In this document: positions 1-64,000 of the stretch, piece after piece | Numbering within the stretch: position 1 is the first letter of the stretch | How the letters are laid out: each line of letters starts with the position of its first letter | NCBI GenBank assembly: GCA_958009085.1 | Contig: OY253670.1 | Coordinates: 620,001 to 684,000 of the forward strand | Direction: 5' to 3' | Source of the DNA: Protoeuglena noctilucae | Lineage: Eukaryota | Length of the DNA: 64,000 bases | Translations under genes and position numbers: made by a program | The notes under the pieces: generated by a model | What the model saw: only the letters and a program-made list of their open reading frames with translations | The model's database searches: none | Told to the model about the DNA's origin: nothing

Positions 1-272
1 CGCCTCTTCCCATCGCGTGCGCCCTGAGGAGAAACGCGATGCCTCGCTTGCGATGCCGGCATGCGCAGCGTGACCGGTAGAAACCAGGATATCGACCGCG
101 GCGACGCCTGAGACCCGCGGGCCCCTCCGCCCCCAGGACCCATTCTTGCCCTCGCACGCCGCTCTCTGCCCGCCGCGGCACTGCTTCTCACCGGCGCCGT
201 CTCCGCGTTCCTCATCGACAGCATCCTCCTCGCGTTGACGGCGCGCCTTGAGAAGCGGAAGGCGAGTCGCCG

Positions 273-3200
273 ATGGGCAGAGATTTGGGTGATTTCCTGC
301 TCGTGGCCCTCCCTGCGCACCCCGCCCGGCCCGCCCCGCCCCCGCAGGACTCCGCGTTGCCCGCCGAGTGGGCCATGGCAATCCCCAGCGTTCTGGCCTT
401 CGCCCCACTCATCCTCGCGGCCGTCCCCGGCCCGGCCACGGGTGCCCTCGCCACGGGCGCCACATGGCACGTCGACTCTGGCGGCTACCCTCGGCTGCAC
501 GTCCTCGAATTCCTTATCGCCATCGTGCCCTCCGCCGTGCTCATGAAGTCTGCCTCGCTGGCGTACCGCCTCCACGTCTCCATCCCCGACCTCCTCGGCA
601 CGTGCAAGTGCCGGCTCGCGAGGCGAGTCATCTACCTCACGACGGCCGCCGTCGCCTCCCTCATTTTCGCCCTCATCCTCTGCTACGAGGCCATCCGCCT
701 CTCTCGCGCCCTGAGCGCCTCGACCGTCCAGGACATGCTCACCGCCCTCGAGGTCGCCTATCAAGCAGACCGCAGCGCAATGGTGTCCTTGGACGGTAGC
801 GGCGCCCGGTCCGCCCTCGACGCGCTCAGCGCGTACGTCAAGTCGCAGACCGACGTCTGCGTGCGGGCCGTCCGCCTGGGCTCGGCGCCCGTGGCCGTCA
901 GCTGCGGGGGGACCCGCCCCGGCCCCGCATGGGACGTGGTGGTGCAGGAGACCCTGCCCTCGGGCGACGTGTTCGCCGTCACGCTGGACCACACAGGCGA
1001 GTCGCGCCGGCTCGCAGCGACGCCGGGATTTCGCGGGCACGTCGCATGACGCATCCGGGTCCCCACCCGCTGCCTACCGTGAGCGGCATGCGTCTTACAT
1101 GAGAGTTCCTCCCGTCCGCAGACTGGCGCCGGGATCTGCTCCTGAAGCGCACCCCGATCGCCGCCGGCGTCCAGGTGGCCGTGCTTCTCGTGGGCGCGGC
1201 TCTGATCCTGGCACCCATGGCCGCCTTCGGGGTCGTGCGCCCCCTCGAGTCGCTTTTCCGACAGGTCCTCGAGTGCGCGAGGTACTTGGACCACAACGGC
1301 CTCCTGCCCCCGCCGGGGCCCCTACCCCGGCAGCTGCACCGCGGGAGGTCGTCGACCGACCAGCGCCACCGGGAGGGCCGCCTGCCTGGGGTTGTGCGTG
1401 GGGCGTCATCCAAGGGCCTTGCCGGGCTTTCTTCTCCCACCGAAGGCCTCTTCCACGCCCCGCAAGATGGGCGCCTCCCGCGCGACTCGTCGGGCGGCAG
1501 GGGCTGCGTGGAGGGCGAGGAGCTGACGATCGAAGAAGCCATGTCACGCGTGGCGCACATGACGCAGCGCCTCATCCAGGCGCACGTCCTCGACTCCAAC
1601 GCCCTCGTGCACCGTCTCATGAACCAGATCTACGGGCACGACCCCCTGGCGTGCAGGTGCCGGGTCCTCCAGGCTGCCAATCGCTGCTCTTTCTGCAGCT
1701 CTGTCGCCATCGGAGCGACTCCTCACACCTTCAAGCCCCGCCCCCGCAGTTCGGTGGTCAACAACATCATCCAGCTGTACATCAGCCCCGCCCGAGGGAA
1801 CAAGGAGTCGTCGTACATCGCCGTCTCCTCGAGATCACGCGCCAAGGTGATGGCCGCAAAAAGGCTTCCTCTGAGCCACGTTCAATCCTTTACTGGATGG
1901 CGCGGCTGCGTGTACCATGCTGCCAGCATGAAGTCGGCGCTGCATGTGTAAGAAGACCAGGAAGCTTGCGTGGCGAGGGGCAATGTCTCTGCAAAGCTCA
2001 AAAGGGCTACGATCGTGCCAGAAGCGTGCGCAACGCTGCGCCACCCGCGGACTGTGCGTGCGTGCTTTCAACCCCCGCAGAAGGATGGTCGGAGCGACGG
2101 CGGCAGTGCGGTGCCCCCTTGGCGGGAGCTGCCGCCGAGCGGGGACGCGAGGGCAGAGCAGTTGGTGGACATGGTCGGGATGGGCACCATGGACTGGGAC
2201 GCGCTGCAAGGTGAGAGGGCCGCTTTGGTTGAGACGGGTAACTCTGTTTTGATGGACCGATGCTACGAATGGTCACTCTCACTCTCTTGGCCACCCATGA
2301 TGCCATTGTGTCGGTCCCACTTCCCCTCCCATTGCCCCCTCCCACTGCCCCTCCCGTCACTGGCCCCTCCCACTGCCCCACCCTCAGCGCCCTTCCCACT
2401 GCCCCTCCTCCCATTCCCCCCTCCCACTGCCCCTCCTCCCATTCCCCCCTCCCGCCGCCCCTCCCCGCAGTGCCCCCCGAGTCGCTGCCAGACTACGTCC
2501 TGGCCATGTGCTCGAGCCTGGGCCTGACGCGGGAGAGCTTCTACGACGGCGTGGTCGTCGAGTCGTTCGTCTCCGAGATCCTCTTCCGATACCGCGACCA
2601 CCCGTACCACAACAAGTACCACGGCCTTGACGTAGCGCACACCATGTTCGCCATGCTGCGGCACAGCCCGGAGCTCGGCGACCTCCCCAAGCTGGACAAG
2701 TTCATGCTGATCATGGCGGCCGTCGCGCACGACGTGAACCACATGGGTGTGAGCAACCAGTTCCTCATCGACTCGAGGGACCATTTGGCTGTCGTGTACA
2801 TTGACATCGCACCCCAGGAGGCCATGCACGCCAGCGTCATGTTCCAGGTCACGCAGGAGATCCCCGGCTGCAACATCTTCGCGCGCATGAGCCCCTCGAC
2901 GGTGAGGGGCCACTTCTGAGGGTCGCTGCCCCGGCTCTGCGTCGCCTTGCTGGCCTTTCGCTCTTGGCCATGTCTCGACACCGCCACCCACCTCTTTCCC
3001 GACGCCACCCGCCCCCCGCGCCTCCCCCGCAGTTCCGCTGGGCGCGCAAGATGGCCGTCTCGGTCATCCTCCACACCGACATGGCGCAGCACTTTGCCCT
3101 GAGCTCCCAGCTCGAGATCCTCCTGACCAAGGCCCAGGGTCACCCCGACGAGGGCCCCAGCTCCTGGATTGACGAGAAGGAGCGCCTGACGCTCTACGGC

Positions 3201-4643
3201 ATCCTCCTGCACCTCGCCGACATCTCCTCCTCCCTCAAGGCGCCCCACCTGGCCGCGGCCTGGGGCGAGCGCATCATGGCCGAGTTCCTGGCCCAGGGAG
3301 ACCGGGAGAAGGCCATGGGGCGGCTCCCGAACGTCATGATGGACCGGGACTCGGCCACCATCGGCAACACGCAGCTGGGCTTCCTGGAGGTCCTCCTCAT
3401 GCCCCTCACCCTGCGCGTGTGCGACCTCCTCCCCTCCCTGCGCGCCCCCCTCCTCACCCACGCCCCCGCCACCCTCTCCATGTGGGGCGACCGCGCGCTG
3501 GCCGAGTCGGTGGCGGCCGCCGACCGTGCGCAGGTCCGCAAGCGTGTGGGTGACATGCTGGTGCGCGTGCAGGGGGCGCTCGACACCGCCCTCGAGCCCC
3601 CGACGCTGCGGCAGCCGGTGGCGGTGCCGCTGGTGGACATCCACCCCCGGGCGTCCTTCCACGGCCAGAGCCGTGGCACCCCACCGCCGCGAGGGTCCAA
3701 CCGGGGCGACAGCACGGGGGCCCCCGCGGGCAGCATGCGCGACTCCGGCGGGCACTTGCTCGGGGCGAGGCCCAACCACCGCACGCGGTCGGGGCCGCCG
3801 GACGACGTCCCGTCTGCGTGGCCGGGCGACGGCGGGGAGGCGCGCGTCGGCAGCGCCATGAGCAGCATGGACGACGTGGAGGAAGGTGAGCCAGGCGGGC
3901 CTGGGCATATGTGCACGGCAAAACGGGCAGCGGGCGCTTGCAGCTGGGCTGCCCTGCCCTTTGGCCTTACGCGTGCGCTCTGTGGATGCGCCGCGCTCTT
4001 TGCATGGATGGCGCTCCGTAAACGAGCGGTGCTCTGCAACGATGACCGGCGTGTCGTTTCCTGCGTCTCCAGGTGTCTTTCAAGGCCGGTGGAGGCCCCT
4101 GGCCGGCATCAACTTCTTCCGCCGCTCGCGCCGCGTGGGGCAGGACTCCAGCCCATCCCAGGGAGCCGAGCCGGCCACCAACCCGAACAGCACGCGCGGC
4201 TCTCGCGCATCGTCCCGCCTGCAGTCCAAGCACTCGTCTCGCCGCACCGTCTTCGCCTCTGCCCCCGACTCACGGCGCGGCCTGCACCTCTCGCCCTCGG
4301 TGAGTCCGCGCGACCCAGGCGATGTCGCTTGACCCGTTTACAATCATCATTATGTCTGTTGCTTGCCCCATGCACACGCATCACATCGCTGGACCCAGCA
4401 CAGTGCATGTCTGCGACACGAGCCCTCACCCGCGCTCCGGCCACGCAGCAAGTGGCGGCGGTTGAGTTGATCCGCGAGGACGCATCGGAGGGCAGCGGGG
4501 AGGGCAGGGGCAGCCCCAGCCCGCCCCACCGCACCAGCAACGCCGCAGACCCCAAGTCCCGCACCAGCGTCTCACGCCTCTCCGTCCCCTCCCGCCCCTC
4601 CCGGGCGGCAGAAGAGGACCTGCCCGGGCGCAGCCAGCGCTGA
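273..4643 (+). CDS. Membrane-anchored class I 3',5'-cyclic nucleotide phosphodiesterase (about 4 N-terminal TM segments, multi-exon)
   Basis: PDEase_I motifs PYHNKYHGLDV, AHDVNHMGVSNQFL (HDxxHxG...N), HLADIS, EFLAQGDRE, TQLGF. Phase-consistent introns at 997-1121 (GC-AG), 1847-2080, 2211-2470, 2902-3032, 3886-4072 and 4300-4448, plus a possible in-frame one at 1657-1698. Confidence 0.9.
2310..2462. repeat. C-rich degenerate minisatellite (CCCACTGCCCCT-like units) inside a PDE intron
   Basis: Repeated cccactgcccct/cccattcccc units visible directly. Confidence 0.8.
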
Positions 4644-5821
4644 TGCCTCCCACATAGTAGCCGAGGCAGCACTGTCGCCTCTCGCGCTGTGCGAGACCAG
4701 CGCTGGCGCTCCTCGGGTTTTTGATGAGGACGGCGCTGAGGTTTCCCGGTTTTTCGGATAGGGCGCGGGCGGGCCCATCATCGCCCTGCCCTCATCGCGA
4801 GATGGCGGCGTGATGCGGCTCGCGCCCGCGTACCCCTGCCTGACGTCATCTCCATTCAGCACCGCGTTTTCCCATACATGGCGACTGCGATAGAATGTCC
4901 GCAAGTTTCGGAGGCGCCTCCCGGCGCGCACGCTGCCCTTCCCCGCTGTGCCGCCAAGGCACGCAAGCTGTGCGGGGGATATCGCCTTTTTCCAGGACGG
5001 GCCCGGGACGCCCGTTCTCGCTGCACGAGTGTACAGGACGGACGTTCCGGGACCCGCGTCCCGTGCATGATCATGCATCTCTTGCTTGTGCCCGTTCCCC
5101 GCTTTTACGGGGAACTAGACTTGCCTCGGCTCCCGGCGGCCGCGCCCCAAAGCGCCCCGGGAGAGGTGAGTAGCGGAGTCTGCGGTTCTAGCCCGGACGC
5201 TCTCGCTGCAACGCATGCATTCCCAGTGCAGCTGGCGCCGCGCTCTTTCCGCCCGGCGCCTGCCCGCACGTCCACGCTTCGGCGCTGCCTGGGTGGCGAT
5301 GCAGCTTCTCCCTCTGCCTGCGCAACCTGTGACGCTAGTGCTGCCCTGTTGCTGTTGCATGCCCCGCCGACCACCGACCCCAGTCACACCATTCCCCGCC
5401 CAGGCCGCTTGGAGGCACGGTGTCTCGTTTGTATTAGCAGCGCCCCCTCATTCCATTCCAGATCACGTTCCTCTGTGTCTCTAGGTTCTCCCCCGTGCCT
5501 GGGCCGCAAGCCCATGGCTTCCCTCTGGGATAGAATCCCGTCTGCCATGCAACGCACCGTCGCCTGCCACAGCGGCCTGACTGCTCAGTGGCCAAATCAT
5601 CAGTTGAATGCGCCGCGCGCCAAACCCCTAGCGGTCCCCACCTAGCGGCCCTCTCGGCTGTTACTCAACCTGCCGACCCTTAAGTCCAACTTAAGGAAAA
5701 GAGACCATGGACAGAGAAGCAATGTCCCAGAGACTGGTGACCTGGCCAACCCATGACAGCTGTGACCATGAGCAGTGCTGCGAGGCTCCCCTGCCGCTCA
5801 CGCAGCCCTCGGCGCGTCAGC

Positions 5822-8800
5822 TCAACGGCCTGGCGGCGGTCGGTTCGATCCCTGCCCCGCGCCCTGCGCGACGCCCGACCCATTGCCGCCCGAAAAGGCC
5901 ACCGGGTGTGGCCCCGCCCCCACCGGCCCCATCCCGACGCCGTCCGCCCGGGGCAGCATCCCCATCGCACCCCAGGCGCCGGACCCCATCCCAGCAGCCG
6001 CCGCCAGCCCGGGTATGACCACCTTGGGAAGCTGAGGAAGGCCCGCCATCGTCGGCATGGTCGGCATGGCCGCGCTCGCACCCCAGGGCGCCGGTGCGCC
6101 TACGGCACTCGCAAAGCCCCCGTGGCCACCCGCCCCAGCCATGGACGCAGACCCCATGGGATGGCCACCCCAGCCGTTGGCGGGGATGCCAGGCAGGGGT
6201 AGGTTGGTGCCCCCCATTCCACCCATAGGACCACTCCTAGGGAAAGGGGGCAGGTTGAGGCCATGGAGGCTCTCAATGGGCGGTAGCGGAGGCAGAGGGG
6301 GCAGAGACGATATTGGGGGGAGGGATAGCGGCATCGAGCCACCCCACGCGCCCATGGCCCCGCCAGCACCCGACAACGCTGGCAGCCCTGGGTTGGACCA
6401 CGCCGCCGCAAACCCGGGCGTCCCTTGCGCCCCCGCTTGGCCTCTCCCCCGCCCCCGCCCCCGCCCCCGCCCCCGACCCCGGCCCCTGGCGCTCGCACCC
6501 GCCTGAGGCGACTCTTCTGCAACCAAACAGACACGACAAGCGATAAACGCTTCACCCACGTGCAGCCTGGCACGGGACGTCAGATGCCCACCACCCAGCG
6601 GTGTGCACTCGTGCAGACAGCAAGCCCCCACGCACCTCGGGCAGGCGACAGCTCCATGCCCATGTCCATGTCGTCGCTCCCATCGCTGTCGTCCTCCTCG
6701 TCGCCTCTTCGACCCCGCCCCCGCCCCCGCCCTCTCGCCCGCCCTCGCCCGCGCCCACGGCCCCGGCCTTTCCACGCCACCATCTCCGAGGGGCCGGCCG
6801 CACCGCCCCGCGCCCCTCCCAACCCCACCGCTGCCCCGTCATCCAACAACCCCTCGTCAGCCACCTCCGCTTCCACCTTCACCCTCGGGGGCACGCGGAT
6901 GCCCAGGCTCTCGGGCCCCACAGGGGCAGCCCCGTCCTCATCGGGCCTGGGCTCAAAAGGACCCAGAGGCCCCGCCCCCGGCGCAACCCGCAGCCCCAGC
7001 GGAGCGAGCACTGCGTCGGCCCGTGCCGACAGCACGCGCGCGCGTCTCTCGGGGTCCATGCCCGCGAGCTCCCAGGGGTCCAAGCGCTCCCACGGCCGCT
7101 CGATGGGCTGCACGGGGCGGTCGCCGTGGCGCGCGCGGATCTCCTTGAGTGCCGCGACGTCTTTGTAGAAGAGACCCGTGCGGGGGTCACGGTAGCGCGC
7201 AGGCTCCCCCGTGATGGCGCACCTGGGGTGGGGTCAGGGTGAAGAGGGCGGTGACAGGCTAGGAAAGACAGGCGGGGGCGCAGGCAGGCATGGAGGCACA
7301 AACGCGAGCATGGAGGCGTGGGTGTAGGCGTGGAGGTGTGAGTAGGGGTAGGCAACGGGGGGCAGGGGAGGGAGTGGGGCATGGGGCATCACGCACCTGG
7401 CCGGGTCGGGGGGCTTGGCGGCCACACGTCTCATGAAGCGCGGGTGGTGCGCCACGCCCTCTCCCATCCGCACCGCACAGTAGACCGTGCGAGACTGACC
7501 CTGGTCGTCCCGGTAGTGAACCACGCGCACCGCCGAGCCCGTGTGCTTGTGCGCGTCCTGCAACGCCCTTTTCTTTGTCTCTTCCTCCCGCACCATCAGC
7601 TCCTGCGTCAAAACGGCCAAAGAACATCTTGTTTGTCATCGTCCAATGAAGGCGCGTACGGGTGCACTGCTGCTGAGGATCACCGGCAACCAGCGACACG
7701 CGGCCCAGGTTGCAAGCAATAGTGTGTTGTGCAGGGGTGACACACTGTGTATCCCCATGCGTGCCCTGGCCCACGCCGCTCTCACCTGCAAGTCGATCGC
7801 GTTGGCGGTCTCCGTCTGCACCAGCTCATCCATCATGGCCTCCGTTGTCAGCTCTGGCCCTTCTGCGCGAGGCACGGCCGCACGCCGCGCGGCCGCCTGC
7901 GCCGCGCGCTTGCTCTCCTCGTCCCGGCGGTCCTTGGCCGTCTCTGATGCCTTCAGCGTCGTCTTGCGCAGCGAGGGGCGCTCCGGCACAAAGTCCGCCG
8001 CCGTCACGACCCCCATGCCGCGCGACGACTGCGGGCGCCGCGACGCCCACCACCTCAGCCGCTGCGCTGCGGCCGCCGCTCCGCTCGCCGCACCCGCTTC
8101 CGCGACGCGCTACCCTCCACCCGCATGCCACCCACCTGCCCGTCCGTGGCCTCGTCGTTCGCCCCCTCGTCTCCCGACGTCGCCTTCTCTGCCGCACGCG
8201 CCCTCTTGATCTCCCGCAGGTGCCTGTACTTCTTCATCCCCTCCGGGCCCTTCTTCTTCTTCTTCCCCAGCCGCGGCTTGCGGCGGTCATCCGGCTCCTC
8301 CTCGGACGACTCCTCGCTCTGCGGCACAAAGCACGGAACGCCCATCAGAGCACAATCCGTCAAAAAGCTGCGGGTCACGGCCCCGGACGCGTCACCCCGC
8401 ATCCGGCTTCCTGCATGTCAGCGGAGTCTGCAAGCACAGGCGTGTCGCATTACGATCCCTGCGCTCCCGCCGCCGCACCTCGCTCTCCCAGAAGTCGGCG
8501 TCGACCCGGTAGTCCCTCTTGGCCGCCCGGGCCTCCTCCGCATCCATCTCGTAATCCTCTTCCGCTTCCTCCTCCTCCGCGAAGAACTCCTGCCCCCAGA
8601 ACTCGTCATCGCCCTCCTCAGCCACCACCTTCCCCGCCCGGTTGCCCCGCGTCTGCCGTTTCAAACGCTCGGTCCAGTCCACCTTCTCCTCCTCGCCCTC
8701 TTCGCCGCTTCCCTCCTCCCCGCTCCCCTCCTCGCTCCCCTCCTGGCCGCTGCCCTCCTCGTCGCCCGTGCTGGTGTCAGACGTGTCCTGCGAGCCGGGG

Positions 8801-9485
8801 GAAGGGCCTCCATCGGGCGCACAGGCGGAAATCCGATGGGCTGCCGCGTCAGCCGCCGGCTTTGGTGCACCCGGCGGGACACAAATGTGCTGTGCCTCTG
8901 CTCAGCCCACACCTCCCCGCCCTCGGACGCCGCCGTGTCATCCTCCCCGTCCTCTTCGTCATTATCGGGTTCGACGGTGTCATGGGGGTCGTCCTCAGCC
9001 CTGGGTGTGAGAGCAGAGGTCGCGATCGGGCAGGGGCGCAGGGTGGCGCGCACAGAGAGCGCAGGCAGCGGCGCTCCCTATGCAGAAAAGGCCCCCGCAG
9101 CCCGACGCTCGCAGCCGCAAGAATGGAAAGAGGTAGGCATTGCATCGGCGAACGCTACACATGCGCGGGGCACCCGCCGGGCCCGCACGCCCGTCGGGGA
9201 AGTGGGAGCAGCACATGACGAGCCCGTCCTCTCAGGATCGGGAGGTACAGCGCGGCGCCACAAAATCGCAGACGACTTGGTAACGGAACCTCACGTAGAC
9301 GGCAGCGCGGGGGCCACAGCGGCTACATCGCGGCGCGCGACCCCCTGAACAACGCATGCAGGGGCTGGGTCTTTCCCACCGATTCCGCGACGTGGGGCAC
9401 GTGAATTCGCGACAGGTCGTTCGGAAAGACGAATGCCATTCACGCCATGCCAAAAGAGCGGCAGGCGCGTCGCCATGGCCCGCAT
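5822..9485 (-). CDS. VPS72: SWR1-complex subunit SWC2/Vps72/YL1 (H2A.Z chaperone) with a long RG-repeat and Gly/Pro/Met-rich tail; 5' end uncertain
   Basis: YL1 N-domain-like RQTRGNRAGKVV...EFWGQEFFAEEE...VDADFWESE and YL1_C motif CAITGEPARYRDPRTGLFYKDVAALKEIR (about 7120-7222), joined by GT-AG introns. Exons are confident from 9000 down to 5822. Confidence 0.85.
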
Positions 9486-9923
9486 GGCGCGACCCCCGTG
9501 GCAGGAGGCGTGCAGGGGCAACCACGGCTCCCTGGGACGCCCCGATAGCCCGGCCCCATCGCGCAGCGACTGTCAAGACTCACTCGCTTCTCCATTTGCC
9601 CGCCATCGTGCCTCAGAGATGCGCGGCAGGCAGCCAGGGTCTCTCAGCAGGGCTGGCGAACCCCCCGCAGCGGCATGGACGGGGCGCCTACTCCACGCGA
9701 TCAATGTAATCGAACGAGTCAGCGGGCCAAGCGCAAGACCGCACCGGCGTCAAAACGGGCGAGGGAGCTTCCGTGAGCTGCACAGTCAAGCTCTTCACGA
9801 GCATTCAATCATACTGCATAGCAACAGCGTGCTCCATCGCGCATCCCTCCTCCGGCTGCCTTAGTTCCCGCACGCAACACACCGTCGCTGGCACGTAAGC
9901 CCGGCGAGCGCGTCCGCGCCTGA

Positions 9924-12878
9924 ATGCAGGCCAGCATGGCCTGGAGGGCGCAGTTGCAGGCTCGAAGCACGCGGCGAGGCATTGGCGGAGACGGAATACG
10001 GGGGGCGTGCCAAGAATTGCACCGAGGCGTGAAGCCTAGGCCGCCGATGTGCTCGAGTCGGCGGCGTCCTGTTCATGACAGGGAGCAGAGGCCATGGAAA
10101 GGGCCAGCTGGGTCGCCAGCTGGCCCTCGGCATCGCCCTCACAGCCGGACTAGGTGACGGGAGCGCTCTCGGATGCAGGGGCACGAGAGCGCCCTGAATG
10201 CGACGATCAGCTTGGCCGGTGGATGCTTCTCTCTCTAAAAAATCCGCCGCGCAACGCTGCGCCAGCCCCCTCTCGGCCACAGGAGTCTCGGCAGCGGCGG
10301 CGACGGCGGGGTTCATATGGTTCCAGCAGTCCCAGCAGCCGGTGATTCTCGCCCTGGCAGCCTTCGGTATGCTCTCCGAAGAAGCAATCCGTTACATCGA
10401 AGTTTCCCTGAACAACCCGCGCGCCCGCAGTGTCCCGTAACCCTTGAGGAGCTGGCGTCGTATTTCGATGCTGAGGGGAGGATCCGGCGCTTTGATCAGC
10501 TTCTGGGCCGCGTCGCCGCTCATGGAATCGATGCTTCGTGCAGGGAGGTGCTCTGGCCTTTTCTGCTGGGCGTCTACGAGCCGCACCACACTCGAGCGGA
10601 GCGGGAGAGCATCATGGACGACCTCCGGTGCGTCTCCCGGCTGCGTCGTCGCGCCCCGCTCACTTGTTCACCGCCTTTCGGTGCCACGCTAGCCATTCGT
10701 GCCCCGCGAGCGTGACGAGCATCGCCCGGCGCGCGCAGGGAGCATTTCCGAGCACTCATGGTGCAAGCTCAGGCAACGGCGGCGGAGGCGGCACGGCTCG
10801 CGGATGCGGGGGACGAGGAAACGTCTCTGGAAGTGGCACAGTTCGAGGAGGCACAGGGCATCATCGTCTTGGACTCGCTACGGCAAGGGGCGGACCCGGC
10901 TGTTGGACAGCCGCGCGTGGCATGGCACAGCCGCAGGCTCTCATGCGCCGGCCCCGCTCGCTAGGCGCAGGCAGTACATGGGCGACTACAGGGGCGCGCA
11001 CACGGACCAAGTGCAGCTGGCGAGCACCCCCAGCGGGTCGGGGAACTTCGTGGCCGGCTTGTGCAGTGCGATTGGGCTGCCTGTGGCTCCGGAGTCGGCC
11101 CTGACTCCGCCCGGGCTGCAGCAGCCGGGGAGCCGGAGCCTGGACGCAGGCGAGGGATCATCAGGCGAGTCGGGACGGGACAGGCCTCTGCATTTCACGA
11201 GGCAAGTGCCCGAGAAGGCGCTGTGGCTTGCCACGGCAGACAGGCCGGTCGCTGCCGTGCTTCCAGGGAAGGAGCAAAGACCTGTCGCGGACGAGGACTC
11301 GTGGCTGAGCGCTGCGGCGCGGGAGGCGATCGACGGGGCAGAGCACCTCACTCCCATGGGGCGTGACGTGACGCGCCGTCTGGTGCGCCTCCTGACGGCG
11401 TACGCACTCAAGGACCCCGTCATCGGCTACTGCCAGGGCATGGCGGACCTCGCCCTCATCTTCGTGCTCCACTGCGTCGATGACGCCCTGGCATTCGAGC
11501 TGTTCCGGCGACTCATGGCCGTGGCACGGGACGGCTTCCGCATCGACGAGCACGGCTACATGAAGACGCTCCTGGCCATCTCAGGTGCGGCGCGATGCGG
11601 GCGCAGTCGCGCATAGCAACGTCAGGTGGCTCCTGGGGCCGTGGGTGTGCCCCTGGCCTTCACTGCGCCTGTCTTGTGCGATGTCACCACGCCCGCCCGG
11701 CCCGCAGGGTCACTGGAGGTGACGGACCCCGTTTTGTACCACAAGCTGTGTCAGGTCGGCTCGCGCGACTGCATGTTCGCCTTCCGACTGGCCATTCTCC
11801 TCCTGAGGCGTGAGCTCCCCACCCCGGATGTGGCGTCCCTTTGGGAGGTGGTCTGGGCCGAGGACCTGGCGGCGGCGCGGCGCGACAAGCGCGAGGTGCC
11901 GGGGGCGGCAGGGGCCGCGGCGGCGGCGGGGCCGGCGGCCGAGGCGACCCCCCGCAACGGGCGTGCGCAGTCGCCGCAGCTGGCCCACGCAACCTCCCGG
12001 GTTGCCGAGCTCACCTCGCGCGCCAGCCTGAGCAGCGCCATCCGGTCCGCGGCGGCGTCGGCGCGGCAGAGCATCGAGTTCAACCCGCGCACCCCCGCCA
12101 CGCTCCTGCGGCGCTCCCACCGCCCGGCACCGTGGGAGGCGGGAGAGTTTGCGTCGCAGCTCAGCGGCACGGCCGGGAGCGACTCGGTGGTCCGGCGGCT
12201 GGCGGGGGTGCCGCCCCGAGCGCCGACCGCGGGGGGGCGACAGGGGGCGGCGGGGGGGTACGGGTCCCCGACACCGCCCGAGCCTGGGGCGGCGGCCGGG
12301 GGCAGCCCGCCCCTGCGCCGCAGCCGGCCACCGAGCGTGGCGTCTTCGGTGGGCGGCTCGGACGTTCCCCGAGGGGTCGGGGAGGACGCGGGCGTGTCTC
12401 GGTCTCGGCCTGTGGAGCCTGCGGGGCCCGCGGGCGGGGCGGGCGGGGGCACTGCTGCCGCGGAGCGTGACCGTGAGGGCTTCGGCGGCGGAGAGGCACA
12501 GCCGTCTCACCGCTCCCAGATTTCCGCGGAAGGGCACGAGGATTGGGAGCTGGAGGCGGAACGGTACCTGATGTCGGGCAGCCTGATGCTGTTTGCGCTG
12601 GTGGCGGTGGTCCGCCAGAACCGGCGCAAGATCCTGGACGAGTGCCGCAGCGCCGACGACGTCAACCAGCTCTTTGCGACTTCGGGCGCCATCCGGCCAA
12701 CGGTGTGGCAAGTGGTGTCACAGGTGCGGGGAGGGCGCGGGTGGCCGAGGTGTGCCCTAGCAGATGGCACGCACCTGCCCCTGACGGGCTTCCTTCGCGC
12801 CCTTGCTCTCAGGCCAAGCAGCTGCGACAGCGATTCCTTCAGGAGACCCGGGCCTGGGATCGCCGGGAAACGAGCTAA
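9924..12878 (+). CDS. TBC-domain Rab GTPase-activating protein (GYP7/TBC1D15-like); start at 9924-10317 uncertain
   Basis: GIDASCREVLWPFLLG, R-finger IVLDSLR (across GC-AG intron 10883-10970), Q-finger YCQGMADL, LLLRREL...LWEVVW. Confidence 0.9.
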
Positions 12879-12971
12879 CCAATGGGGGCGCGGACTGCGG
12901 ACTAGTAGTACGGCGCCTGGAAAAAGGGGAAAAACTCTGCGCCGCTCTGTGCTGGGCGGACTTGGCTGTAG

Positions 12972-14291
12972 CTATTGAAGCTGGAGCTCTATCACGGGCG
13001 CCGGGGCAGCGCCGAGGTTCTGCGAGCGGGAAGATGTGGCGGGGCGTGACTCAGGGCGCGGCCTCTCACGCCAACAGCACGCTCGACACAGCCGGCTGGC
13101 CGTCTCACCTGCGCCGCTGGGCCTTGCATTCGACCGGGGAGACTCTTCTCCTTTTCCGCGGCGGCGTTGAGCCACTCGTCGAACTCCTTGGCCGTCTTTT
13201 CCAGCTCCTGGCGGATGACCATCAGCCGCACCTGCTCCATCATGGTCTGCGGCCAGAAAGCGCTCCCCAAGTCGCCATCCCCCTCATCACCGTCCGCCCG
13301 ACGACAGCGAATCGAGCCCAAGGGCGCCCGTCTACTCACCTTGCGGTCAATCTCCCTCGACACCGCCTGCTTCTCCCGCCGCAGCCTCGTCTGAGCCTCC
13401 AGTATCTCCTCCAACTTACGCTGCAGTCGCTGACGCTCCGCTGGGGTCTGCATTACGCCGCAGGGGATTGCTGTTCCTTCAGATACTCCGGGTCTCGCTG
13501 CGGTGGCACAAACTTCGCCTCCCCACCTCGGCTTTGAGAAGCTCCGCCTCCACCAGGTTGAATCGCGCGTCAAAGCGGCTTTCGATCTCCGCCACTCGCT
13601 GATCGAGCGTGGTCTTGCGCTCCGTCGCTGCCGCCTGCGCATTGCAAGGGATGGCGGTCGCGCGACTGCCCGAGACGCCGCCGGCAGACCAATTCCGGCC
13701 ATGAACGTCACATCAGAGACAAACGCGGCGCCGACGCTCCAGAGAAACTGCCTCTCGAGGCTGCGAGCCGACGTCACCTTCGTCACCGTGATGCGCTGGA
13801 CAATCTTGCCGTCCAGGATTGCTTTCTGCGGGCGCGACACTCAGCGGTTATGTAACAAGCGACCGGGGGCGCGCCGACGGGCTCACGGCGCTCCTCGACG
13901 CCCCGGCAGGGACATGTGCAGGACCCCATGCTCCGCAGCCCCTGACCAAAGGAGCTGGTGAGGCCCGCTCACCTCCGACACGATTTCCTGCCTGATGTCC
14001 TCGATCTCCGTCTCGATGTCCGTCAAGGCGTCCTGGGAGCGGGCAGGGATGACGTTGTTGGAGGCCGTTTGTGGCCGCAAACTGCGAGCGCGCTCCGATG
14101 TGGCCTCGGGCTGGACGTCTGAGCTCTCCCTGCGTTCTCACCGCTTTCGCGATGTGGATGGCGGACAGCAGGCCGACTACACTGACAAGGACTGCGCGCA
14201 CTGCTGGCCGCACAAGAGCCGCGCCGCACGCGACGGCTCGACTGTCGCGAGTTCGCGCCCGAGCGCAGGAGCAGCGGATAGCGCTGGCCAT
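12972..14291 (-). CDS. Hypothetical protein with N-terminal hydrophobic anchor and coiled coil
   Basis: About six phase-0 exons joined by GT-AG introns (AVLVSVVGLLSAIHIAKA / DALTDIETEIEDIRQEIVSE / KAILDG / AAATERK...LLKAE / TPAERQ / TMMEQ); no recognised family. Confidence 0.6.
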
Positions 14292-14622
14292 GTCCTAGGA
14301 GCCGCTGCTTAGCCCCGATGACCCGATTCTCTCCACCCCTGGGCACTCTGGGCGAGGCGGAGCGGGCAGTTAGGCGTGAGTCGCGAGTGGAAGGGGTCAC
14401 ACGCAACACTCGCGCTGCCGAGGACGCTGGGAGACCCCATGTCACTCACTGCGCGCGCTCCGTTCTGGCGCCGGGTGTCGCTGGTGCGGGGCAGCTCTAA
14501 AAGGACTCGCCACGTGTCCCCCGGGGACCAGTGATCCTCGCTGCTTCCTGCCTTTGTGCCGGGATACATCTGGGCGTTCTTGGGAGTTTGAGCCAGTCTT
14601 AGCGGGACCGGAAGTGCAGCCG

Positions 14623-15619
14623 ATGTTTCGTGCGCGGAGCACGCGAAACACATCTTTGCGTAAGAGACCCGCAGAAGAAGAGGAGGAGGCAGAGGACGCA
14701 TCCCCTGGCCCCAGCCAGGGACAGGAGGGGGCGGAGGAAGAGGCGGAGGATGGGTGAGCGTTGCTTGGTGCCCTCAGCGGTTTCTGAGAGAGTCAAGAAG
14801 ACGTTGGGAGGCGCCAGGAGGGCAACGCCGCTCCAACGAGCTCGACGTCGTGGCTTCCTGCGCAGGTCCCTGGCCGAGAGGATTGCCTTGGCCCGAGCCG
14901 CGCAGCGAGTGCGTGCCAGGAAGGCGGGGTTGAATGCCGAGGAGATGTTACATAAGCAGGAGGCGGGGGGGGGATCCAAGGAGGAGGACGCGCCCGCGGA
15001 AGACCCCGGGAAGCGAAAGTACGGGTTGCAGCACCGAGACAAGAAGTCCAAGGCGGACGACGTGTATCAAGACCGGATGCATGAATATATCGAACAAGAG
15101 GTGGCGAAGCTGCGGGTGAGTCCTCGCACGGGGTCCCGGGGCCCCTTGGCCGCGCTCGGGCGCTCGGCAGAGGCGGTCAACGAACGCATGCCTGCCTGCG
15201 CGCTTGCCAGGGCGAGGAGCCCAGGCCCGATCCAGAGGTGGAGAAGGAAAGAGAGATGGCGGAGCTCATGCAGATCCCAGAGCACTTGAAGGGCCAGCAG
15301 ACGGCCCTGCCCACCATCCCCGGGCAGTGGACCAGTGCCATGCAGGAGGTCGCGATATCCAAGGAGGACCGCATCAAGGCGAGCTCGGGCGGGTAGTTCC
15401 CTGTGCCGACACCCCGGACCCGGGGCTCGCATCACATGGTGCCTCGCGCCTGTGCAGGTGATTGAGCGGACCGAGGCAGCCAAGAAGGACCTGCTGGGCC
15501 GGGCGAAGCTCCTTGGGGTGCCCGACGATGACGTGCGGAGAGAGGAGCTTCGGGTCAGCAGGAGGGCGTTGCCACTGGAGTTTGGCAAGAAAGCGCGGCG
15601 GGGACGGGGCCAGGGTTGA
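14623..15619 (+). CDS. C9orf78: C9orf78/Hep_59 (Tls1/CSU2-like) splicing-associated factor
   Basis: MHEYIEQEVAKLR...LMQIPEHLK...WTSAMQEVAISKEDRIK|VIERTEAAK pattern; GC-AG intron 15379-15457. Confidence 0.8.
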
Positions 15620-15803
15620 CGAGGGATGACCGATGTGCCCTGATCCCGCGACAGCAGCTGTGTCGTATCGCGTAACGACGGAGAGTTTCAAAGTCGGCGG
15701 CGGACACGGGGCTAGCCACAATGCATCCTGACGCTAGCCCCTCAACTCGCCCCCGAGGCCCGCACCGGCCGTCTCCTTACTGCGTGAAGAAGGCGCGGGG
15801 AGT

Positions 15804-16746
15804 TCATAGGACCTGCGGGACACGGGCAAGCAGTACTTATGCAAGTCAAGGCAGCGCGAGCCGCGGCACGCACCGTCCGGGGCTTCTCCTTCTTCCCCCG
15901 GAAGAGGGCCAGGAGCGAGGTACCCGCGACCTTGACCACCTGCGGAGGAGGACAAGACAGCTCCGTGTGACCGGGAAGGGGGGCGGACGGCGGACAGGCG
16001 GGGGCGGGTGGGCCGCTCGTCACCTTGAAGCGGCACCCGGGGATATCACCCTTGGAGTGCCCCGACCGGCCGAACCCAGCGACGAGGACCTCGTCGTTCT
16101 CCTCGATGAAGTTCAGGCAGCCGTCGTTGGGGACGAACGCCGTGATCTTCTTCCCGTTCTTGATGAGCTGCACACGGGCCGCCTTGCGAATGGCAGAGTT
16201 GGGCTGCTTGGCCTCCAGACCCCTGCGGGCACCGAGCGGTCCGGCACGTCCCCCAGGGCCCGCGGGAGCAGGCGTGGGCCGCCGCCGCCGGCCGGGCGCG
16301 ATGGAAACGCCTCCAGGGCAGCCTGAAGCAGGGGCCGGCGTCCGAGCGCGGGGGAGGCTCCCCGCCTCCGCGCCTCGCACGCGGGAGTCGGGAATGTTAC
16401 TCACAGCTTCTCCAGCACGATCCCCTTGGCGTGAGAGGCGCAGGCGAAGGGCTTCTTCCACTCATTGCCGAGGTGGGCCTTCTTGTACCCCTTGTCCGCC
16501 CACACGTTCTCCCTGCGCAAGATGCGCAGCTTGCGCGCCGCGCCGATGCCGCGCGTCTTCCTGGGAGCGGGGAGGGGCGGGACGCGTGAGCGAGGCGAAA
16601 GCGGAGCCAGCCCGCGCGGCAGAGAGGCGTCGGAGGGACTAACAAAGGCGTGGCCCATCATACGGCGGCGCTCGCGGCGAGGCCGGGCGCGTGGGAAGCA
16701 CCGAGCGGTCCCCGTCGCGCGGCTGCCGCGGCGTCACGCACCCCAT
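15804..16746 (-). CDS. RPS23: 40S ribosomal protein S23 (uS12)
   Basis: MGKTRG...[23 protein letters not shown]...[18 protein letters not shown]...KKEKPR; 4 coding introns. Confidence 0.98.
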
Positions 16747-17027
16747 GGTTGCTCGTGCCGAAGAAAGAAAGGGAGGGCCGGGCGGCTGCCGCGGCGCCGA
16801 TCGGGGAGGAGCAGCCGTTTCCTGGCGAGGGCTTACCGAGCCAGAGCTCGGTTCGTGCGATCCCGTCACATCTCGGGCGCGACGTCGAGCGGTAGTCAGT
16901 TGCATGCTATATCTGCCACTGTGCGAGCATTTACTTTCTCCCTCACCCACTCCAGCGCCGAATCAGCCCTAGCCCTCCGCACCGGCTGAGGGGCCCCTTC
17001 CCCGTCGATATCCAGTAACCTGGAGCA

Positions 17028-18587
17028 ATGAGGGCAGCGTTGACTCCGCAGCGCGGCCTGCAGGCGCCTCCTTCGGGTGATTTCTGCGAGCTCCTCGCCG
17101 CCACACATGGCACGCGAATGGTGGGACGCGCCCGAGAGAGCCCCCTGCGCCACACTCCTCTCATCGCCGCTACATCCGCTCATCCTCTTCGCAGGGCGCC
17201 GTCTCGCGCCAACCAAGGCGGCCTCGAGCACCGCATCGGCCAAGCCCGTGGCTGTGGCTAAGGAAGAGGTGGAGCTCGGCAAGAGTGGCCTCATGGTCAG
17301 CAGCGTGGGGATTGGAGCGTGGTCCTGGGGAGATCGGTCGTTGTACTGGGATGCCCAGGGCGCCGGCTTCGGCAAGGAGGGGGCGGCTGAGGCCTTCCAA
17401 GCATGCCTGGAGCTCGGCGCCACCTTCATCGACACGGCCGAGGCGAGATGCGCGAGCCACTCCCACGCAAAGCCCCTTTCCATGCAGAGGCGCTCGCCTG
17501 GCGTCAGCTGGCCTTATTACGTCCACTACGCGGCCTGACAGACCTTCTCCATCAGCGACGCTGAAGGCCGCCGCAGGTCTACGGCTTTGAGCTGAGCGAG
17601 AAGTACCTGGGGGAGTTCATGCGCGACGCCGACACGCGGCCCGTCATCGCCACCAAGTTCGCCCCCCTGCCGTGGCGCCAGACGCCGGAGTCGCTTGTGG
17701 ATGCCTGCAAGGTACGTCGGGCACACGTCGCACATCGCCGCTTGCCTGCCGCCTGCAGCCTTCTCCATCCTCAAGGGGTCGAGTGGTTGATCCTGCCACC
17801 CTGCGTCTTCGTTCCTGACGCAGGCATCGCTGGGCCGCCTGGGTCTCGACTCCTGTGGGCTGTACATGCAGCACTGGCCCGGCTTCTTCCTCAATGCGTT
17901 CAGCAACGACGCGTTCCTGGAGGGGCTGGTGCGGTGCCGACAGCAGGGCCTGTGCCAGGCCGTGGGCGTATCAAACTTCAACGCCCAGCGCCTTCGGGCC
18001 GCCCACCGGCGCTTGGCACAGGACGGCGTGCCGCTGGCGAGCAACCAAGTCCAGTACAGCCTCGTTTATCGAGGGCCCGAGCGTAACGGGGTGCTCGAGA
18101 CGTGCCGAGAGCTCGGCGTCACGCTCGTCGCGTACTCGCCACTAGGTACCTGCTATTAGATGGCAACTTCCCCTTCGGCCCCACCACTCGTGTCACCGTT
18201 CCACCCTCACATCTCACCCCTCACCCCTTCTTTCTCATCGCAGCGCAGGGCCTGCTGACGGGCAAGTACACGCGGCCCGGGGCGGAGCTCCCGAAGGGGC
18301 CCCGGGGGGCGACCTTCGCGTCGCGAACGGACCGGGCTCGGCCGCTGGTGGAGCTCCTGCGCGAGCTGGGCGAGCAGCACGGCGGCAAGACGCCGGCGCA
18401 GGTGGCGATCAACTGGTGCCTGTGCAAGGGCGTGGTGCCCATCCCTGGGGCGAAGAACCGGGCCCAGGTGGAGGAGGCGGCTGGGGCGATGGGGTGGAGA
18501 CTGAAGGCCGAGGAGGTGGACGCTCTGGACGAGGCCAGTGCCCCGATCGCGCAGCTGTATCCCAACGCGCCATTTGAAAACTGGTAA
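17028..18587 (+). CDS. Aldo-keto reductase (pyridoxal-reductase-like, probable plastid transit peptide)
   Basis: GIGAWSWGD, FIDTAE|VYG across GC-AG intron 17443-17576, IATKF, AVGVSNF, NQVQYSL, AYSPL, PIPGAKN. Confidence 0.95.
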
Positions 18588-18832
18588 GAGGCCCTCGGCC
18601 CCGCCAACCTGGCCGCCATCTCCACGGCCTGACCCGCGGTCGTGGACCGCGTGACGACACTGTGAAGGCTTCGGTTGCCTGCTCTGGCAGGGAGGTTAGG
18701 TTTTTCCACTTTTCTCGCGTTGAGAATCGTTGAAAGTCGTCATCTGCGGCTAGAAAAGTCGTCCCTTTAGCTTGCTCTCTTGCCTCCCATCGAAAGTGGC
18801 GCAGAGGGGCGCGGGGGTCAACATCTGTAACC

Positions 18833-19942
18833 ATGCGGCGGGGCGTAGTCGCCCTCGCGGCCGTGCTCCTGGGCGTGGGCGTCGCCCAGGCGGCCGTCGA
18901 TCCTAACGTGCAGCAGTGGATCACTGATTCGGACGTGGCCGTGCCGAACGACCCGTACCGTGGCACTGTCAACATCCCAGGTGTGTCCTGCGGGCCTCTC
19001 CGCCGGCTACATTGCAGCCAAGTAGCGTATCTTTTCCAATGTCCGCGGGGTTGGGCGGCTGCGGCGTGCTCCCGACCGCCTCGGCCCGTTGACCGGCCTT
19101 GCGCGGCGCTGGGAGCACGCGCGCGTGGATTAGCGAGCGCTCGAGGGCGTTATTTCTGTAACAAAGGCGGCCGAGGGGTCAGAGCGCCTCCAGACGTTCG
19201 CGCATGGCTCGGGTCGGTCGTGGGAAGGTCGGCCCAAACCGACGCTCGCCGCGCCAAGCAGGACCTTGCCGGGACTCGCTGCACCCACGGCAACGCTCCT
19301 GACCTCTCACCTGTCCTCCCGGATGCAGGCAACGGGTGCCTCTCGCCCAAGGAGATCGCGTACAGCAAAGCCGTTCTGCTCCCTGGGCACGACGCCCCCA
19401 TCCCCACGACCACGGACCACTCCACCATCGAGGTGGGTCGCATGCTTCCTCCCGTCGCTCGGAGCCTCGGCGCTGGACGCAGGCAGCGCGGCCCGCGGCC
19501 GCGAGCTGCGTCGGATGCATCAGCAGGTTTCCACCTGCGGCCCTCGCTCCCTCTGCAGAACTGCATCGTGGCCCTCTTCTACAAGGAACTGAAGAAGGTT
19601 TACAAGTGAGTGCCACGCGCGCGGATCGGGAGAACGCTCCAGCGCCGCGCGCAGCCCCCACGGCCTTGGCGCAACGAACAAGCTTCTGCCTCCACCCCTC
19701 TCTCGCAGCGCATCGGGCACGGACCCCGGGCCGCAGCTGGTGAGCGCTGCTTCTGAACTCATGAAACCGGGTGCGGCGCCGCAGTGGGCTGGCGGTCGCT
19801 AATGGGCCCCAACTGTGCCCCGTCCTCCCAGTGCCCGTCCGACTTTGACGGTGTCCCGTGGTCGTTCGTCACCGACACCATCGCCATGTTCCGGCCCCAG
19901 TGCACGGACAGCCCCGCCCAGTTCGTGTACGCCTTCACGTAA
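18833..19942 (+). CDS. Small secreted protein of unknown function (about 150 aa, 4 Cys)
   Basis: Signal peptide MRRGVVALAAVLLGVGVAQA; five exons joined by phase-consistent GT-AG introns, ending FVYAFT*. Confidence 0.7.
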
Positions 19943-20124
19943 AGTTGCTGCTCCCTTCGCAATCCAAGGCACACGCGCCCAGGAATGACCCCTCCCTCCC
20001 CCAGCGGCAACAGAGCTGCATTTGCTTCCGGACGGAAGGCGCCGCGATTCAGTCGCAGCGCGCAAACGCCCTCCCATACACTACTTGTGTTCCCTTTAAA
20101 ACGTCGCTTGAAACGCCCGTGGCT

Positions 20125-22640
20125 CTACACCTCCAGAAGGAGCCTGCAAGACAGGGAGAACTGAGAACGTCAGTCAGGGTGCCCATGTGCCCCGCCAACT
20201 GCGCCCCATCTCGCAAGGTCCCGGACCTTCAAGGGAGCACCGGCCGCGCATGGGCCATTCCATCCGCGCGCCCCCGCCACCTGTGTGACAGGGCGCCATC
20301 GCAGGCGTCACCTGACGGGGTCCTCGATGACTTCCTTGACGCGCTTGAGGAAGGTGACGGCCTCGCGCCCGTCCACGAGCCGGTGGTCGTACGTCAGCGC
20401 CAGGTACATCATGGGCCGCGGCACGATGGCACCCCCAATGACGACGGGGCGCTGGTTGATGGAGTGCATGCCCATGATGGCGGACTGCGGGCGTCAGCGG
20501 AGCGCTGGTCGCGTCGTGACGAGACCGGGCGCGACGGGACCCATACTTGGGCGCCTCGCTGCCCGCTGGCAAGGGCACCTGGGGCGGGTTGATGATGGGC
20601 GTCGACAGCATGGACCCGAACACGCCGCCGTTGGAGATCGTGAAGGTGCCCCCTGCCATCTCATCGATGGAAAGCGTCCCGTCCCGCGCCTTGACCCCCA
20701 ACGCACCCATCGCCTTCTCGATCTCGGCAAACTTCATGTTGTCCACGCTGCGGATCACCGGGACGACGAGTCCCTGCGCGCGGCGGAACGAGGAGCACGC
20801 AATGAAGCAGGGCCAGGGTGGCGGTGTGACGGCGTGCTTGCATCCCGCATGGCTGCCTCGTGCTTGCCGTCGCCCAAGGCCTTTCACATGTACGTTACAC
20901 CCACCTTGGGCGTGGCCACGGCCACGGACACGTCGTTGTAGTCCCGGTAAACGATCTCGTCTCCGTCAATGACGGCGTTGACGGCGGGGACGTGCTTGAG
21001 CGCGTCCGAGGCAGCCGCCACAAAGGCCGACATGAAGCCCAGCTTGACCCTGCGACAGGGCACAGTTCCCAGTTCCCAGTCGATTGTCCCCACCCGCCCG
21101 CCGACAGCCCTTGCCACGATGCGAGGGCAGCGCCGGCGCCCTAACGCCCTCAGTCGCCAGCCCCAAGCCCACCCACCCGTGCTTCTCCTGGAAGGCGTCC
21201 TTGTACTTGTTGCGCATGTCCATCAGAGCGGTCATGTCCACCTCGTTGAACGTCGTGAGCATCGCGTACGTGTTCTGGGCACCCTTCAGGCGCTCCGCCA
21301 CGCGCATCCGCAGCCGGGTCATCTTCACCCGGCGCTCGACCCTGCCGGCCGCCGCGGGTGCAGGGCTGGGCGCCGACGCCGCGGCCGCCGGCCCCGGTGC
21401 CCCCGCCGGCTTCTCTCCCCCGAACGGCTTGGTGGCCCCTGCCCTCGCGGGCTCCCCCGATGGCGCTGCCGGCTGGGCTGCTGGCTGGGCACCGGAAGCC
21501 TTCTCCGCCGCCGGCTTGTCCTTCGCCTGGCCCTTCTTCTCCGCCTGCACGCACCGAGACCTTGCCGACACATCACCCGCCCTGGGCCGTGTGGTGGGTC
21601 ACCAACAGACCCGCACCAATCGTTCAGGCTCCGGCAACGTAGCAGCACGGCTATCAGAGCGCGCGGTTAGGGCACCTTGGGCTCCTTGGGCTTGGCCTCT
21701 GCCCCGTCGACGCCCTCCGTCGACACGTGGCAGACGGCCTGGCCGACCGTCACGGAGTCCCCGGCCTTCACGAGCATCTCGGTGATCCGGGCGGGCGGCC
21801 CCGAGTACTTGACGTCGATCGTGACCTTGTCCGTCTCGACCTGGGCCACGATGTCTCCGTCCTGCACCACATCACCCACTTTGAAAGGCACCTCCGCAAT
21901 GCCACCCTCGGAAATGGACTCTCCCATCGACGGCACCACCACCTGCGACAGCGGGAGGATGTCAGCGGTGTCCCTCGCGTGCGCGCACCGTCTCGCGTCG
22001 CGACAAACTTCTCCATAGCCTGCACCGCTTTGCAAAGGAGCCACACCTTCTCCATCGGCGTCGCCGACGCCCGGATCCATCGCGGCGTCACGCGCCCACC
22101 GGCGAAGCCAGGGAATCGCGGGTCGACAAGACCCCAGGAGGGCGCGGCAGCTGCGAGCGCGCGAGTGCACGAGGTTGACGAGGGTCCACAGCGCGGCCCC
22201 TGGTCGACACGCTCGCCGCGGCCCCCACCTTGCGCAGCTGAAAGGAGTTGCGGCAAGTGCCTGCTCTCGCAGCCGGCGACAAGGCCCTGCAGGCCACGCG
22301 ATGCGATGCGGGGTCAGGCCATCTCAGGTTGTCGCTAGTTAAGGCGCTAGTTCCGTGCGCCGACCATGCCAGCGCGCGTGTGGCCCGCCGCAGGAAGTGC
22401 ATTGTGCACGCTCGCAGCTGGCGTGCCCTCGGCCCCGCAGTCCGCGCCCACGCGCAAGAGGGTGGCCGTTTCGCGGACAGCGGGTGTACCCGTCCCACGC
22501 GTGCTCTCCAATGGCGACCGCCGCCGGGAGATGAGCCCATCGACAGGCTGGTCGATATGACACGCCGAGAGGAGGGCGGGGCTCACCTGCAAGCCCGCCA
22601 GGCGCGGCAGGTGCCGCGCCAGGAGTCGTGCCCTGCTCAT
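20125..22640 (-). CDS. DLST: 2-oxoglutarate dehydrogenase E2 (dihydrolipoyl succinyltransferase), mitochondrial
   Basis: Lipoyl domain VPSMGES...[65 protein letters not shown]; presequence [14 protein letters not shown]. Confidence 0.97.
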
Positions 22641-22870
22641 CGCTCGCCGATCTCCCCCAGACGCCCAGCCATGCACAATTGCGCGACGATGGCACGGAAC
22701 CCGCGCGTTTGGCCGCGCAGCGCGTCCGCCTGGCGCCAGTCTCGATAGGGCAAATCATCTGCCTCAAGCTCTTCCTTGCCGCCGGTGCCTCCGTCCTCTA
22801 ACTCGTACGCGCCGCGCGCACGTCGAGACGCGGCCACGCGAGCGTCCTCTCCCTCTGGGGAAGAGAACCC

Positions 22871-24072
22871 ATGCGACGCGGCGTCCTACATGCGGCCATG
22901 AGGGCCGCGACGGAGTCTTTGGAGAGATTCGGGCTTGCGCACGCGACGGGGAGCGCGACGCCGCGGTGGCTCTCGTCCCTGGGGGCCTCGACGTCGACGT
23001 CATGCGCTTGGGCTGGCCGGGGAAGGGAGGGGTGCGGCGTTGTTGTCACCCCCGCGCCCTCTGGCCCGCGACACATGGGAGGTCTCCATAGGTTTATGCG
23101 GGCCTCAGCGCCGTCCTGGTCTCCACAGCAGGTGGGCGCAGGGCCTGCGGCAGAAATCGGCCGAGGGCGCGATTGCCGTGTCTGATGAGCAGGCGGGCGT
23201 CATTTCCCGCGGCTAATGACCGCAGGTTTCCCTACAAACGCTCCACGAGCGCCTGGACGAGTGCTCTGACGACAACGGGGGTCCGCTGTCGCACGAAGAT
23301 GTGGCCGAGGTCCTGCGCACGTGAGGACGAAGGCGCGAGGCGGGCATCCGTGGCGTGTCTTCTGACGGCGCTCACTCCTCCTCCGCGCCTCGCCCCGCAG
23401 CAACGGCGTGAAGGCGGACCACGTCGCGGGGACCATCAAGGAGCTGGAGGGCTCGCATCGCATCCTCCGTTTGCGCAACCAGTTCTACACGCGCCCGGAC
23501 ATCATCGCCGGGCTCGTCCGCGAGATTTTGCCAGAGGGAAACGTGCCGCTGGACCGCTTGGAGGCCCAGATTCACGAGCTGGAGCGGGAGTCGACCGACC
23601 TGGACCGTCGCCTGCGAGTGATCGAGGCGAGCTTTGCAACGCCATGACGTGGCTTGCTCGTCGGCGATGCGCCGCGTCGACGGTTCGTGCTGACTCACTG
23701 CCCCTCCCACCCTTCGCATCAACGCAGGAGAAGGCAGACAAGCGTGCCAGGCTGGTGTGCTGGGCGGGGCTGGGCGGCCTGGTCTTGCAGCTGGCCGTCT
23801 TCTACCGCCTCACCTACTACGAACTGTCGTGGGATTTGATGGAGCCCGTGTCGTATCTGTACGGTGTCGGCGTGCAGGCTCTCGTGCTCCTGTATTTCGT
23901 GGTCAGCGGAAAGGACCTGTCCTATGAGGGGGTGCATGCGTGGATATCGCGGCTCTTTACGCGCAAGATGATGGCGGCTGAGGGCATCAGCCGGGAGGCG
24001 TACGAGCAGATCGTCGTCACGCTGGCCAAGCACCGCCACCGCCTGCAGCTGGCGCGGAAGCTGCGGGGTTGA
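22871..24072 (+). CDS. MCU: Mitochondrial calcium uniporter
   Basis: Two TM helices flanking the YYELSWDLMEPVSY pore motif, a preceding coiled coil and an Arg-rich presequence; GC-AG intron 23627-23727. Confidence 0.93.
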
Positions 24073-24283
24073 TTGTGATTGAATCGCCATCGCTGACGGT
24101 GTCTGACGGCCCAGCGCTCAAGCCTACGTTACGGCGTCGCGTGGAGCTGCGCGGGATCGGCTGAGCTGCGTAGGGCTGGCGGAAAGGGCTATGGGCTCTG
24201 GTCTGGTGCAGGACGGGCACAAATGCGCGTCCAGGAAACAGCAGGCGTAAAACAACAAGTGTCCGAGAGGGAAGGCAGGTCGC

Positions 24284-26873
24284 CTACGGCTGTGTCGCTT
24301 GGGGCGGCGAGGGCGTAGCGAAATCGGGCCCCTGGATGTTGAGGAACGCAGCCTCGAAGCCCCCAGCGCGTATGGCCTCGCGGAGGGCCCAGTTCGACTT
24401 GGGATGGAAGGGCGCCGCGAACCACCACCCCTGCCGGCACACCCCCCTGCGGCCAACAGAGGGCGGGACACATGGCAGGGCATGGAGGGTGCTGCTGCAA
24501 GTGTCCGGCACAGGCCTCCTGTAACCCGAAACATGGGTCCACAGGGACCACTTCAAAAAAAGAAGAAAGCATGCACATCGCTGGATCCCTCACCTGGGTG
24601 TCGCCAGAACCTCCCAAGCTGCCTCGCCATAAGGAGACCCGCTTTCCATGCACGCCGAGGGCAGGATGGCGTCGCAGCTGACGAGGTACCATCGCCCGTC
24701 CGTGACTGACATCGCAACACAGGGACCGCGCGAGGGGCCGTCAGGAGCATCTGCGGAAGCTTCGTCGCGTCCCTCGGAGGGCAGGGCATCCGGGCCTGGC
24801 CCCGGCGGGAGGGCCCAGGACGGGGCCGCGCTTGGGTCGTAGAAGCGCGAGTCGGGATGCAGGGGGTAGCCGGGCGCCCAGGACCACACGGCACTCAGGG
24901 ATCGGGTCTCTGTGAGTCGGTCGACGTCAACGTGGTTGAACCCGCACTGCACGACGGCTGGGATCGTCTGCGTGCAGGGCATGGGCGGCAGTGGTGGCAC
25001 GAGTCACGGGGAACTATGCGCGGCGCTTCTCTTGCACCTCTCCTGACTGCAGGCACTCGGTTGCCGTCGCAGTCGCAGTCGTGCCCACCTGCTCGTCGAG
25101 CACCCGGGTGTTGTTGCGGAAGTGCCCGTCGCAGTTCATGGGTCCGTACATGAGCTCGCACACGGACGTGCGGCTGATGGTGCCCTGTCGCGTGGGCTCG
25201 GGGACTCTGCCGGTGGAGAATACCTCGGTACTGCTCAAACGTGCAGTCCGGCCAGAACGCCATGGATGAAGGGCCGACCTCCGTCGTGCTGCAGATCTGC
25301 GGGGAAGTCGGAGGTGAACGCTTGCTTGCTTGCTACCTGGCCTGCGACATGGTCAGACCCCAGCCCGAAACTCTGCGAGTAATGGTACACGGGTCGCAGC
25401 ACGCACAGCACGGTGCGCAGGTGAACGCGTAGCCCCTCCCCACCTCCGGCTGCATGAAGGCGTACTCGGACCGCAGGTTCGTGCGCGTGAGGAGAAGGAA
25501 GCGCTTGCCCTGCGACATGAGCTCGTTGATGGTTGGCCACGGGACCAGGGGCACTTGGTACCGCAGCGGCCGCAAAGCCTCGGGCCCCAAAATCTGGGTC
25601 CTGTTCACGAAATGCTCCCATCCGAGGACGTCGTCGAGAATGTCCAACAACTGCGGGGCCTTGCCCCACGAGCTGATGTTGGACGTGGCGTCTATGTATA
25701 TCACCAGGAACGTGCCGTGGTTCCGCGGCTGGTCCATCCACTGCACGCGGGCGAGTCTCGCAAGTCACGTGCAGCACTCGTAGAGGTGACCATGCGGGCC
25801 TACAGGTGGCCATGCAGCATTCGCAGTGGTCCTGCAGACCTAGAAGAGGTGACCATGCGGCCCTACAGGCGCCATCCGCTCACCTGCTGGATCTCCCGAA
25901 CCACGGACTCGAAGGACGGCGCATCTGCCCACGGCATGCTGGACATGGACGGGTTGCAGCCAATCTCCGCGCTGTCCCACAGGAGCGCACCACCAAAGAG
26001 GTTCAGCAGCCAGTTGAAGAAATGGAAGACGGCGTCGACGGGGGCCAAGCGCAGGTTGCCGCAGTGCGCCACGCGCAGCTCGCCCCCAAAGTAATGGGCA
26101 TCGACCTGCGCCGAGGGACGCCATAAGCCTACTGCACGCGTGCCCAGGAAGCGCTGGCTGGCCGCTGCGTCGCTGCGCCGTCACCTCGATTTTACGGGCC
26201 CCCAGCTCGAGCTGATCCGTGATGGAGAAGTACTGGTTGTTGGTCGCGAGCACCGCGTGCTGGCCTATCAAATGGGCACCCCGCAGTGATGCCTCGAAAT
26301 ACGCGTCTCTAACGCCAAAGCCGCTGGTAGCAGTAATGGCGCTGTTGTGCGTCCCAAGGAGCTGCGCGTTGCAGAAGGAATCGCCCGCGGCGAGGCGCCA
26401 CTCGGCGTCCAGGGTCTCGCGAAGCCATGGGTCCACGCGCACAGTCCCCGGCCGGCAGACGCGCGCACAGATCTGGGTACTGTCACACCAGTACGCTTCC
26501 TCGCACGTAGTGTTGGCAGGTATCATCACGTGCGTGGCTCGGAGTGCGTCGAAGCTGCGGGGGATCGCACGGGCGGGCAGCGCGTCGAAGCGCTGAGCAG
26601 GAAGGTTGAACCTCGTTGCGCGCAGCGACACATCTGCCGGAATTCTTCAGCTCGCGTCAGCGTTGTCAAGCGTCGCGCGGGACGCGAGCCCGCACGAGGT
26701 AGACGCTAAGTGGTGCTGAGGTGGCGCACCCCCACGAGCCGCGTGTTTGGAGGGTCTTGAAGCCCCCACAGGCCGCGAGCTGCTTACCTTGAAGGACGAA
26801 AGGCTCGGTGGATGGCCACGGGCGCGAAGGCCGCGATGCCCATGACGAACACCACGAGCGCCCAGCAGTACAT
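24284..26873 (-). CDS. PI-PLC X-like phosphodiesterase with C-terminal Cys-containing lectin-like domain (Rv2075c/MTC6-like architecture), N-terminal hydrophobic signal
   Basis: LLGTHNSA, NNQYFSITDQLELGARKIEVDAH, VIYID; WSWAPGYP...CVAM...DGRW...C...AC...FAAP...N...AFLN. Confidence 0.8.
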
Positions 26874-27483
26874 TCTTCCCCTGTCCCGTCACATGGCAGG
26901 CACGAGTTAACGATGCTCTGTCGTTGGGCTCAACTGTGGAGCGAGGATACCGGCCGCGGCCTTGTAAGTGGCGCGCCGCTTGCCAGACGGGACTTTCAAG
27001 GCGTCAGACATCTCGCGGGGTGAAAAATGCAGGCGGGGGGAATGATAGGAAAGGGAACTTGGGGCACATGATGAAGCCTCACTACTCCTAAGGACCACAG
27101 CAGGACGTCAAGGCACAGATGACAAGCACGGGGGGCGGAGGGGGGAAGCGGCCGTGGCTCTGAAAGACCGCGAAGGGGCGCTAAGGGGACAAGAGGCGCT
27201 GCGGCTCTCCGCGAGCAGGCCATTGCGACCGCGGAAAAGTCAAACGAATCCCATGCCGTGTTGTGGCGGGTCGCCGCGAGGTAGGGTCAACTGCACTGCG
27301 GAACGCAAGGGCACATCCGTGCCGCGGGCGTGTTATTGTGGCGCCAGTCACTGCCGCGCACCGTGTCTGCGAGCCGCGCCCCTGTGGCGGGGACAGCGAT
27401 CCGTGCCGCAGATGACAATGCCCCGCTCGTGGGTCTCGCTTGCATCTCATCGAAGCCCCTCATCCAGCCCGGTCCCCAGCCGA

Positions 27484-29299
27484 TCAAGCCGGAGCCGCGG
27501 TGACGCGGAAACCCGTGTAGGGCCCGGCCACCATGGGCACCTCGAGGGCTGGCAGGCTGCGGGCGGGAGAGACACGCCTGTCGCGCCTTCCCAAAGCGCA
27601 CTGCACCCCGCGGCCCTTCCCTCGCCCGCTCACCTCTGCAATCCGACCAAGATGTTGCCCTTCCGACGCAGAAGTGGGTCTTCCCCAGCCCGCACGGGAG
27701 GCGACACTAGGACCGTCCCATCCGTGGCAGCCTGAGGTGTGACGGCCGCTGTTGCCTTCTCGCTGGCCTGAAACGCGGAGACGGGGGCTTTGGCGAGAGG
27801 GGACGTCCCGTTGGAGTGACGCACGGCCTGCGGGTCACGCGGGGCCAGGGCAAGTCAGCGCGCTGACTCGGTCCGTCGCAGCCAGGCAGCACGCTCCCTG
27901 GCCCGGCCCCACGCACCCCGTGCGGGTTACGAGATAGCAGGCTCCCCATCGCCTCCACCACCCCGCCAGTTTCCAAGTCGTCAACCACGCTCGACTCCAA
28001 ATGCTCCTCGCTCTCTGCACGGACGACAGCCGCAGCAGCGGCGGCAGTGACTCAGCCGCGTCTCTCGCGCTGGCTGCGGGGAGAGGGACCCGAACCACGC
28101 GCCGCGCTCACCGTCCGTGTCGATGGCGTCGTGCTGGGATGTGGGGACCGACAGGGACCCGCTCCTCCCGTTCGCGTGGCCCCTCAGGAGCGCGACGGCG
28201 CTGTGCGCGACCTGCTCCTCGCGCTCCTTTCCGGAATCCTCCACCAGCGGCCCTTCGGCCGGCGAATCCCACTCCCGCATGCCCGGGGGCTGGCTCTCTG
28301 CCCGCGTCCGCACCGGGGTGGTGGCCGCCGGCGCGAAGTTGGCCGTCTCCGAGGTCGTCTGCGGGAAGCTCGGGTGCTCGGACGCGCGGAATGCCCGCTC
28401 GACGTAGTAGGTGCACCCGCGGTCGCCGCCGCGGTAGGGTGGCGCCAGGACGTCCAGGACGGCGCAGTCCGTGATGGCGCGGAAGGCGTGGATGTTGCCG
28501 TTGCGCGTGGGGAAGAGGACGCTCGTGACGGGCGCCGAGATGTGGCCGTCCATGGTCAGGTAGGCGGGCCGCACGACGCCCGGGACGCATGGCTGGTCGT
28601 AGTAGCTCGCGGACGCCCAGTCGTAGGCGCGGATGTGGAGCGTGCCGTAGAGCACGCGCGAGAAGACGGTCATGCTCGGATGATTGTGCAGCGGGATGAC
28701 GGCGCCGCGAGGGAGCTCGAAGACTCCGATACTGACGCCGTCGTCCTCATGGACGTGCCGGTACATGATGCGGGTCGCGGAGCTCTCCGCGTCCCTCTGC
28801 ACCTGCTTCTTGGCCGCGGCGGACGGATCCTCCACCCCCAGGTCCCCCAGCGTGACGCCTGCGCGGAGGGCGGGCGGGACGTCGCGTGAGCAAGGCTCCA
28901 CGCCAGGGGTCCGGGCCCTTGCGGCCCTCGTGCCGCCACATGCGCACGGTTCCGCGGCTCCGCCCCGCACCCGCGAGGGCCTCGACGACCTTGTTGACGT
29001 ACGCCTCGGCGAACTCCTGCTTGCCGTCGACCTCGTCGGGGCGGGCGATCATGTCCTGCAGCCCAGAAAAAGGCGCATGAGGAGGCGCGCGGCGGGCCTC
29101 GCGGCCAAGGCCTACGCTGCCGGGTCGCGGAAACGCGACATGTGAACGCGAAGCGGCTCCCCGCTCTCACCCTGACCGCGTCGTAGACGCGCTGGACGGG
29201 GTTCAGCGCCCCTCGGCAATGCCGGCCCCCGCCCATGTCCTCGCGGCCGCAGTGCGTCGGGGAGGTCACCGCATCGTGCGAGACACTCAAGACGTTCAT
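27484..29299 (-). CDS. PCO: Plant cysteine oxidase / ADO-family thiol dioxygenase (cupin) with long insertion
   Basis: SIGVFELPRGAVIPLHNHPSMTVFSRVLYG, YDW, GNIHAF, AVLDVLAPPY...RGCTYY; terminal exon GPYTG. Confidence 0.92.
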
Positions 29300-29988
29300 G
29301 TCAGGGGGGGAGAGGGGGACCGCCGAGGGGGTGAGGATGACGGCCGAACCCCCACGCCGCCGAAGCGACGCCCTGGAGGGACCAGGGGAGACGTGTGTGT
29401 GGTCCGCGCGCGCAGGCGCCCCTCGCGCACACGCCCCCGCAAGGTGAAGCAAACGCCTCCCGACCGGAGCGCGAAGTGTGTCCGCGTCCGCGAGATTGCC
29501 CAGGGGAGCGCCGAGCTGCCGGGAAAGCCCTTCGCGCCACAGAAAATGCTTCGACACGCCGCGTCGATGAGCAGGATCGAGCGCTGGATGCCGAGGAGGC
29601 GCACAGTAAGGGCCCGCGCGACAGTCCGTGCACCGCGAGGGGAATTTCACATGCAGACCGTTAAAACCCATCAAACTCGCCTGGTTGGACGCGCTCGGGT
29701 GGGCACCTTGCCTCACACGTCTTGGCGCGTGGCCTTGACGTGTCTCTTCCGTTGCAGTCGATCGGCGGCCACGATACGACGCCCGGCAAGCAGCACTGTC
29801 GAAGCTGTGCTGCCAATTATTTTCCTTCCGCGCGCACGTGCGCGGCCTTGAGGGGGCGGTCCCGTTGCAAAACCCTAGGGTATCACCGAAAAGACGGCAG
29901 ATCGCTTCAAAATGTCCCCAGAAGTTCATATCGGCCACGAGACAGGGTGGTGGAGGTGCCCAGAACGCGGATCGAGCGTACACGTCGT

Positions 29989-32900
29989 CTACCGGCCGTG
30001 CTTCGCCGAGGCCACGAGCGACGCAAACGGGTCCTCGATGCCTAACCGCGCCTGCCCCCGACTCGGAGCCATGGCCGGCCGGAGGGGCGCTCCCAAGCCC
30101 GCCGCGGTCGTCGTGGGCATCGACCACGAGCTCGGTACGCTCTGCAGCAAGCCCGACGTCCCTGACGAGTGCGACACCAGGGGCATGGGCCCGGACGCCG
30201 CTGCGCCCCACGCCGAGGAGGGAGGGGCGGCCCAAATCCCGGCCGCGGGGCCGGGGGCAGCGAACGAGGGCGGCGGCGGAGCGGGCCCTGGGTGTGCCGC
30301 GCTCGTCGGCCCCGCGAGACTGAGAAGGAAGGCATCGGGGGTCACGGGCGCCGCCACTGCCGGAGCGGGCGCCGGCGCGGGCGCGGGCGCGGGCGCGGAG
30401 GGCGCGGCAGGCGCGACCTCGTCCGGGCCAAACTGCAGGAGCAGCAGGTCGTCAGCCGCCGGAGCCGGAGCAGGTGCGGGGGGAGCCGGAGGCAGCACCT
30501 CGGGACTGCGGTGCAGCTGGGGCCGCGGAGGAGGACTCACAGCCAGAGGCGCCGCGTCCCACCCTGCGTTCTTGGCGGGACCTGACGGAGACCACGCGGG
30601 GCTCTCCTGCGGCTGCCAGCCCCCGCCCCCGTTCCCGCCCTGCTGAGGCTGCCAGCCCGTGTTCCCATTCTCGCTCTGCTGCGGCTGCCAGCCCGCGTTC
30701 CCAATCCCGCTCTGCTGTGGCTGCCAGCCCCCGGCCCCACCCTCCGCGAAGGCCGCCCCGCCACCCAGCCCGCCGAAGCCAGCGTCTTCGTAGCCCTGGT
30801 TGCCAAAGGGGGGGTTGCGGCCCTTGCTCAGCGCCTCGCGCACGGTCCGCTTCTCAAAGTTGGTCGCGTGGCCGGACGACGAGGTCCCCGCAACACGGCG
30901 CCCCAGGAAAGCGGGCGCCTCGTCCCACCCGCCGTTGTCGCCCCCGTAGAGACCTCCGCCCGAGCTCGCCCTAATCAACGGGGAGTCGTCGTCTTTTGCC
31001 CGCCCGGTGGCCGCGACGACGGGTGGCCCTGCGGACGCGTCAGGCGGACCTCCTTAGACTCTCGTGCCGCACACGGACAATGACAGAGATTGGTCACTTC
31101 ATTAACAGCGGAGCTCCTCACCGCCAACCTCCCCTCCCGACACGCGCACTTGGCCCGAGGGCGCTGGCGCGGGCGTTTTCCATCCCAGCCGCGACGGCTG
31201 CGACCCCGGGGAGCCCAGCAGGCTGGGCTGCGCCTGCTCCTGCATGGGCGCGGGCATGGGCGGACCCGCAGACATGGCGAAGGCGGCGAACGCGCCGTCG
31301 TCGAAGGCCGGGAAGGCCGGTGCGGGCTGCGCTGCAGGAACGCCCGCGTTCATGGCTTGGGGGCTCCCGATCAACGGCACGACGCCCTCGGGCCGCGGCG
31401 CGTCCCCGGCCTCCGAGTCCGACTCGGGGCTGGGCGGCCAGTGGACGCCCTGGGGCGCGTACTGCCGCTGGACGTACTTGGCGCGGACGAACTGCTCGAG
31501 GCGCGCGCCCTCCTGGGGCCGCTGGAAACCCCCGGGGAGGTTGGCTTCGAAGTACGAGTTGGCAACGGCGTTCCTGCAGTGATGGGGGGGACTCGTCAGA
31601 AGCGCCACGCGTGCTTTCAAAGCAAGGCTGGGTGCCGCGAACGCCGCTGCATGGCGTCGCAGGGCACGCCGCGCCGGGCGCCTCACCCGATGCTCCTCAT
31701 GAAGGCGACTTCCTCGGGCAGCCACGTGTCCAGCTTGCACGAGCGGACCTTGGAGATGTGCACGCCGAGGCCGCGGTGGATGCCGGCACAGCTCATGCAG
31801 ATGAAGACGCCCAGGTTGATGGACGCCCACGTCGGGCGCGCGGCACCCGCCTTCTGGCAGTCGGCGCACGTCCCGTTCTCCGGCAGTCGCATCAGCTGCT
31901 CCAGAGCCGCCAGGTGCCGCGCGTTCTCCTCCATCGTCACCCCCTTTGCCTCCCCAAAGCCACGCGTCGTCACCGTCGCCGGCCCGGCCGCGGCCCAGCC
32001 GCCGCCGCTGGGAGGCCCGGCCAGGGCGCCGAAGCCCGCGCCCGCCTCCCAGCCCCTGCCCGCCGCGCCCGGGAAGCTCGCCGGCTCTCCCTGCTCCCAG
32101 CCCTGCGCTCCGGACGATCCCGGGCCCTCCGGGACGTCGCCCATCGCCGCAAAGCCCCCGCCAAACGTCGCCCGATTCCCGCCCTTCTTAAAGGGCCTCA
32201 GGAAAGACCTCTTGCCCGCGCCAAACATGTTCGCGTCCGACGGCCCTGCATATGACGGGCTGCCGTCCCCACCGCCACCGCCACAGCCAAACCGCGGCCC
32301 TGCCCCGAAGGCCCCGGCCCCGAAATTGCCGCTGCCGCCGGCGTACGCCGACGAGCTCATGTCCGAGGAGACCATGCCGAGGTTGTCGGACGTAATGACC
32401 GAGTCGGGGCCCATTGCAGACACCGTGAAGGCCCTGCCCAGCACCTTGGCCGCCCGCTCTGCGTGGTCGCGGGAGCGATCGGCATGCAGCTGTGACGCGA
32501 GATGTCCGACGCAAGACGCGTGATGCCCTCTCACCACGCGGGGAGTCGCTGGGCGACAATGGCCATGCGCTGCGCGCTCGCTCACCTCTCTCCTCGGCCA
32601 GCTGGACCTTGTCTTGGAGGAGCGCGTGGATGGACTCGGCCCGCACGCGCACGTTGATGCCCTCGTCGCGGCCCTCCGCGGAGACGAACCGGAAGCTGCC
32701 CTTGAGCTGTTCGAGCTTCGGAGGGAACTGCAGCAGGTGCGAGGGGGATACAGTTCAGTACCCCACAAGTGGTGTCGCGAGCTCAAACTCTATAACCTCA
32801 GTCCCATTAAGGTCCCGCTGCGAAGGCACCTCGGAGCGAGCGACGCTGACCGCGCCGTCGCTGCCGTGCTTGACGAGGTACTCAAGAAGGATGAGCCCCT

Positions 32901-33286
32901 TGTACACGTTGCGCCACTTGTGTTGCGGGTACGCCAGCCGCATGCGGATGACCGAAAAGATGACTTGCATCTGCTCGGGATCGTACGTCAGGCCCGCGAG
33001 CTCCTGCAGAGCAAGCCACGGTCATGCTCGGCGTCAACCATAACAGCCTGTGGAATCGTCTTCTGAGAGGCGCGGGAGGCGCGGTGCTTACTTGAAGTAA
33101 CGCGCCGTGCGTCCCCCACTTCGTATCGCGGGTCGCTTCCCGGGCCTTGCGCTCCGTCAGCGCGAAAGGGGCCAGTCGCTTGTTCTTCAGGGCCGTGCCG
33201 TAGTCCCGGACCCACACCACTGCCCCCAGAGCCGCGTCCTTGGCCCAGTCCGCGCCATGCAGCGTACCGTTGTTCTCCTGCATCAT
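29989..33286 (-). CDS. ENTH (epsin) domain + ArfGAP zinc-finger fusion protein
   Basis: ENTH: KAREAT...WG...[19 protein letters not shown]...GRDEGINVR. ArfGAP: CADC...[36 protein letters not shown]. Joined by a phase-1 intron starting at 32585. Confidence 0.9.
30600..30740 (-). repeat. Coding tandem repeat, four GWQPQ(Q) units of about 36 nt
   Basis: [43 protein letters not shown]. Confidence 0.85.
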
Positions 33287-33961
33287 GGCAGCCTTCTGCG
33301 CGCCGCAGGGGGGCGGGGATGGTGTACGAGAGCACGGAGCGCGGTGAGGGCAGCGAGGTCCCCGATCACGGGCACGATCCGGCGAGCTGGCCCCAGACAG
33401 GCACGACAATCACCTGCCCAAAGTATCCGCTGGCCTGGTTCAACATCTCGGCCCCTGAATAGAGAGCACCGGGCGCCTGCCCCTTGACCCCGCTACCCTT
33501 CGGCCTCCCGCAGACCCCCGGGGGCCAGTGCGCGCCAGCCGTGCAGAACTCACGCCTCTCGCGGCGTGGGAGGTGAGGTGATCCCGAAACGGGGCGAAAC
33601 CGGGGCGCGGATTGAGCGTACAAATGTTTTCTGTCTAACTCTCCTCCAGAGCATAAGTTTTGTCTAACTAAGACCCATTCGTTTTGCGCGCGTGTCGGGC
33701 GGCGTCCAGGGGTGGCAGCCCAGCCCGACGCCCTGGTCTGACGCCCTGGTCTGACCAGCAGCCGGTGAGCAGCCAAATCACCGGCCCTGTCGATGGTGGC
33801 ATGCGTGTGACTTGCACTTGCGCAGGGGCGGCTCCTGGCCTGACGACGCCCTTCGCCTGTTGGGCCTTCACACGTCGGCCCCGGGCCCTGCATGCGGTAG
33901 CTAGGCCGGCGCGGCTCACCCGGCAGGGATCACGGCAGCTGCTGTGGAGCGCTCTCCTGCC

Positions 33962-34684
33962 ATGGTGTACCACGCCATCTTCATCACGAACCACTCGGGG
34001 GGACTGATTTACAACCGCTACTTCACCGAGGTCCGCAGTCCGCCCCCGCGGCGCTCGTCACTCAGTGTCGGTTCATATTAGCTTCCTGATGGCGCCAATT
34101 GGCGTGGTCGGCCCCGCCTCGCCCGCAGCAATCCAAGCACGACATCAACGACGCCCTGCGCCTCTCCTCCATCCTCCACTCCGTCAGCGCCATCTCCCGC
34201 CAGATTTCCCCTCTCGGGGGCTGCCAGGGCATCGACTCCATTCATGGGGACACCTTCGACCTCCACTGCCTTCACCCCATGGTGCGCGACGGGCGCTGGG
34301 CCCGCCCCGCCAGCGCACGCCTCTATCAATCGCAACAGCGCCTGCCCCCCGCTGCCAGCGAGCCGTGTACCGGTGGTCTCACCGCAGACGGGCACCAAGT
34401 TCTTCGTGCTGTGCGACGCGGGGGACAAGGGAGCGGAGGGTCTGCTCCACGGCATCCACCAGCTCTTTGGCGACTTCGTCATGAAGGAACCGTTCTACGT
34501 TCCCGAGATGCCGATCAGGTGCGCGCCTGGCGCCTACCCTTCGCTCTCTTGCTTCAGCTCCCTGCCGCACGTGCGCTCTTGCTCACCCACCCATGACCGC
34601 TCGGGTTGTTGGCTCCCGCGCAGGGTCGAGGCTTTCGACGAGAACGTCGTGGCTACCGTCAAGGCTTTCAACTCTGCGGCATAG
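33962..34684 (+). CDS. TRAPPC4: TRAPP complex subunit 4 (Trs23, sybindin family)
   Basis: IFITNHSGGLIY, INDALRLSSILHS, FDLHC, TGTKFF, DFVMKEPFYVPEMPIR; 3 introns. Confidence 0.92.
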
Positions 34685-34820
34685 CTTGCACCGCTCGCTC
34701 CCATGCAGCTCGCTGCAAGGCAAATCGGCTCGCCTGCTGGGGCCGTTCGGCTCGCCTGCTGGGGCCGTACAGCTCGCATCTCCACCTTGCTCGCATGAAA
34801 GTCCACTCGTGGCACTGACA

Positions 34821-37800
34821 CTAGGCCTCGCGCACGATAGCCATCTCCTCTCGATCCTGGTGCATGCGCCACAGTCCGTCGTCGTAGGCCGGGAGGCCCT
34901 CCCACTGGCACGGAGCCAACGGCGTCGTGTCCACGCGCGCCGCCCGACCAAACACGTGCGCCAGAGCGCCCGTCGCGGAGCCCAGCTGCAGTGGGGCCTT
35001 CCTCACGGGCCCAGCGGCCTGCGCGCGCCGCAGCGCCTCGGCGACCGCCTGCCGCGCCGCCTTCCGGGCCTCCAGGCTCGGGCCCGCCCGCGCCAAGGCA
35101 CGCCGCGCCTCCGCCAGCGCCTCCCACTCCGCGCAGTGGCCCCGCTCCACCTCCCCGACGTACCTGGGCGGCGGCAACGCCACGTCCCCGCACACCAGCG
35201 CGTCCAGGGAGACCATCGCATGGGTCCCCCGCGACCCTCCCTTGTGACCCCTCCCCTCTCGCTCTCCAGCACCGTCGTCCTCCGCCCACCCGACCGGCGG
35301 CCAGGGCCACGCCGGCACCTCCGCTGCGTCCTCGCCCTCGTAGGGATCCACCGCCATGGCGTAGTGCGACGCGCCCGAGGAGCCTCGGCTGTCCGTCGAC
35401 GGGGCGGGGCTGGCGGGCCTAACACCCGCCGCTGCAGCCTGCCCCGCGTAAGCAGCGGCCGGGCCCGCAGCGCCCAGCTGCCCCGCAGCGCCCGGCTGCC
35501 ACGCAGCGCCCGGCTGCGACGCAGCGCGCAGCTGCGGGACCCCTTGCGGGAGGGCGGCGTGGGGGCGCGCGCCGAAGAGGTTCTGAGGGCGCGGCAACGC
35601 CCGTGCGAGGGGCGCCAGGAGGTGCCGCCTGGCCCCGGCATCGAAACCCGATCGCCGAAGCGCCGTTATCACCACGCGCAAGTTCCGCAACTGCAGTCGC
35701 GACAGCTCCCTCAGTGCGCCCTCGTGCACTCCCAGCTCCTCTGCCAGCAACCTCTGCTGCTCGCGGATCTCGGAGTTGAGATCCACGGGCGCGTCCGTGA
35801 CTCGGCCCACACCGTCCGTCCCAGACTCGAACAGGCGCAAGGGCCGATACACGCGGGGACCCGCACCCCTGAACGCAGACCCCAACTCAGAATCCGACCC
35901 CGACGTCGACCCTATTTCCCGCGCCCTGCTCGGTCCCGCCCCGTCGTCTTCCCCGGCCTGTCGAGCCCCATCGTCGCCCCGATCGTCGCCGACCTCCCCG
36001 TCGTCCTCCGGGGCCCACATCAGGGAGATGAGGCGGTAGGTCGTCGCCGGCTCCCTCCCCAAAAGAGGCATCAGGTTCTCCCAGGCCGTCATCCGGGCGT
36101 CGCCCTGCGCCGCTCGTGCGGCGCGGAGGAGGTCCAAGACGTCAACCCTGATGACCATCTCAACTGGCGGCCTGATGGGCTGCTCGACTGGCAACTGGCG
36201 GGGCTCGGAGCCGCCCGCCTCGCGCATGTGGGCCCGTGTGTTGCGCGCGAGCCGAGGCTCGGGGTTGGGGTCCTCGGGGGCGGGCAGGGACGCATGCGGG
36301 GCCCTGCGCGGTCCCACATACCGTATCCGCACCAGCTCGTCAGCGTCGAGGTCCACGTCGCCCAGTAACCAAGGCCTCCGATCGCCGCCCACACCGCCAC
36401 CCGCTCCGCCACCCGCTCCGCCGCCCGCTCCGCCGCCCACACCACCGCCCACACCACCGCCCACACCGCCCTCCGCTCCGTCGCCGCCATCACCACCCCC
36501 GTTGTCGCTGCTGCTTCCACTGACACCGGCGTCGGCAACCACCGCATCCTCGCCGCTGCTGGCGCCGCTGGGAGAGTCGGGCGTGTCCGCGGGCATCTGC
36601 ATGGCCTCCGCGACCTCGTACAAATCACCCCACCCCTCCGCGTCGCTGTCCACCCCGGTACCCGCGTCACTGGCACTGTCGCTCTCCGACGAGGTGCCGC
36701 TCTCATCCGAGCGGCAACCCTGCGTGCGCGGCCGTGGATGAACGCGTCGCGTTGGCGCGAGACGTCACAGCGGCACCCGCTCGGGCAATGACGAGGGGCG
36801 AAAACGCACACGCGAGCGGCGCTTGTGACCGACGTGCCACGACGCATGGCATGGGTCTGGGTCCGCACGAAAGCCCGCTCGCCACATCGCTATCCGCCGA
36901 GGAGTGCCGCGACGCGTGCAGCAGCTCACCTTGCCCTCCAGGTAGGCAAAGTCCGTTGGGCCGCAGCGCAGCACGCGGAGGCGGCGCAGGCAGAGGCACA
37001 GGGCGCCCAGGGCAGGGAGCGAGTCGAGGTCCGAGTCCGAGACGCACAGTTCGCTCAGGCGGGGCAGGCGCGAGAGGGCTTCGACGGCGCCTGCGGGCGA
37101 GGGAGCGCGCGCTGAGGGCGTCGGTTGCAGGCACCACCCCCAGGGTTCAGGGTCCGGTGAACAGGTGCGGCGCTGCGCTCGCTGCGGGTCCTCGCCAGTT
37201 GTCTCGGCCCACTCTGCCACGTTCAGGGTCCTCAGCTGCAACAGCGACGCCAGGGCATACCCGAGGTGCTCGGACTCCCAATACAGCCCCCGGCCGGCCA
37301 CGGACAGGTGGCACAGCTGGGTCATGCTCGCGAGGGCCCGGAGGCCATCCCCGCGATCGCTCCACGGCCACGTCCCGTCGTCCGCCGCGCCTGACGCCCC
37401 GGCCCAGCTGCCCTCCCCGCCCGCGGCTGCCCCCTCCTCGGCCGCGCCATCGCCCACTGCGCCGGGGTCCTCGAAATTCAACGACCGCCCATCCACGCGG
37501 AAGCGCCCGGGGCTCCGGTCGCTGATGTTGAGGTACGTGAGGCGCGTCAGCTGCGACAGCTGACACAGCGACGAACTCCGGACCCATGGGCAGCTGCTGA
37601 GGTCGAGCTCCACCAGGCGCGTCTGGCTCCCGATGTCGGCCATCATGGTGTGGGCGGGTCTCGGAGATGGGTAGTAGGAGTTGGGCTGCGGGCGAGGCGA
37701 GGCGCTGACATTGGACGCGTGGACACAGCACGGCACTGGCACAAGCCGCATCCCGTTTCGCCCCCGTCCCCCGATACGCCCGGGAATCCCAGGCCAGCCC

Positions 37801-39847
37801 CACCTGCACGGCGTTGCAGGGGCTGAGGTCGAGCCTCGTGAGCCGGACGTGCTTCAGGCCGCAGGCCAGGGCATCCACCGCCGACGTGCGTGCATTGGTC
37901 CAGCCGCCGAGGCAGGCGGCGCTGACATGCAGGCGCTCGAGCCGGGGGAGGGACTGCAGAATGGACGGGAGGAACAAGGAGCAGAAGGACCTCCCGGCCG
38001 CCAAGCTGCCGGCCGTGGAGCGCCCGTGTACGTAGCGCTCGGGGATGGGGCCCCCGAGGTCGAGCACCCGCAGCGCGCTGAAGGGGACGCGCGTGTCGGT
38101 CTGCAGGCAGGGCCACGAGGGGCGGGTCACGGCGGCTGCCCAGCGGCTCGGGGCGGCCGACCCAGGCATGCTCCACAGCGCAGTCACCGCGTTGGTGCCG
38201 TCTGCGGTGGGCCGCGGCACAATGAAACTGTGGCGGATGACGCCCCGGAAGGACATGGAGATGCACAACGACGTGAGGCACGGCAGGAAGGCCACGGGCG
38301 CGAGCGTCTGGGTGACGCCGTCGCGCTCCACGCACGTGTGCGATGCCATGGAGAGGTCCAAATGCTCGAGCATTTCCAGGTGCGAGAGGAAGTTGGCGTC
38401 AGCCGACGGGACCTGCAGGACGGGGCGTGGGGGACGGAGGGGAGCGAATCGAGACCGGGGGACGCGCCCTGGCACGCACTTTTCTACGCGCAGAGCTGGC
38501 CGCGCGCAGTGGCCTCGAGGCTGCGGACGGGGCCACTTGAGACGCCGGGCGAGCGAGGCGCACCTCCGTGCCGGAGAGCGAGAGACGCTTGAGCCTGGTC
38601 AAGGCCGACAGGGATGTCATGGAGGAGGGGCGATTGGGGTGAAGTGGGGCGATGTCCGTGGTCCCTAGGCCCGTGAACCAGTTGGCCGGAGAGCTCCTTG
38701 CTGTATCGTCCACGACGGCCCTGCGCAAACCGGGCGAGGCCGGGGACGAGGTCGGCCGCGGCTCTGCAGTTGCTGCCGGCGCCATGAACAGTGCCCCGTG
38801 CGACGCCCTGCGGCTGGGCCGCTCTCTCACTCGAGGGTCAGAGACGTCAGGCGGGTGAGCTTTCCAATGGAAGAGAAGAAAATCTCTGCTTTCTCGCGCT
38901 CGTGCCCGTGGTGCCTCTGGTATCCCTTGATGGCGAGGTGCTCGAGGTGGGGCAGGCAGCGGGGCAGGCCACGAATGACGTGTGACGCGAGTTTCGTGTC
39001 CCAGCCAAAGTCCAGCCGACGGAGCTGCGTCATCGAGAGGAGCTTGTCGCAGTCGAACTGCCGCAGGACCTGCGACTGAGGCGCCAGGTACAGGGACACG
39101 AGCTTGTCCATGTTCGCCTGCGGTGACGACGGAAGTGGGAGCGGTCACCCCGGCGGTCCCAGGGCGCCCGGGGTGTGGGCCGGAGCAGGTGCACCGTACG
39201 ACGTCGGCGGTGCAGCCGACCGGTGGGGGACCCACGCCTGGAGGCGGAGGTCCCCGTCGAGGTACGGGAGGGACTTGTGGGAAGCCCGGCCCTTGACCGG
39301 TGCAGCTCACCAAGAACTCGATGGCGCCGCTGAGGCAGTGGTAGCTTGCACGCATCCGCGTGAGGCGCTCGTACGTCGAGCTGGACGCGCTCCGGACGGA
39401 CCGCCTCCCGAGCTCCAGGTGCCGCAGGTGTCCCATCCTCGTGGTGAGTACTCGGACCGCCTCCAGCGCGCATGGGGCCCCGGCAAACTCGACGTGCGCT
39501 AACCGCGTCTTCGTTTCCTGCAAATCAAGTTTCCGCAAGCTGCGTTCCGACCTTTTAGGCCCGCATCCGACCGGAGCACAGTTGGCCGCGGGGCTCCTCA
39601 CCGCAGAGGGCGTTTCCAGCAACCAGGCGTCGATCTTCAGCATCCGCAGGCTCTTAAACAACTGCAGGTTTTGGAAATCGCTGGCACGGACGCGCGTCAA
39701 GCTCGCGCTGGTCAGCCGAGCGTGTCGCACACCCCTGGACGTTTGCCGCGACGCCCGCGAGGCCATCCATGCCTCCTCGGGGGGCAGGTGGTCGTAGATG
39801 GCCCCGAAAATCTCGGGAGGGAGACTCTCGATGTCGAGGGCGTGCAT
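34821..39847 (-). CDS. F-box/leucine-rich-repeat protein with long acidic/Gly/Ala-rich C-terminal region
   Basis: F-box-like ESLPPEIFGAIYDHL; many LxxLxxLxL repeats (LTRLTSLTL, LEMLEHLDLS, LTRLTYLNIS); last exon joined in frame by the intron at about 36929-36720. Confidence 0.8.
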
Positions 39848-40171
39848 CTTGGCTCGTTGCGCGCGAGGCGCGCAAGGAGCGCTTGCGGGGCGATTCGCCC
39901 CGGTCCGCGCTTCGCTTTTCGGCAACAACCCTCCACGCGATACCGGGCGGTCCCCATGTTTGCTGAGCATCTCCCCCCCACTGGCTTTTGGCCTTGGGGG
40001 CGCACAAGGCCCGTAACTGGCAGCGACTACCCTTGCTCACCTTGTGGGCGTGCCTCCCACAGCCACATTCGTTTGTATCACCAATTCTCCACGCGTGTCA
40101 TTCCATCGGCCGTCCTCCTCTCGAGGAAAAGCTTTCATTGCATGGGGTGCGGGCAGTGCCTCGCACTGCCG

Positions 40172-41338
40172 ATGAGGGGTCTCCTTGGTGCTGTGGCACC
40201 GGATAGCACGCCATGCTCGTGTGGCTCGCGAGACGTCCAAGGGCAGGCCAGCTGGTGAGGAGACGTCGATGAGGGGACTTCGTTCCACGTTCCTGGCCCC
40301 CGGCGGCCCGCCTTCGTCCGAGCGCGACGGTGCTCGATGCTCTTGCTACATTCTTGCTGCTGACTGCTTCATCGCCTGTCGCCAGGCGCTCGACGGCCCG
40401 CCCCATGTCCGTGCACAGGGCACGGCTGAGGTTTTCCAGCTGCACGGCGCTGAAGGTTCGGATATGGCGGGACGCGCGGTTGGTGCGGATGACGTCGCGT
40501 TCGCGTCGCGCGGCGCGGGTGTCGGCGATGGTGAACATCGACCTCGGGCCGGCGACCCTCCTGGGCACCACCATGGTCCTGTCCGGCATCGCGCTGTACC
40601 AAGTCCGCGCGTCCCGTCCCTGGCTTTCGAGAGACTATGACGTCGTCGTCTCGTCCTTGGCCATCCTGACGGGCGGCATCCTCGTCTTCCAGGGCTGGCG
40701 CCTGGACCCTCTGCTGCTCTTTGGGGAGCTCCTCACCGCCGGCACCGCCGCCGTGTTCGCCGTGGAGGCGCTGTCGCTCCGGGCGCGCGTCATGGACCAG
40801 CAGTCGGGCGACGGGAGGCCCCCAGGGGAGGCAACGGAGGGGCGAATGCCTCGGGAGGACTCTCGCGGGGTGCCCTTGCCGCCTCCGCGACAGGGCTCCT
40901 TCCGCGACTATGCCGAGTCCCGCGGGGCCGCGGCAGATGGGTTTGACGAGCCCCGGGGAGGCCGGCGACCGGCGGAGTGGGGCGAGTGGCCGGAGACGTC
41001 TCGCGAGCCGTGGCGAACGGCCGCTGGCATGGACGGGCGCCGGCGCGAGGGCTTCGCCAGCGGTCCCGCGTATCCAGAGGAGGAGGCCTTCGCGGGCCGG
41101 GGAGCGAGCGCACCTGGCGCCGAGGAGGTGAAGACGTGCTTTGCATGCCCGTTCCCGCACGCCTGCACGCCTTACTGGGTGGCCTCAGCATGCGCGCCGT
41201 GACATCTCCGACGCTGCTTGTATGCAGGTGCGGGCGTTCCCGCCTCCCGCACCACGAAGAGAGGCTCCCAGCAGCGCCAGGGCCCCTGCTGCCAGGCGCG
41301 GGGACGCCGGGATCGAGGAGGTCGGAGACTGGGAGTAG
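40172..41338 (+). CDS. ycf66: Nucleus-encoded Ycf66 with Arg/Ser-rich transit-peptide-like leader; start uncertain (40172 or 40405)
   Basis: MVNID...ALYQVR..RPWLSRDYD...GGILVFQGWRLDPLLLFG matches the Ycf66 N-domain. Confidence 0.88.
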
Positions 41339-41439
41339 ATAGAGCGATTGCCGACTGCGCGGGTGGTTGTTCAACGAGCGCTCGGCGCAATGAGTGCCCC
41401 GCCGACGACTCTGACGAAGGCTGAAAGCGATTGATGCGC

Positions 41440-43076
41440 TCAGAAGAACTTGGTGGTGTAGTAGTCGCTGTCGAACGTGCAGAGGCGGACGTACCCGTCC
41501 TCGCCCCCCGTCACGAACTGCGGGCGGTGAGGCGCGCGCTTTCAATGGTAAGGACACAAGCCCTGGCGGGGCACGGGTGACACAGGTGTCGGTCCCACCG
41601 CAGCCCCCCGGCCATCACCTGGCGGCCGTCAGGGGAGAAGCACACCGAGTTGATGGGCCCGAAGTGCCCACGCACGGACCCGAACTCCTCCTCGTAGATC
41701 TTGTGGAAGAAGGCGCTCTCGAACTTGCCCGCGCGCCCCGCCGTGGTCGTCACGGACGCAGCGTCCTGCCCGCCGCCGATGAGCACGTGGTCGAGGATGG
41801 GCGAGATGGCCGCTGAGTTGCACGGGCGGTCCGCGTTGTAGACCTTGAGGACCTCAAACGTCTCAGTGTCGACGAGCTTGGCGAACCGGTCAGTGGACGC
41901 CGTGACGAAGTGCGTGTAGTCGGTGGAGAAGCGCATGTCGTTGATCATCTTGTCGTGCACGTGCTTGTCCACCAGGAGCTTGCCCGTCTCCGTGTCCCAC
42001 CTGCAGAGCGAGAGCCATGGACCGTGTCGCGCGTAACTCCCCGCAGCACACTGCGACCAACGGGGTGACTGGCAACACCGGGGCCCGGCCCGACGCGCCT
42101 CCGGATGTGGCCGTCCTCGTGCGCGGTGATGATGGTGTCGTTGACCGGGGAAAACGCGGCGCGGGTGATGCGGCCGGGCGTCGACATCTCGATACGGCGA
42201 ACGGGCTCCGCATGCTGCTCCTGCTTCTCGATCTCACGCGCGACGCGGAGGATGGAGATGTGCGGGCGGTTGCTCATGAACTGGTCCTGGGTCGTCACCA
42301 GGAGCTCCTCCCCCAGGGAAAAGGACGCGCTGCGGCACGGGGACTCGAACTGGAACTTGAACAGCTCCTTCCCCGTCGTGACCTCCCACAGCCGGACGCT
42401 CGAGTCCTGAGACGCCGTAGCCAGGACCCGCGAGTCCGAGCTGACCGAGCACTGCAAGTCACGGCAGCGAGGTGGATCTCGCGGCCCCGCAGCGCAGCGG
42501 TCGCGGCGAGCGCCGGGGAGAGGCACCGAGCAGATGCCTCGCCTGCATCACAGCGCCGTCGTGCCCCACGTACGTCCCGAACCGCTGCCCGTCGTCCGCC
42601 CACCACACCGTCGGCCGCTTGTCCTTAGCCATCGTGAACAGCAAATCCCCCTCCCGGTTGAAACTGCGGGCAGGAACTTTCGGCATGTATCGTCTCGGCA
42701 GCGGCAGTGCTGGGCTTCGGCGCGGCCCGAGTGATGCACGACCTCCCCCTCGTGTGCATCGCGTGGCAACTGGGTGCCTGGGCAGGCACAGGGCGGAGCG
42801 AGCGCTTGCCCACGTCAGCCGAGACCTTAACTGCGTCTGGCGCACGCAGTCACAGGGCCATCCACGCATGGCCGTGGGCGGCCTCGACCGCGGGGCTCCG
42901 GTCGCCCACCGCGGGTCCCGCAACCCCGTGCGACCTCCGCAGCGCTCGCCATCGCGCCCCTGGCCATAACAAATGGACTTAGACCTCATGGGATGCGCAG
43001 AGCGCTCCAGTCCGCTCAGGACTCACCACACGTACGTTAAGGGGCGCTCGTGGCCCTTGAGGAGGTAGGGCCGCAT
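41440..43076 (-). CDS. EIF3I: Translation initiation factor eIF3 subunit I (WD40)
   Basis: [51 protein letters not shown]; two GC-AG introns. Confidence 0.98.
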
Positions 43077-43539
43077 GGTTACCCCTCCTTCCTAACCCTA
43101 CTCCCAAGAGGTGTCGACGGCGTGAAGAGAGGTCACCCTTGAGACGAGGAACGGGAGCGGGAGCGCGGGAGCAGGGCTGGCGAGGCTGCACAGTGTCGTT
43201 CGAGACCGCGGATGACTATTTTGCGCGGAATTAGACGCCCGCGAATGCCAGTAGGGGGAGAAGGTCGCGCCAGCGAGCCGGCTGGCCGCTGTCAGTCTTG
43301 ATGCCAGTGGGCCGCCTGTTCTCCGAGGCTGGAGCGGATGCGATCTCCTCCTGAATCGCGGTGGACGATGCACTTCCCCCGCGACGCATCTGCAGGGTCG
43401 CGGCCGCGTAACCCCACCCCCACAGCGACCTGGCCCCGTTTCGTCCTGCGTGGCAGCCATCGCCCCGCTTGCGGGGCTCTGCTGACGACGCCACTGAGTC
43501 TGTGAGCTGGGTGTCGCGAAGGCGTGATCGTTGGAGGAA

Positions 43540-46500
43540 ATGGCGGAGCCCCTGGGCGAGGGCGACATTGCAAGCGTCCAGCGGCTGCTCACGGAAGCCG
43601 TGTCGCACGACGGAGCCCACGTCCAGCGCGCGGATGCGGCCATCCAGAGTCTTGAGGTGAAGGACCACAACATCTTGTAGGCCAGAGGGGCGTCGCCCTC
43701 GTCGGTGCGCCGCTGTCCCCGTTCAAAGTCCTTTGACCAGCAAGGGACACGAATGGCTCGCTCCCCGAGGGCCCCGCGCGCGCTTCCAGCCCGTCCACAA
43801 CATGCACTCACGCTCGCTTCAGACTCGGGTCGGCTTCTGCTCGTGCCTGGCGGAGGTGGTCGGGCGCCGAGACGTGGAGCACTCGGTACGATTCCTGGCG
43901 GCCACGACGCTAAAAAATGTCACGGGGCGGTACTGGCGGACCGCTCGGCAGCGTGGGGGTGTGGCAGACGAGGAGAAGGCGCACCTGAGGTGCCCCGCTG
44001 CGTTGACCCTCGCGCGTCCATGGCAGCCGATGCGGTCCAGCAACCCCTGGGTCGCACCTCCATGACATCGTGGGCCCGTGCCGCGGCTCCCGCAGGCGCC
44101 GACTCATGCAGCTCTCGGTGGAGCCGGAGACGAGCATCGCCCTGCAGGTCGCCGTGACCATTGGCCGCGTCGCTCGCTTTGACTACCCACGCGATTGGCC
44201 CACGCTCCTGACCGACCTCCTGGGGTCCCTCCAGAGCAACGACATGGACATCCTCCGGTGCGGCAACTGCTCCATATCGTGTCGCTCGCGCGCCGCCCGC
44301 GTGCCCGCCCCCAGCCCCATCGCCGGCCTGCCACCCCGCGCCCCCAGGGAGCGTCGTGTTTACCTGGTCCTCCACCACGTCCTGAAGGAGCTGGCGTCCA
44401 AGCGTCTCATGGGAGACCAGCAGACGTTCTACGCCATCTGCCAGGACATATTCCAGTACGTCTGGACGCTCTGGTGCCAGTACACGGAGAACGTCGCAGC
44501 CCTGGTGCCCTCCGCGGCAGCCAACCCCGAAGCCGCGCGAGAGGTGCTGCCCAAGACGGAAAGGTGGCTGCTCTTGGTGAGGCGTCGGGGTGCACGGGCT
44601 GCAGCTGGGCAGCGCACGGAGCGCAGCAGCGGGGTCTCCAACACATGGCTCCTGCCAGACCGCGCGTCTCGGGACATCGCGTGCGCTTCTCGCCGCAGCT
44701 CAAGGTCCTGCGGCGGCTCCTGGTCCACGGCTTCCCTTCAGACGCCCGCACCCTCCAGGACGTGCCTGCGGTGGGCCACGCAGCCCCTGTCCTCCTGCAG
44801 GCCTTCCAGGCGCTGCTCCCCGCGCGGATGGCCCTCGCATCGCAGCCCTCCGGGTCCGTCTCTGCGGCACAGGCAAGTACAGCACCACTGCTCAGCGCCT
44901 GCTGGTCACTCATCGATGATTGCCGGTTGGCCCACCGCCTTTGCCATCCACCCCCCACAGGTGGTCGCGATGTTGGACAGGGGCGTGCTTAAGATCGTCA
45001 AGTCTCTGAAAGACATCCAGGAGGCGCACCCGTGGTCGTTCCGGCTCAACGGCGCACTGGCTGTGGTGTCGGACAGTCTCATCAGCCACGTGAGCGGCAG
45101 CGCATGTCATGCACAGGAGCGACAGATGCCTCGCGAGAAGCGGCGCGTGGCGCGCAAGGGATCGAGCCCTGCCGACGGGGTCAGATCCCACAGGTCCGAC
45201 CCTTGTGCCTTCGTACCCACAGGTCGAGTCGGGTCACCAGGAGTTGCCGGGGCAGTCGGGCAACAAAGTCGTCTACGAGCACCTTCTCATATCCTCCATG
45301 CTCTTCCTGCACCAAGTCGCGACCTGCAAGGCTTACGCGCGCGCATCTGCCGGCCTCCCGCTGGGGACCGGGGCCGAGGACGCAGCCAACGAGCGGGGCG
45401 CCGCCATGTGCCGAGGTGAGAGTCGGCCATGTGCTGTGGTGAGAGTCGCTGAGAGACGAAAGCCTGTGGGGCTCTCGGACGGGGCCGCATGCTGCACAGA
45501 GGAACCAGGCATTGCATCGCGCGAGCTCTAGGGCCTGACCCGCAGCCATGCGCCCCTGTTCTCAGAGGCCAACGAGCAGATCGCGGCGGTGTGGAGCCGG
45601 GAGCGCAAGACGTCCCTCCTGGTCGCTTTGGTGGAGCGGTACCTGCCCCTGGGCGCGTCGGACATTCACGAGATGGCGCACAGTCCCGAGCAATTCCAGC
45701 AGGATTCTGAGGCTGGGGCGTGGCAGGAGTGCCTCCGTCCGTGCGCGGAGGCCCTGGTGCGGCTAGGCAGGGCCGCGGCAGGCCAGACCCCGGGACACTT
45801 GTTGTACTCTCACGGACAGCAACTCACGTTTGGCGCCCACCCGCCTTCCCCGCAGTGCCTTGCGCTCCTCGAGTCTGACAGGGAGGGCCTCGCGCCTGTC
45901 ATCCTCACGCTGCTCCAGCGCAGCGCCGAGGCGTGCCCCCTGACCCTCCTCACTGCGCCCGTGCCACCCTCTGTGCCCACCGTGCACGGAGTTCCCGTCC
46001 CGTCGCTGTTCAAGGAGGCGGTGTACAACGCCGTCGGGTGGAGCAGCTACGAGCTTCACGATTTCATCGATCTCAGCGGCTGGCTCCGCAGCACGCTGCT
46101 CGCGGAGGCATCCAACCCGGCCCCTCACGCGGTCCCAGTCCGCCGTCGCGGCATCATCGTCCTGGGGCAGTGGGTCGCGAAGCTGACTAAGGAAGATCGC
46201 GTCGCGGTATATAAGGCGAGTGGGACGGCGCGGGCGAGGCGGGGGGGCGCGTGGTGGTGTGACGCTCGGCTGCATGGGTGACTGGGCACCTGTCACTCCG
46301 GGCCAGGTGGCGGCGGAATGGGTTCCACGGCTTACTAATGCATCAGAATCATGCAGTCTGCGGCAACTGCAGCAGTTCTTTCGAAACGCCACATGCCCCT
46401 CTGTGTGGCGCAGTGTCTGGTGGACGCGCTGAATTCGGGCGTGATGTCGGTGCAGCTGGCGGCGGTGCAGGCGCTGCGTCTGCTGGTGGACGACTGGGGC

Positions 46501-48184
46501 TTCTACATCGACGACTTCCAGGCGTTCATCGGCCCCACGCTGGAAGCCCTGCTGCGCGTGCTGCGCGCTGCGGACGAGTTTGAAACGCAGGTCCAGGTGA
46601 CGATAGCAGAGAGGAGATGCGCTTGTTGCCCCGGATGTGAGGAATTGGGTCATCTTGTCCCCTGCGTTGGTGTCTAAGGCCCAGTTTCTGGCAGCTCATG
46701 GACTCCTCGCACCCGTCTGACTGTGCAGGTCTTCAACCTGCTCTGCGTGATCGTTGAGCGGGCCGCGGAGGACATCGCACCTTACGCCGGGGCCATCATA
46801 GGCGTCCTGCCCGAGATATGGGACGATGCAGAGGACCAGGCACTGCTGCGGATGCAAGTGGTCGAGGTGCCGACGGGCGCGAGTGAACACCATGCACAGC
46901 TGCTGCTGCACGGCAGGGAGCGACCTGGCAGACGCAGCGTCCCTCGCGTCGCTTCGTCGCGCCATTCCGCGATGTCGCGTGCGCGCGCAGGTGCTCCAGA
47001 AGCTCGTGAACGCGCTGGGCGACAATGCGGTAGGGACGTACGGCGTGGTGATCCCCGTGCTGTCGTACGCCCTGGACATGAATAACAAGGACAGTCTGAC
47101 TCTCGTTGAAGACGCCCTGCAGCTGTGGCTGAGCTGCCTCAGGCAAGGGCGCAACTGCGCGTGTGCCACTCACGCACGCGCAGGGCCTCGCCTGGCACCT
47201 GTGCCACGACGCGCCCCGCCCCTGCCGCCCCGCAGGAACGCCCTCTCGCCCACGTGGCCCCTGCTGGATCTCTTCCCTCGACTTGAGCCCATCTGCGCGT
47301 CGACCACCGAACACGTCCGTGCCGTCACGCAAGTGGCCCAGTCCTGCATGCTCCTGGGGCGATCCGACTTCTTCGCGCGCCACGGCGCGTCCCTCAACGC
47401 CGTCATCTCCTCGCTCGTCGGCGCCGTCAACGAGCGCGGCATGATGCTCCTCATACCCACCCTGGACCTGGCCCTGAAGCTCTACCAGGCAGATGCCACC
47501 AACGTCCTCCTGCAGCCCCTCTCGCGACTCCTCGGCTCCGTGCTCGCGGGAAGGGAGGAGACGACCGTGGTCGCCGCGTCCTTCGACGTGTTCGCCAGGA
47601 TCGTGCTGCAGGGGCCCCACGCCGCCGACGCCTTCTTCGCCCAGGCCGCCGACCGACTCCGCGCCGACCTCGGCGGAGACCTCGCAGGGCAGGCGGGGCC
47701 CTCGGGCCGGGAGGTCATGGACGCGTTCCTGGAGCAGTGGCTGGAGAGCTTCGACGCCATCTCCCGCAAGCGCTCCCGCAAACTCGCCGCGCTGGCCCTG
47801 GCGACCCTGTGCGGCAACCCGGGGCCGGAGGTGCTGCGGCGGCTGGATGTGCTGGTGGCGCACGTCACGGGGGTGCTGGCGGGCACGGAGGGTGCCGGGG
47901 CAGAGGGCGACGCGGTGCAGCTGGGGTACGAGGTGGACCGTCGGGGGAGCGGGGCAGAGTTTGCACAGGGCTACGCGGGAGAGGAGGCGCAGGGGGAGTT
48001 CCAGCGGCGGCAGTGGGTGTACGAGAACGACCTGGCGACGACCGCGTCGCTGTCGCAGCACTTGCGGGCGCAGCTGACGCAGGGACTCCAGGGTCCCGCT
48101 GGGGCCGAGCTCACGCAGGCCCTGGGGCGGCTCGACCCCAACATCGCCGCCGTTGTGCAGCGTGTCATGGCGCGCCCCTCATGA
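43540..48184 (+). CDS. IPO11: Importin-11 / Kap120-like importin-beta
   Basis: IBN_N VRFLAATTLKNVTGRYWR, ARFDYPRDWPTL, LRPCAEAL, FKEAVYNAVG, LRLLVDDWGF; about 13 introns. Confidence 0.9.
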
Positions 48185-48440
48185 TTGGGTCAACTCAGAT
48201 TTTTGTCAACAGAACAGTTGGACTCCTCTTCAGCATTTGCATGGGGCGATTTGCTCAGCCCCGCATTCAAGCGGTGTTTGATGGCTTGTATTACAGCGAG
48301 AGTAGCTGCATCAACACGCATGACCTCCAATGGCATGCCTGGGGAAGCCGAACGATGATCACGGGACGCCCACATGCGTGGCTCCCTGTGCCCACTTTGA
48401 GCCTACTTGGTGCCCAAGTAAGGTAAAAACGGGTCTGCTG

Positions 48441-51019
48441 CTAATCCAACATGAAGAACCTCTCCGGCTGGCGGATGGAGACCAGCGAGACGAGCTTCTT
48501 AAGCACGGCGCCGGGGTCGGCCGGTGGCTGGGGCGCCGCTGCACCCTCGGCGGACCCGGACGCCCCACGCGCTTGGAGTGCGGGCAGGGCCTCAGCCCGC
48601 TGAGGACCAGACATGGCCTTGGCGAGCGCCCCAGCGATGCCGACCTTCCACTGGAGCTTGGTCTTCTCTGCTGAGGCCGCCCGTATCTCCGCTTCCAACT
48701 CGTCGCGCCCGGCGCTGCCCGCCTCCTCCGCCCCCGAGCTCCTCGCATCCCCGTGGGAGGCGTCTCGGTCTCCGGCAGGATCCTGCGGTCGCCAGTAGCG
48801 TCAGCGGGGTAGTTGCGGAATCGGCAGCACCACATGTGAGGCGAGAGCTATGCTAAAGTGCGCATCCAAAAGCGCCCTGCGCTGTCACGCGCCTTCATGT
48901 CCTGGAGCGCCTGGCGAAGAGCCTCGACGCGGCCTCTCTGCGTCGCGAGCTGCGCGGCGAACGCCTCGCGCTGGTCTGAAGCACGCTGGGCCATCGCTTC
49001 ACGGAGCGACAGGGCCACACGACTGTCCACTGCGCGCAGCCGGGCGCGGCGCTCCTCGTTCTCCCGGGCCAGCTGCTCCGCCCGGGCGCGCCGTCGCGCT
49101 TCGATCTCCTTCGCCAGTCGCGCTCCGAAGTCCTAGGCACAGGATGGAACCTCGGGCGCGTCAATGTTGAGTCCGTGGGCACCATAGCCGCAACCCCAGG
49201 CTTCCATGGCCCCACCCGCGAATCGCTCCCGCAGCCGCGTGAGCCATACAGGCGGACGCACCTCGAGCGACTCGGGAAGCTTGGCGTCCGTTTCACTCTT
49301 GGTGTTCAGCAGGTTGCGCCGGAACTCTTTGTACTCCTCCATGCGCCTGCGCCTCTGTGCCTCCCGCACCTCTTGGCTCTTGTCCGCCTGAGGAGGGGAC
49401 ACTTGGCGAACCGTGGCGAATCGTGGGAGCGAATGCGCAGGCGCACACGGGCTGACCTCCATCCGTGCCACACCTGGAGCTGCCAGAGCGACTGAGTCTC
49501 ATGGGACAGGTGCGCCTCCTCCTTTGGCCTAGTGCCCTTGATTCGCCGCCGCATGCCCGCGTTCTCCACGGCGAGCGCGTGGGCCCGCTCCTCCACGTCC
49601 GCCCGTATCGCAGCCGCCTTGCGCCGCCGGGCCTCTTCCACGTCTTCTGGGAGGCCCTGGGACACGAGGCCGAGCAAGCTGTCTTTGACTGACATGCCAC
49701 ACACCCGTGCAACGGTCACACTCCTGCCAGGGTGGAGCGGAAGCGCTTCCGTGCACCTCAGATGGCCTACTCCCGCACGCTCGCCTTGGACTCGAGGCCA
49801 CTGAGACTGGACAGCTTGCGCCGGAAGACCCGGGCCTCGGAAGCGCGCTGCTCCTGCTCGGACTGGCGCCGCTGGCTGACCTCGGCGCGCCTCTCCGACC
49901 GCACCCTCGCGATGTCCTCAGATATCTGAGTGTCGCTGCGGGATTGGACCTCGGACAGGCGCCTCTGCGGGGGACAGCTACGGCGCGGGATGAGCACGCA
50001 CGTGTTTGGTCACTCCCAGGACACGTGGTCCACCCCATCACTCCACCCATCACATCCACTCCACACCTGCAGGTTCTGCCAGGACTCGTCGGCCTGTCGC
50101 ATCGCGGCCTCCCGCTCCGCGCGCGCCTGCCGCTGTCGCCGCTCCCAGGCCTCCTCGAGCTCGGGCGACAGGCGCTTCTCCTCGCGTCCCGACGACACCT
50201 CGGCGATGCGCTGGCGGTACTCGCGCACGGAGGCGCGGTGCTCCTCGAGGCGCGCCTGCCTCACCTCCTGCGGCCCAGCACGAAGGAGAGGAAGTCAGGC
50301 TAGGTCGTAGACCTAGCCGTGAGATGGCATCCGGACGACAGCGTCCCGCGCACCTCGCGCTGAGCTGCCAGCTGCCGCCGCGCTTCCTCCAGCTCGGGAT
50401 CGAGGTGTTTGTTGCTTGGCCTCTGTCGGATGCTGCTGATGTTCCGAAACAGGCTCGTCATTTGCGCCTGACGCTCCTGCACGTGCATCCCAAAGGATCC
50501 TTGGCTGCATCTTCCTCCGCGGCACATCGACATCCGATTCGACTAGCTCATCAAATGATTCAGCTTTAGGTCTGCCAAGAACCCACAACCCACACCCACC
50601 CGCTCCTCCTCCTCCCTCGCAGCCTCGCGCTCCTGGCGGAGGTTGGCCCGCGCTCGCAACACATTCGACGGCAGGCTTGTGGTGGCCTTTGGTTGCACAT
50701 TCTGGAGCTTTTGACGAAACCGAATCGACTCCTGTCTGCGCATCGTCTGCTGCTTCTCCATCTTGGCGCGCTTCCGTGCGAGCTCATCTGCCTTAGCCCT
50801 ATGCTCAGCCCCGGCCCGCCTGAGCATGTGACGATAGCTCGCGAGCTGCGGTCGAAGCAGGAATCGTCTCGCACTTTAGGCCTTCGGCCGCCCTCTGAAA
50901 TGTCCTTAGATGTGCACCAGTGACCACCAAAACCACCGCCCTTTCCCCCGCCCTCGCACCTCATCCACCTCGTCCTCCGGCAAGCCGCCGACATTGGGAG
51001 CAGCGACGATGACAGACAT
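48441..51019 (-). CDS. Orphan charged helical protein with 48-49-aa tandem repeats
   Basis: About ten phase-consistent exons; the spliced product shows a regular period (see findings). Confidence 0.8.
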
Positions 51020-51310
51020 GGTCTCCCGCGGCCGCCGGGGTGCCGGCGAGCTGCGCGGAGCTGGACCACCAGGCCCGGCGTGGGCGGGAACGGACACCAC
51101 CGCTATCTGAAATCATGCAAGAGTGAAATTGCCATCGCCGCGGGCGAGGACATCGCGTCTGCTGGATTTTTTCTTGCCAGTCTTGCGGAACGCAAGTAGT
51201 TGAACTTCACCACTCAATGGACAAAGAGATATCATACTGACGACATCCAGGTGCGCACCTGTCCTTACCTGTGCCTCGCTAGGGCGTCGCACGTTGGGGA
51301 GCGGCGGGGA

Positions 51311-52410
51311 ATGGCCGCTGCGGCTTGTTGCTCGTGCTCGAGCACGAGATCGCTCGGTTCATCGGGGCGGAGGCCAGGTGCGGCTTGTTTGCCCAGCTGG
51401 GGCCCCCATCTAGAGCAGCAGCTCAGGCTGCATGCACCGCGACGCCGCGATGACCGATCTGTTACACAACCCGCGCGCAGTGTGGTGCCGGGATGTGAGT
51501 CAGCGGGGCCCGGGGGCGCTGGCGGGGCGCGGACGGGCGGTCGCGATGGCCACCGCCAGGACGGGCCCGATCGTCGTGGTGGACAACTACGACTCGTTCA
51601 CCTACAACCTCGTGCAGGTGAGCGTGGCCTTTGGGTGTCCGACGCGACCGCTGCCTGCTCTCCGCGGCCATCGGCTGCACCAGCGCGACCGGCGAGGCCG
51701 CAGTACCTGGGGGACCTTGGCTGCGAGCTCGCGGTGTTCAAGAACGACGAGAAGAGCGTGGCGGAGATAATTGCGATGGAACCCAAGGGAATCATGGTAT
51801 CTCCTGGGCCCGGGAGGCCTGAGGACTCGGGAATCTCGTTGGAAATCATCGAGAAGGCGGGCCCGCTGGGCGTGCCCATCTTTGGCGTGTGCATGGGGCA
51901 CCAGGTGCGTGCGGCGCGGCCTCGAAACACGGAACGGGTGCGGTGTGATCATCGCGACTTTTTGCAAAGCCCGTCGTCCCACCGCAGTGCATCGGGCAGG
52001 TGTTCAAAGGGCGCGTGATCCGTGCGCCAAGCGGGGTGATGCACGGCAAGACCTCGCTCGTGTACCACAATAACGATGGTCTGCTGAAGGGTCTGCCGAA
52101 CCCCTTCCACGCGTGCCGCTACCACTCCCTCGTCATCGACCGGGACAGCTTCCCTGAGGTGCGGGCCTGAGGGGCGCTGCTGGCCCCGCCCGCACCGCCG
52201 GCGTCACGCCTCCGCGTAGCAACTGAGGCGACCCGTCGCGCTCTCGCCTCTCAGGACGAGCTGGAGGTGACGGCCTGGACGGAGGACAAGACGATCATGG
52301 GCGTGCGGCACCGGAAGCACACGGGCATTCAGGGGGTGCAGTTCCACCCCGAGTCCGTCATTACGGAATCCGGCGAGCTCATCGTCAAGAACTTTGTCGA
52401 CTCGCTGTGA
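51311..52410 (+). CDS. trpG: Anthranilate synthase beta subunit (class I glutamine amidotransferase), plastid-targeted
   Basis: [44 protein letters not shown]. Confidence 0.95.
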
Positions 52411-52460
52411 CAATGCCTGCCGTTTCAAGCGACGCGCCCCCCGCCTTCTCGGGACGTGCT

Positions 52461-53693
52461 CTAGCGGTAGTATGCCATGTGCTTGGACCCCAAGCCATAC
52501 GGCGCGGACAACGCCGGCACGTGCTCCTCCTCCTCGTCGAACCCCACGTCGTCCTCCTTGAGCCACGCCTCGATCGTCTCGAACATGCGAGCCTTGCCTT
52601 GCAAGACTTGCTCGGGCAGAACCTGCAGCGAGGTCGCGGCCCAGACGTCGTCGCTTTAAACCCCACCAAAGTAAGGTGGCCTCCCTAAGGCGCCGGCGGC
52701 GAGCGTCACCTCCTGCGCAGGCCCCGCCCGCTTCAGCTTCCCGTGCGCTGCGTAGGCGACGTGCGTAATCCACCGCTCCAGGCCGTCAAAGATGTGCGTC
52801 GCGTACACAATGGTGGCGCCCCTCTCCTCGCACTCGGAAACGAAGAAGTCGAGGAGGTCCATGCGGCCCACCACGTCCACGTCGACGGTAATCTCGTCGA
52901 GCAAGAGGACGCGGTAGGGCCGCAGCAGCCCCAAGCAGATCTGGACTCGGCGGCGCTGACCCTCCGAGACGCGGTTCATCCGCCACTCCAGGTCGATGTC
53001 GAGCATCTCGACCAGCCGGCGGCAACGTACTGGGTCGACGCCCGCAACGCCCGCAATCATCTGCCCCGCCGAGATGTCCGCCTGCAACGCGACATTGCTC
53101 CCCGCCACGGACGCGTCCCGCCTCCAGGCTGCGATGGTGACGCGCTTATGTGTCGGCACGCGACCCCAGCAGCGCCTGGCCCACCAAACATGCACCCGCG
53201 CACCTGCTCCCAAGTAGCTCAGCTCCCCGGTCGTCGTCAGCTCCAGGTCGTGGAAGGGTGGCCTCCCCAGCACTCTGCAGGCAGGGCGTGAGCAGCGAAA
53301 TCAGACGGGAATTGGCATAAGCGTTGGCCGCGCGCGTGGAGGACTCAGCACGCGGACCTGATGACGTCCTCCCCCACCAAGTGCTTCCCGGCCAGCAGCT
53401 GCAGCAGAGTGGTCTTGCCGGCTCCATTAGCTCCCAGCAAGAGGCATCGAGACCCCGCGGGGAGGCTCAGGGAGAAGTCGACGATGCAATTCTTCGCGCA
53501 ACCTGGGACAACGTGGGCCAAGCATTCTGCAGAACGCCCGCGTGGGGCCGGAGCGTCACAAGTCCCTGGCCAATCGCATACATGCATCTATTTCAAGCAA
53601 GCTGACGGCACCTGGATACGAGAACTGCAGCCCCCGGACGCGGAGGGCGTCTTCCGGTGCACCCGCCGGCTGTTGCACCTCCGCGAGAGCCAT
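52461..53693 (-). CDS. Soluble ABC ATPase, ABCI19/20/21 / CAF16-like
   Basis: [38 protein letters not shown]-terminal SKHMAYYR*. Confidence 0.93.
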
Positions 53694-54144
53694 GCCGGCG
53701 ATGCGTGTTTCTGGATGATCTGAATTATACGACAGCTTGCGCTTGCTGGTAGCGGCACGATTCAGAGGCAGGGGGGGAGGGGGGCGGGGACGGCACTGGA
53801 ACTATCGAACTATTGGTCGCGTTTCTAAGGGCAGCGGGAGGAAGCGCTGCTGTGGTAACAGTCAGGACTGGCTTACTCGTTATTGGGCAATCGCGGTGAA
53901 AGGACAAAGGGCAGCCAAACTTTCCTGACACAGTTCGTGCTATGAGCCTGGTCCGGGTCCGGCACCCGAGTCACGTTTCGGGACGACGGCCGTATTGCGC
54001 GCCGGTTTGCCAAAGCCCGAGAGGAGGCGCGTCAGAGGCCCCCCCGGCGGGGTCGTCCGTGGCTGCGAGGCGGGGCAGGGGGATCACGACGTCACGTGCG
54101 TCACGTTCTGCGAGAGTCATGCAGAGTCGTCCAACGGCCTCCGC

Positions 54145-57100
54145 CTAGCTCACCGCGGTCTCTGTTGGCGTCGCAGCGCCGCCGGTGTCGCCGCCGCCAC
54201 CCTGGCTCGGCAGCGGGGCCGTACCCTCCATGCCCAGCTCAGACGCCCGGCGGTTGAGTCGCTGCTCCAGGTCACTCAGCTTGGACACCTTTTTCTTCAG
54301 GTCAGAAAGCATGGAGAGGAACTCGGTGTGCTCGACGCCATGGGCTGACCCCGTCGATGCCCGGGAGGCTGCTCCGTCGATGGCCGCCACAAACTCTTTG
54401 ATGATCGCAGGCACGGCAGCTTCCATTTTCTGAGCCAAGAAGATGAAGTGGCGCTTCGGGTGCAACGCATGGGATCCGCGAGCCGCTCTCAGCGCTCCAG
54501 CAACAGCTTTTAGCATCCCAGCAGCCGCCGCCGGTGCTCCACCAGCAGCTCCCAGCCCCCTCTGCGTCCCCACCTGAATCTGCTCGAGCATGGTGTGTCC
54601 CCACTCCGGACCGACGTCCGCCTCGACGTGCGCTTCCCTGTCCATGCTGCGGCTCATCGTCACGAGGCGAGCCAGGACGCTCCTCCTGTCCTGGGCCGTA
54701 GGCGTCGTGCGTGGCTTGCTCAAGTCCATGCTCGCCTGTTGCAGCACGTTGCCAGACTCGGGGTCCAAGTCACTGCAAGGCACGGACGCAGAGGACGAAT
54801 TCAAGCACGAAAGAGCCACCTGGGTGGTACGCTCACCGCCGCTGCGGCGCAGTCACCCGAGCACTTGCAGCCGCGCGTCGGCGATGCGGAGCATGTAGAC
54901 CTTGGACGCCGGGAACAGCACCGTCATGTCGTTGAAATCCTCCTTGCTCAGCTTGAAGAGCTCGCAGGGCTCGATTGCATCCACATCCGCCACCCGCAGC
55001 GTCTCCTGGGGCGCACCGTCCACAGCATCGCTCACGCCTCGCCAGGCCACGAGCCACGGCGCGACTGGTCACATCGAGCGCTGCCTCGCCTTGAGGATCG
55101 CGATCTCGCCGAAGTAAGACCCGGGGCCGAGCACCGTCACAGGCATGCCCTTGATCGAGACCTGCACGTGGCCCGAGTCGATAAAGTACATGCAGTCGCC
55201 GATCTCGCCACGAGACATGATGCGGTCTGACGGGAGGAACACCTCAGGCTCCAACTGCGGGGACGGGAGGCGGCAGAAAGTGACCGTCTCGGTCAATGGT
55301 AGGGGGCCTGGCTGGGGCCGTGGCTGGGGGCCTGGCTAGGGCAAAACACGGCGCTCCACGCGCCTTGGTGACGATCGCGTTGATGAAGCCGCGGTCCGCG
55401 TTCTGGAAGAAGGGCACCGTGCCGACGACCGACTGGGCGTTGTGCCGCGCGACCTCGATCCTGCGGGCGCCACGGCGGCTCAGTTCTTTGCACGAGTTGA
55501 CGCGACGTGCCGTGAGACATCCCGCAGCACAATATCATGCCCCGCAGCACGATATGCTTTTCTCCTCACCTGAGCGACGTCGTCATCATGTCCAGAACCT
55601 CGTGCTCTTTCATGAACTTGCCCGACGCCCAGCGGAACTCGTGGTTCTCGCGGATGCGCGCCCGGAGGTCGAGAGGCAGGTTGCGCATGAGCATGTACTG
55701 GTTCAGCACGGCGACTTGCCTCCTGCGGGGGGGCCGACACGCGCGTGTTGCAGACACAGCGGACGAGGGGCTTCGCACCTGCACAGATGGCCCTGGCAGG
55801 TGCTGATGGGTCCGCACCTGTACTCCGAGTCAAGAGAGTCCATCTGAACGAGGAGCGTGGTGATGACGCCGGCCAGCGTGACGAAGAGCCCGGACCCCAT
55901 GAGGATGGAAACGGACGTGACCCATGTCTCCGCGGTGCGTAAAGGGCCCGTGCCCGGAGAGCCGTAGCCGATGCACATCATGTTGGAGACGGTCTTGAAG
56001 AAGGCGTACGAGTACTGGACGAAGGCGGGCCTGCCGATGATGCCCGCGACCTCGGGCCAGCAGTTGTGAGGGAAGTTCTGCGCTGCAGCCACCAGGAACT
56101 GAATGCAGCAGTTCCAGTGGCAGTAGATGAGGATGATGCTCTGCGGGAGAGGTGGAAAGCACCCCTTGGCGTACTCACTCGTGTCGCATTTACTACAGCC
56201 CAACGGACCCAGTCGTCCAACACGGCGACGTCGAGGCTGCACCCCAACGCGCCAGCTGTGCCCACGCACCACGAGCTTGAGCATTCGTGAAACGAAGTTA
56301 GAGAAGTTGGAGAAGAAGTCGAACTTGCTGAGGTAGCGGCTCCACTTGGAGACCCGCAGGAGCCTGCAAGGGCGACGTGCTATACAACACTTGACACGTC
56401 GCTCGAGGTAGCCAGGGCCGCAGTGGCCGCACACGGTGCGCATGCTAGCGGCGCACTGGTCAGCCCAGTAGTTGACATCACCGAGCTGCGGCGCGGCTGG
56501 CGCCGGGCTCGCCTGAGCAGCTTGGAGAGGCGGATGATTCGGAGAACCTTGGGGAGGCGCTGCACCTGGCCCCGGGAGTTGGCCGAGCTGGAGAGGAGGA
56601 TGAGGTCGAGCGGGACAGAGGAGATGAGGTCGCTGAAGAACCAGCCCTTGAGGTAGTTCACCGCGATGCGCTTCCGGTCCACCACCAGGACCTGGTCGAG
56701 CGACTGCAGGTACCCCGTGTTGAAGTTGGCGACGATGTCGGCGATGAAGAAAAAGTCGATGATGATGTCGATGACGGTCCAGGCCAGCTCCTGGCTCCGC
56801 CCCAGGGTGTTCGCGGCACCCTGGCTCCAGAAAAAGGCGAGGCGGACAGGAAGCACGATCATGGTCCACAGCACGAGCGCCAGGATGGTGAGGTCCCACC
56901 ACTTGCGGAAGGACGAGAGCGGGTGGATGACGATGTCGTACCAACGCTCGATGGGCTTGTCGAGGTTTGGATCCCGCTCGTCCACTGTCATGAACTTGTA
57001 CTTGTTGGCGTAAATGGCCGGCATCCCAAACACCCTGCGGACCACGTCACGTCAGTGCAAAGGTCGCACGGAGGCCGGGGTCGCTCTCTCTCGACCCCGT

Positions 57101-58242
57101 CAATGCCGCCGCGTGGGTGGGTGCCGCGCCCAGGCGCCCATCGTATGTCCACCTGCTTACCGGACGAAAAAGAGCTTCATGCTCTCCCCGGGCGCAGACG
57201 CATCCGAATTTCGAAAGGATCCCTGCCGGGCACTCGAGCCCGCCACCGCCTTGCTCGTCGGCTCCGCTGGGCCAGACCAGGAGCCACCTGCACCTGCGGG
57301 AGCGCGCGCAGACCGCTTGCGGAACCGAGAGCGCTCGAGAGCGCAAGATGTGCCAATGACCCGCCGGCATGGCATCACCTGCGGCCGCGTCGTGTGGCGA
57401 GACCCCGATCTCGCCCAGCGCGAGGTCGTGCTTGGACATCGAGGAAGACATGGACATGATCCGCTGAGAGTTGCTCTCTGCGCCATGACCCGACGTCTTG
57501 AACATCATGTTTTGCTTGGAGATGGAGGACAAGGTCATCAGGCGTCGCGAGGGCGGCTGCGCCATGGGGACCTGCATGGCACCGTGATTCGGATTTACGT
57601 GGTTCATCTCTCGTGAACATGTCGTATCGACAGAAGAAAGTCCAAGCCATGCGTCCGATGGGCGCAACGCAGGTGTCAAAGCTGCGCACCTTGGTTTCGC
57701 TGCGCGGGCTGCCGGGAGCGTCCTCCTCGGCAGGCCGCTTCCAGCTTGACTGCCGTACCTGCGAAAAAAGGGTGCCATGGCGTCACTGCTTGCGCCCCAC
57801 AGTGCAGGCAACGCCCCGAATGTGAACTGCTGTTAACTACCCAGAGCATCCCCTTCCGGAGGAAGGGAAGGGCCATGCAAAGTGCCCCGATATCGCCCTT
57901 ATGCCTCACCACCGTGCGGAACTCGCGGTCGAGCTCCTTGGCCCGCTTTTTGCCTGTCATATCCCGCTCCCGGTCCACATAGGACCCCCGCGGCGACGTC
58001 TGGCGCCGCATATTGAAAGAGGAGTTGCCCGTGTCGCTAAACTTGTTTGCGCTGGGCGAGTTGGGAACTCCGTGCACGCTCCCGCCCGCGGCCGCCCCGT
58101 CCCCGCCATGGACAGATGTGTCGGCCCGCCGGCGCGAGGTGGCCCGTTCAACGCGCGTATCATCAGCGCTGGTATTCCATCCAGGGGTGCCGCGAACCGA
58201 GCCGCCGTCGGCTGCCCCCACCCGATCCCCGGGGGCGCTCAT
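54145..58242 (-). CDS. HCN-like cyclic-nucleotide-gated voltage-sensor channel, copy 1
   Basis: IHPLSSFRKWWDL, S4 RLPKVLRIIRLSKLLRLLRVSKWSR, HWNCCIQFLV, pore NMMCIGYG, C-linker, CNBD GSYFGEIA...R; last exon end uncertain. Confidence 0.92.
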
Positions 58243-58464
58243 CGCCCTTGCACACTAGGCAGGGTGCGTTGGGCACAAGAAGACCGCGTTCAAACCTAAC
58301 GCGTGCTTCACCGGACTTCGCTCTCGACTATCACGTGTTTGTATCAGCAAGCTCCGGTCACTCCACGCAAAGCAGCGCGCAGGCTGAGTAGTCCGAAACG
58401 GCAAGACAGGGGGAGAAGAGGGGGGAGGGCACAGCCAGCCGAAGGTGTTTCTAGTTCCTACAGG

Positions 58465-61461
58465 CTACCGCATGTCCTTGGACCCAAATCGGTAGTGCAA
58501 AAACGACTTCCCCTGCAGATTGCTCTGCGGAAGCGGGGGCCCTCCAGACATCGTCAATATGCGGCGCTTCATGCTTGCCAGCGTCGTGAGGAACGCGTCC
58601 TGGGGCGAGTGCTGGGAATGGCTGCCGGTGCCCAGGGAGGACGAACCATCCGCGGAGCTTCGCGCAAACTCCCTGCACAGCGCCGGCACAACCTTCTCCA
58701 GCTTCTGCGATGCAAGGGGGAAGGCAGGGACGTTGCTGCAGCCCAGAGGGTCGCTCGTGCGGGCGGCCATAAGGCAGCACCCTCTCACCTCAATCTCCCG
58801 CAGCGCAACGTTGCCCTTGTCAATGCTGGCTCGAGCCAGGTCCTCGTCTTCCTTGACCGTGCTCAAAACCTCCTTCTTGCTGGGTTCGCTTGGTTTCCAT
58901 GACATCCCTCGCCCTTTCAGCGGATCCGCTTCCCTGCGGGCACCACACGACACCCCCGACCCTCATCTCCACCTCTGATAACTGCCATAACGACACCTGG
59001 CATTGCATCGCCACCCCTGCCCCGGGCCCACCTCAGCACCGCCAGACGTGCGTCGGCAACACGGTCCATGTACGCCCTGCTCCCCGGGAACATCCGCATC
59101 ATGTCCTCGAAGTCCGCCCTCCCCAGCTTGAACAGCTCGCACGGCTCCAGCGCATCGATGTCCGCCGCCCGCGGTGCGCTCTGCACACACAGCCACGACG
59201 CCGCCCTCAGGACCGCCCTCTCTACCCCCCTGCCGCTCGCGTCGCCCCGGCCCCGACACCCCGGCCCCGCCCCCGCACGCGCCCCACCTTCAGCAGCGCG
59301 ATCTCCCCAAAGTACGACCCCGTCCCTAGCACGCTCACGGGCCGCCCCCGAATCGACACCTGCACCAGCCCCATCTTGATAAAGTACATGTCCTCCCCCA
59401 GGTCCCCCATCTTGATGATCCGGTCCCCCGGCAGGTACACCTCCGGCTCCAGCTGCACCACAAGCCGAGCCGGGCACATGTGTCGGCCGTCGCAAGCCCT
59501 TGCTTCTCCACCCCCCAGCCGCCGCGCCACTCTGCACGACCCTGCCCCGCTCACCTTCGTCACGATGGCGTTTACGAACCCCGGGTCCGCGTTCTGGAAA
59601 AACGGCACGCTCCCCACAATGTCCCGCGCGTTGTGCAGCGCCACCTCGTTCCTGTGGGCGCCAGCTGCCACACGCCATGTGTCACGTCTGCCGTCCGCGA
59701 CTGATCGCGACTGGGCCGTCAGCCCGCACCCTGGCTCCGTCTCTACGCCCCCAGCGACACCAGCTGCGCCGCCCTTGCCCAGCCCGCCTCGCTCGCCTCA
59801 GCGCCGTGGGCAGCATGTCCATCACGTCCTGCTCTTTCATGAACTTGCCGGCCGCCCACTTGAACTCGTAGTTCTCGCGGATGCGCGCCCGCAGGCTCAA
59901 AGGCAGGTTGCGCATCAGCATGTAGTTGTTCAGGATCCCCACTTGGCTCCTGCAGGGAGCCTGACATGTGAATCTATGTCCCACACAGCACACGAAGCAC
60001 ACCCCTCGTGCACCGGCGCCCCCGCACGCCGCTGCCGGGTCCGCACCTGTACTCCTTGTCAAGCCCGTCCATGTCGACCACGAGAGACACGGTGAGACCG
60101 ACGATGATGATCCAGCAGAAGGTGTTGATGCAGAAAGCCACGTTGAGGTTCCAGGCCTCGGCGAACGTGAAGACGGCGTCGCCCGGGGACCCGTAGCCAC
60201 ACGAGATGGCTTGGGAGAGGGAGCGGTAGAGCGACCATGTGTACTGCGCAAAGACGCCCTCAAACAGCGCCCCGGACTTGACCGGCCAGCTCATGGCGGG
60301 GAAGTTGAGGATGGAGGGCACCAGGAACTGGATGCAACCGTTCCAATGATTGACGACCAAGAAGATGACCTGCGGTGAGGCATGGGTAGTATGCACGTCC
60401 ATAAGCACCATTGCTCGTCACAAAGCATGCCCAGGAGGGGCCCTGACACGCACCAGGTTGCGGATGATCTTGGGGACGAACCCCTGCATAACGAAGTGGA
60501 CGTCGTACTTTGGCAAGTAGCGGGCCACCTTGGTCGCACGTAACAGCCTGCGTGCAGCGTACTCGTCGGTCCGTGCATTCCTCTCTGGCAACATCTTGCG
60601 GGTTGCGAAGACAGGCCGCCTGTGGATGCAAGCGCGCATCACCTCAGCAGTCGCATGACCTTCAAAACCTTGAGGCCTTTGGAGATGCTCGATCCCCCCT
60701 CGTAGGCAGCTTCGGTACACACTAAGATGAGGTCAAGGGGGAGGCACGACACGAGGTCGACGGGGAACCATCCGGCAAGGTAGTTGCGGACGATCCGCCG
60801 GCGCGTCGTGACGAGCACTTGGTCTGGCTCCTCAAAGGAGGCGGTGTTGAAGTTGAGGAGGAGTTCGGTGATGAAGACGAAGTCGAGGGCGATGTTGAGG
60901 CACGAGAAGCCTGCGTTGGTGGCCGTGAGGAGGCCCTGGTGCCAGAAGAAGGCCTCGCGGACGGGGTCGACGACGACGGCCCACGTGGCCAAGGCGATGA
61001 TCACCAGGTCCCACCACTTGCGGAAGGACGAGAGTGGGTGGATGACGACGTCCCACCATCGCCAGCCGGGATCCTCGAGCGACGAGTCGCCGCCCACCGT
61101 CATGAACTTGTACTTGTCGGCGTACATGGCTGGCACGCCAAACACCCTGCGGACGAGCGACGGTTGCGTGTGAGGATGCAAGTCGGAAAGATGAGGGCGG
61201 GCAATACTGCTGTTTAAAGGCGCGCGTCAGACTCCAGGCCCATGTGCCCGCCCTGGTCCGCGTCTCGCACCTGACCATGAACTCCTGCCACCCGTCCCCC
61301 TTCTCCGCCGCGGACCCCACCGCCGACCGCGTGGGGCGCCCCTTAGGCACGCCGTCGCTTGCGCTCGCACGCAGGCCTCGCCCGGACGGCCCCGCCTCAC
61401 CGACGTCCAGGCCCGTTAGAGCCGGGTCCACAGCGACCTGCCGGACGGACGAGCTGCGCAT
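58465..61461 (-). CDS. HCN-like channel, copy 2
   Basis: Same exon structure as copy 1 across the channel core; HWNGCIQFLVP, pore SQAISCGYG, CNBD GSYFGEIALLK. Confidence 0.92.
59062..59924. repeat. About 863-bp near-identical direct repeat of 63051-63913
   Basis: Offset 3989; by eye one mismatch (59781 A vs 63770 C); includes three introns. Confidence 0.95.
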
Positions 61462-62221
61462 CACGGCAGCGACCTGAAGTGCAAGAGCGGATGCAAAAGG
61501 TAAGAGCTCCATCCAGCGCCCAGTGCGAAGCGTGAGGCGCTCAGGTGCCCTATTCGTCGCACCTTCACTGGCGAGGGGTCCTCCGAGCTCTGATAGACAG
61601 AATTCAGGCTCGCTCTCCTAGCCTGCACAAATCAAAAGGATGTGAACTCGCGTTTTCACGACGGTGCGCCCGCGCAGGAGAGGTGCAAGTCGCAGGGCAA
61701 CCCACCATGACTTGCACGTGGCGGTCCAACGCCCGTGCGTTCCGCTTCCCCGTGGGATCGCCCCGTGTAGAGCCTGCGATGAAGCTCTTTGCTGGCGTCA
61801 CCAATGCACACCAGGAAACGTCGCGTGAGCGGGGGACCCTCTGCCCCCGCGAGATATGGCAGTCACCTCCCGCTGGGGTAGCGAAGGACGCATCGCGGCC
61901 CGCGTCCCGGTCCATGGCCACCCTGACACAATCAACCGGCTCGTGGAGCCCACGTGGAGCCCACCGGCTACGTCGCGTCCTGCGACGCCCCGTGCGTGTA
62001 GCAGACGACCATGCACATACCACGGACCCCCTGGGACCACTGCGGCCCCTTCGTGCGTAAATTTCCTAATTCAAGCGAGTCACTTAATTGGCGACGCGTA
62101 AACTGCCTTCCTCGATGCGACTGGGGTGCAAACCCTGCTGCCAGATGGACGACTAGCCTAACTGAACTGGTAGTGGGAAAGAGCATAACGGAGTGGAAAC
62201 ATGCGCACGCGACGACAGGTC

Positions 62222-64000
62222 CTAACCCTCCTTCCATGCGGATTTCTTCTGCGGGCCGGGCAACAGCACGAAATTTCGATGAGGGACGAGTGCGGCTTTG
62301 TGCGCAGTGCCGCGGCTGATCCGAGCGGCCCCACTTGCCTGCGACGACCGCCCGAAGACCTGGGAGTAGTAGGAGTTGGCGGAGGTGAGCCCCGGCATGG
62401 GCGCCACGCCGGGCTGTCCCGGCCGCCCGGACGGGATCGCAGCCAGCTCCATGACCCTCTTCTTCATGTCCGACAGCATGTTGAGGAACGCGTCCCTCTC
62501 GCGCTCGTCCATCGCGGCGCCATCGTGAACGCTACTCTCCGCCGACCCGGGCCCTGCCGCCCTCCGGAACTCCTTGCAGATGTCGGGCACCAGTTGCTCC
62601 AGATGCTGCAAGAACCGCGAAGACGCAGGCATGTCGGCAAGCGTCCGGTCGCCTGCGCACGCGGGGGCTGAGGTTTTGGACGCGGGCGCGACTCGCCTCG
62701 ATCTGTTTGAGTGCTGCGTGGCCTTCGTCGAGGCTCCAGCGCCCCACGTCCCTGCGGCCCGCCGCGACGGCGTCCAGCAACGCTGTGCCAGCCCCCGCCC
62801 GGGCCACCTCCTCGCTGGGCCCAGGTCCGTCGGAGACCTTTGGCGCTGCCTTGATCATGGCAGAGAGCAGACTGTGCTGGGACCGCTGCGAGTTGGCTCC
62901 CTTCAGCGGGTCCGCTTCCCTGCCGACAGGATACAACGTGCCTGACCTCAGCCCCGCTCCAGCTCACTGCCACACGCGACGCAACGCCAAGCCATGGCCG
63001 ATCAGGTCGCCAGTCCCCACCTCAGCACCGCCAGACGCGCGTCCGCGATGCGGTCCATGTACGCCCTGCTCCCCGGGAACATCCGCATCATGTCCTCGAA
63101 GTCCGCCCTCCCCAGCTTGAACAGCTCGCACGGCTCCAGCGCATCGATGTCCGCCGCCCGCGGTGCGCTCTGCACACACAGCCACGACGCCGCCCTCAGG
63201 ACCGCCCTCTCTACCCCCCTGCCGCTCGCGTCGCCCCGGCCCCGACACCCCGGCCCCGCCCCCGCACGCGCCCCACCTTCAGCAGCGCGATCTCCCCAAA
63301 GTACGACCCCGTCCCTAGCACGCTCACGGGCCGCCCCCGAATCGACACCTGCACCAGCCCCATCTTGATAAAGTACATGTCCTCCCCCAGGTCCCCCATC
63401 TTGATGATCCGGTCCCCCGGCAGGTACACCTCCGGCTCCAGCTGCACCACAAGCCGAGCCGGGCACATGTGTCGGCCGTCGCAAGCCCTTGCTTCTCCAC
63501 CCCCCAGCCGCCGCGCCACTCTGCACGACCCTGCCCCGCTCACCTTCGTCACGATGGCGTTTACGAACCCCGGGTCCGCGTTCTGGAAAAACGGCACGCT
63601 CCCCACAATGTCCCGCGCGTTGTGCAGCGCCACCTCGTTCCTGTGGGCGCCAGCTGCCACACGCCATGTGTCACGTCTGCCGTCCGCGACTGATCGCGAC
63701 TGGGCCGTCAGCCCGCACCCTGGCTCCGTCTCTACGCCCCCAGCGACACCAGCTGCGCCGCCCTTGCCCCGCCCGCCTCGCTCGCCTCAGCGCCGTGGGC
63801 AGCATGTCCATCACGTCCTGCTCTTTCATGAACTTGCCGGCCGCCCACTTGAACTCGTAGTTCTCGCGGATGCGCGCCCGCAGGCTCAAAGGCAGGTTGC
63901 GCATCAGCATGTACTTGTTGAGCACCGCCAACTGTCTCCTGCAAGGCACGCCACCGTTTGGGAATGCCTCTTCCTCTGCCCAAAGCGATACCATGCGCCA
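62222..64000 (-). CDS. HCN-like channel, copy 3 (3' part only; C-linker, CNBD and tail; runs off the window)
   Basis: YMLMRNLPLSLRARIRENYEF..., CNBD nearly identical to copy 2, distinct tail READPLKGANSQ. Confidence 0.88.
63051..63913. repeat. Second copy of the 863-bp repeat
   Basis: Matches 59062-59924. Confidence 0.95.

Follow-up and report, generated by a model that had tools for sequence, protein, structure and literature searches.

The window, by which we mean the whole 64-kb stretch of DNA analysed here, has a G+C content of 68% overall, ranging from 0.64 to 0.71 along its length. GC3 is 0.87 in its coding sequence, and the GC content of its introns is 0.68. The genes are intron-dense, with ~6 introns per gene. 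For the protein encoded by the eIF3 subunit I gene (eIF3i), the best named matches were all from green algae (closest named match 72% identical), and a weakly supported quick tree grouped it with the core Chlorophyta. Its nearest relatives overall share 76–85% identity. Matches in a protein atlas gave no clue to the taxon. Three candidate hosts did not fit: Pseudoscourfieldia marina has few introns and 57% GC (PMC13213038); Prasinoderma coloniale, at 69.8% GC (PMC7455551), disagrees with the tree and with the best named eIF3i matches, none of which was near-identical; and Emiliania huxleyi is at odds with the green-algal affinities and with the share of GC donors. The sequence thus points to a host that is probably a GC-rich, intron-rich core chlorophyte.

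Introns were predicted with a DP gene finder of our own build (hereafter the parser), which was trained only on RNA-confirmed data and was not given the 17 GC-AG introns listed in a preliminary description of this DNA. It returned 141–145 introns in the window, close to an earlier hand estimate of ~130–140, and recovered 17/17 of the listed GC introns. A self-trained version was dropped, as it fused genes across strands and retained only 7 of 16 RNA-confirmed introns. The listed introns are spread over 10 genes, on both strands and across the whole window.

Genes carrying GC-AG introns

Three introns on the plus strand come from the gene model. In the N-terminal region of a phosphodiesterase gene, retention of the intron at 997..1121 would cause a frameshift with a stop at +50, and there is no in-frame GT alternative within 90 nt. 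Retention of 10883..10970 in a RabGAP-TBC gene would also shift the frame, and the GT alternatives there have a poor consensus; the parser dropped this intron when GC donors were given a prior of 1%. For 15379..15457, in a Hep_59-domain gene, the model is joined by a partial Pfam match: the Hep_59 match extends right to the end of the exon that precedes the intron, and a retained intron would lead to a stop at +15.

The other plus-strand introns are supported by protein profiles or homologues. In an aldo/keto reductase gene, the exon before 17443..17576 ends at position 40 of the Pfam profile Aldo_ket_red and the next exon opens with position 41, restoring the motif DTAE|VYG as described earlier. 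The exon downstream of 23627..23727, in a mitochondrial calcium uniporter (MCU) gene, begins at position 83 of the MCU profile, and full-length MCU homologues span the junction, mostly gap-free. P0122 and P0123 were rejected as splice evidence for 10883 or 23627; both are unspliced genomic ORFs, 100% identical to window exons, and are therefore silent on splicing at either site. An importin-11-like gene contains three GC-AG introns, and its alignment with P0001, a homologue that is 36% identical over 1000 aa, runs gap-free across each of these junctions: 44873..44960 (at aa 283), 46216..46413 (at aa 546; stop at +63 if retained) and 47143..47235. The last, flanked by positions 55|65 of TPR_IPO11, is a 93-nt open frame, and its retention alone would leave the protein unbroken.

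On the minus strand, the eIF3 subunit I gene has GC-AG introns at 42452..42542 (EIF3I profile positions 56|60) and 42001..42098 (170|173), the latter cut restoring the motif IRR|WD. A coiled-coil protein gene contains 48783..48892 and 49657..49784. Further introns lie in two paralogous channel genes that are 44% identical. Cyclic-nucleotide-gated channel gene 1 carries 55006..55089 (cNMP_binding 57|61), 55255..55363 (at VTK|LEP) and 56364..56512, where channel gene 2 has GT introns at the same positions (59181-59287, 59453-59554 and 60548-60642, respectively). Conversely, 59652..59796 of gene 2 corresponds to a GT intron of gene 1 (55461-55569). The intron positions of 55006, 55255, 56364 and 59652 are thus common to both paralogues, and the donor type, GT or GC, differs at 4 of the 8 intron positions that they share.

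A partial third channel copy carries 63641..63785 (minus strand), which is 99.3% identical to 59652-59796. The two introns are copies inside a 928-bp duplication that is 98.5% identical, so that 63641..63785 is a recent duplicate and the list contains 16 independent cases. The same copy yielded an intron absent from the list, 62606..62696 (minus strand), which was predicted even at the 1% prior and lies at the ..LKQIE| position, where channel genes 1 and 2 carry GT introns. All introns of the preliminary list were present at the coordinates given there, with one pair representing a single duplicate and one further intron missed.

Overall, 4 of the 17 listed introns are supported by RNA, 10 by Pfam profiles, homologues or paralogues, and 3 by the gene model, one of these with the partial Pfam match. 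Model-independent evidence is thus available for 14/17. Profile positions adjoin across five of the introns (17443, the two in EIF3I, 47143 and 55006).

Spliced transcripts

Splicing was examined in contigs of three marine metatranscriptome runs (X1–X3) and a DNA run (X7) for the region 42001-62000. The joints 42451>42543, 48781>48892 and 49655>49784 occurred in 3/3 RNA runs and were absent from the DNA run. For these three, a minus-strand GC..AG cut is the only canonical one; a check for the use of nearby GT donors, as the preliminary description had suggested, thus came out in favour of the GC sites. A loose end at 42098, again in 3/3 RNA runs, maps to 41970-41999 and defines the intron 42001-42098. 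At these four introns, the GC donors are present in the DNA, and the transcripts are spliced exactly there.

In total, 4 of the 17 GC introns, in 2 genes, are proven by RNA, and the borders of contig pieces fit 2 more. RNA contig pieces of X1 and X3 end at 47233, the acceptor of 47143..47235 (3-nt ambiguity), and a piece of X1 begins at 56511, the donor of 56364..56512 (2-nt ambiguity). The RNA loose ends at 45685, 46238, 50389, 52529, 54532, 56307 and 56481 had no match anywhere in the window and were left out of account. Among the 15 of 58 spliced joints that were listed, 3 were GC-AG and 12 GT-AG. At least 3 GC-AG joints in these 15 would have a probability of 4e-4 if the share were 1%, and at most 3 a probability of 0.002 if it were 60%.

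Share of GC-AG introns and donor sequence

GC-AG introns make up ~13% (18 of ~140) of the introns in this single 64-kb window (95% CI 8–20%), ~10 times the typical ~1.3%. The earlier figure of ~12%, set against a norm of ~1%, was borne out by a decoy-controlled gene model together with RNA and homology. At a 1% prior, the parser found 18 introns with GC donors, compared with 3 when GG and 5 when GA served as the decoy; allowing GC raised the total parse score to 55–115 units above that of the decoys. The decoy false-positive floor was 3–5 introns at the 1% prior and ~20 at a 20% prior; the 16 GC introns beyond the earlier list that the parser added at 20% were left out of the count. These extra parser introns include those at 14033, 17114 and 27636/27768, which are among the artefacts and give exons of 0–7 nt, as well as 45931-46014, which is probably coding and coincides with a 26-aa gap relative to P0001, and 11150-11266, an open frame according to P0122. 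When GC donors were almost barred, 2 of the 16 introns that were confirmed by RNA and otherwise found by the parser disappeared, and only 7 of the 17 listed ones remained. It is reasonable to expect, as had been claimed, that gene finders restricted to GT donors will mis-model genes of this kind.

The composition of the introns, with C/(C+T) = 0.65, would predict C at 65% of +2 positions, against the 13% observed. T at +2 is thus favoured ~12-fold over intron composition. This strong preference indicates that recognition of +2 is loosened at most, and not lost.

The 17 listed introns and 62606-62696 all have GC at +1/+2 and AG at the 3' end. The donors of the listed introns read GCGAG, GCAAG or GCGCG without exception, with AG directly before the donor in 16/17, in agreement with the earlier description of nearly all as AG|GCGAG, AG|GCAAG or AG|GCGCG. 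Donor logos were compared between 21 GC and 98 GT core introns, two sets that were picked partly by the donor matrix and are hence biased. In these matrix-selected sets, A at +4 had a frequency of 0.86 in GC and 0.45 in GT donors (Fisher P = 6e-4), G at +5 had 1.00 and 0.74 (P = 0.006), and AG at −2,−1 combined with G at +5 was found in 19/21 and 48/98, respectively. A at +4 occurred in only 2/4 of the RNA-proven GC donors. Since both the earlier reader and the parser needed good flanks to accept a GC donor, the consensus excess is partly due to ascertainment. A better-than-average consensus elsewhere in the donor is typical of GC donors.

The U12-type donor motif (RTATCCTT) was not found among the GC donors. 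An all-versus-all comparison of the 144 predicted introns revealed no repeated intron family; it gave only 3 pairs, which stem from tandem duplication. The window introns accordingly do not form a family like the introner elements, known from Micromonas and Aureococcus as repeated introns. When the window was searched with Rfam for snRNA genes, there were 0 matches.

Origin of the GC donors and comparison with other algae

Chlamydomonas, with a genome of ~64% GC, is like the host a core chlorophyte rich in both GC and introns. The level in the host cannot be predicted from GC content and lineage alone, since ESTs of C. reinhardtii gave 532 GC-AG versus 25053 GT-AG introns, or 2.1% (PMC2846911, Table 2). 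Micromonas RCC299 has 64.1% GC and 2.7% GC-AG introns (PMC3033335). Judging from these two algae, a high GC content is not enough to account for the level, and some lineage-specific tolerance may be needed.

Abundant GC-AG introns in GC-rich algae have been published before, and the host adds another lineage; they represent neither a new intron type nor a new mechanism. The pattern, described earlier as unusual, is so in its rate compared with the typical one, and not in being unprecedented. Against an average of ~1.3% of introns over 61 species, GC-AG shares of 7.7% in Chlorella sp., 22.2% in Micromonas pusilla and 39.6% in Aureococcus anophagefferens have been reported (Iwata & Gotoh 2011, PMC3033335), as have 14–17% in pelagophytes (bioRxiv 10.1101/2024.10.30.620910) and ~60% GC donors in Emiliania (Gephyrocapsa) huxleyi (Feldmesser et al. 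2014, PMC4028052). The host resembles such algae in its GC-rich genome (64–70% in this group), its canonical AG acceptors and a share, measured here for the window, many times 1.3%, and Chlorella and Micromonas are green algae as well. It is far more intron-dense than Micromonas and the pelagophytes, and unlike the introner elements of Micromonas and Aureococcus, the GC introns of the window do not belong to a repeat family. With E. huxleyi it has in common that it is a GC-rich marine alga with RNA-verified GC donors on which GT-only models fail, mis-modelling that has been documented for Emiliania (PMC4028052); E. huxleyi, however, is a haptophyte in which GC is the majority donor, whereas the host is a green alga that prefers T. 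The dinucleotides are those of animal and plant U2-type GC-AG introns, likewise without U12 motifs and with what may be a better consensus at other donor positions (in window sets biased by matrix selection), at a frequency ~10 times higher. In a literature search that did not extend to the supplementary per-species table of PMC3033335, no publication gave the frequency of GC-AG introns in any core chlorophyte that is both marine and intron-rich.

We consider it probable that these are ordinary U2-type GC-AG introns, with donors compensated by their flanks and supplied by GC-biased substitution. A C at +2 would weaken the pairing with U1 and U6; what makes it tolerable would be the nearly perfect fit of the other donor positions (A−2, G−1, G+3, A+4, G+5) to the consensus of the species, AG|G(T/C)G(A/C)G. 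Through strong GC-biased substitution, T at +2 would continually be replaced by C, and over time sites would alternate between GT and GC, with T remaining clearly preferred. We infer that the donor positions compensate for one another, that GC pressure plays a part and that the major spliceosome is used.

It is very unlikely that the high share is confined to this window or produced by the gene models, with a genome-wide share near the usual 1–3%. The sample is 64 kb, three listed introns come from modelling, at least one of the extra parser introns (45931-46014) is probably coding, and the decoy floor rises to ~20 at the higher prior. Against this stand the 3 GC-AG joints among the 15 of 58 listed, as well as the spread of the 17 introns over genes and strands and the model-independent evidence for 14 of them. 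GC-AG introns in animals are linked to alternative splicing, and GC donors could be maintained because their very weakness serves to regulate splicing, or the retention of introns, in particular genes. We regard this as the least likely explanation: the affected genes are unrelated housekeeping genes (eIF3i, importin, reductase, channels), GT and GC are exchanged between paralogues at the same positions, and retention is not measurable from contigs.

A change in the splicing machinery (U1/U6 snRNA bases or modifications, U1C, LUC7 or Prp8), by which +2 would be read less strictly and without which GC pressure would be insufficient, is unlikely, though it has several points in its favour. The share is ~6 times that of Chlamydomonas (PMC2846911) at a similar GC content, two Micromonas species of similar GC content differ as 22% to 2.7%, and the authors of the latter comparison propose base modifications or U1 snRNP proteins (PMC3033335). 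The ~12-fold preference for T at +2 speaks against such a change. An altered U1 in particular appears unlikely in the host, because the GC-AG-rich Aureococcus and M. pusilla retain an unaltered consensus U1 5' end, as given in PMC3033335.

For the host, GT-only annotation of the genome would err at ~1 intron in 8, and about half of the multi-intron genes would be damaged as a result. The GC-rich algae in which many GC-AG introns have been described are few, and an intron-dense green alga now joins them. Why such introns abound was described as an enigma in 2011 (PMC3033335) and has not been settled since; with its many introns and the GT/GC swaps between its paralogues, the host would allow compensation and altered machinery to be tested cleanly against each other. 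We tentatively suggest that the lineage may have a genome-wide share of 10–25%, the highest among intron-rich green algae, not derived from introners, with +2 recognition loosened in a lineage-specific manner and independently of haptophytes and pelagophytes. If this is true, ~6 introns per gene and frequent flips between GT and GC would make the alga a natural system in which to find the spliceosome component that sets GC tolerance.

Gene content and affinity of the window

The G+C content across the 64-kb window was 64–71%, and short-intron genes were densely packed on both strands. Gene identities were assigned from spliced RNA contigs and exon-by-exon Pfam matches. The genes encode a cyclic-nucleotide phosphodiesterase, YL1, a RabGAP-TBC protein, ribosomal protein S23, an aldo/keto reductase, a 2-oxoacid dehydrogenase E2, MCU, PCO/ADO, an ENTH+ArfGAP protein, TRAPP sybindin, eIF3i, an importin-11-like protein, a GATase, an ABC ATPase and three tandem cyclic-nucleotide-gated channel paralogues. 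In the raw sequence, the phosphodiesterase gene intron at 2211–2470 (+) consisted mostly of C-rich tandem repeats of approximately 19–20 nt resembling CCCCTCCCACTGCCCCTCC. At 30537–33446 (−), Pfam placed an N-terminal ENTH domain and an ArfGap domain within one parser-predicted gene.

Every named best match of an eIF3i exon was a green alga (Nannochloris 72%, Elliptochloris 70%, and others), and the top match overall was 85% identical. A quick tree gave the eIF3i gene a weakly supported position inside core Chlorophyta. For the region 41440–48184, the importin-11-like homologue P0001 and the eIF3i homologue P0022 (74% identical) shared the same source and the same longest contig (74065 bases); they may thus also lie side by side in a distantly related green alga.

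Number of GC-AG introns and support for their junctions

The preliminary description had named, from sequence alone, 17 introns with a GC instead of the usual GT donor, a share of about 12%. All 17 intervals were present at their positions, starting with GC and ending with AG, and in 16 of them the donor was preceded by AG. Retention would lead to a frameshift or stop for 16/17, the exception being 47143–47235. Two of the sites (59652–59796 and 63641–63785) are copies within a 928-bp tandem duplication (98.5% identical), and a further GC-AG intron had been missed in the third channel copy (62606–62696, with GT at the same position in both paralogues). The best count was 18 GC-AG introns of approximately 140 in the window (95% CI 8–20%), representing 17 independent cases. 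The observation was confirmed as exceeding chance; its interpretation received partial support, in that the high frequency holds.

A Pfam scan of single exons (n = 141) supported the junctions. Profiles abutted across GC introns in Aldo_ket_red (40|41; 17443–17576), EIF3I (56|60 and 170|173; two introns of the eIF3i gene), TPR_IPO11 (55|65; 47143–47235) and cNMP_binding (57|61; 55006–55089), and did likewise at GT introns, e.g., in GATase (83|84 and 139|140). P0001, the sole importin-11 homologue found, aligned over 1000 residues and was gapless at junctions 44873, 46216 and 47143, and MCU homologues spanned the junction of 23627–23727. The P0001 alignment contained a 26-residue gap exactly at 45931–46014, a parser-predicted GC interval absent from the list of 17. 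Like 11150–11266 (+, 117 nt), 45931–46014 (+, 84 nt) is a GC..AG interval that is in-frame, stop-free and called as an intron by the parser; going by the gap against P0001, it is probably coding. Both intervals illustrate the ease with which open GC-rich sequence yields excess GC-AG intron calls.

The dynamic-programming exon parser was trained on only 16 RNA-confirmed introns and four confirmed coding regions, so that its recovery of 15 of these 16 introns is circular. The parser was checked independently against the Pfam abutments, against the exon borders of RNA pieces that had not been used for training, and by a comparison of intron and joint counts (55 parser introns versus 58 RNA joints in 42001–62000). 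With assumed frequencies (priors) of C at the second intron base (+2) of 68%, 20%, 5%, 1% and 0.01%, the parser called 44, 33, 22, 18 and 7 GC introns among 144, 144, 145, 144 and 141 introns, respectively. The total score was highest at the 20% prior; the listed introns were all recovered at priors of 5–68%, and 14/17 at 1%. When GC was replaced by a decoy donor, 20, 7 and 3 (GG) or 20, 12 and 5 (GA) such introns were called at priors of 20%, 5% and 1%, and total parse scores were below those with GC. The GC-specific excess was therefore approximately 13–15 introns at every prior, which agrees with the list of 17.

RNA evidence in 42001–62000

The stretch 42001–52000 was found whole or in part in ten sequencing runs. 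Four of these, from a single marine metatranscriptome study, contained 37–58% of the words sampled from the stretch, and another four, all carrying the label of one organism, contained it completely. Three RNA runs and one full-content run taken as DNA (type unrecorded) were mapped to 42001–62000. Among 15 of the 58 joints, all 15 came from RNA runs only; 12 were GT-AG and three GC-AG (42451>42543, 48781>48892 and 49655>49784), for which GC..AG on the minus strand was the sole canonical cut. This proportion departs from an expectation of 1% (P = 4e-4) and from the 60% level of Emiliania (P = 0.002). A loose end at 42098, present in each of the three RNA runs, resumed at 41970–41999, giving a fourth GC-AG intron with RNA (42001–42098); since it was sought deliberately, the unbiased figure remains 3/15. 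Given repeated border bases, RNA contig pieces also ended at the acceptor of 47143–47235 (at 47233) and began at the donor of 56364–56512 (at 56511).

RNA contigs also joined the last exons of the GATase (+) and ABC ATPase (−) genes across 52253–52620; the 3' ends of this convergent gene pair therefore overlap or are directly adjacent. Contigs broke at 45685, 46238, 50389, 52529, 54532, 56307 and 56481, and the 30-letter continuations past these breaks had no match anywhere in the window; strain variation, chimeric contigs or paralogues located elsewhere could account for them. A loose end at 56670 matched 56675–56700 at 92%, resembling a variant allele.

Donor composition and evolution

The three tandem paralogues (54145–63994, −) are of a channel of the Ion_trans plus cNMP_binding type. 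Channel genes 1 and 2 were 44% identical with eight common intron positions, placing introns 55006, 55255, 56364 and 59652 at conserved sites. At four of the eight positions one gene had GT and the other GC, and the donor site therefore flips over evolutionary time. The C-terminal part of channel gene 2 (59027–59954) was repeated at 63016–63943 with 98.5% identity, and word depth was approximately 2x over 58–60 kb in the run taken as DNA.

In a core intron set (98 GT versus 21 GC donors), frequencies in GT and GC donors were 0.74 and 0.90 for A-2, 0.95 and 1.00 for G-1, 0.94 and 0.86 for G+3, 0.45 and 0.86 for A+4, and 0.74 and 1.00 for G+5, respectively; part of the stronger GC-donor consensus stems from ascertainment, as a donor matrix was used in selecting the sets. 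The +2 mismatch might be offset by other donor positions, and the GC-donor composition is as expected under such compensation. Codon third positions were 87% GC and introns 68% GC, with C/(C+T) = 0.65, so that C would be expected in approximately 65% of introns at a neutral +2. The observed 13% thus indicates that T is still favoured approximately 12-fold. No U12 motif was found in the GC-AG introns of the window, and they were not repeated elements.

GC-AG introns made up 1.3% over 61 species (Iwata and Gotoh 2011, PMC3033335). The same survey gives exceptional shares for GC-rich algae (Aureococcus 39.6%, Micromonas pusilla 22.2%, Chlorella sp. 7.7%), in contrast to just 2.7% in Micromonas RCC299, describes the U1 5' end as unchanged and calls the origin of abundant GC-AG introns an enigma. 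Shares of 14–17% were reported for pelagophytes (2024 preprint, bioRxiv 10.1101/2024.10.30.620910) and 2.1% for Chlamydomonas (PMC2846911, Table 2). The literature searched contained no account of the lineage examined here. In E. huxleyi, approximately 60% of donors are GC and GT-biased gene models were shown to be wrong (Feldmesser et al. 2014, PMC4028052); the predicted risk of GC donors for annotation holds here too. The abundant GC-AG introns of this window belong to this already published class as a further case.

Follow-up and report, generated by a model that had tools for sequence, protein, structure and literature searches.

Tropomyosin and nebulin, which bind actin, and tau, which binds microtubules, carry a stripe or anchor motif that repeats at the pitch of the polymer. 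Two other described systems invite comparison with the gene analyzed here. The CFAP97/KIAA1430 family (Hemingway) is presented as a single domain of 71 to 96 residues per protein, with one protein per motile-ciliated species and conservation across motile-ciliated eukaryotes (PMC3982993). Apicomplexan SPM1, one of the filamentous microtubule inner proteins, has 5 to 13 internal repeats and requires at least four of them to localize to microtubules (PMC12905489). The gene that we describe lies in a 64,000-nucleotide stretch of contig OY253670.1, referred to below as the window, and its product is a basic protein of 566 aa and 64.6 kDa (pI about 10.2, net charge +19) built mainly from diverged repeats.

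The gene has nine exons on the minus strand (51019..48441) and is supported by RNA contigs from marine metatranscriptomes. Exon boundaries were modeled manually and then compared with the joints found in these contigs. Runs X1, X2 and X3, which belong to one study, contained the joints of all eight introns with 0 differing letters, and run X5, from a second study, contained those of two of the eight with 100% identity. The features of the gene are as follows.

51020..51112, minus strand: 5' UTR, RNA contigs extending to 51112 (X2) and 51102 (X3)
50960..51019, minus strand: exon 1, residues 1-20, ATG at 51019, RNA joint 50845->50960
50600..50845, minus strand: exon 2, residues 21-102, N-terminal helical flank and head of unit 1, RNA joints
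50354..50476, minus strand: exon 3, residues 103-143, start of unit 2, RNA joints
50067..50267, minus strand: exon 4, residues 144-210, starts of units 3 and 4, RNA joints, modeled as helix-loop-helix
49785..49964, minus strand: exon 5, residues 211-270, start of unit 5, ends at a GC donor, RNA joint
49657..49784, minus strand: intron 5, GC-AG, 128 nt, joint 49655->49784 in X1, X2 and X3
49474..49656, minus strand: exon 6, residues 271-331, start of unit 6, RNA joints
49262..49387, minus strand: exon 7, residues 332-373, start of unit 7, RNA joints
48893..49132, minus strand: exon 8, residues 374-453, end of unit 7 and degenerate eighth unit, RNA joints
48783..48892, minus strand: intron 8, the second GC-AG intron, 110 nt, joint 48781->48892 in X1, X2, X3 and X5
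48441..48782, minus strand: exon 9, residues 454-566 and stop, coding to 48444 with the stop at 48443-48441, non-repeat tail, RNA joint

No upstream ATG was present in the transcript contigs covering the 5' UTR. The joint of intron 5 has four equivalent placements, of which one has an AG acceptor, and that placement corresponds to the GC donor at 49784; the in-phase GT donor at 49778, by which 122 nt would be skipped and two residues added, differs from the joint seen in RNA. An earlier reading made from the sequence only had made the repeat period conditional on the GC donor, and the condition is therefore confirmed by the joints of X1, X2 and X3. Intron 8 uses a GC donor as well (48892, between exons 8 and 9). 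High use of GC-AG introns has been described for GC-rich pelagophytes (10.1101/2024.10.30.620910). The exons carry the signature of coding DNA (GC3 of 0.83 versus GC2 of 0.49, with introns at 0.54 to 0.67 GC), and the locus is a true nuclear gene, both spliced and expressed, from a marine phototroph of high GC content. Its model needs two GC-AG introns, which are missed by standard gene finders and ORF-based protein catalogs; the catalogs searched contain nothing of the gene except read-through ORF fragments that cover four exons.

Regarding its surroundings, an importin-11 exon neighbors the gene, and an ESM Atlas search with this exon yielded nothing on lineage. The presequences of two plastid-type neighbor genes lack a signal peptide and resemble simple transit peptides rich in R/S/A, which is no more than a hint at the green lineage. 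An Rfam search for RNA genes in the introns returned one miRNA match at chance level (E 0.17). A duplicated exon-intron block, considered for the two junctions at which WQxLQ is followed by GTGTGG, was discarded, as the similarity ends within about 15 nt.

We are highly confident that the protein consists of seven tandem modules of 48 to 49 residues plus a degenerate eighth. The junction motif words are found at residues 63, 111/112, 160, 209, 257, 305, 353 and 401, and the resulting spacings (48, 49, 49, 48, 48, 48 and 48) are exactly those that the sequence-only reading had counted, so that the period is retained after splicing as seen in RNA. The units are placed as follows.

49052..50719, minus strand: seven 48-49-aa units supported by the leave-one-out HMM, introns included, residues 63-400
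50719, minus strand: start of unit 1, exon 2
50449/50452, minus strand: start of unit 2, exon 3
50219, minus strand: start of unit 3, exon 4
50072, minus strand: start of unit 4, exon 4
49826, minus strand: start of unit 5, exon 5
49554, minus strand: start of unit 6, exon 6
49324, minus strand: start of unit 7, exon 7, ending at 49052 in exon 8
49051-48893, minus strand: degenerate eighth unit, exon 8

BLOSUM autocorrelation gave peaks at offsets 48 (z 4.1), 96 (z 5.6) and 144 (z 4.75), to be compared with a maximum z of 4.66 over 500 shuffles, and minor peaks at offsets 11 and 33. With a leave-one-out HMM, each of the first seven units scored above 500 of 500 shuffles, unit 6 being marginal (9.9 bits versus a shuffle maximum of 9.8). 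The eighth failed, its score being attained by 270 of 500 shuffles, and thus seven of the eight units originally proposed stand while the last one is degenerate. The peak at offset 96 was the tallest of the autocorrelation. A 96-residue super-repeat was rejected, with identities of 23.0% for same-parity and 23.2% for opposite-parity units, a difference attained by 2,460 of 5,000 permutations.

The repeat is old. Mean pairwise identity between units was 23.1% (range of 12.5 to 37.5% over 21 pairs), and no 144-nt array was found at the DNA level, where the gene is not repetitive. Counted within the unit, the introns interrupt it at positions 40, 32, 2, 14, 27 and 21 and are thus out of register with the repeat. 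On age, DNA and introns alike, these values bear out what had been read from the letters. The constant unit length, kept despite such a divergence and without a repeat in the DNA, points to selection for spacing rather than to recent duplication. No paralogs were detected in the window, since the unit HMM, when compared to 1,114 six-frame ORFs, matched only the seven exon ORFs of the gene itself (next E value, 0.89).

The conserved part of the module is the junction, made up of a helix end, h-R-x-[KRN]-[LI]-x-x-[VILT], a loop of 7 to 9 residues rich in S/P/G/K/E and the cap with which the following helix begins, [LI]-[PSD]-x-[ED]-h. Columns 1, 5 and 16 are hydrophobic in all seven units and column 20 in six; column 23 carries a small or hydrophobic residue in all seven, and R occupies columns 2 and 35 in six of them. 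A helix-cap-like motif (LPEDE) is already present in exon 1. Between junctions there is a charged helix body of ~30 residues, poorly conserved in sequence and fixed in length, and the protein would therefore consist of amphipathic helices in series, each about 41 residues long. These dimensions replace the ~12-aa linker and ~35-residue helix of the initial proposal by a loop of about 9 and a helix of about 41 residues. Exon 4, the sole exon of the repeat region that was folded, without an alignment, was predicted by AlphaFold2 as two helices (2-25 and 35-66) separated by a loop (26-34), with a mean pLDDT of 87 and 56 of 67 residues helical. The exon 9 tail gave no confident fold and was predicted as partly helical (mean pLDDT of 60.6). 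Large hydrophobic residues recur with a peak at 3.67 to 3.7 residues (z of 7.2 to 9.3, with 9.2 to 9.3 at 3.7); by helix, the best period was 3.65 to 3.70 in six of seven and 3.80 in one. The heptad periodicity of 3.5 residues of canonical left-handed coiled coils was absent (z of -0.9 at 3.5), which indicates straight amphipathic helices and not a canonical coiled coil. The hydrophobic stripe is one residue wide, with 19 to 24% large hydrophobic and 38 to 49% charged residues in the helices.

All homology and domain searches were performed exon by exon, with long domain models compared piecewise. Pfam hmmscan of exons 2 to 9 separately (exon 1, with 20 aa, was left out) produced no relevant family at an E value of ≤1, the best unrelated matches (E 0.024 to 0.39) falling far below their own cutoffs. 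The resemblance to CFAP97/KIAA1430 that had been suggested gained no support, as neither that nor any ciliary Pfam family was matched by these exons at the same threshold, and no flagellar Pfam family was found on the 74 window ORFs scanned. Exon 2 compared to longer proteins gave 156 candidates, 0 of them at E ≤0.01, and its ORF (P0001) matched only itself among proteins of near length; exon 9 gave 2,285 candidates among longer proteins and no homolog. A profile of nine in-exon unit fragments (42 positions) was searched exhaustively against 1.84 billion protein representatives and had five matches at E ≤0.001, four of them being read-through ORFs of the gene's own locus. The fifth (E 4e-4), a 130-aa repeat protein, was judged unrelated. 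Scans of JGI metagenomes yielded 592 pattern matches for exon 2 and 599 for exon 4, with 0 confirmed in either case, and the best ESM Atlas score for exon 8 was 0.77, giving no lead. Among PDB chains (phmmer of six of the nine exons and hmmsearch with the unit profile) there was nothing at E ≤0.01, the best match being a pre-60S ribosome factor (E 0.057), and no axonemal chain at E ≤10; similarity to a solved microtubule-binding chain, or to the filamentous microtubule inner proteins RIB43a, FAP45, FAP53, FAP127, FAP210 and FAP363/SPM1, was not encountered in these searches. A literature search for a described family of 48-residue repeats retrieved only unrelated papers. Judged by its sequence, the protein is without detectable relatives in the catalogs searched.

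The explanation that we favor, with low confidence and at less than even chances, is an elongated protein that binds a periodic partner, in which the junction motifs would act as anchors and the ~41-residue helices as rigid spacers. A helix of about 41 residues would measure ~6.2 nm and the loop of 7 to 9 residues would add up to about 3 nm, so that one unit would span about 6 to 9 nm, and the junctions might be held at this fixed pitch along the partner. If one candidate had to be named, the microtubule lattice would be the best, given a tubulin dimer of 8 nm, although microtubules specifically are an unlikely choice when taken alone. The pitch estimate is loose and other partners would fit too; the ~8-nm argument of the sequence-only reading is plausible with the same loose geometry. 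Basic, E/R-rich helices are typical also of nuclear and nucleolar proteins. The extended shape of the chain, its binding at regular intervals and the choice of partner are inferred, with low confidence. In its most specific and rather doubtful form, the gene would be the founder of an undescribed family of lattice-matched cytoskeletal rulers in a marine picoalga, its junction docking once per tubulin dimer, the charged rigid helix of ~41 residues serving as the spacer, and seven to nine junctions spanning roughly 55 to 70 nm of microtubule.

The alternative that survives best, although somewhat unlikely, is a self-associating helical rod, with stacked antiparallel hairpins or a segmented homodimer forming a scaffold that is unmatched to any external lattice. 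The exon 4 helices may also arrange as a hairpin or bundle. The hydrophobic stripe is continuous, if narrow, on every helix, the conserved hydrophobic residues lie on either side of the loop, as in a packed helix-loop-helix corner, and more helices follow beyond the seven units, in the degenerate eighth and in the tail. Foldseek found 0 matches to the exon 4 model in the PDB, and a wide VIA-align search returned only generic helix-kink-helix and coiled-coil chains (Z ≤5.2), the latter outcome being compatible with a rod. However, helices so rich in charge and poor in large hydrophobic residues are poor material for a stable core, and their periodicity is 3.65 to 3.7 rather than 3.5. Strict conservation of loop length, as seen here, is unusual among bundle repeats.

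A multivalent sticker-and-spacer condensate linker, be it one that links Rubisco in the pyrenoid, as EPYC1 and CsLinker do, or a scaffold that is nucleolar or binds RNA, is improbable. As an orphan tandem-repeat protein of high pI from a phototroph, the product has the general profile of such linkers, the word LPSN, which we take to be part of the EPYC1 repeat, occurs in unit 1, and the best PDB match, although nonsignificant, is the pre-60S factor. The FLIPPer criteria include repeating structured elements 20 to 120 residues apart, a range in which the spacing of 48 to 49 residues falls, but they describe proteins with much disorder and only short helices, of about 10 residues (PMC11570498), while exon 4 was modeled as predominantly helical. 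In addition, acidic residues (D/E) occupy positions 15 to 20 with no obvious transit peptide by eye, and if the spacers were flexible, the exact conservation of their length would go unexplained.

A lineage-restricted gene that is young or evolves fast, with a repeat that lacks a specific partner and a product that is tolerated, loosely functional or structural filler, is very unlikely. The failure of the searches to find a homolog speaks for it, but the repeats are old and have retained their frame, the length of the unit and the residues of the junction, codon usage is biased as in coding genes, and samples from two studies contain the transcript in fully spliced form. Least credible is that the product is flagellar or axonemal and related to CFAP97/KIAA1430, or that it belongs to the filamentous microtubule inner proteins. 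The top VIA-align row (8glv_Ea, a Chlamydomonas doublet-microtubule chain; 21% identity, Z 5.2, rmsd 6.5) could be cited for this, though doublet-microtubule chains were among roughly 50 tied generic helices (Z of 4.7 to 5.2), dozens of them unrelated, and against it stand the missing Pfam and PDB matches and the lack of relatives in 1.84 billion proteins, when axonemal proteins are normally widely conserved.

Whatever its function, this is a well-documented taxonomically restricted gene in which old, diverged repeats have kept an exact length. If the fixed pitch of 48 to 49 residues does reflect binding to a periodic polymer, a marine alga would have evolved, independently, a lattice-matched binder of a new sort, with an anchor-and-spacer design that would be clean and easy to dissect and re-engineer.

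Compared to known systems, the product differs from CFAP97/KIAA1430 in having seven to eight tandem units and no relatives, versus a single conserved domain. It resembles SPM1/FAP363 in being, as proposed, elongated with short tandem repeats, which in SPM1-type proteins are thought to run along the protofilament, repeat number mattering for binding (PMC12905489). Its units, however, are 48 to 49 residues long and mostly helical, with no sequence similarity in the PDB searches. With EPYC1 and CsLinker, whose repeats lie 20 to 120 residues apart (PMC11570498), it shares being a lineage-restricted, basic algal tandem-repeat protein; unlike them, it is predicted to be mostly helical, whereas those linkers are largely disordered, with ~10-residue helices and a transit peptide. 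The helices also recall the 11/22-mers of exchangeable apolipoproteins, which are E/R/A/Q-rich, amphipathic, proline-punctuated and of ~3.67 periodicity, although the hydrophobic face is far narrower here and the ApoE matches were nonsignificant (E 1.6 to 6.9). There is no homology to tropomyosin (sole match at E 0.69), and the helices here are interrupted by loops, but diverged repeats whose length is strictly constant, together with a stripe that is narrow or an anchor motif that is short, also characterize the actin binders tropomyosin and nebulin and the tau repeats on microtubules.

GC content is about 67% across the whole window, which contains eukaryotic genes with introns. The repeat gene, modelled by eye as nine exons on the minus strand (51019 to 48441), was then checked against public RNA. 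In a word search, marine metatranscriptomes contained this stretch at 0.56 to 0.61 of the sampled words, which is the expectation for a run with exons and without introns; DNA runs of one organism, coded A, contained it at a share of 1.00. Eight joints emerged from the contigs of four RNA runs, all matching modelled introns, so that every intron of the model is confirmed: eight of eight were seen in each of X1, X2 and X3, runs of one study, and two of eight in X5, from a second study, with zero differing letters in all contig pieces. Two joints, 49655 to 49784 (skipping 128 nt) and 48781 to 48892 (skipping 110 nt), cannot be placed as GT-AG. In both, just one of four equivalent placements has an AG acceptor, and the donor there is GC. 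The GC donor at 49784 proposed by the sequence-only reading is therefore the one used, and a second GC-AG intron stands beside it (two of the eight introns).

GC-AG introns of the repeat gene, from RNA contigs
49657-49784, minus strand, GC-AG intron
48783-48892, minus strand, GC-AG intron

The in-phase GT donor at 49778, whose use would remove 122 nt and lengthen the protein by two residues, is not the splice form in the RNA contigs. GC-rich pelagophytes have 14 to 17% GC-AG introns, according to a preprint (10.1101/2024.10.30.620910), and a high share may likewise characterize this GC-rich genome. Transcript contigs start at 51112 (X2) or 51102 (X3), with no ATG upstream of 51019 within the transcript. 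The coding sequence of 1701 nt (GC1/GC2/GC3 of 0.73/0.49/0.83, with introns at 0.54 to 0.67 GC) encodes 566 residues with a computed pI of 10.2 and net charge of +19.

All eight introns between 48441 and 51019 (minus strand) are in phase 0, and each internal exon is divisible by 3. Retention would bring an in-frame stop from seven of the eight; intron 6 (86 nt) has none but would shift the frame. A low-depth X1 contig (50822-50979) is unspliced over intron 1, at a depth of 2.2 versus 51.3 for the spliced contig, and may reflect pre-mRNA, intron retention or trace DNA. The exon 4/intron 4 (50053-50072) and exon 6/intron 6 (49460-49479) junctions have WQxLQ|GTGTGG..GGATG in common; as the likeness stops after about 15 nt, donor consensus and chance probably account for it.

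Among the 214 window ORFs of at least 150 aa, the 74 longest were scanned against Pfam, and 11 carried families (PDEase, RabGAP-TBC, ribosomal S12/S23, 2-oxoacid dehydrogenase, MCU, PCO_ADO, ArfGAP, Ycf66_N, eIF3I, importin-11 and GATase); no flagellar family was found among these 74. A nuclear gene at 40273-41199 (plus strand) has a Ycf66_N domain (E of 2e-22) behind an R/S/A-rich presequence, which marks the organism as a phototroph. Such presequences, without a signal-peptide-like core, begin both the Ycf66-like and the GATase genes and hint at a primary-plastid (green) alga. The GATase/anthranilate-synthase-like gene is the divergent plus-strand neighbor, starting within about 90 to 190 bp of the 5' end of the repeat gene, so that the two share a compact bidirectional promoter region (within 51112-51480). 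A 5' intron of the GATase-like gene lies at 51378-51480, with a loose contig end at 51377 in X1 and X2. On the other side, the convergent importin-11-like gene (46802-48440 region) ends at 48184 and repeat-gene contigs extend past 48200, which means that the 3' UTRs of both genes abut or overlap.

In the spliced protein, junction words (a junction being helix end, loop and next helix cap) fall at residues 63, 111/112, 160, 209, 257, 305, 353 and 401, reproducing exactly the spacings counted in the sequence-only reading. Substitution-matrix autocorrelation over residues 21-453 peaked at offsets 48 (z of 4.1), 96 (5.6) and 144 (4.75), the top z across 500 shuffles being 4.66. A 96-residue super-repeat was suspected and was not borne out by comparison of unit pairs. 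When each unit was scored with an HMM built from the remaining ones and compared with 500 shuffles of itself, units 1 to 7 obtained 9.9 to 29.9 bits, a score that none of the shuffles equaled (unit 6 being marginal), while unit 8 obtained -4.5 bits, attained by 270 of 500. The array thus consists of seven solid units (residues 63-400) and a degenerate eighth, which retains the junction pattern at the correct distance and has lost the remainder. Neither flank, at residues 13-62 or at 454-566, forms a unit. Mean pairwise identity among units is 23.1% (12.5 to 37.5%, 21 pairs), the DNA has no 144-nt periodicity, and introns interrupt units at six different positions; the repeat is therefore old, as had been proposed. 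The 1114 six-frame ORFs in the window include no paralogue.

Conserved columns of the unit (units conforming)
Column 1, F/Y/L/M, 7/7
Column 2, R, 6/7
Column 5, L/I, 7/7
Column 8, hydrophobic, 5/7
Column 16, L/I, 7/7
Column 20, hydrophobic, 6/7
Column 23, A/V/L/F, 7/7
Column 35, R, 6/7

A typical helix cap, [PSD]-x-[ED], occupies columns 17-19. Single-sequence AlphaFold2 modelled exon 4 as helix (2-25), loop (26-34) and helix (35-66) with a mean pLDDT of 87, which predicts a helix of about 41 residues, running from one unit's cap to column 8 of the next, and a loop of 7 to 9. The helix-plus-linker unit of the earlier reading is retained in this alternation, with small corrections to its lengths of about 35 and 12. 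The spacing of large hydrophobic residues has a period of 3.7 (z of 9.2 to 9.3), the best period within helices being 3.65 to 3.70 in six of seven and 3.80 in one, with no power at the heptad period of 3.5. Each helix is 19 to 24% large hydrophobic and 38 to 49% charged. The helices would be straight, narrowly amphipathic and highly charged, not heptad coiled coils. It is the junction that is conserved; the helix body varies in sequence and is fixed in length.

Relatives were sought exon by exon, in libraries that may lack protist transcriptome collections, and none was found. Pfam gave nothing meaningful for exons 2-9 singly (E ≤ 1). In a profile search built on nine in-exon unit fragments, 1.84 billion cluster representatives yielded five matches at E ≤ 0.001, four of them prokaryote-style read-through ORFs of this same locus and one an unrelated repeat. 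Word-indexed protein searches (exons 2 and 9 against longer proteins, the exon-2 ORF against proteins near its length) returned only the self ORF, that of exon 2 occurring on 20 contigs, and two JGI metagenome scans returned nothing. Against PDB sequences, six exons and the unit profile reached at best an E of 0.057 (a pre-60S factor), with ApoE and tropomyosin only at E > 0.6; Atlas, Foldseek and VIA-align gave generic results only. The orphan status first proposed holds across these searches, and the protein belongs to a new sequence family, a real and cleanly documented orphan with unusually strict module length, of a familiar general kind (alpha-helical tandem-repeat scaffolds). Protein catalogues hold the gene only as four intron-entering read-through ORF fragments (P0001-P0004), the 566-aa product being absent, which shows how such libraries misrepresent spliced eukaryotic genes.

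Three features together give the strongest internal clue: a short conserved junction, a helix that is unconserved in sequence and constant in length, and a loop whose length has not drifted at 23% identity. This is the pattern of proteins lying along a periodic polymer, such as SPM1 as described in PMC12905489, and one that bundle repeats and flexible linkers show less typically. We tentatively favor, at less than even confidence, an elongated protein of anchors and rigid spacers that would bind a periodic partner. A helical rod packing on itself is rather unlikely. A condensate linker of pyrenoid or nucleolar type is improbable, since FLIPPer linkers, according to PMC11570498, are disordered over most of their length, contain helices of about 10 residues and carry a transit peptide. 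A gene without specific partner is more doubtful still. Least probable is the CFAP97/axonemal version of the sequence-only reading, as Pfam gave no match to the CFAP97 family on exons 2-9, and PMC3982993 describes one conserved domain for its members.

For the anchor-and-spacer protein, a helix of about 6.2 nm and a loop of up to about 3 nm would give a unit of 6 to 9 nm, a range including the 8-nm tubulin dimer. Microtubules would be the best single candidate for the partner, albeit an unlikely one; lattice binding, if true, would sharply raise the interest of the protein. Tropomyosin, nebulin and tau also lie along periodic polymers, and what the repeat protein would share with them and with SPM1 is the pattern of a conserved short anchor at fixed spacing.
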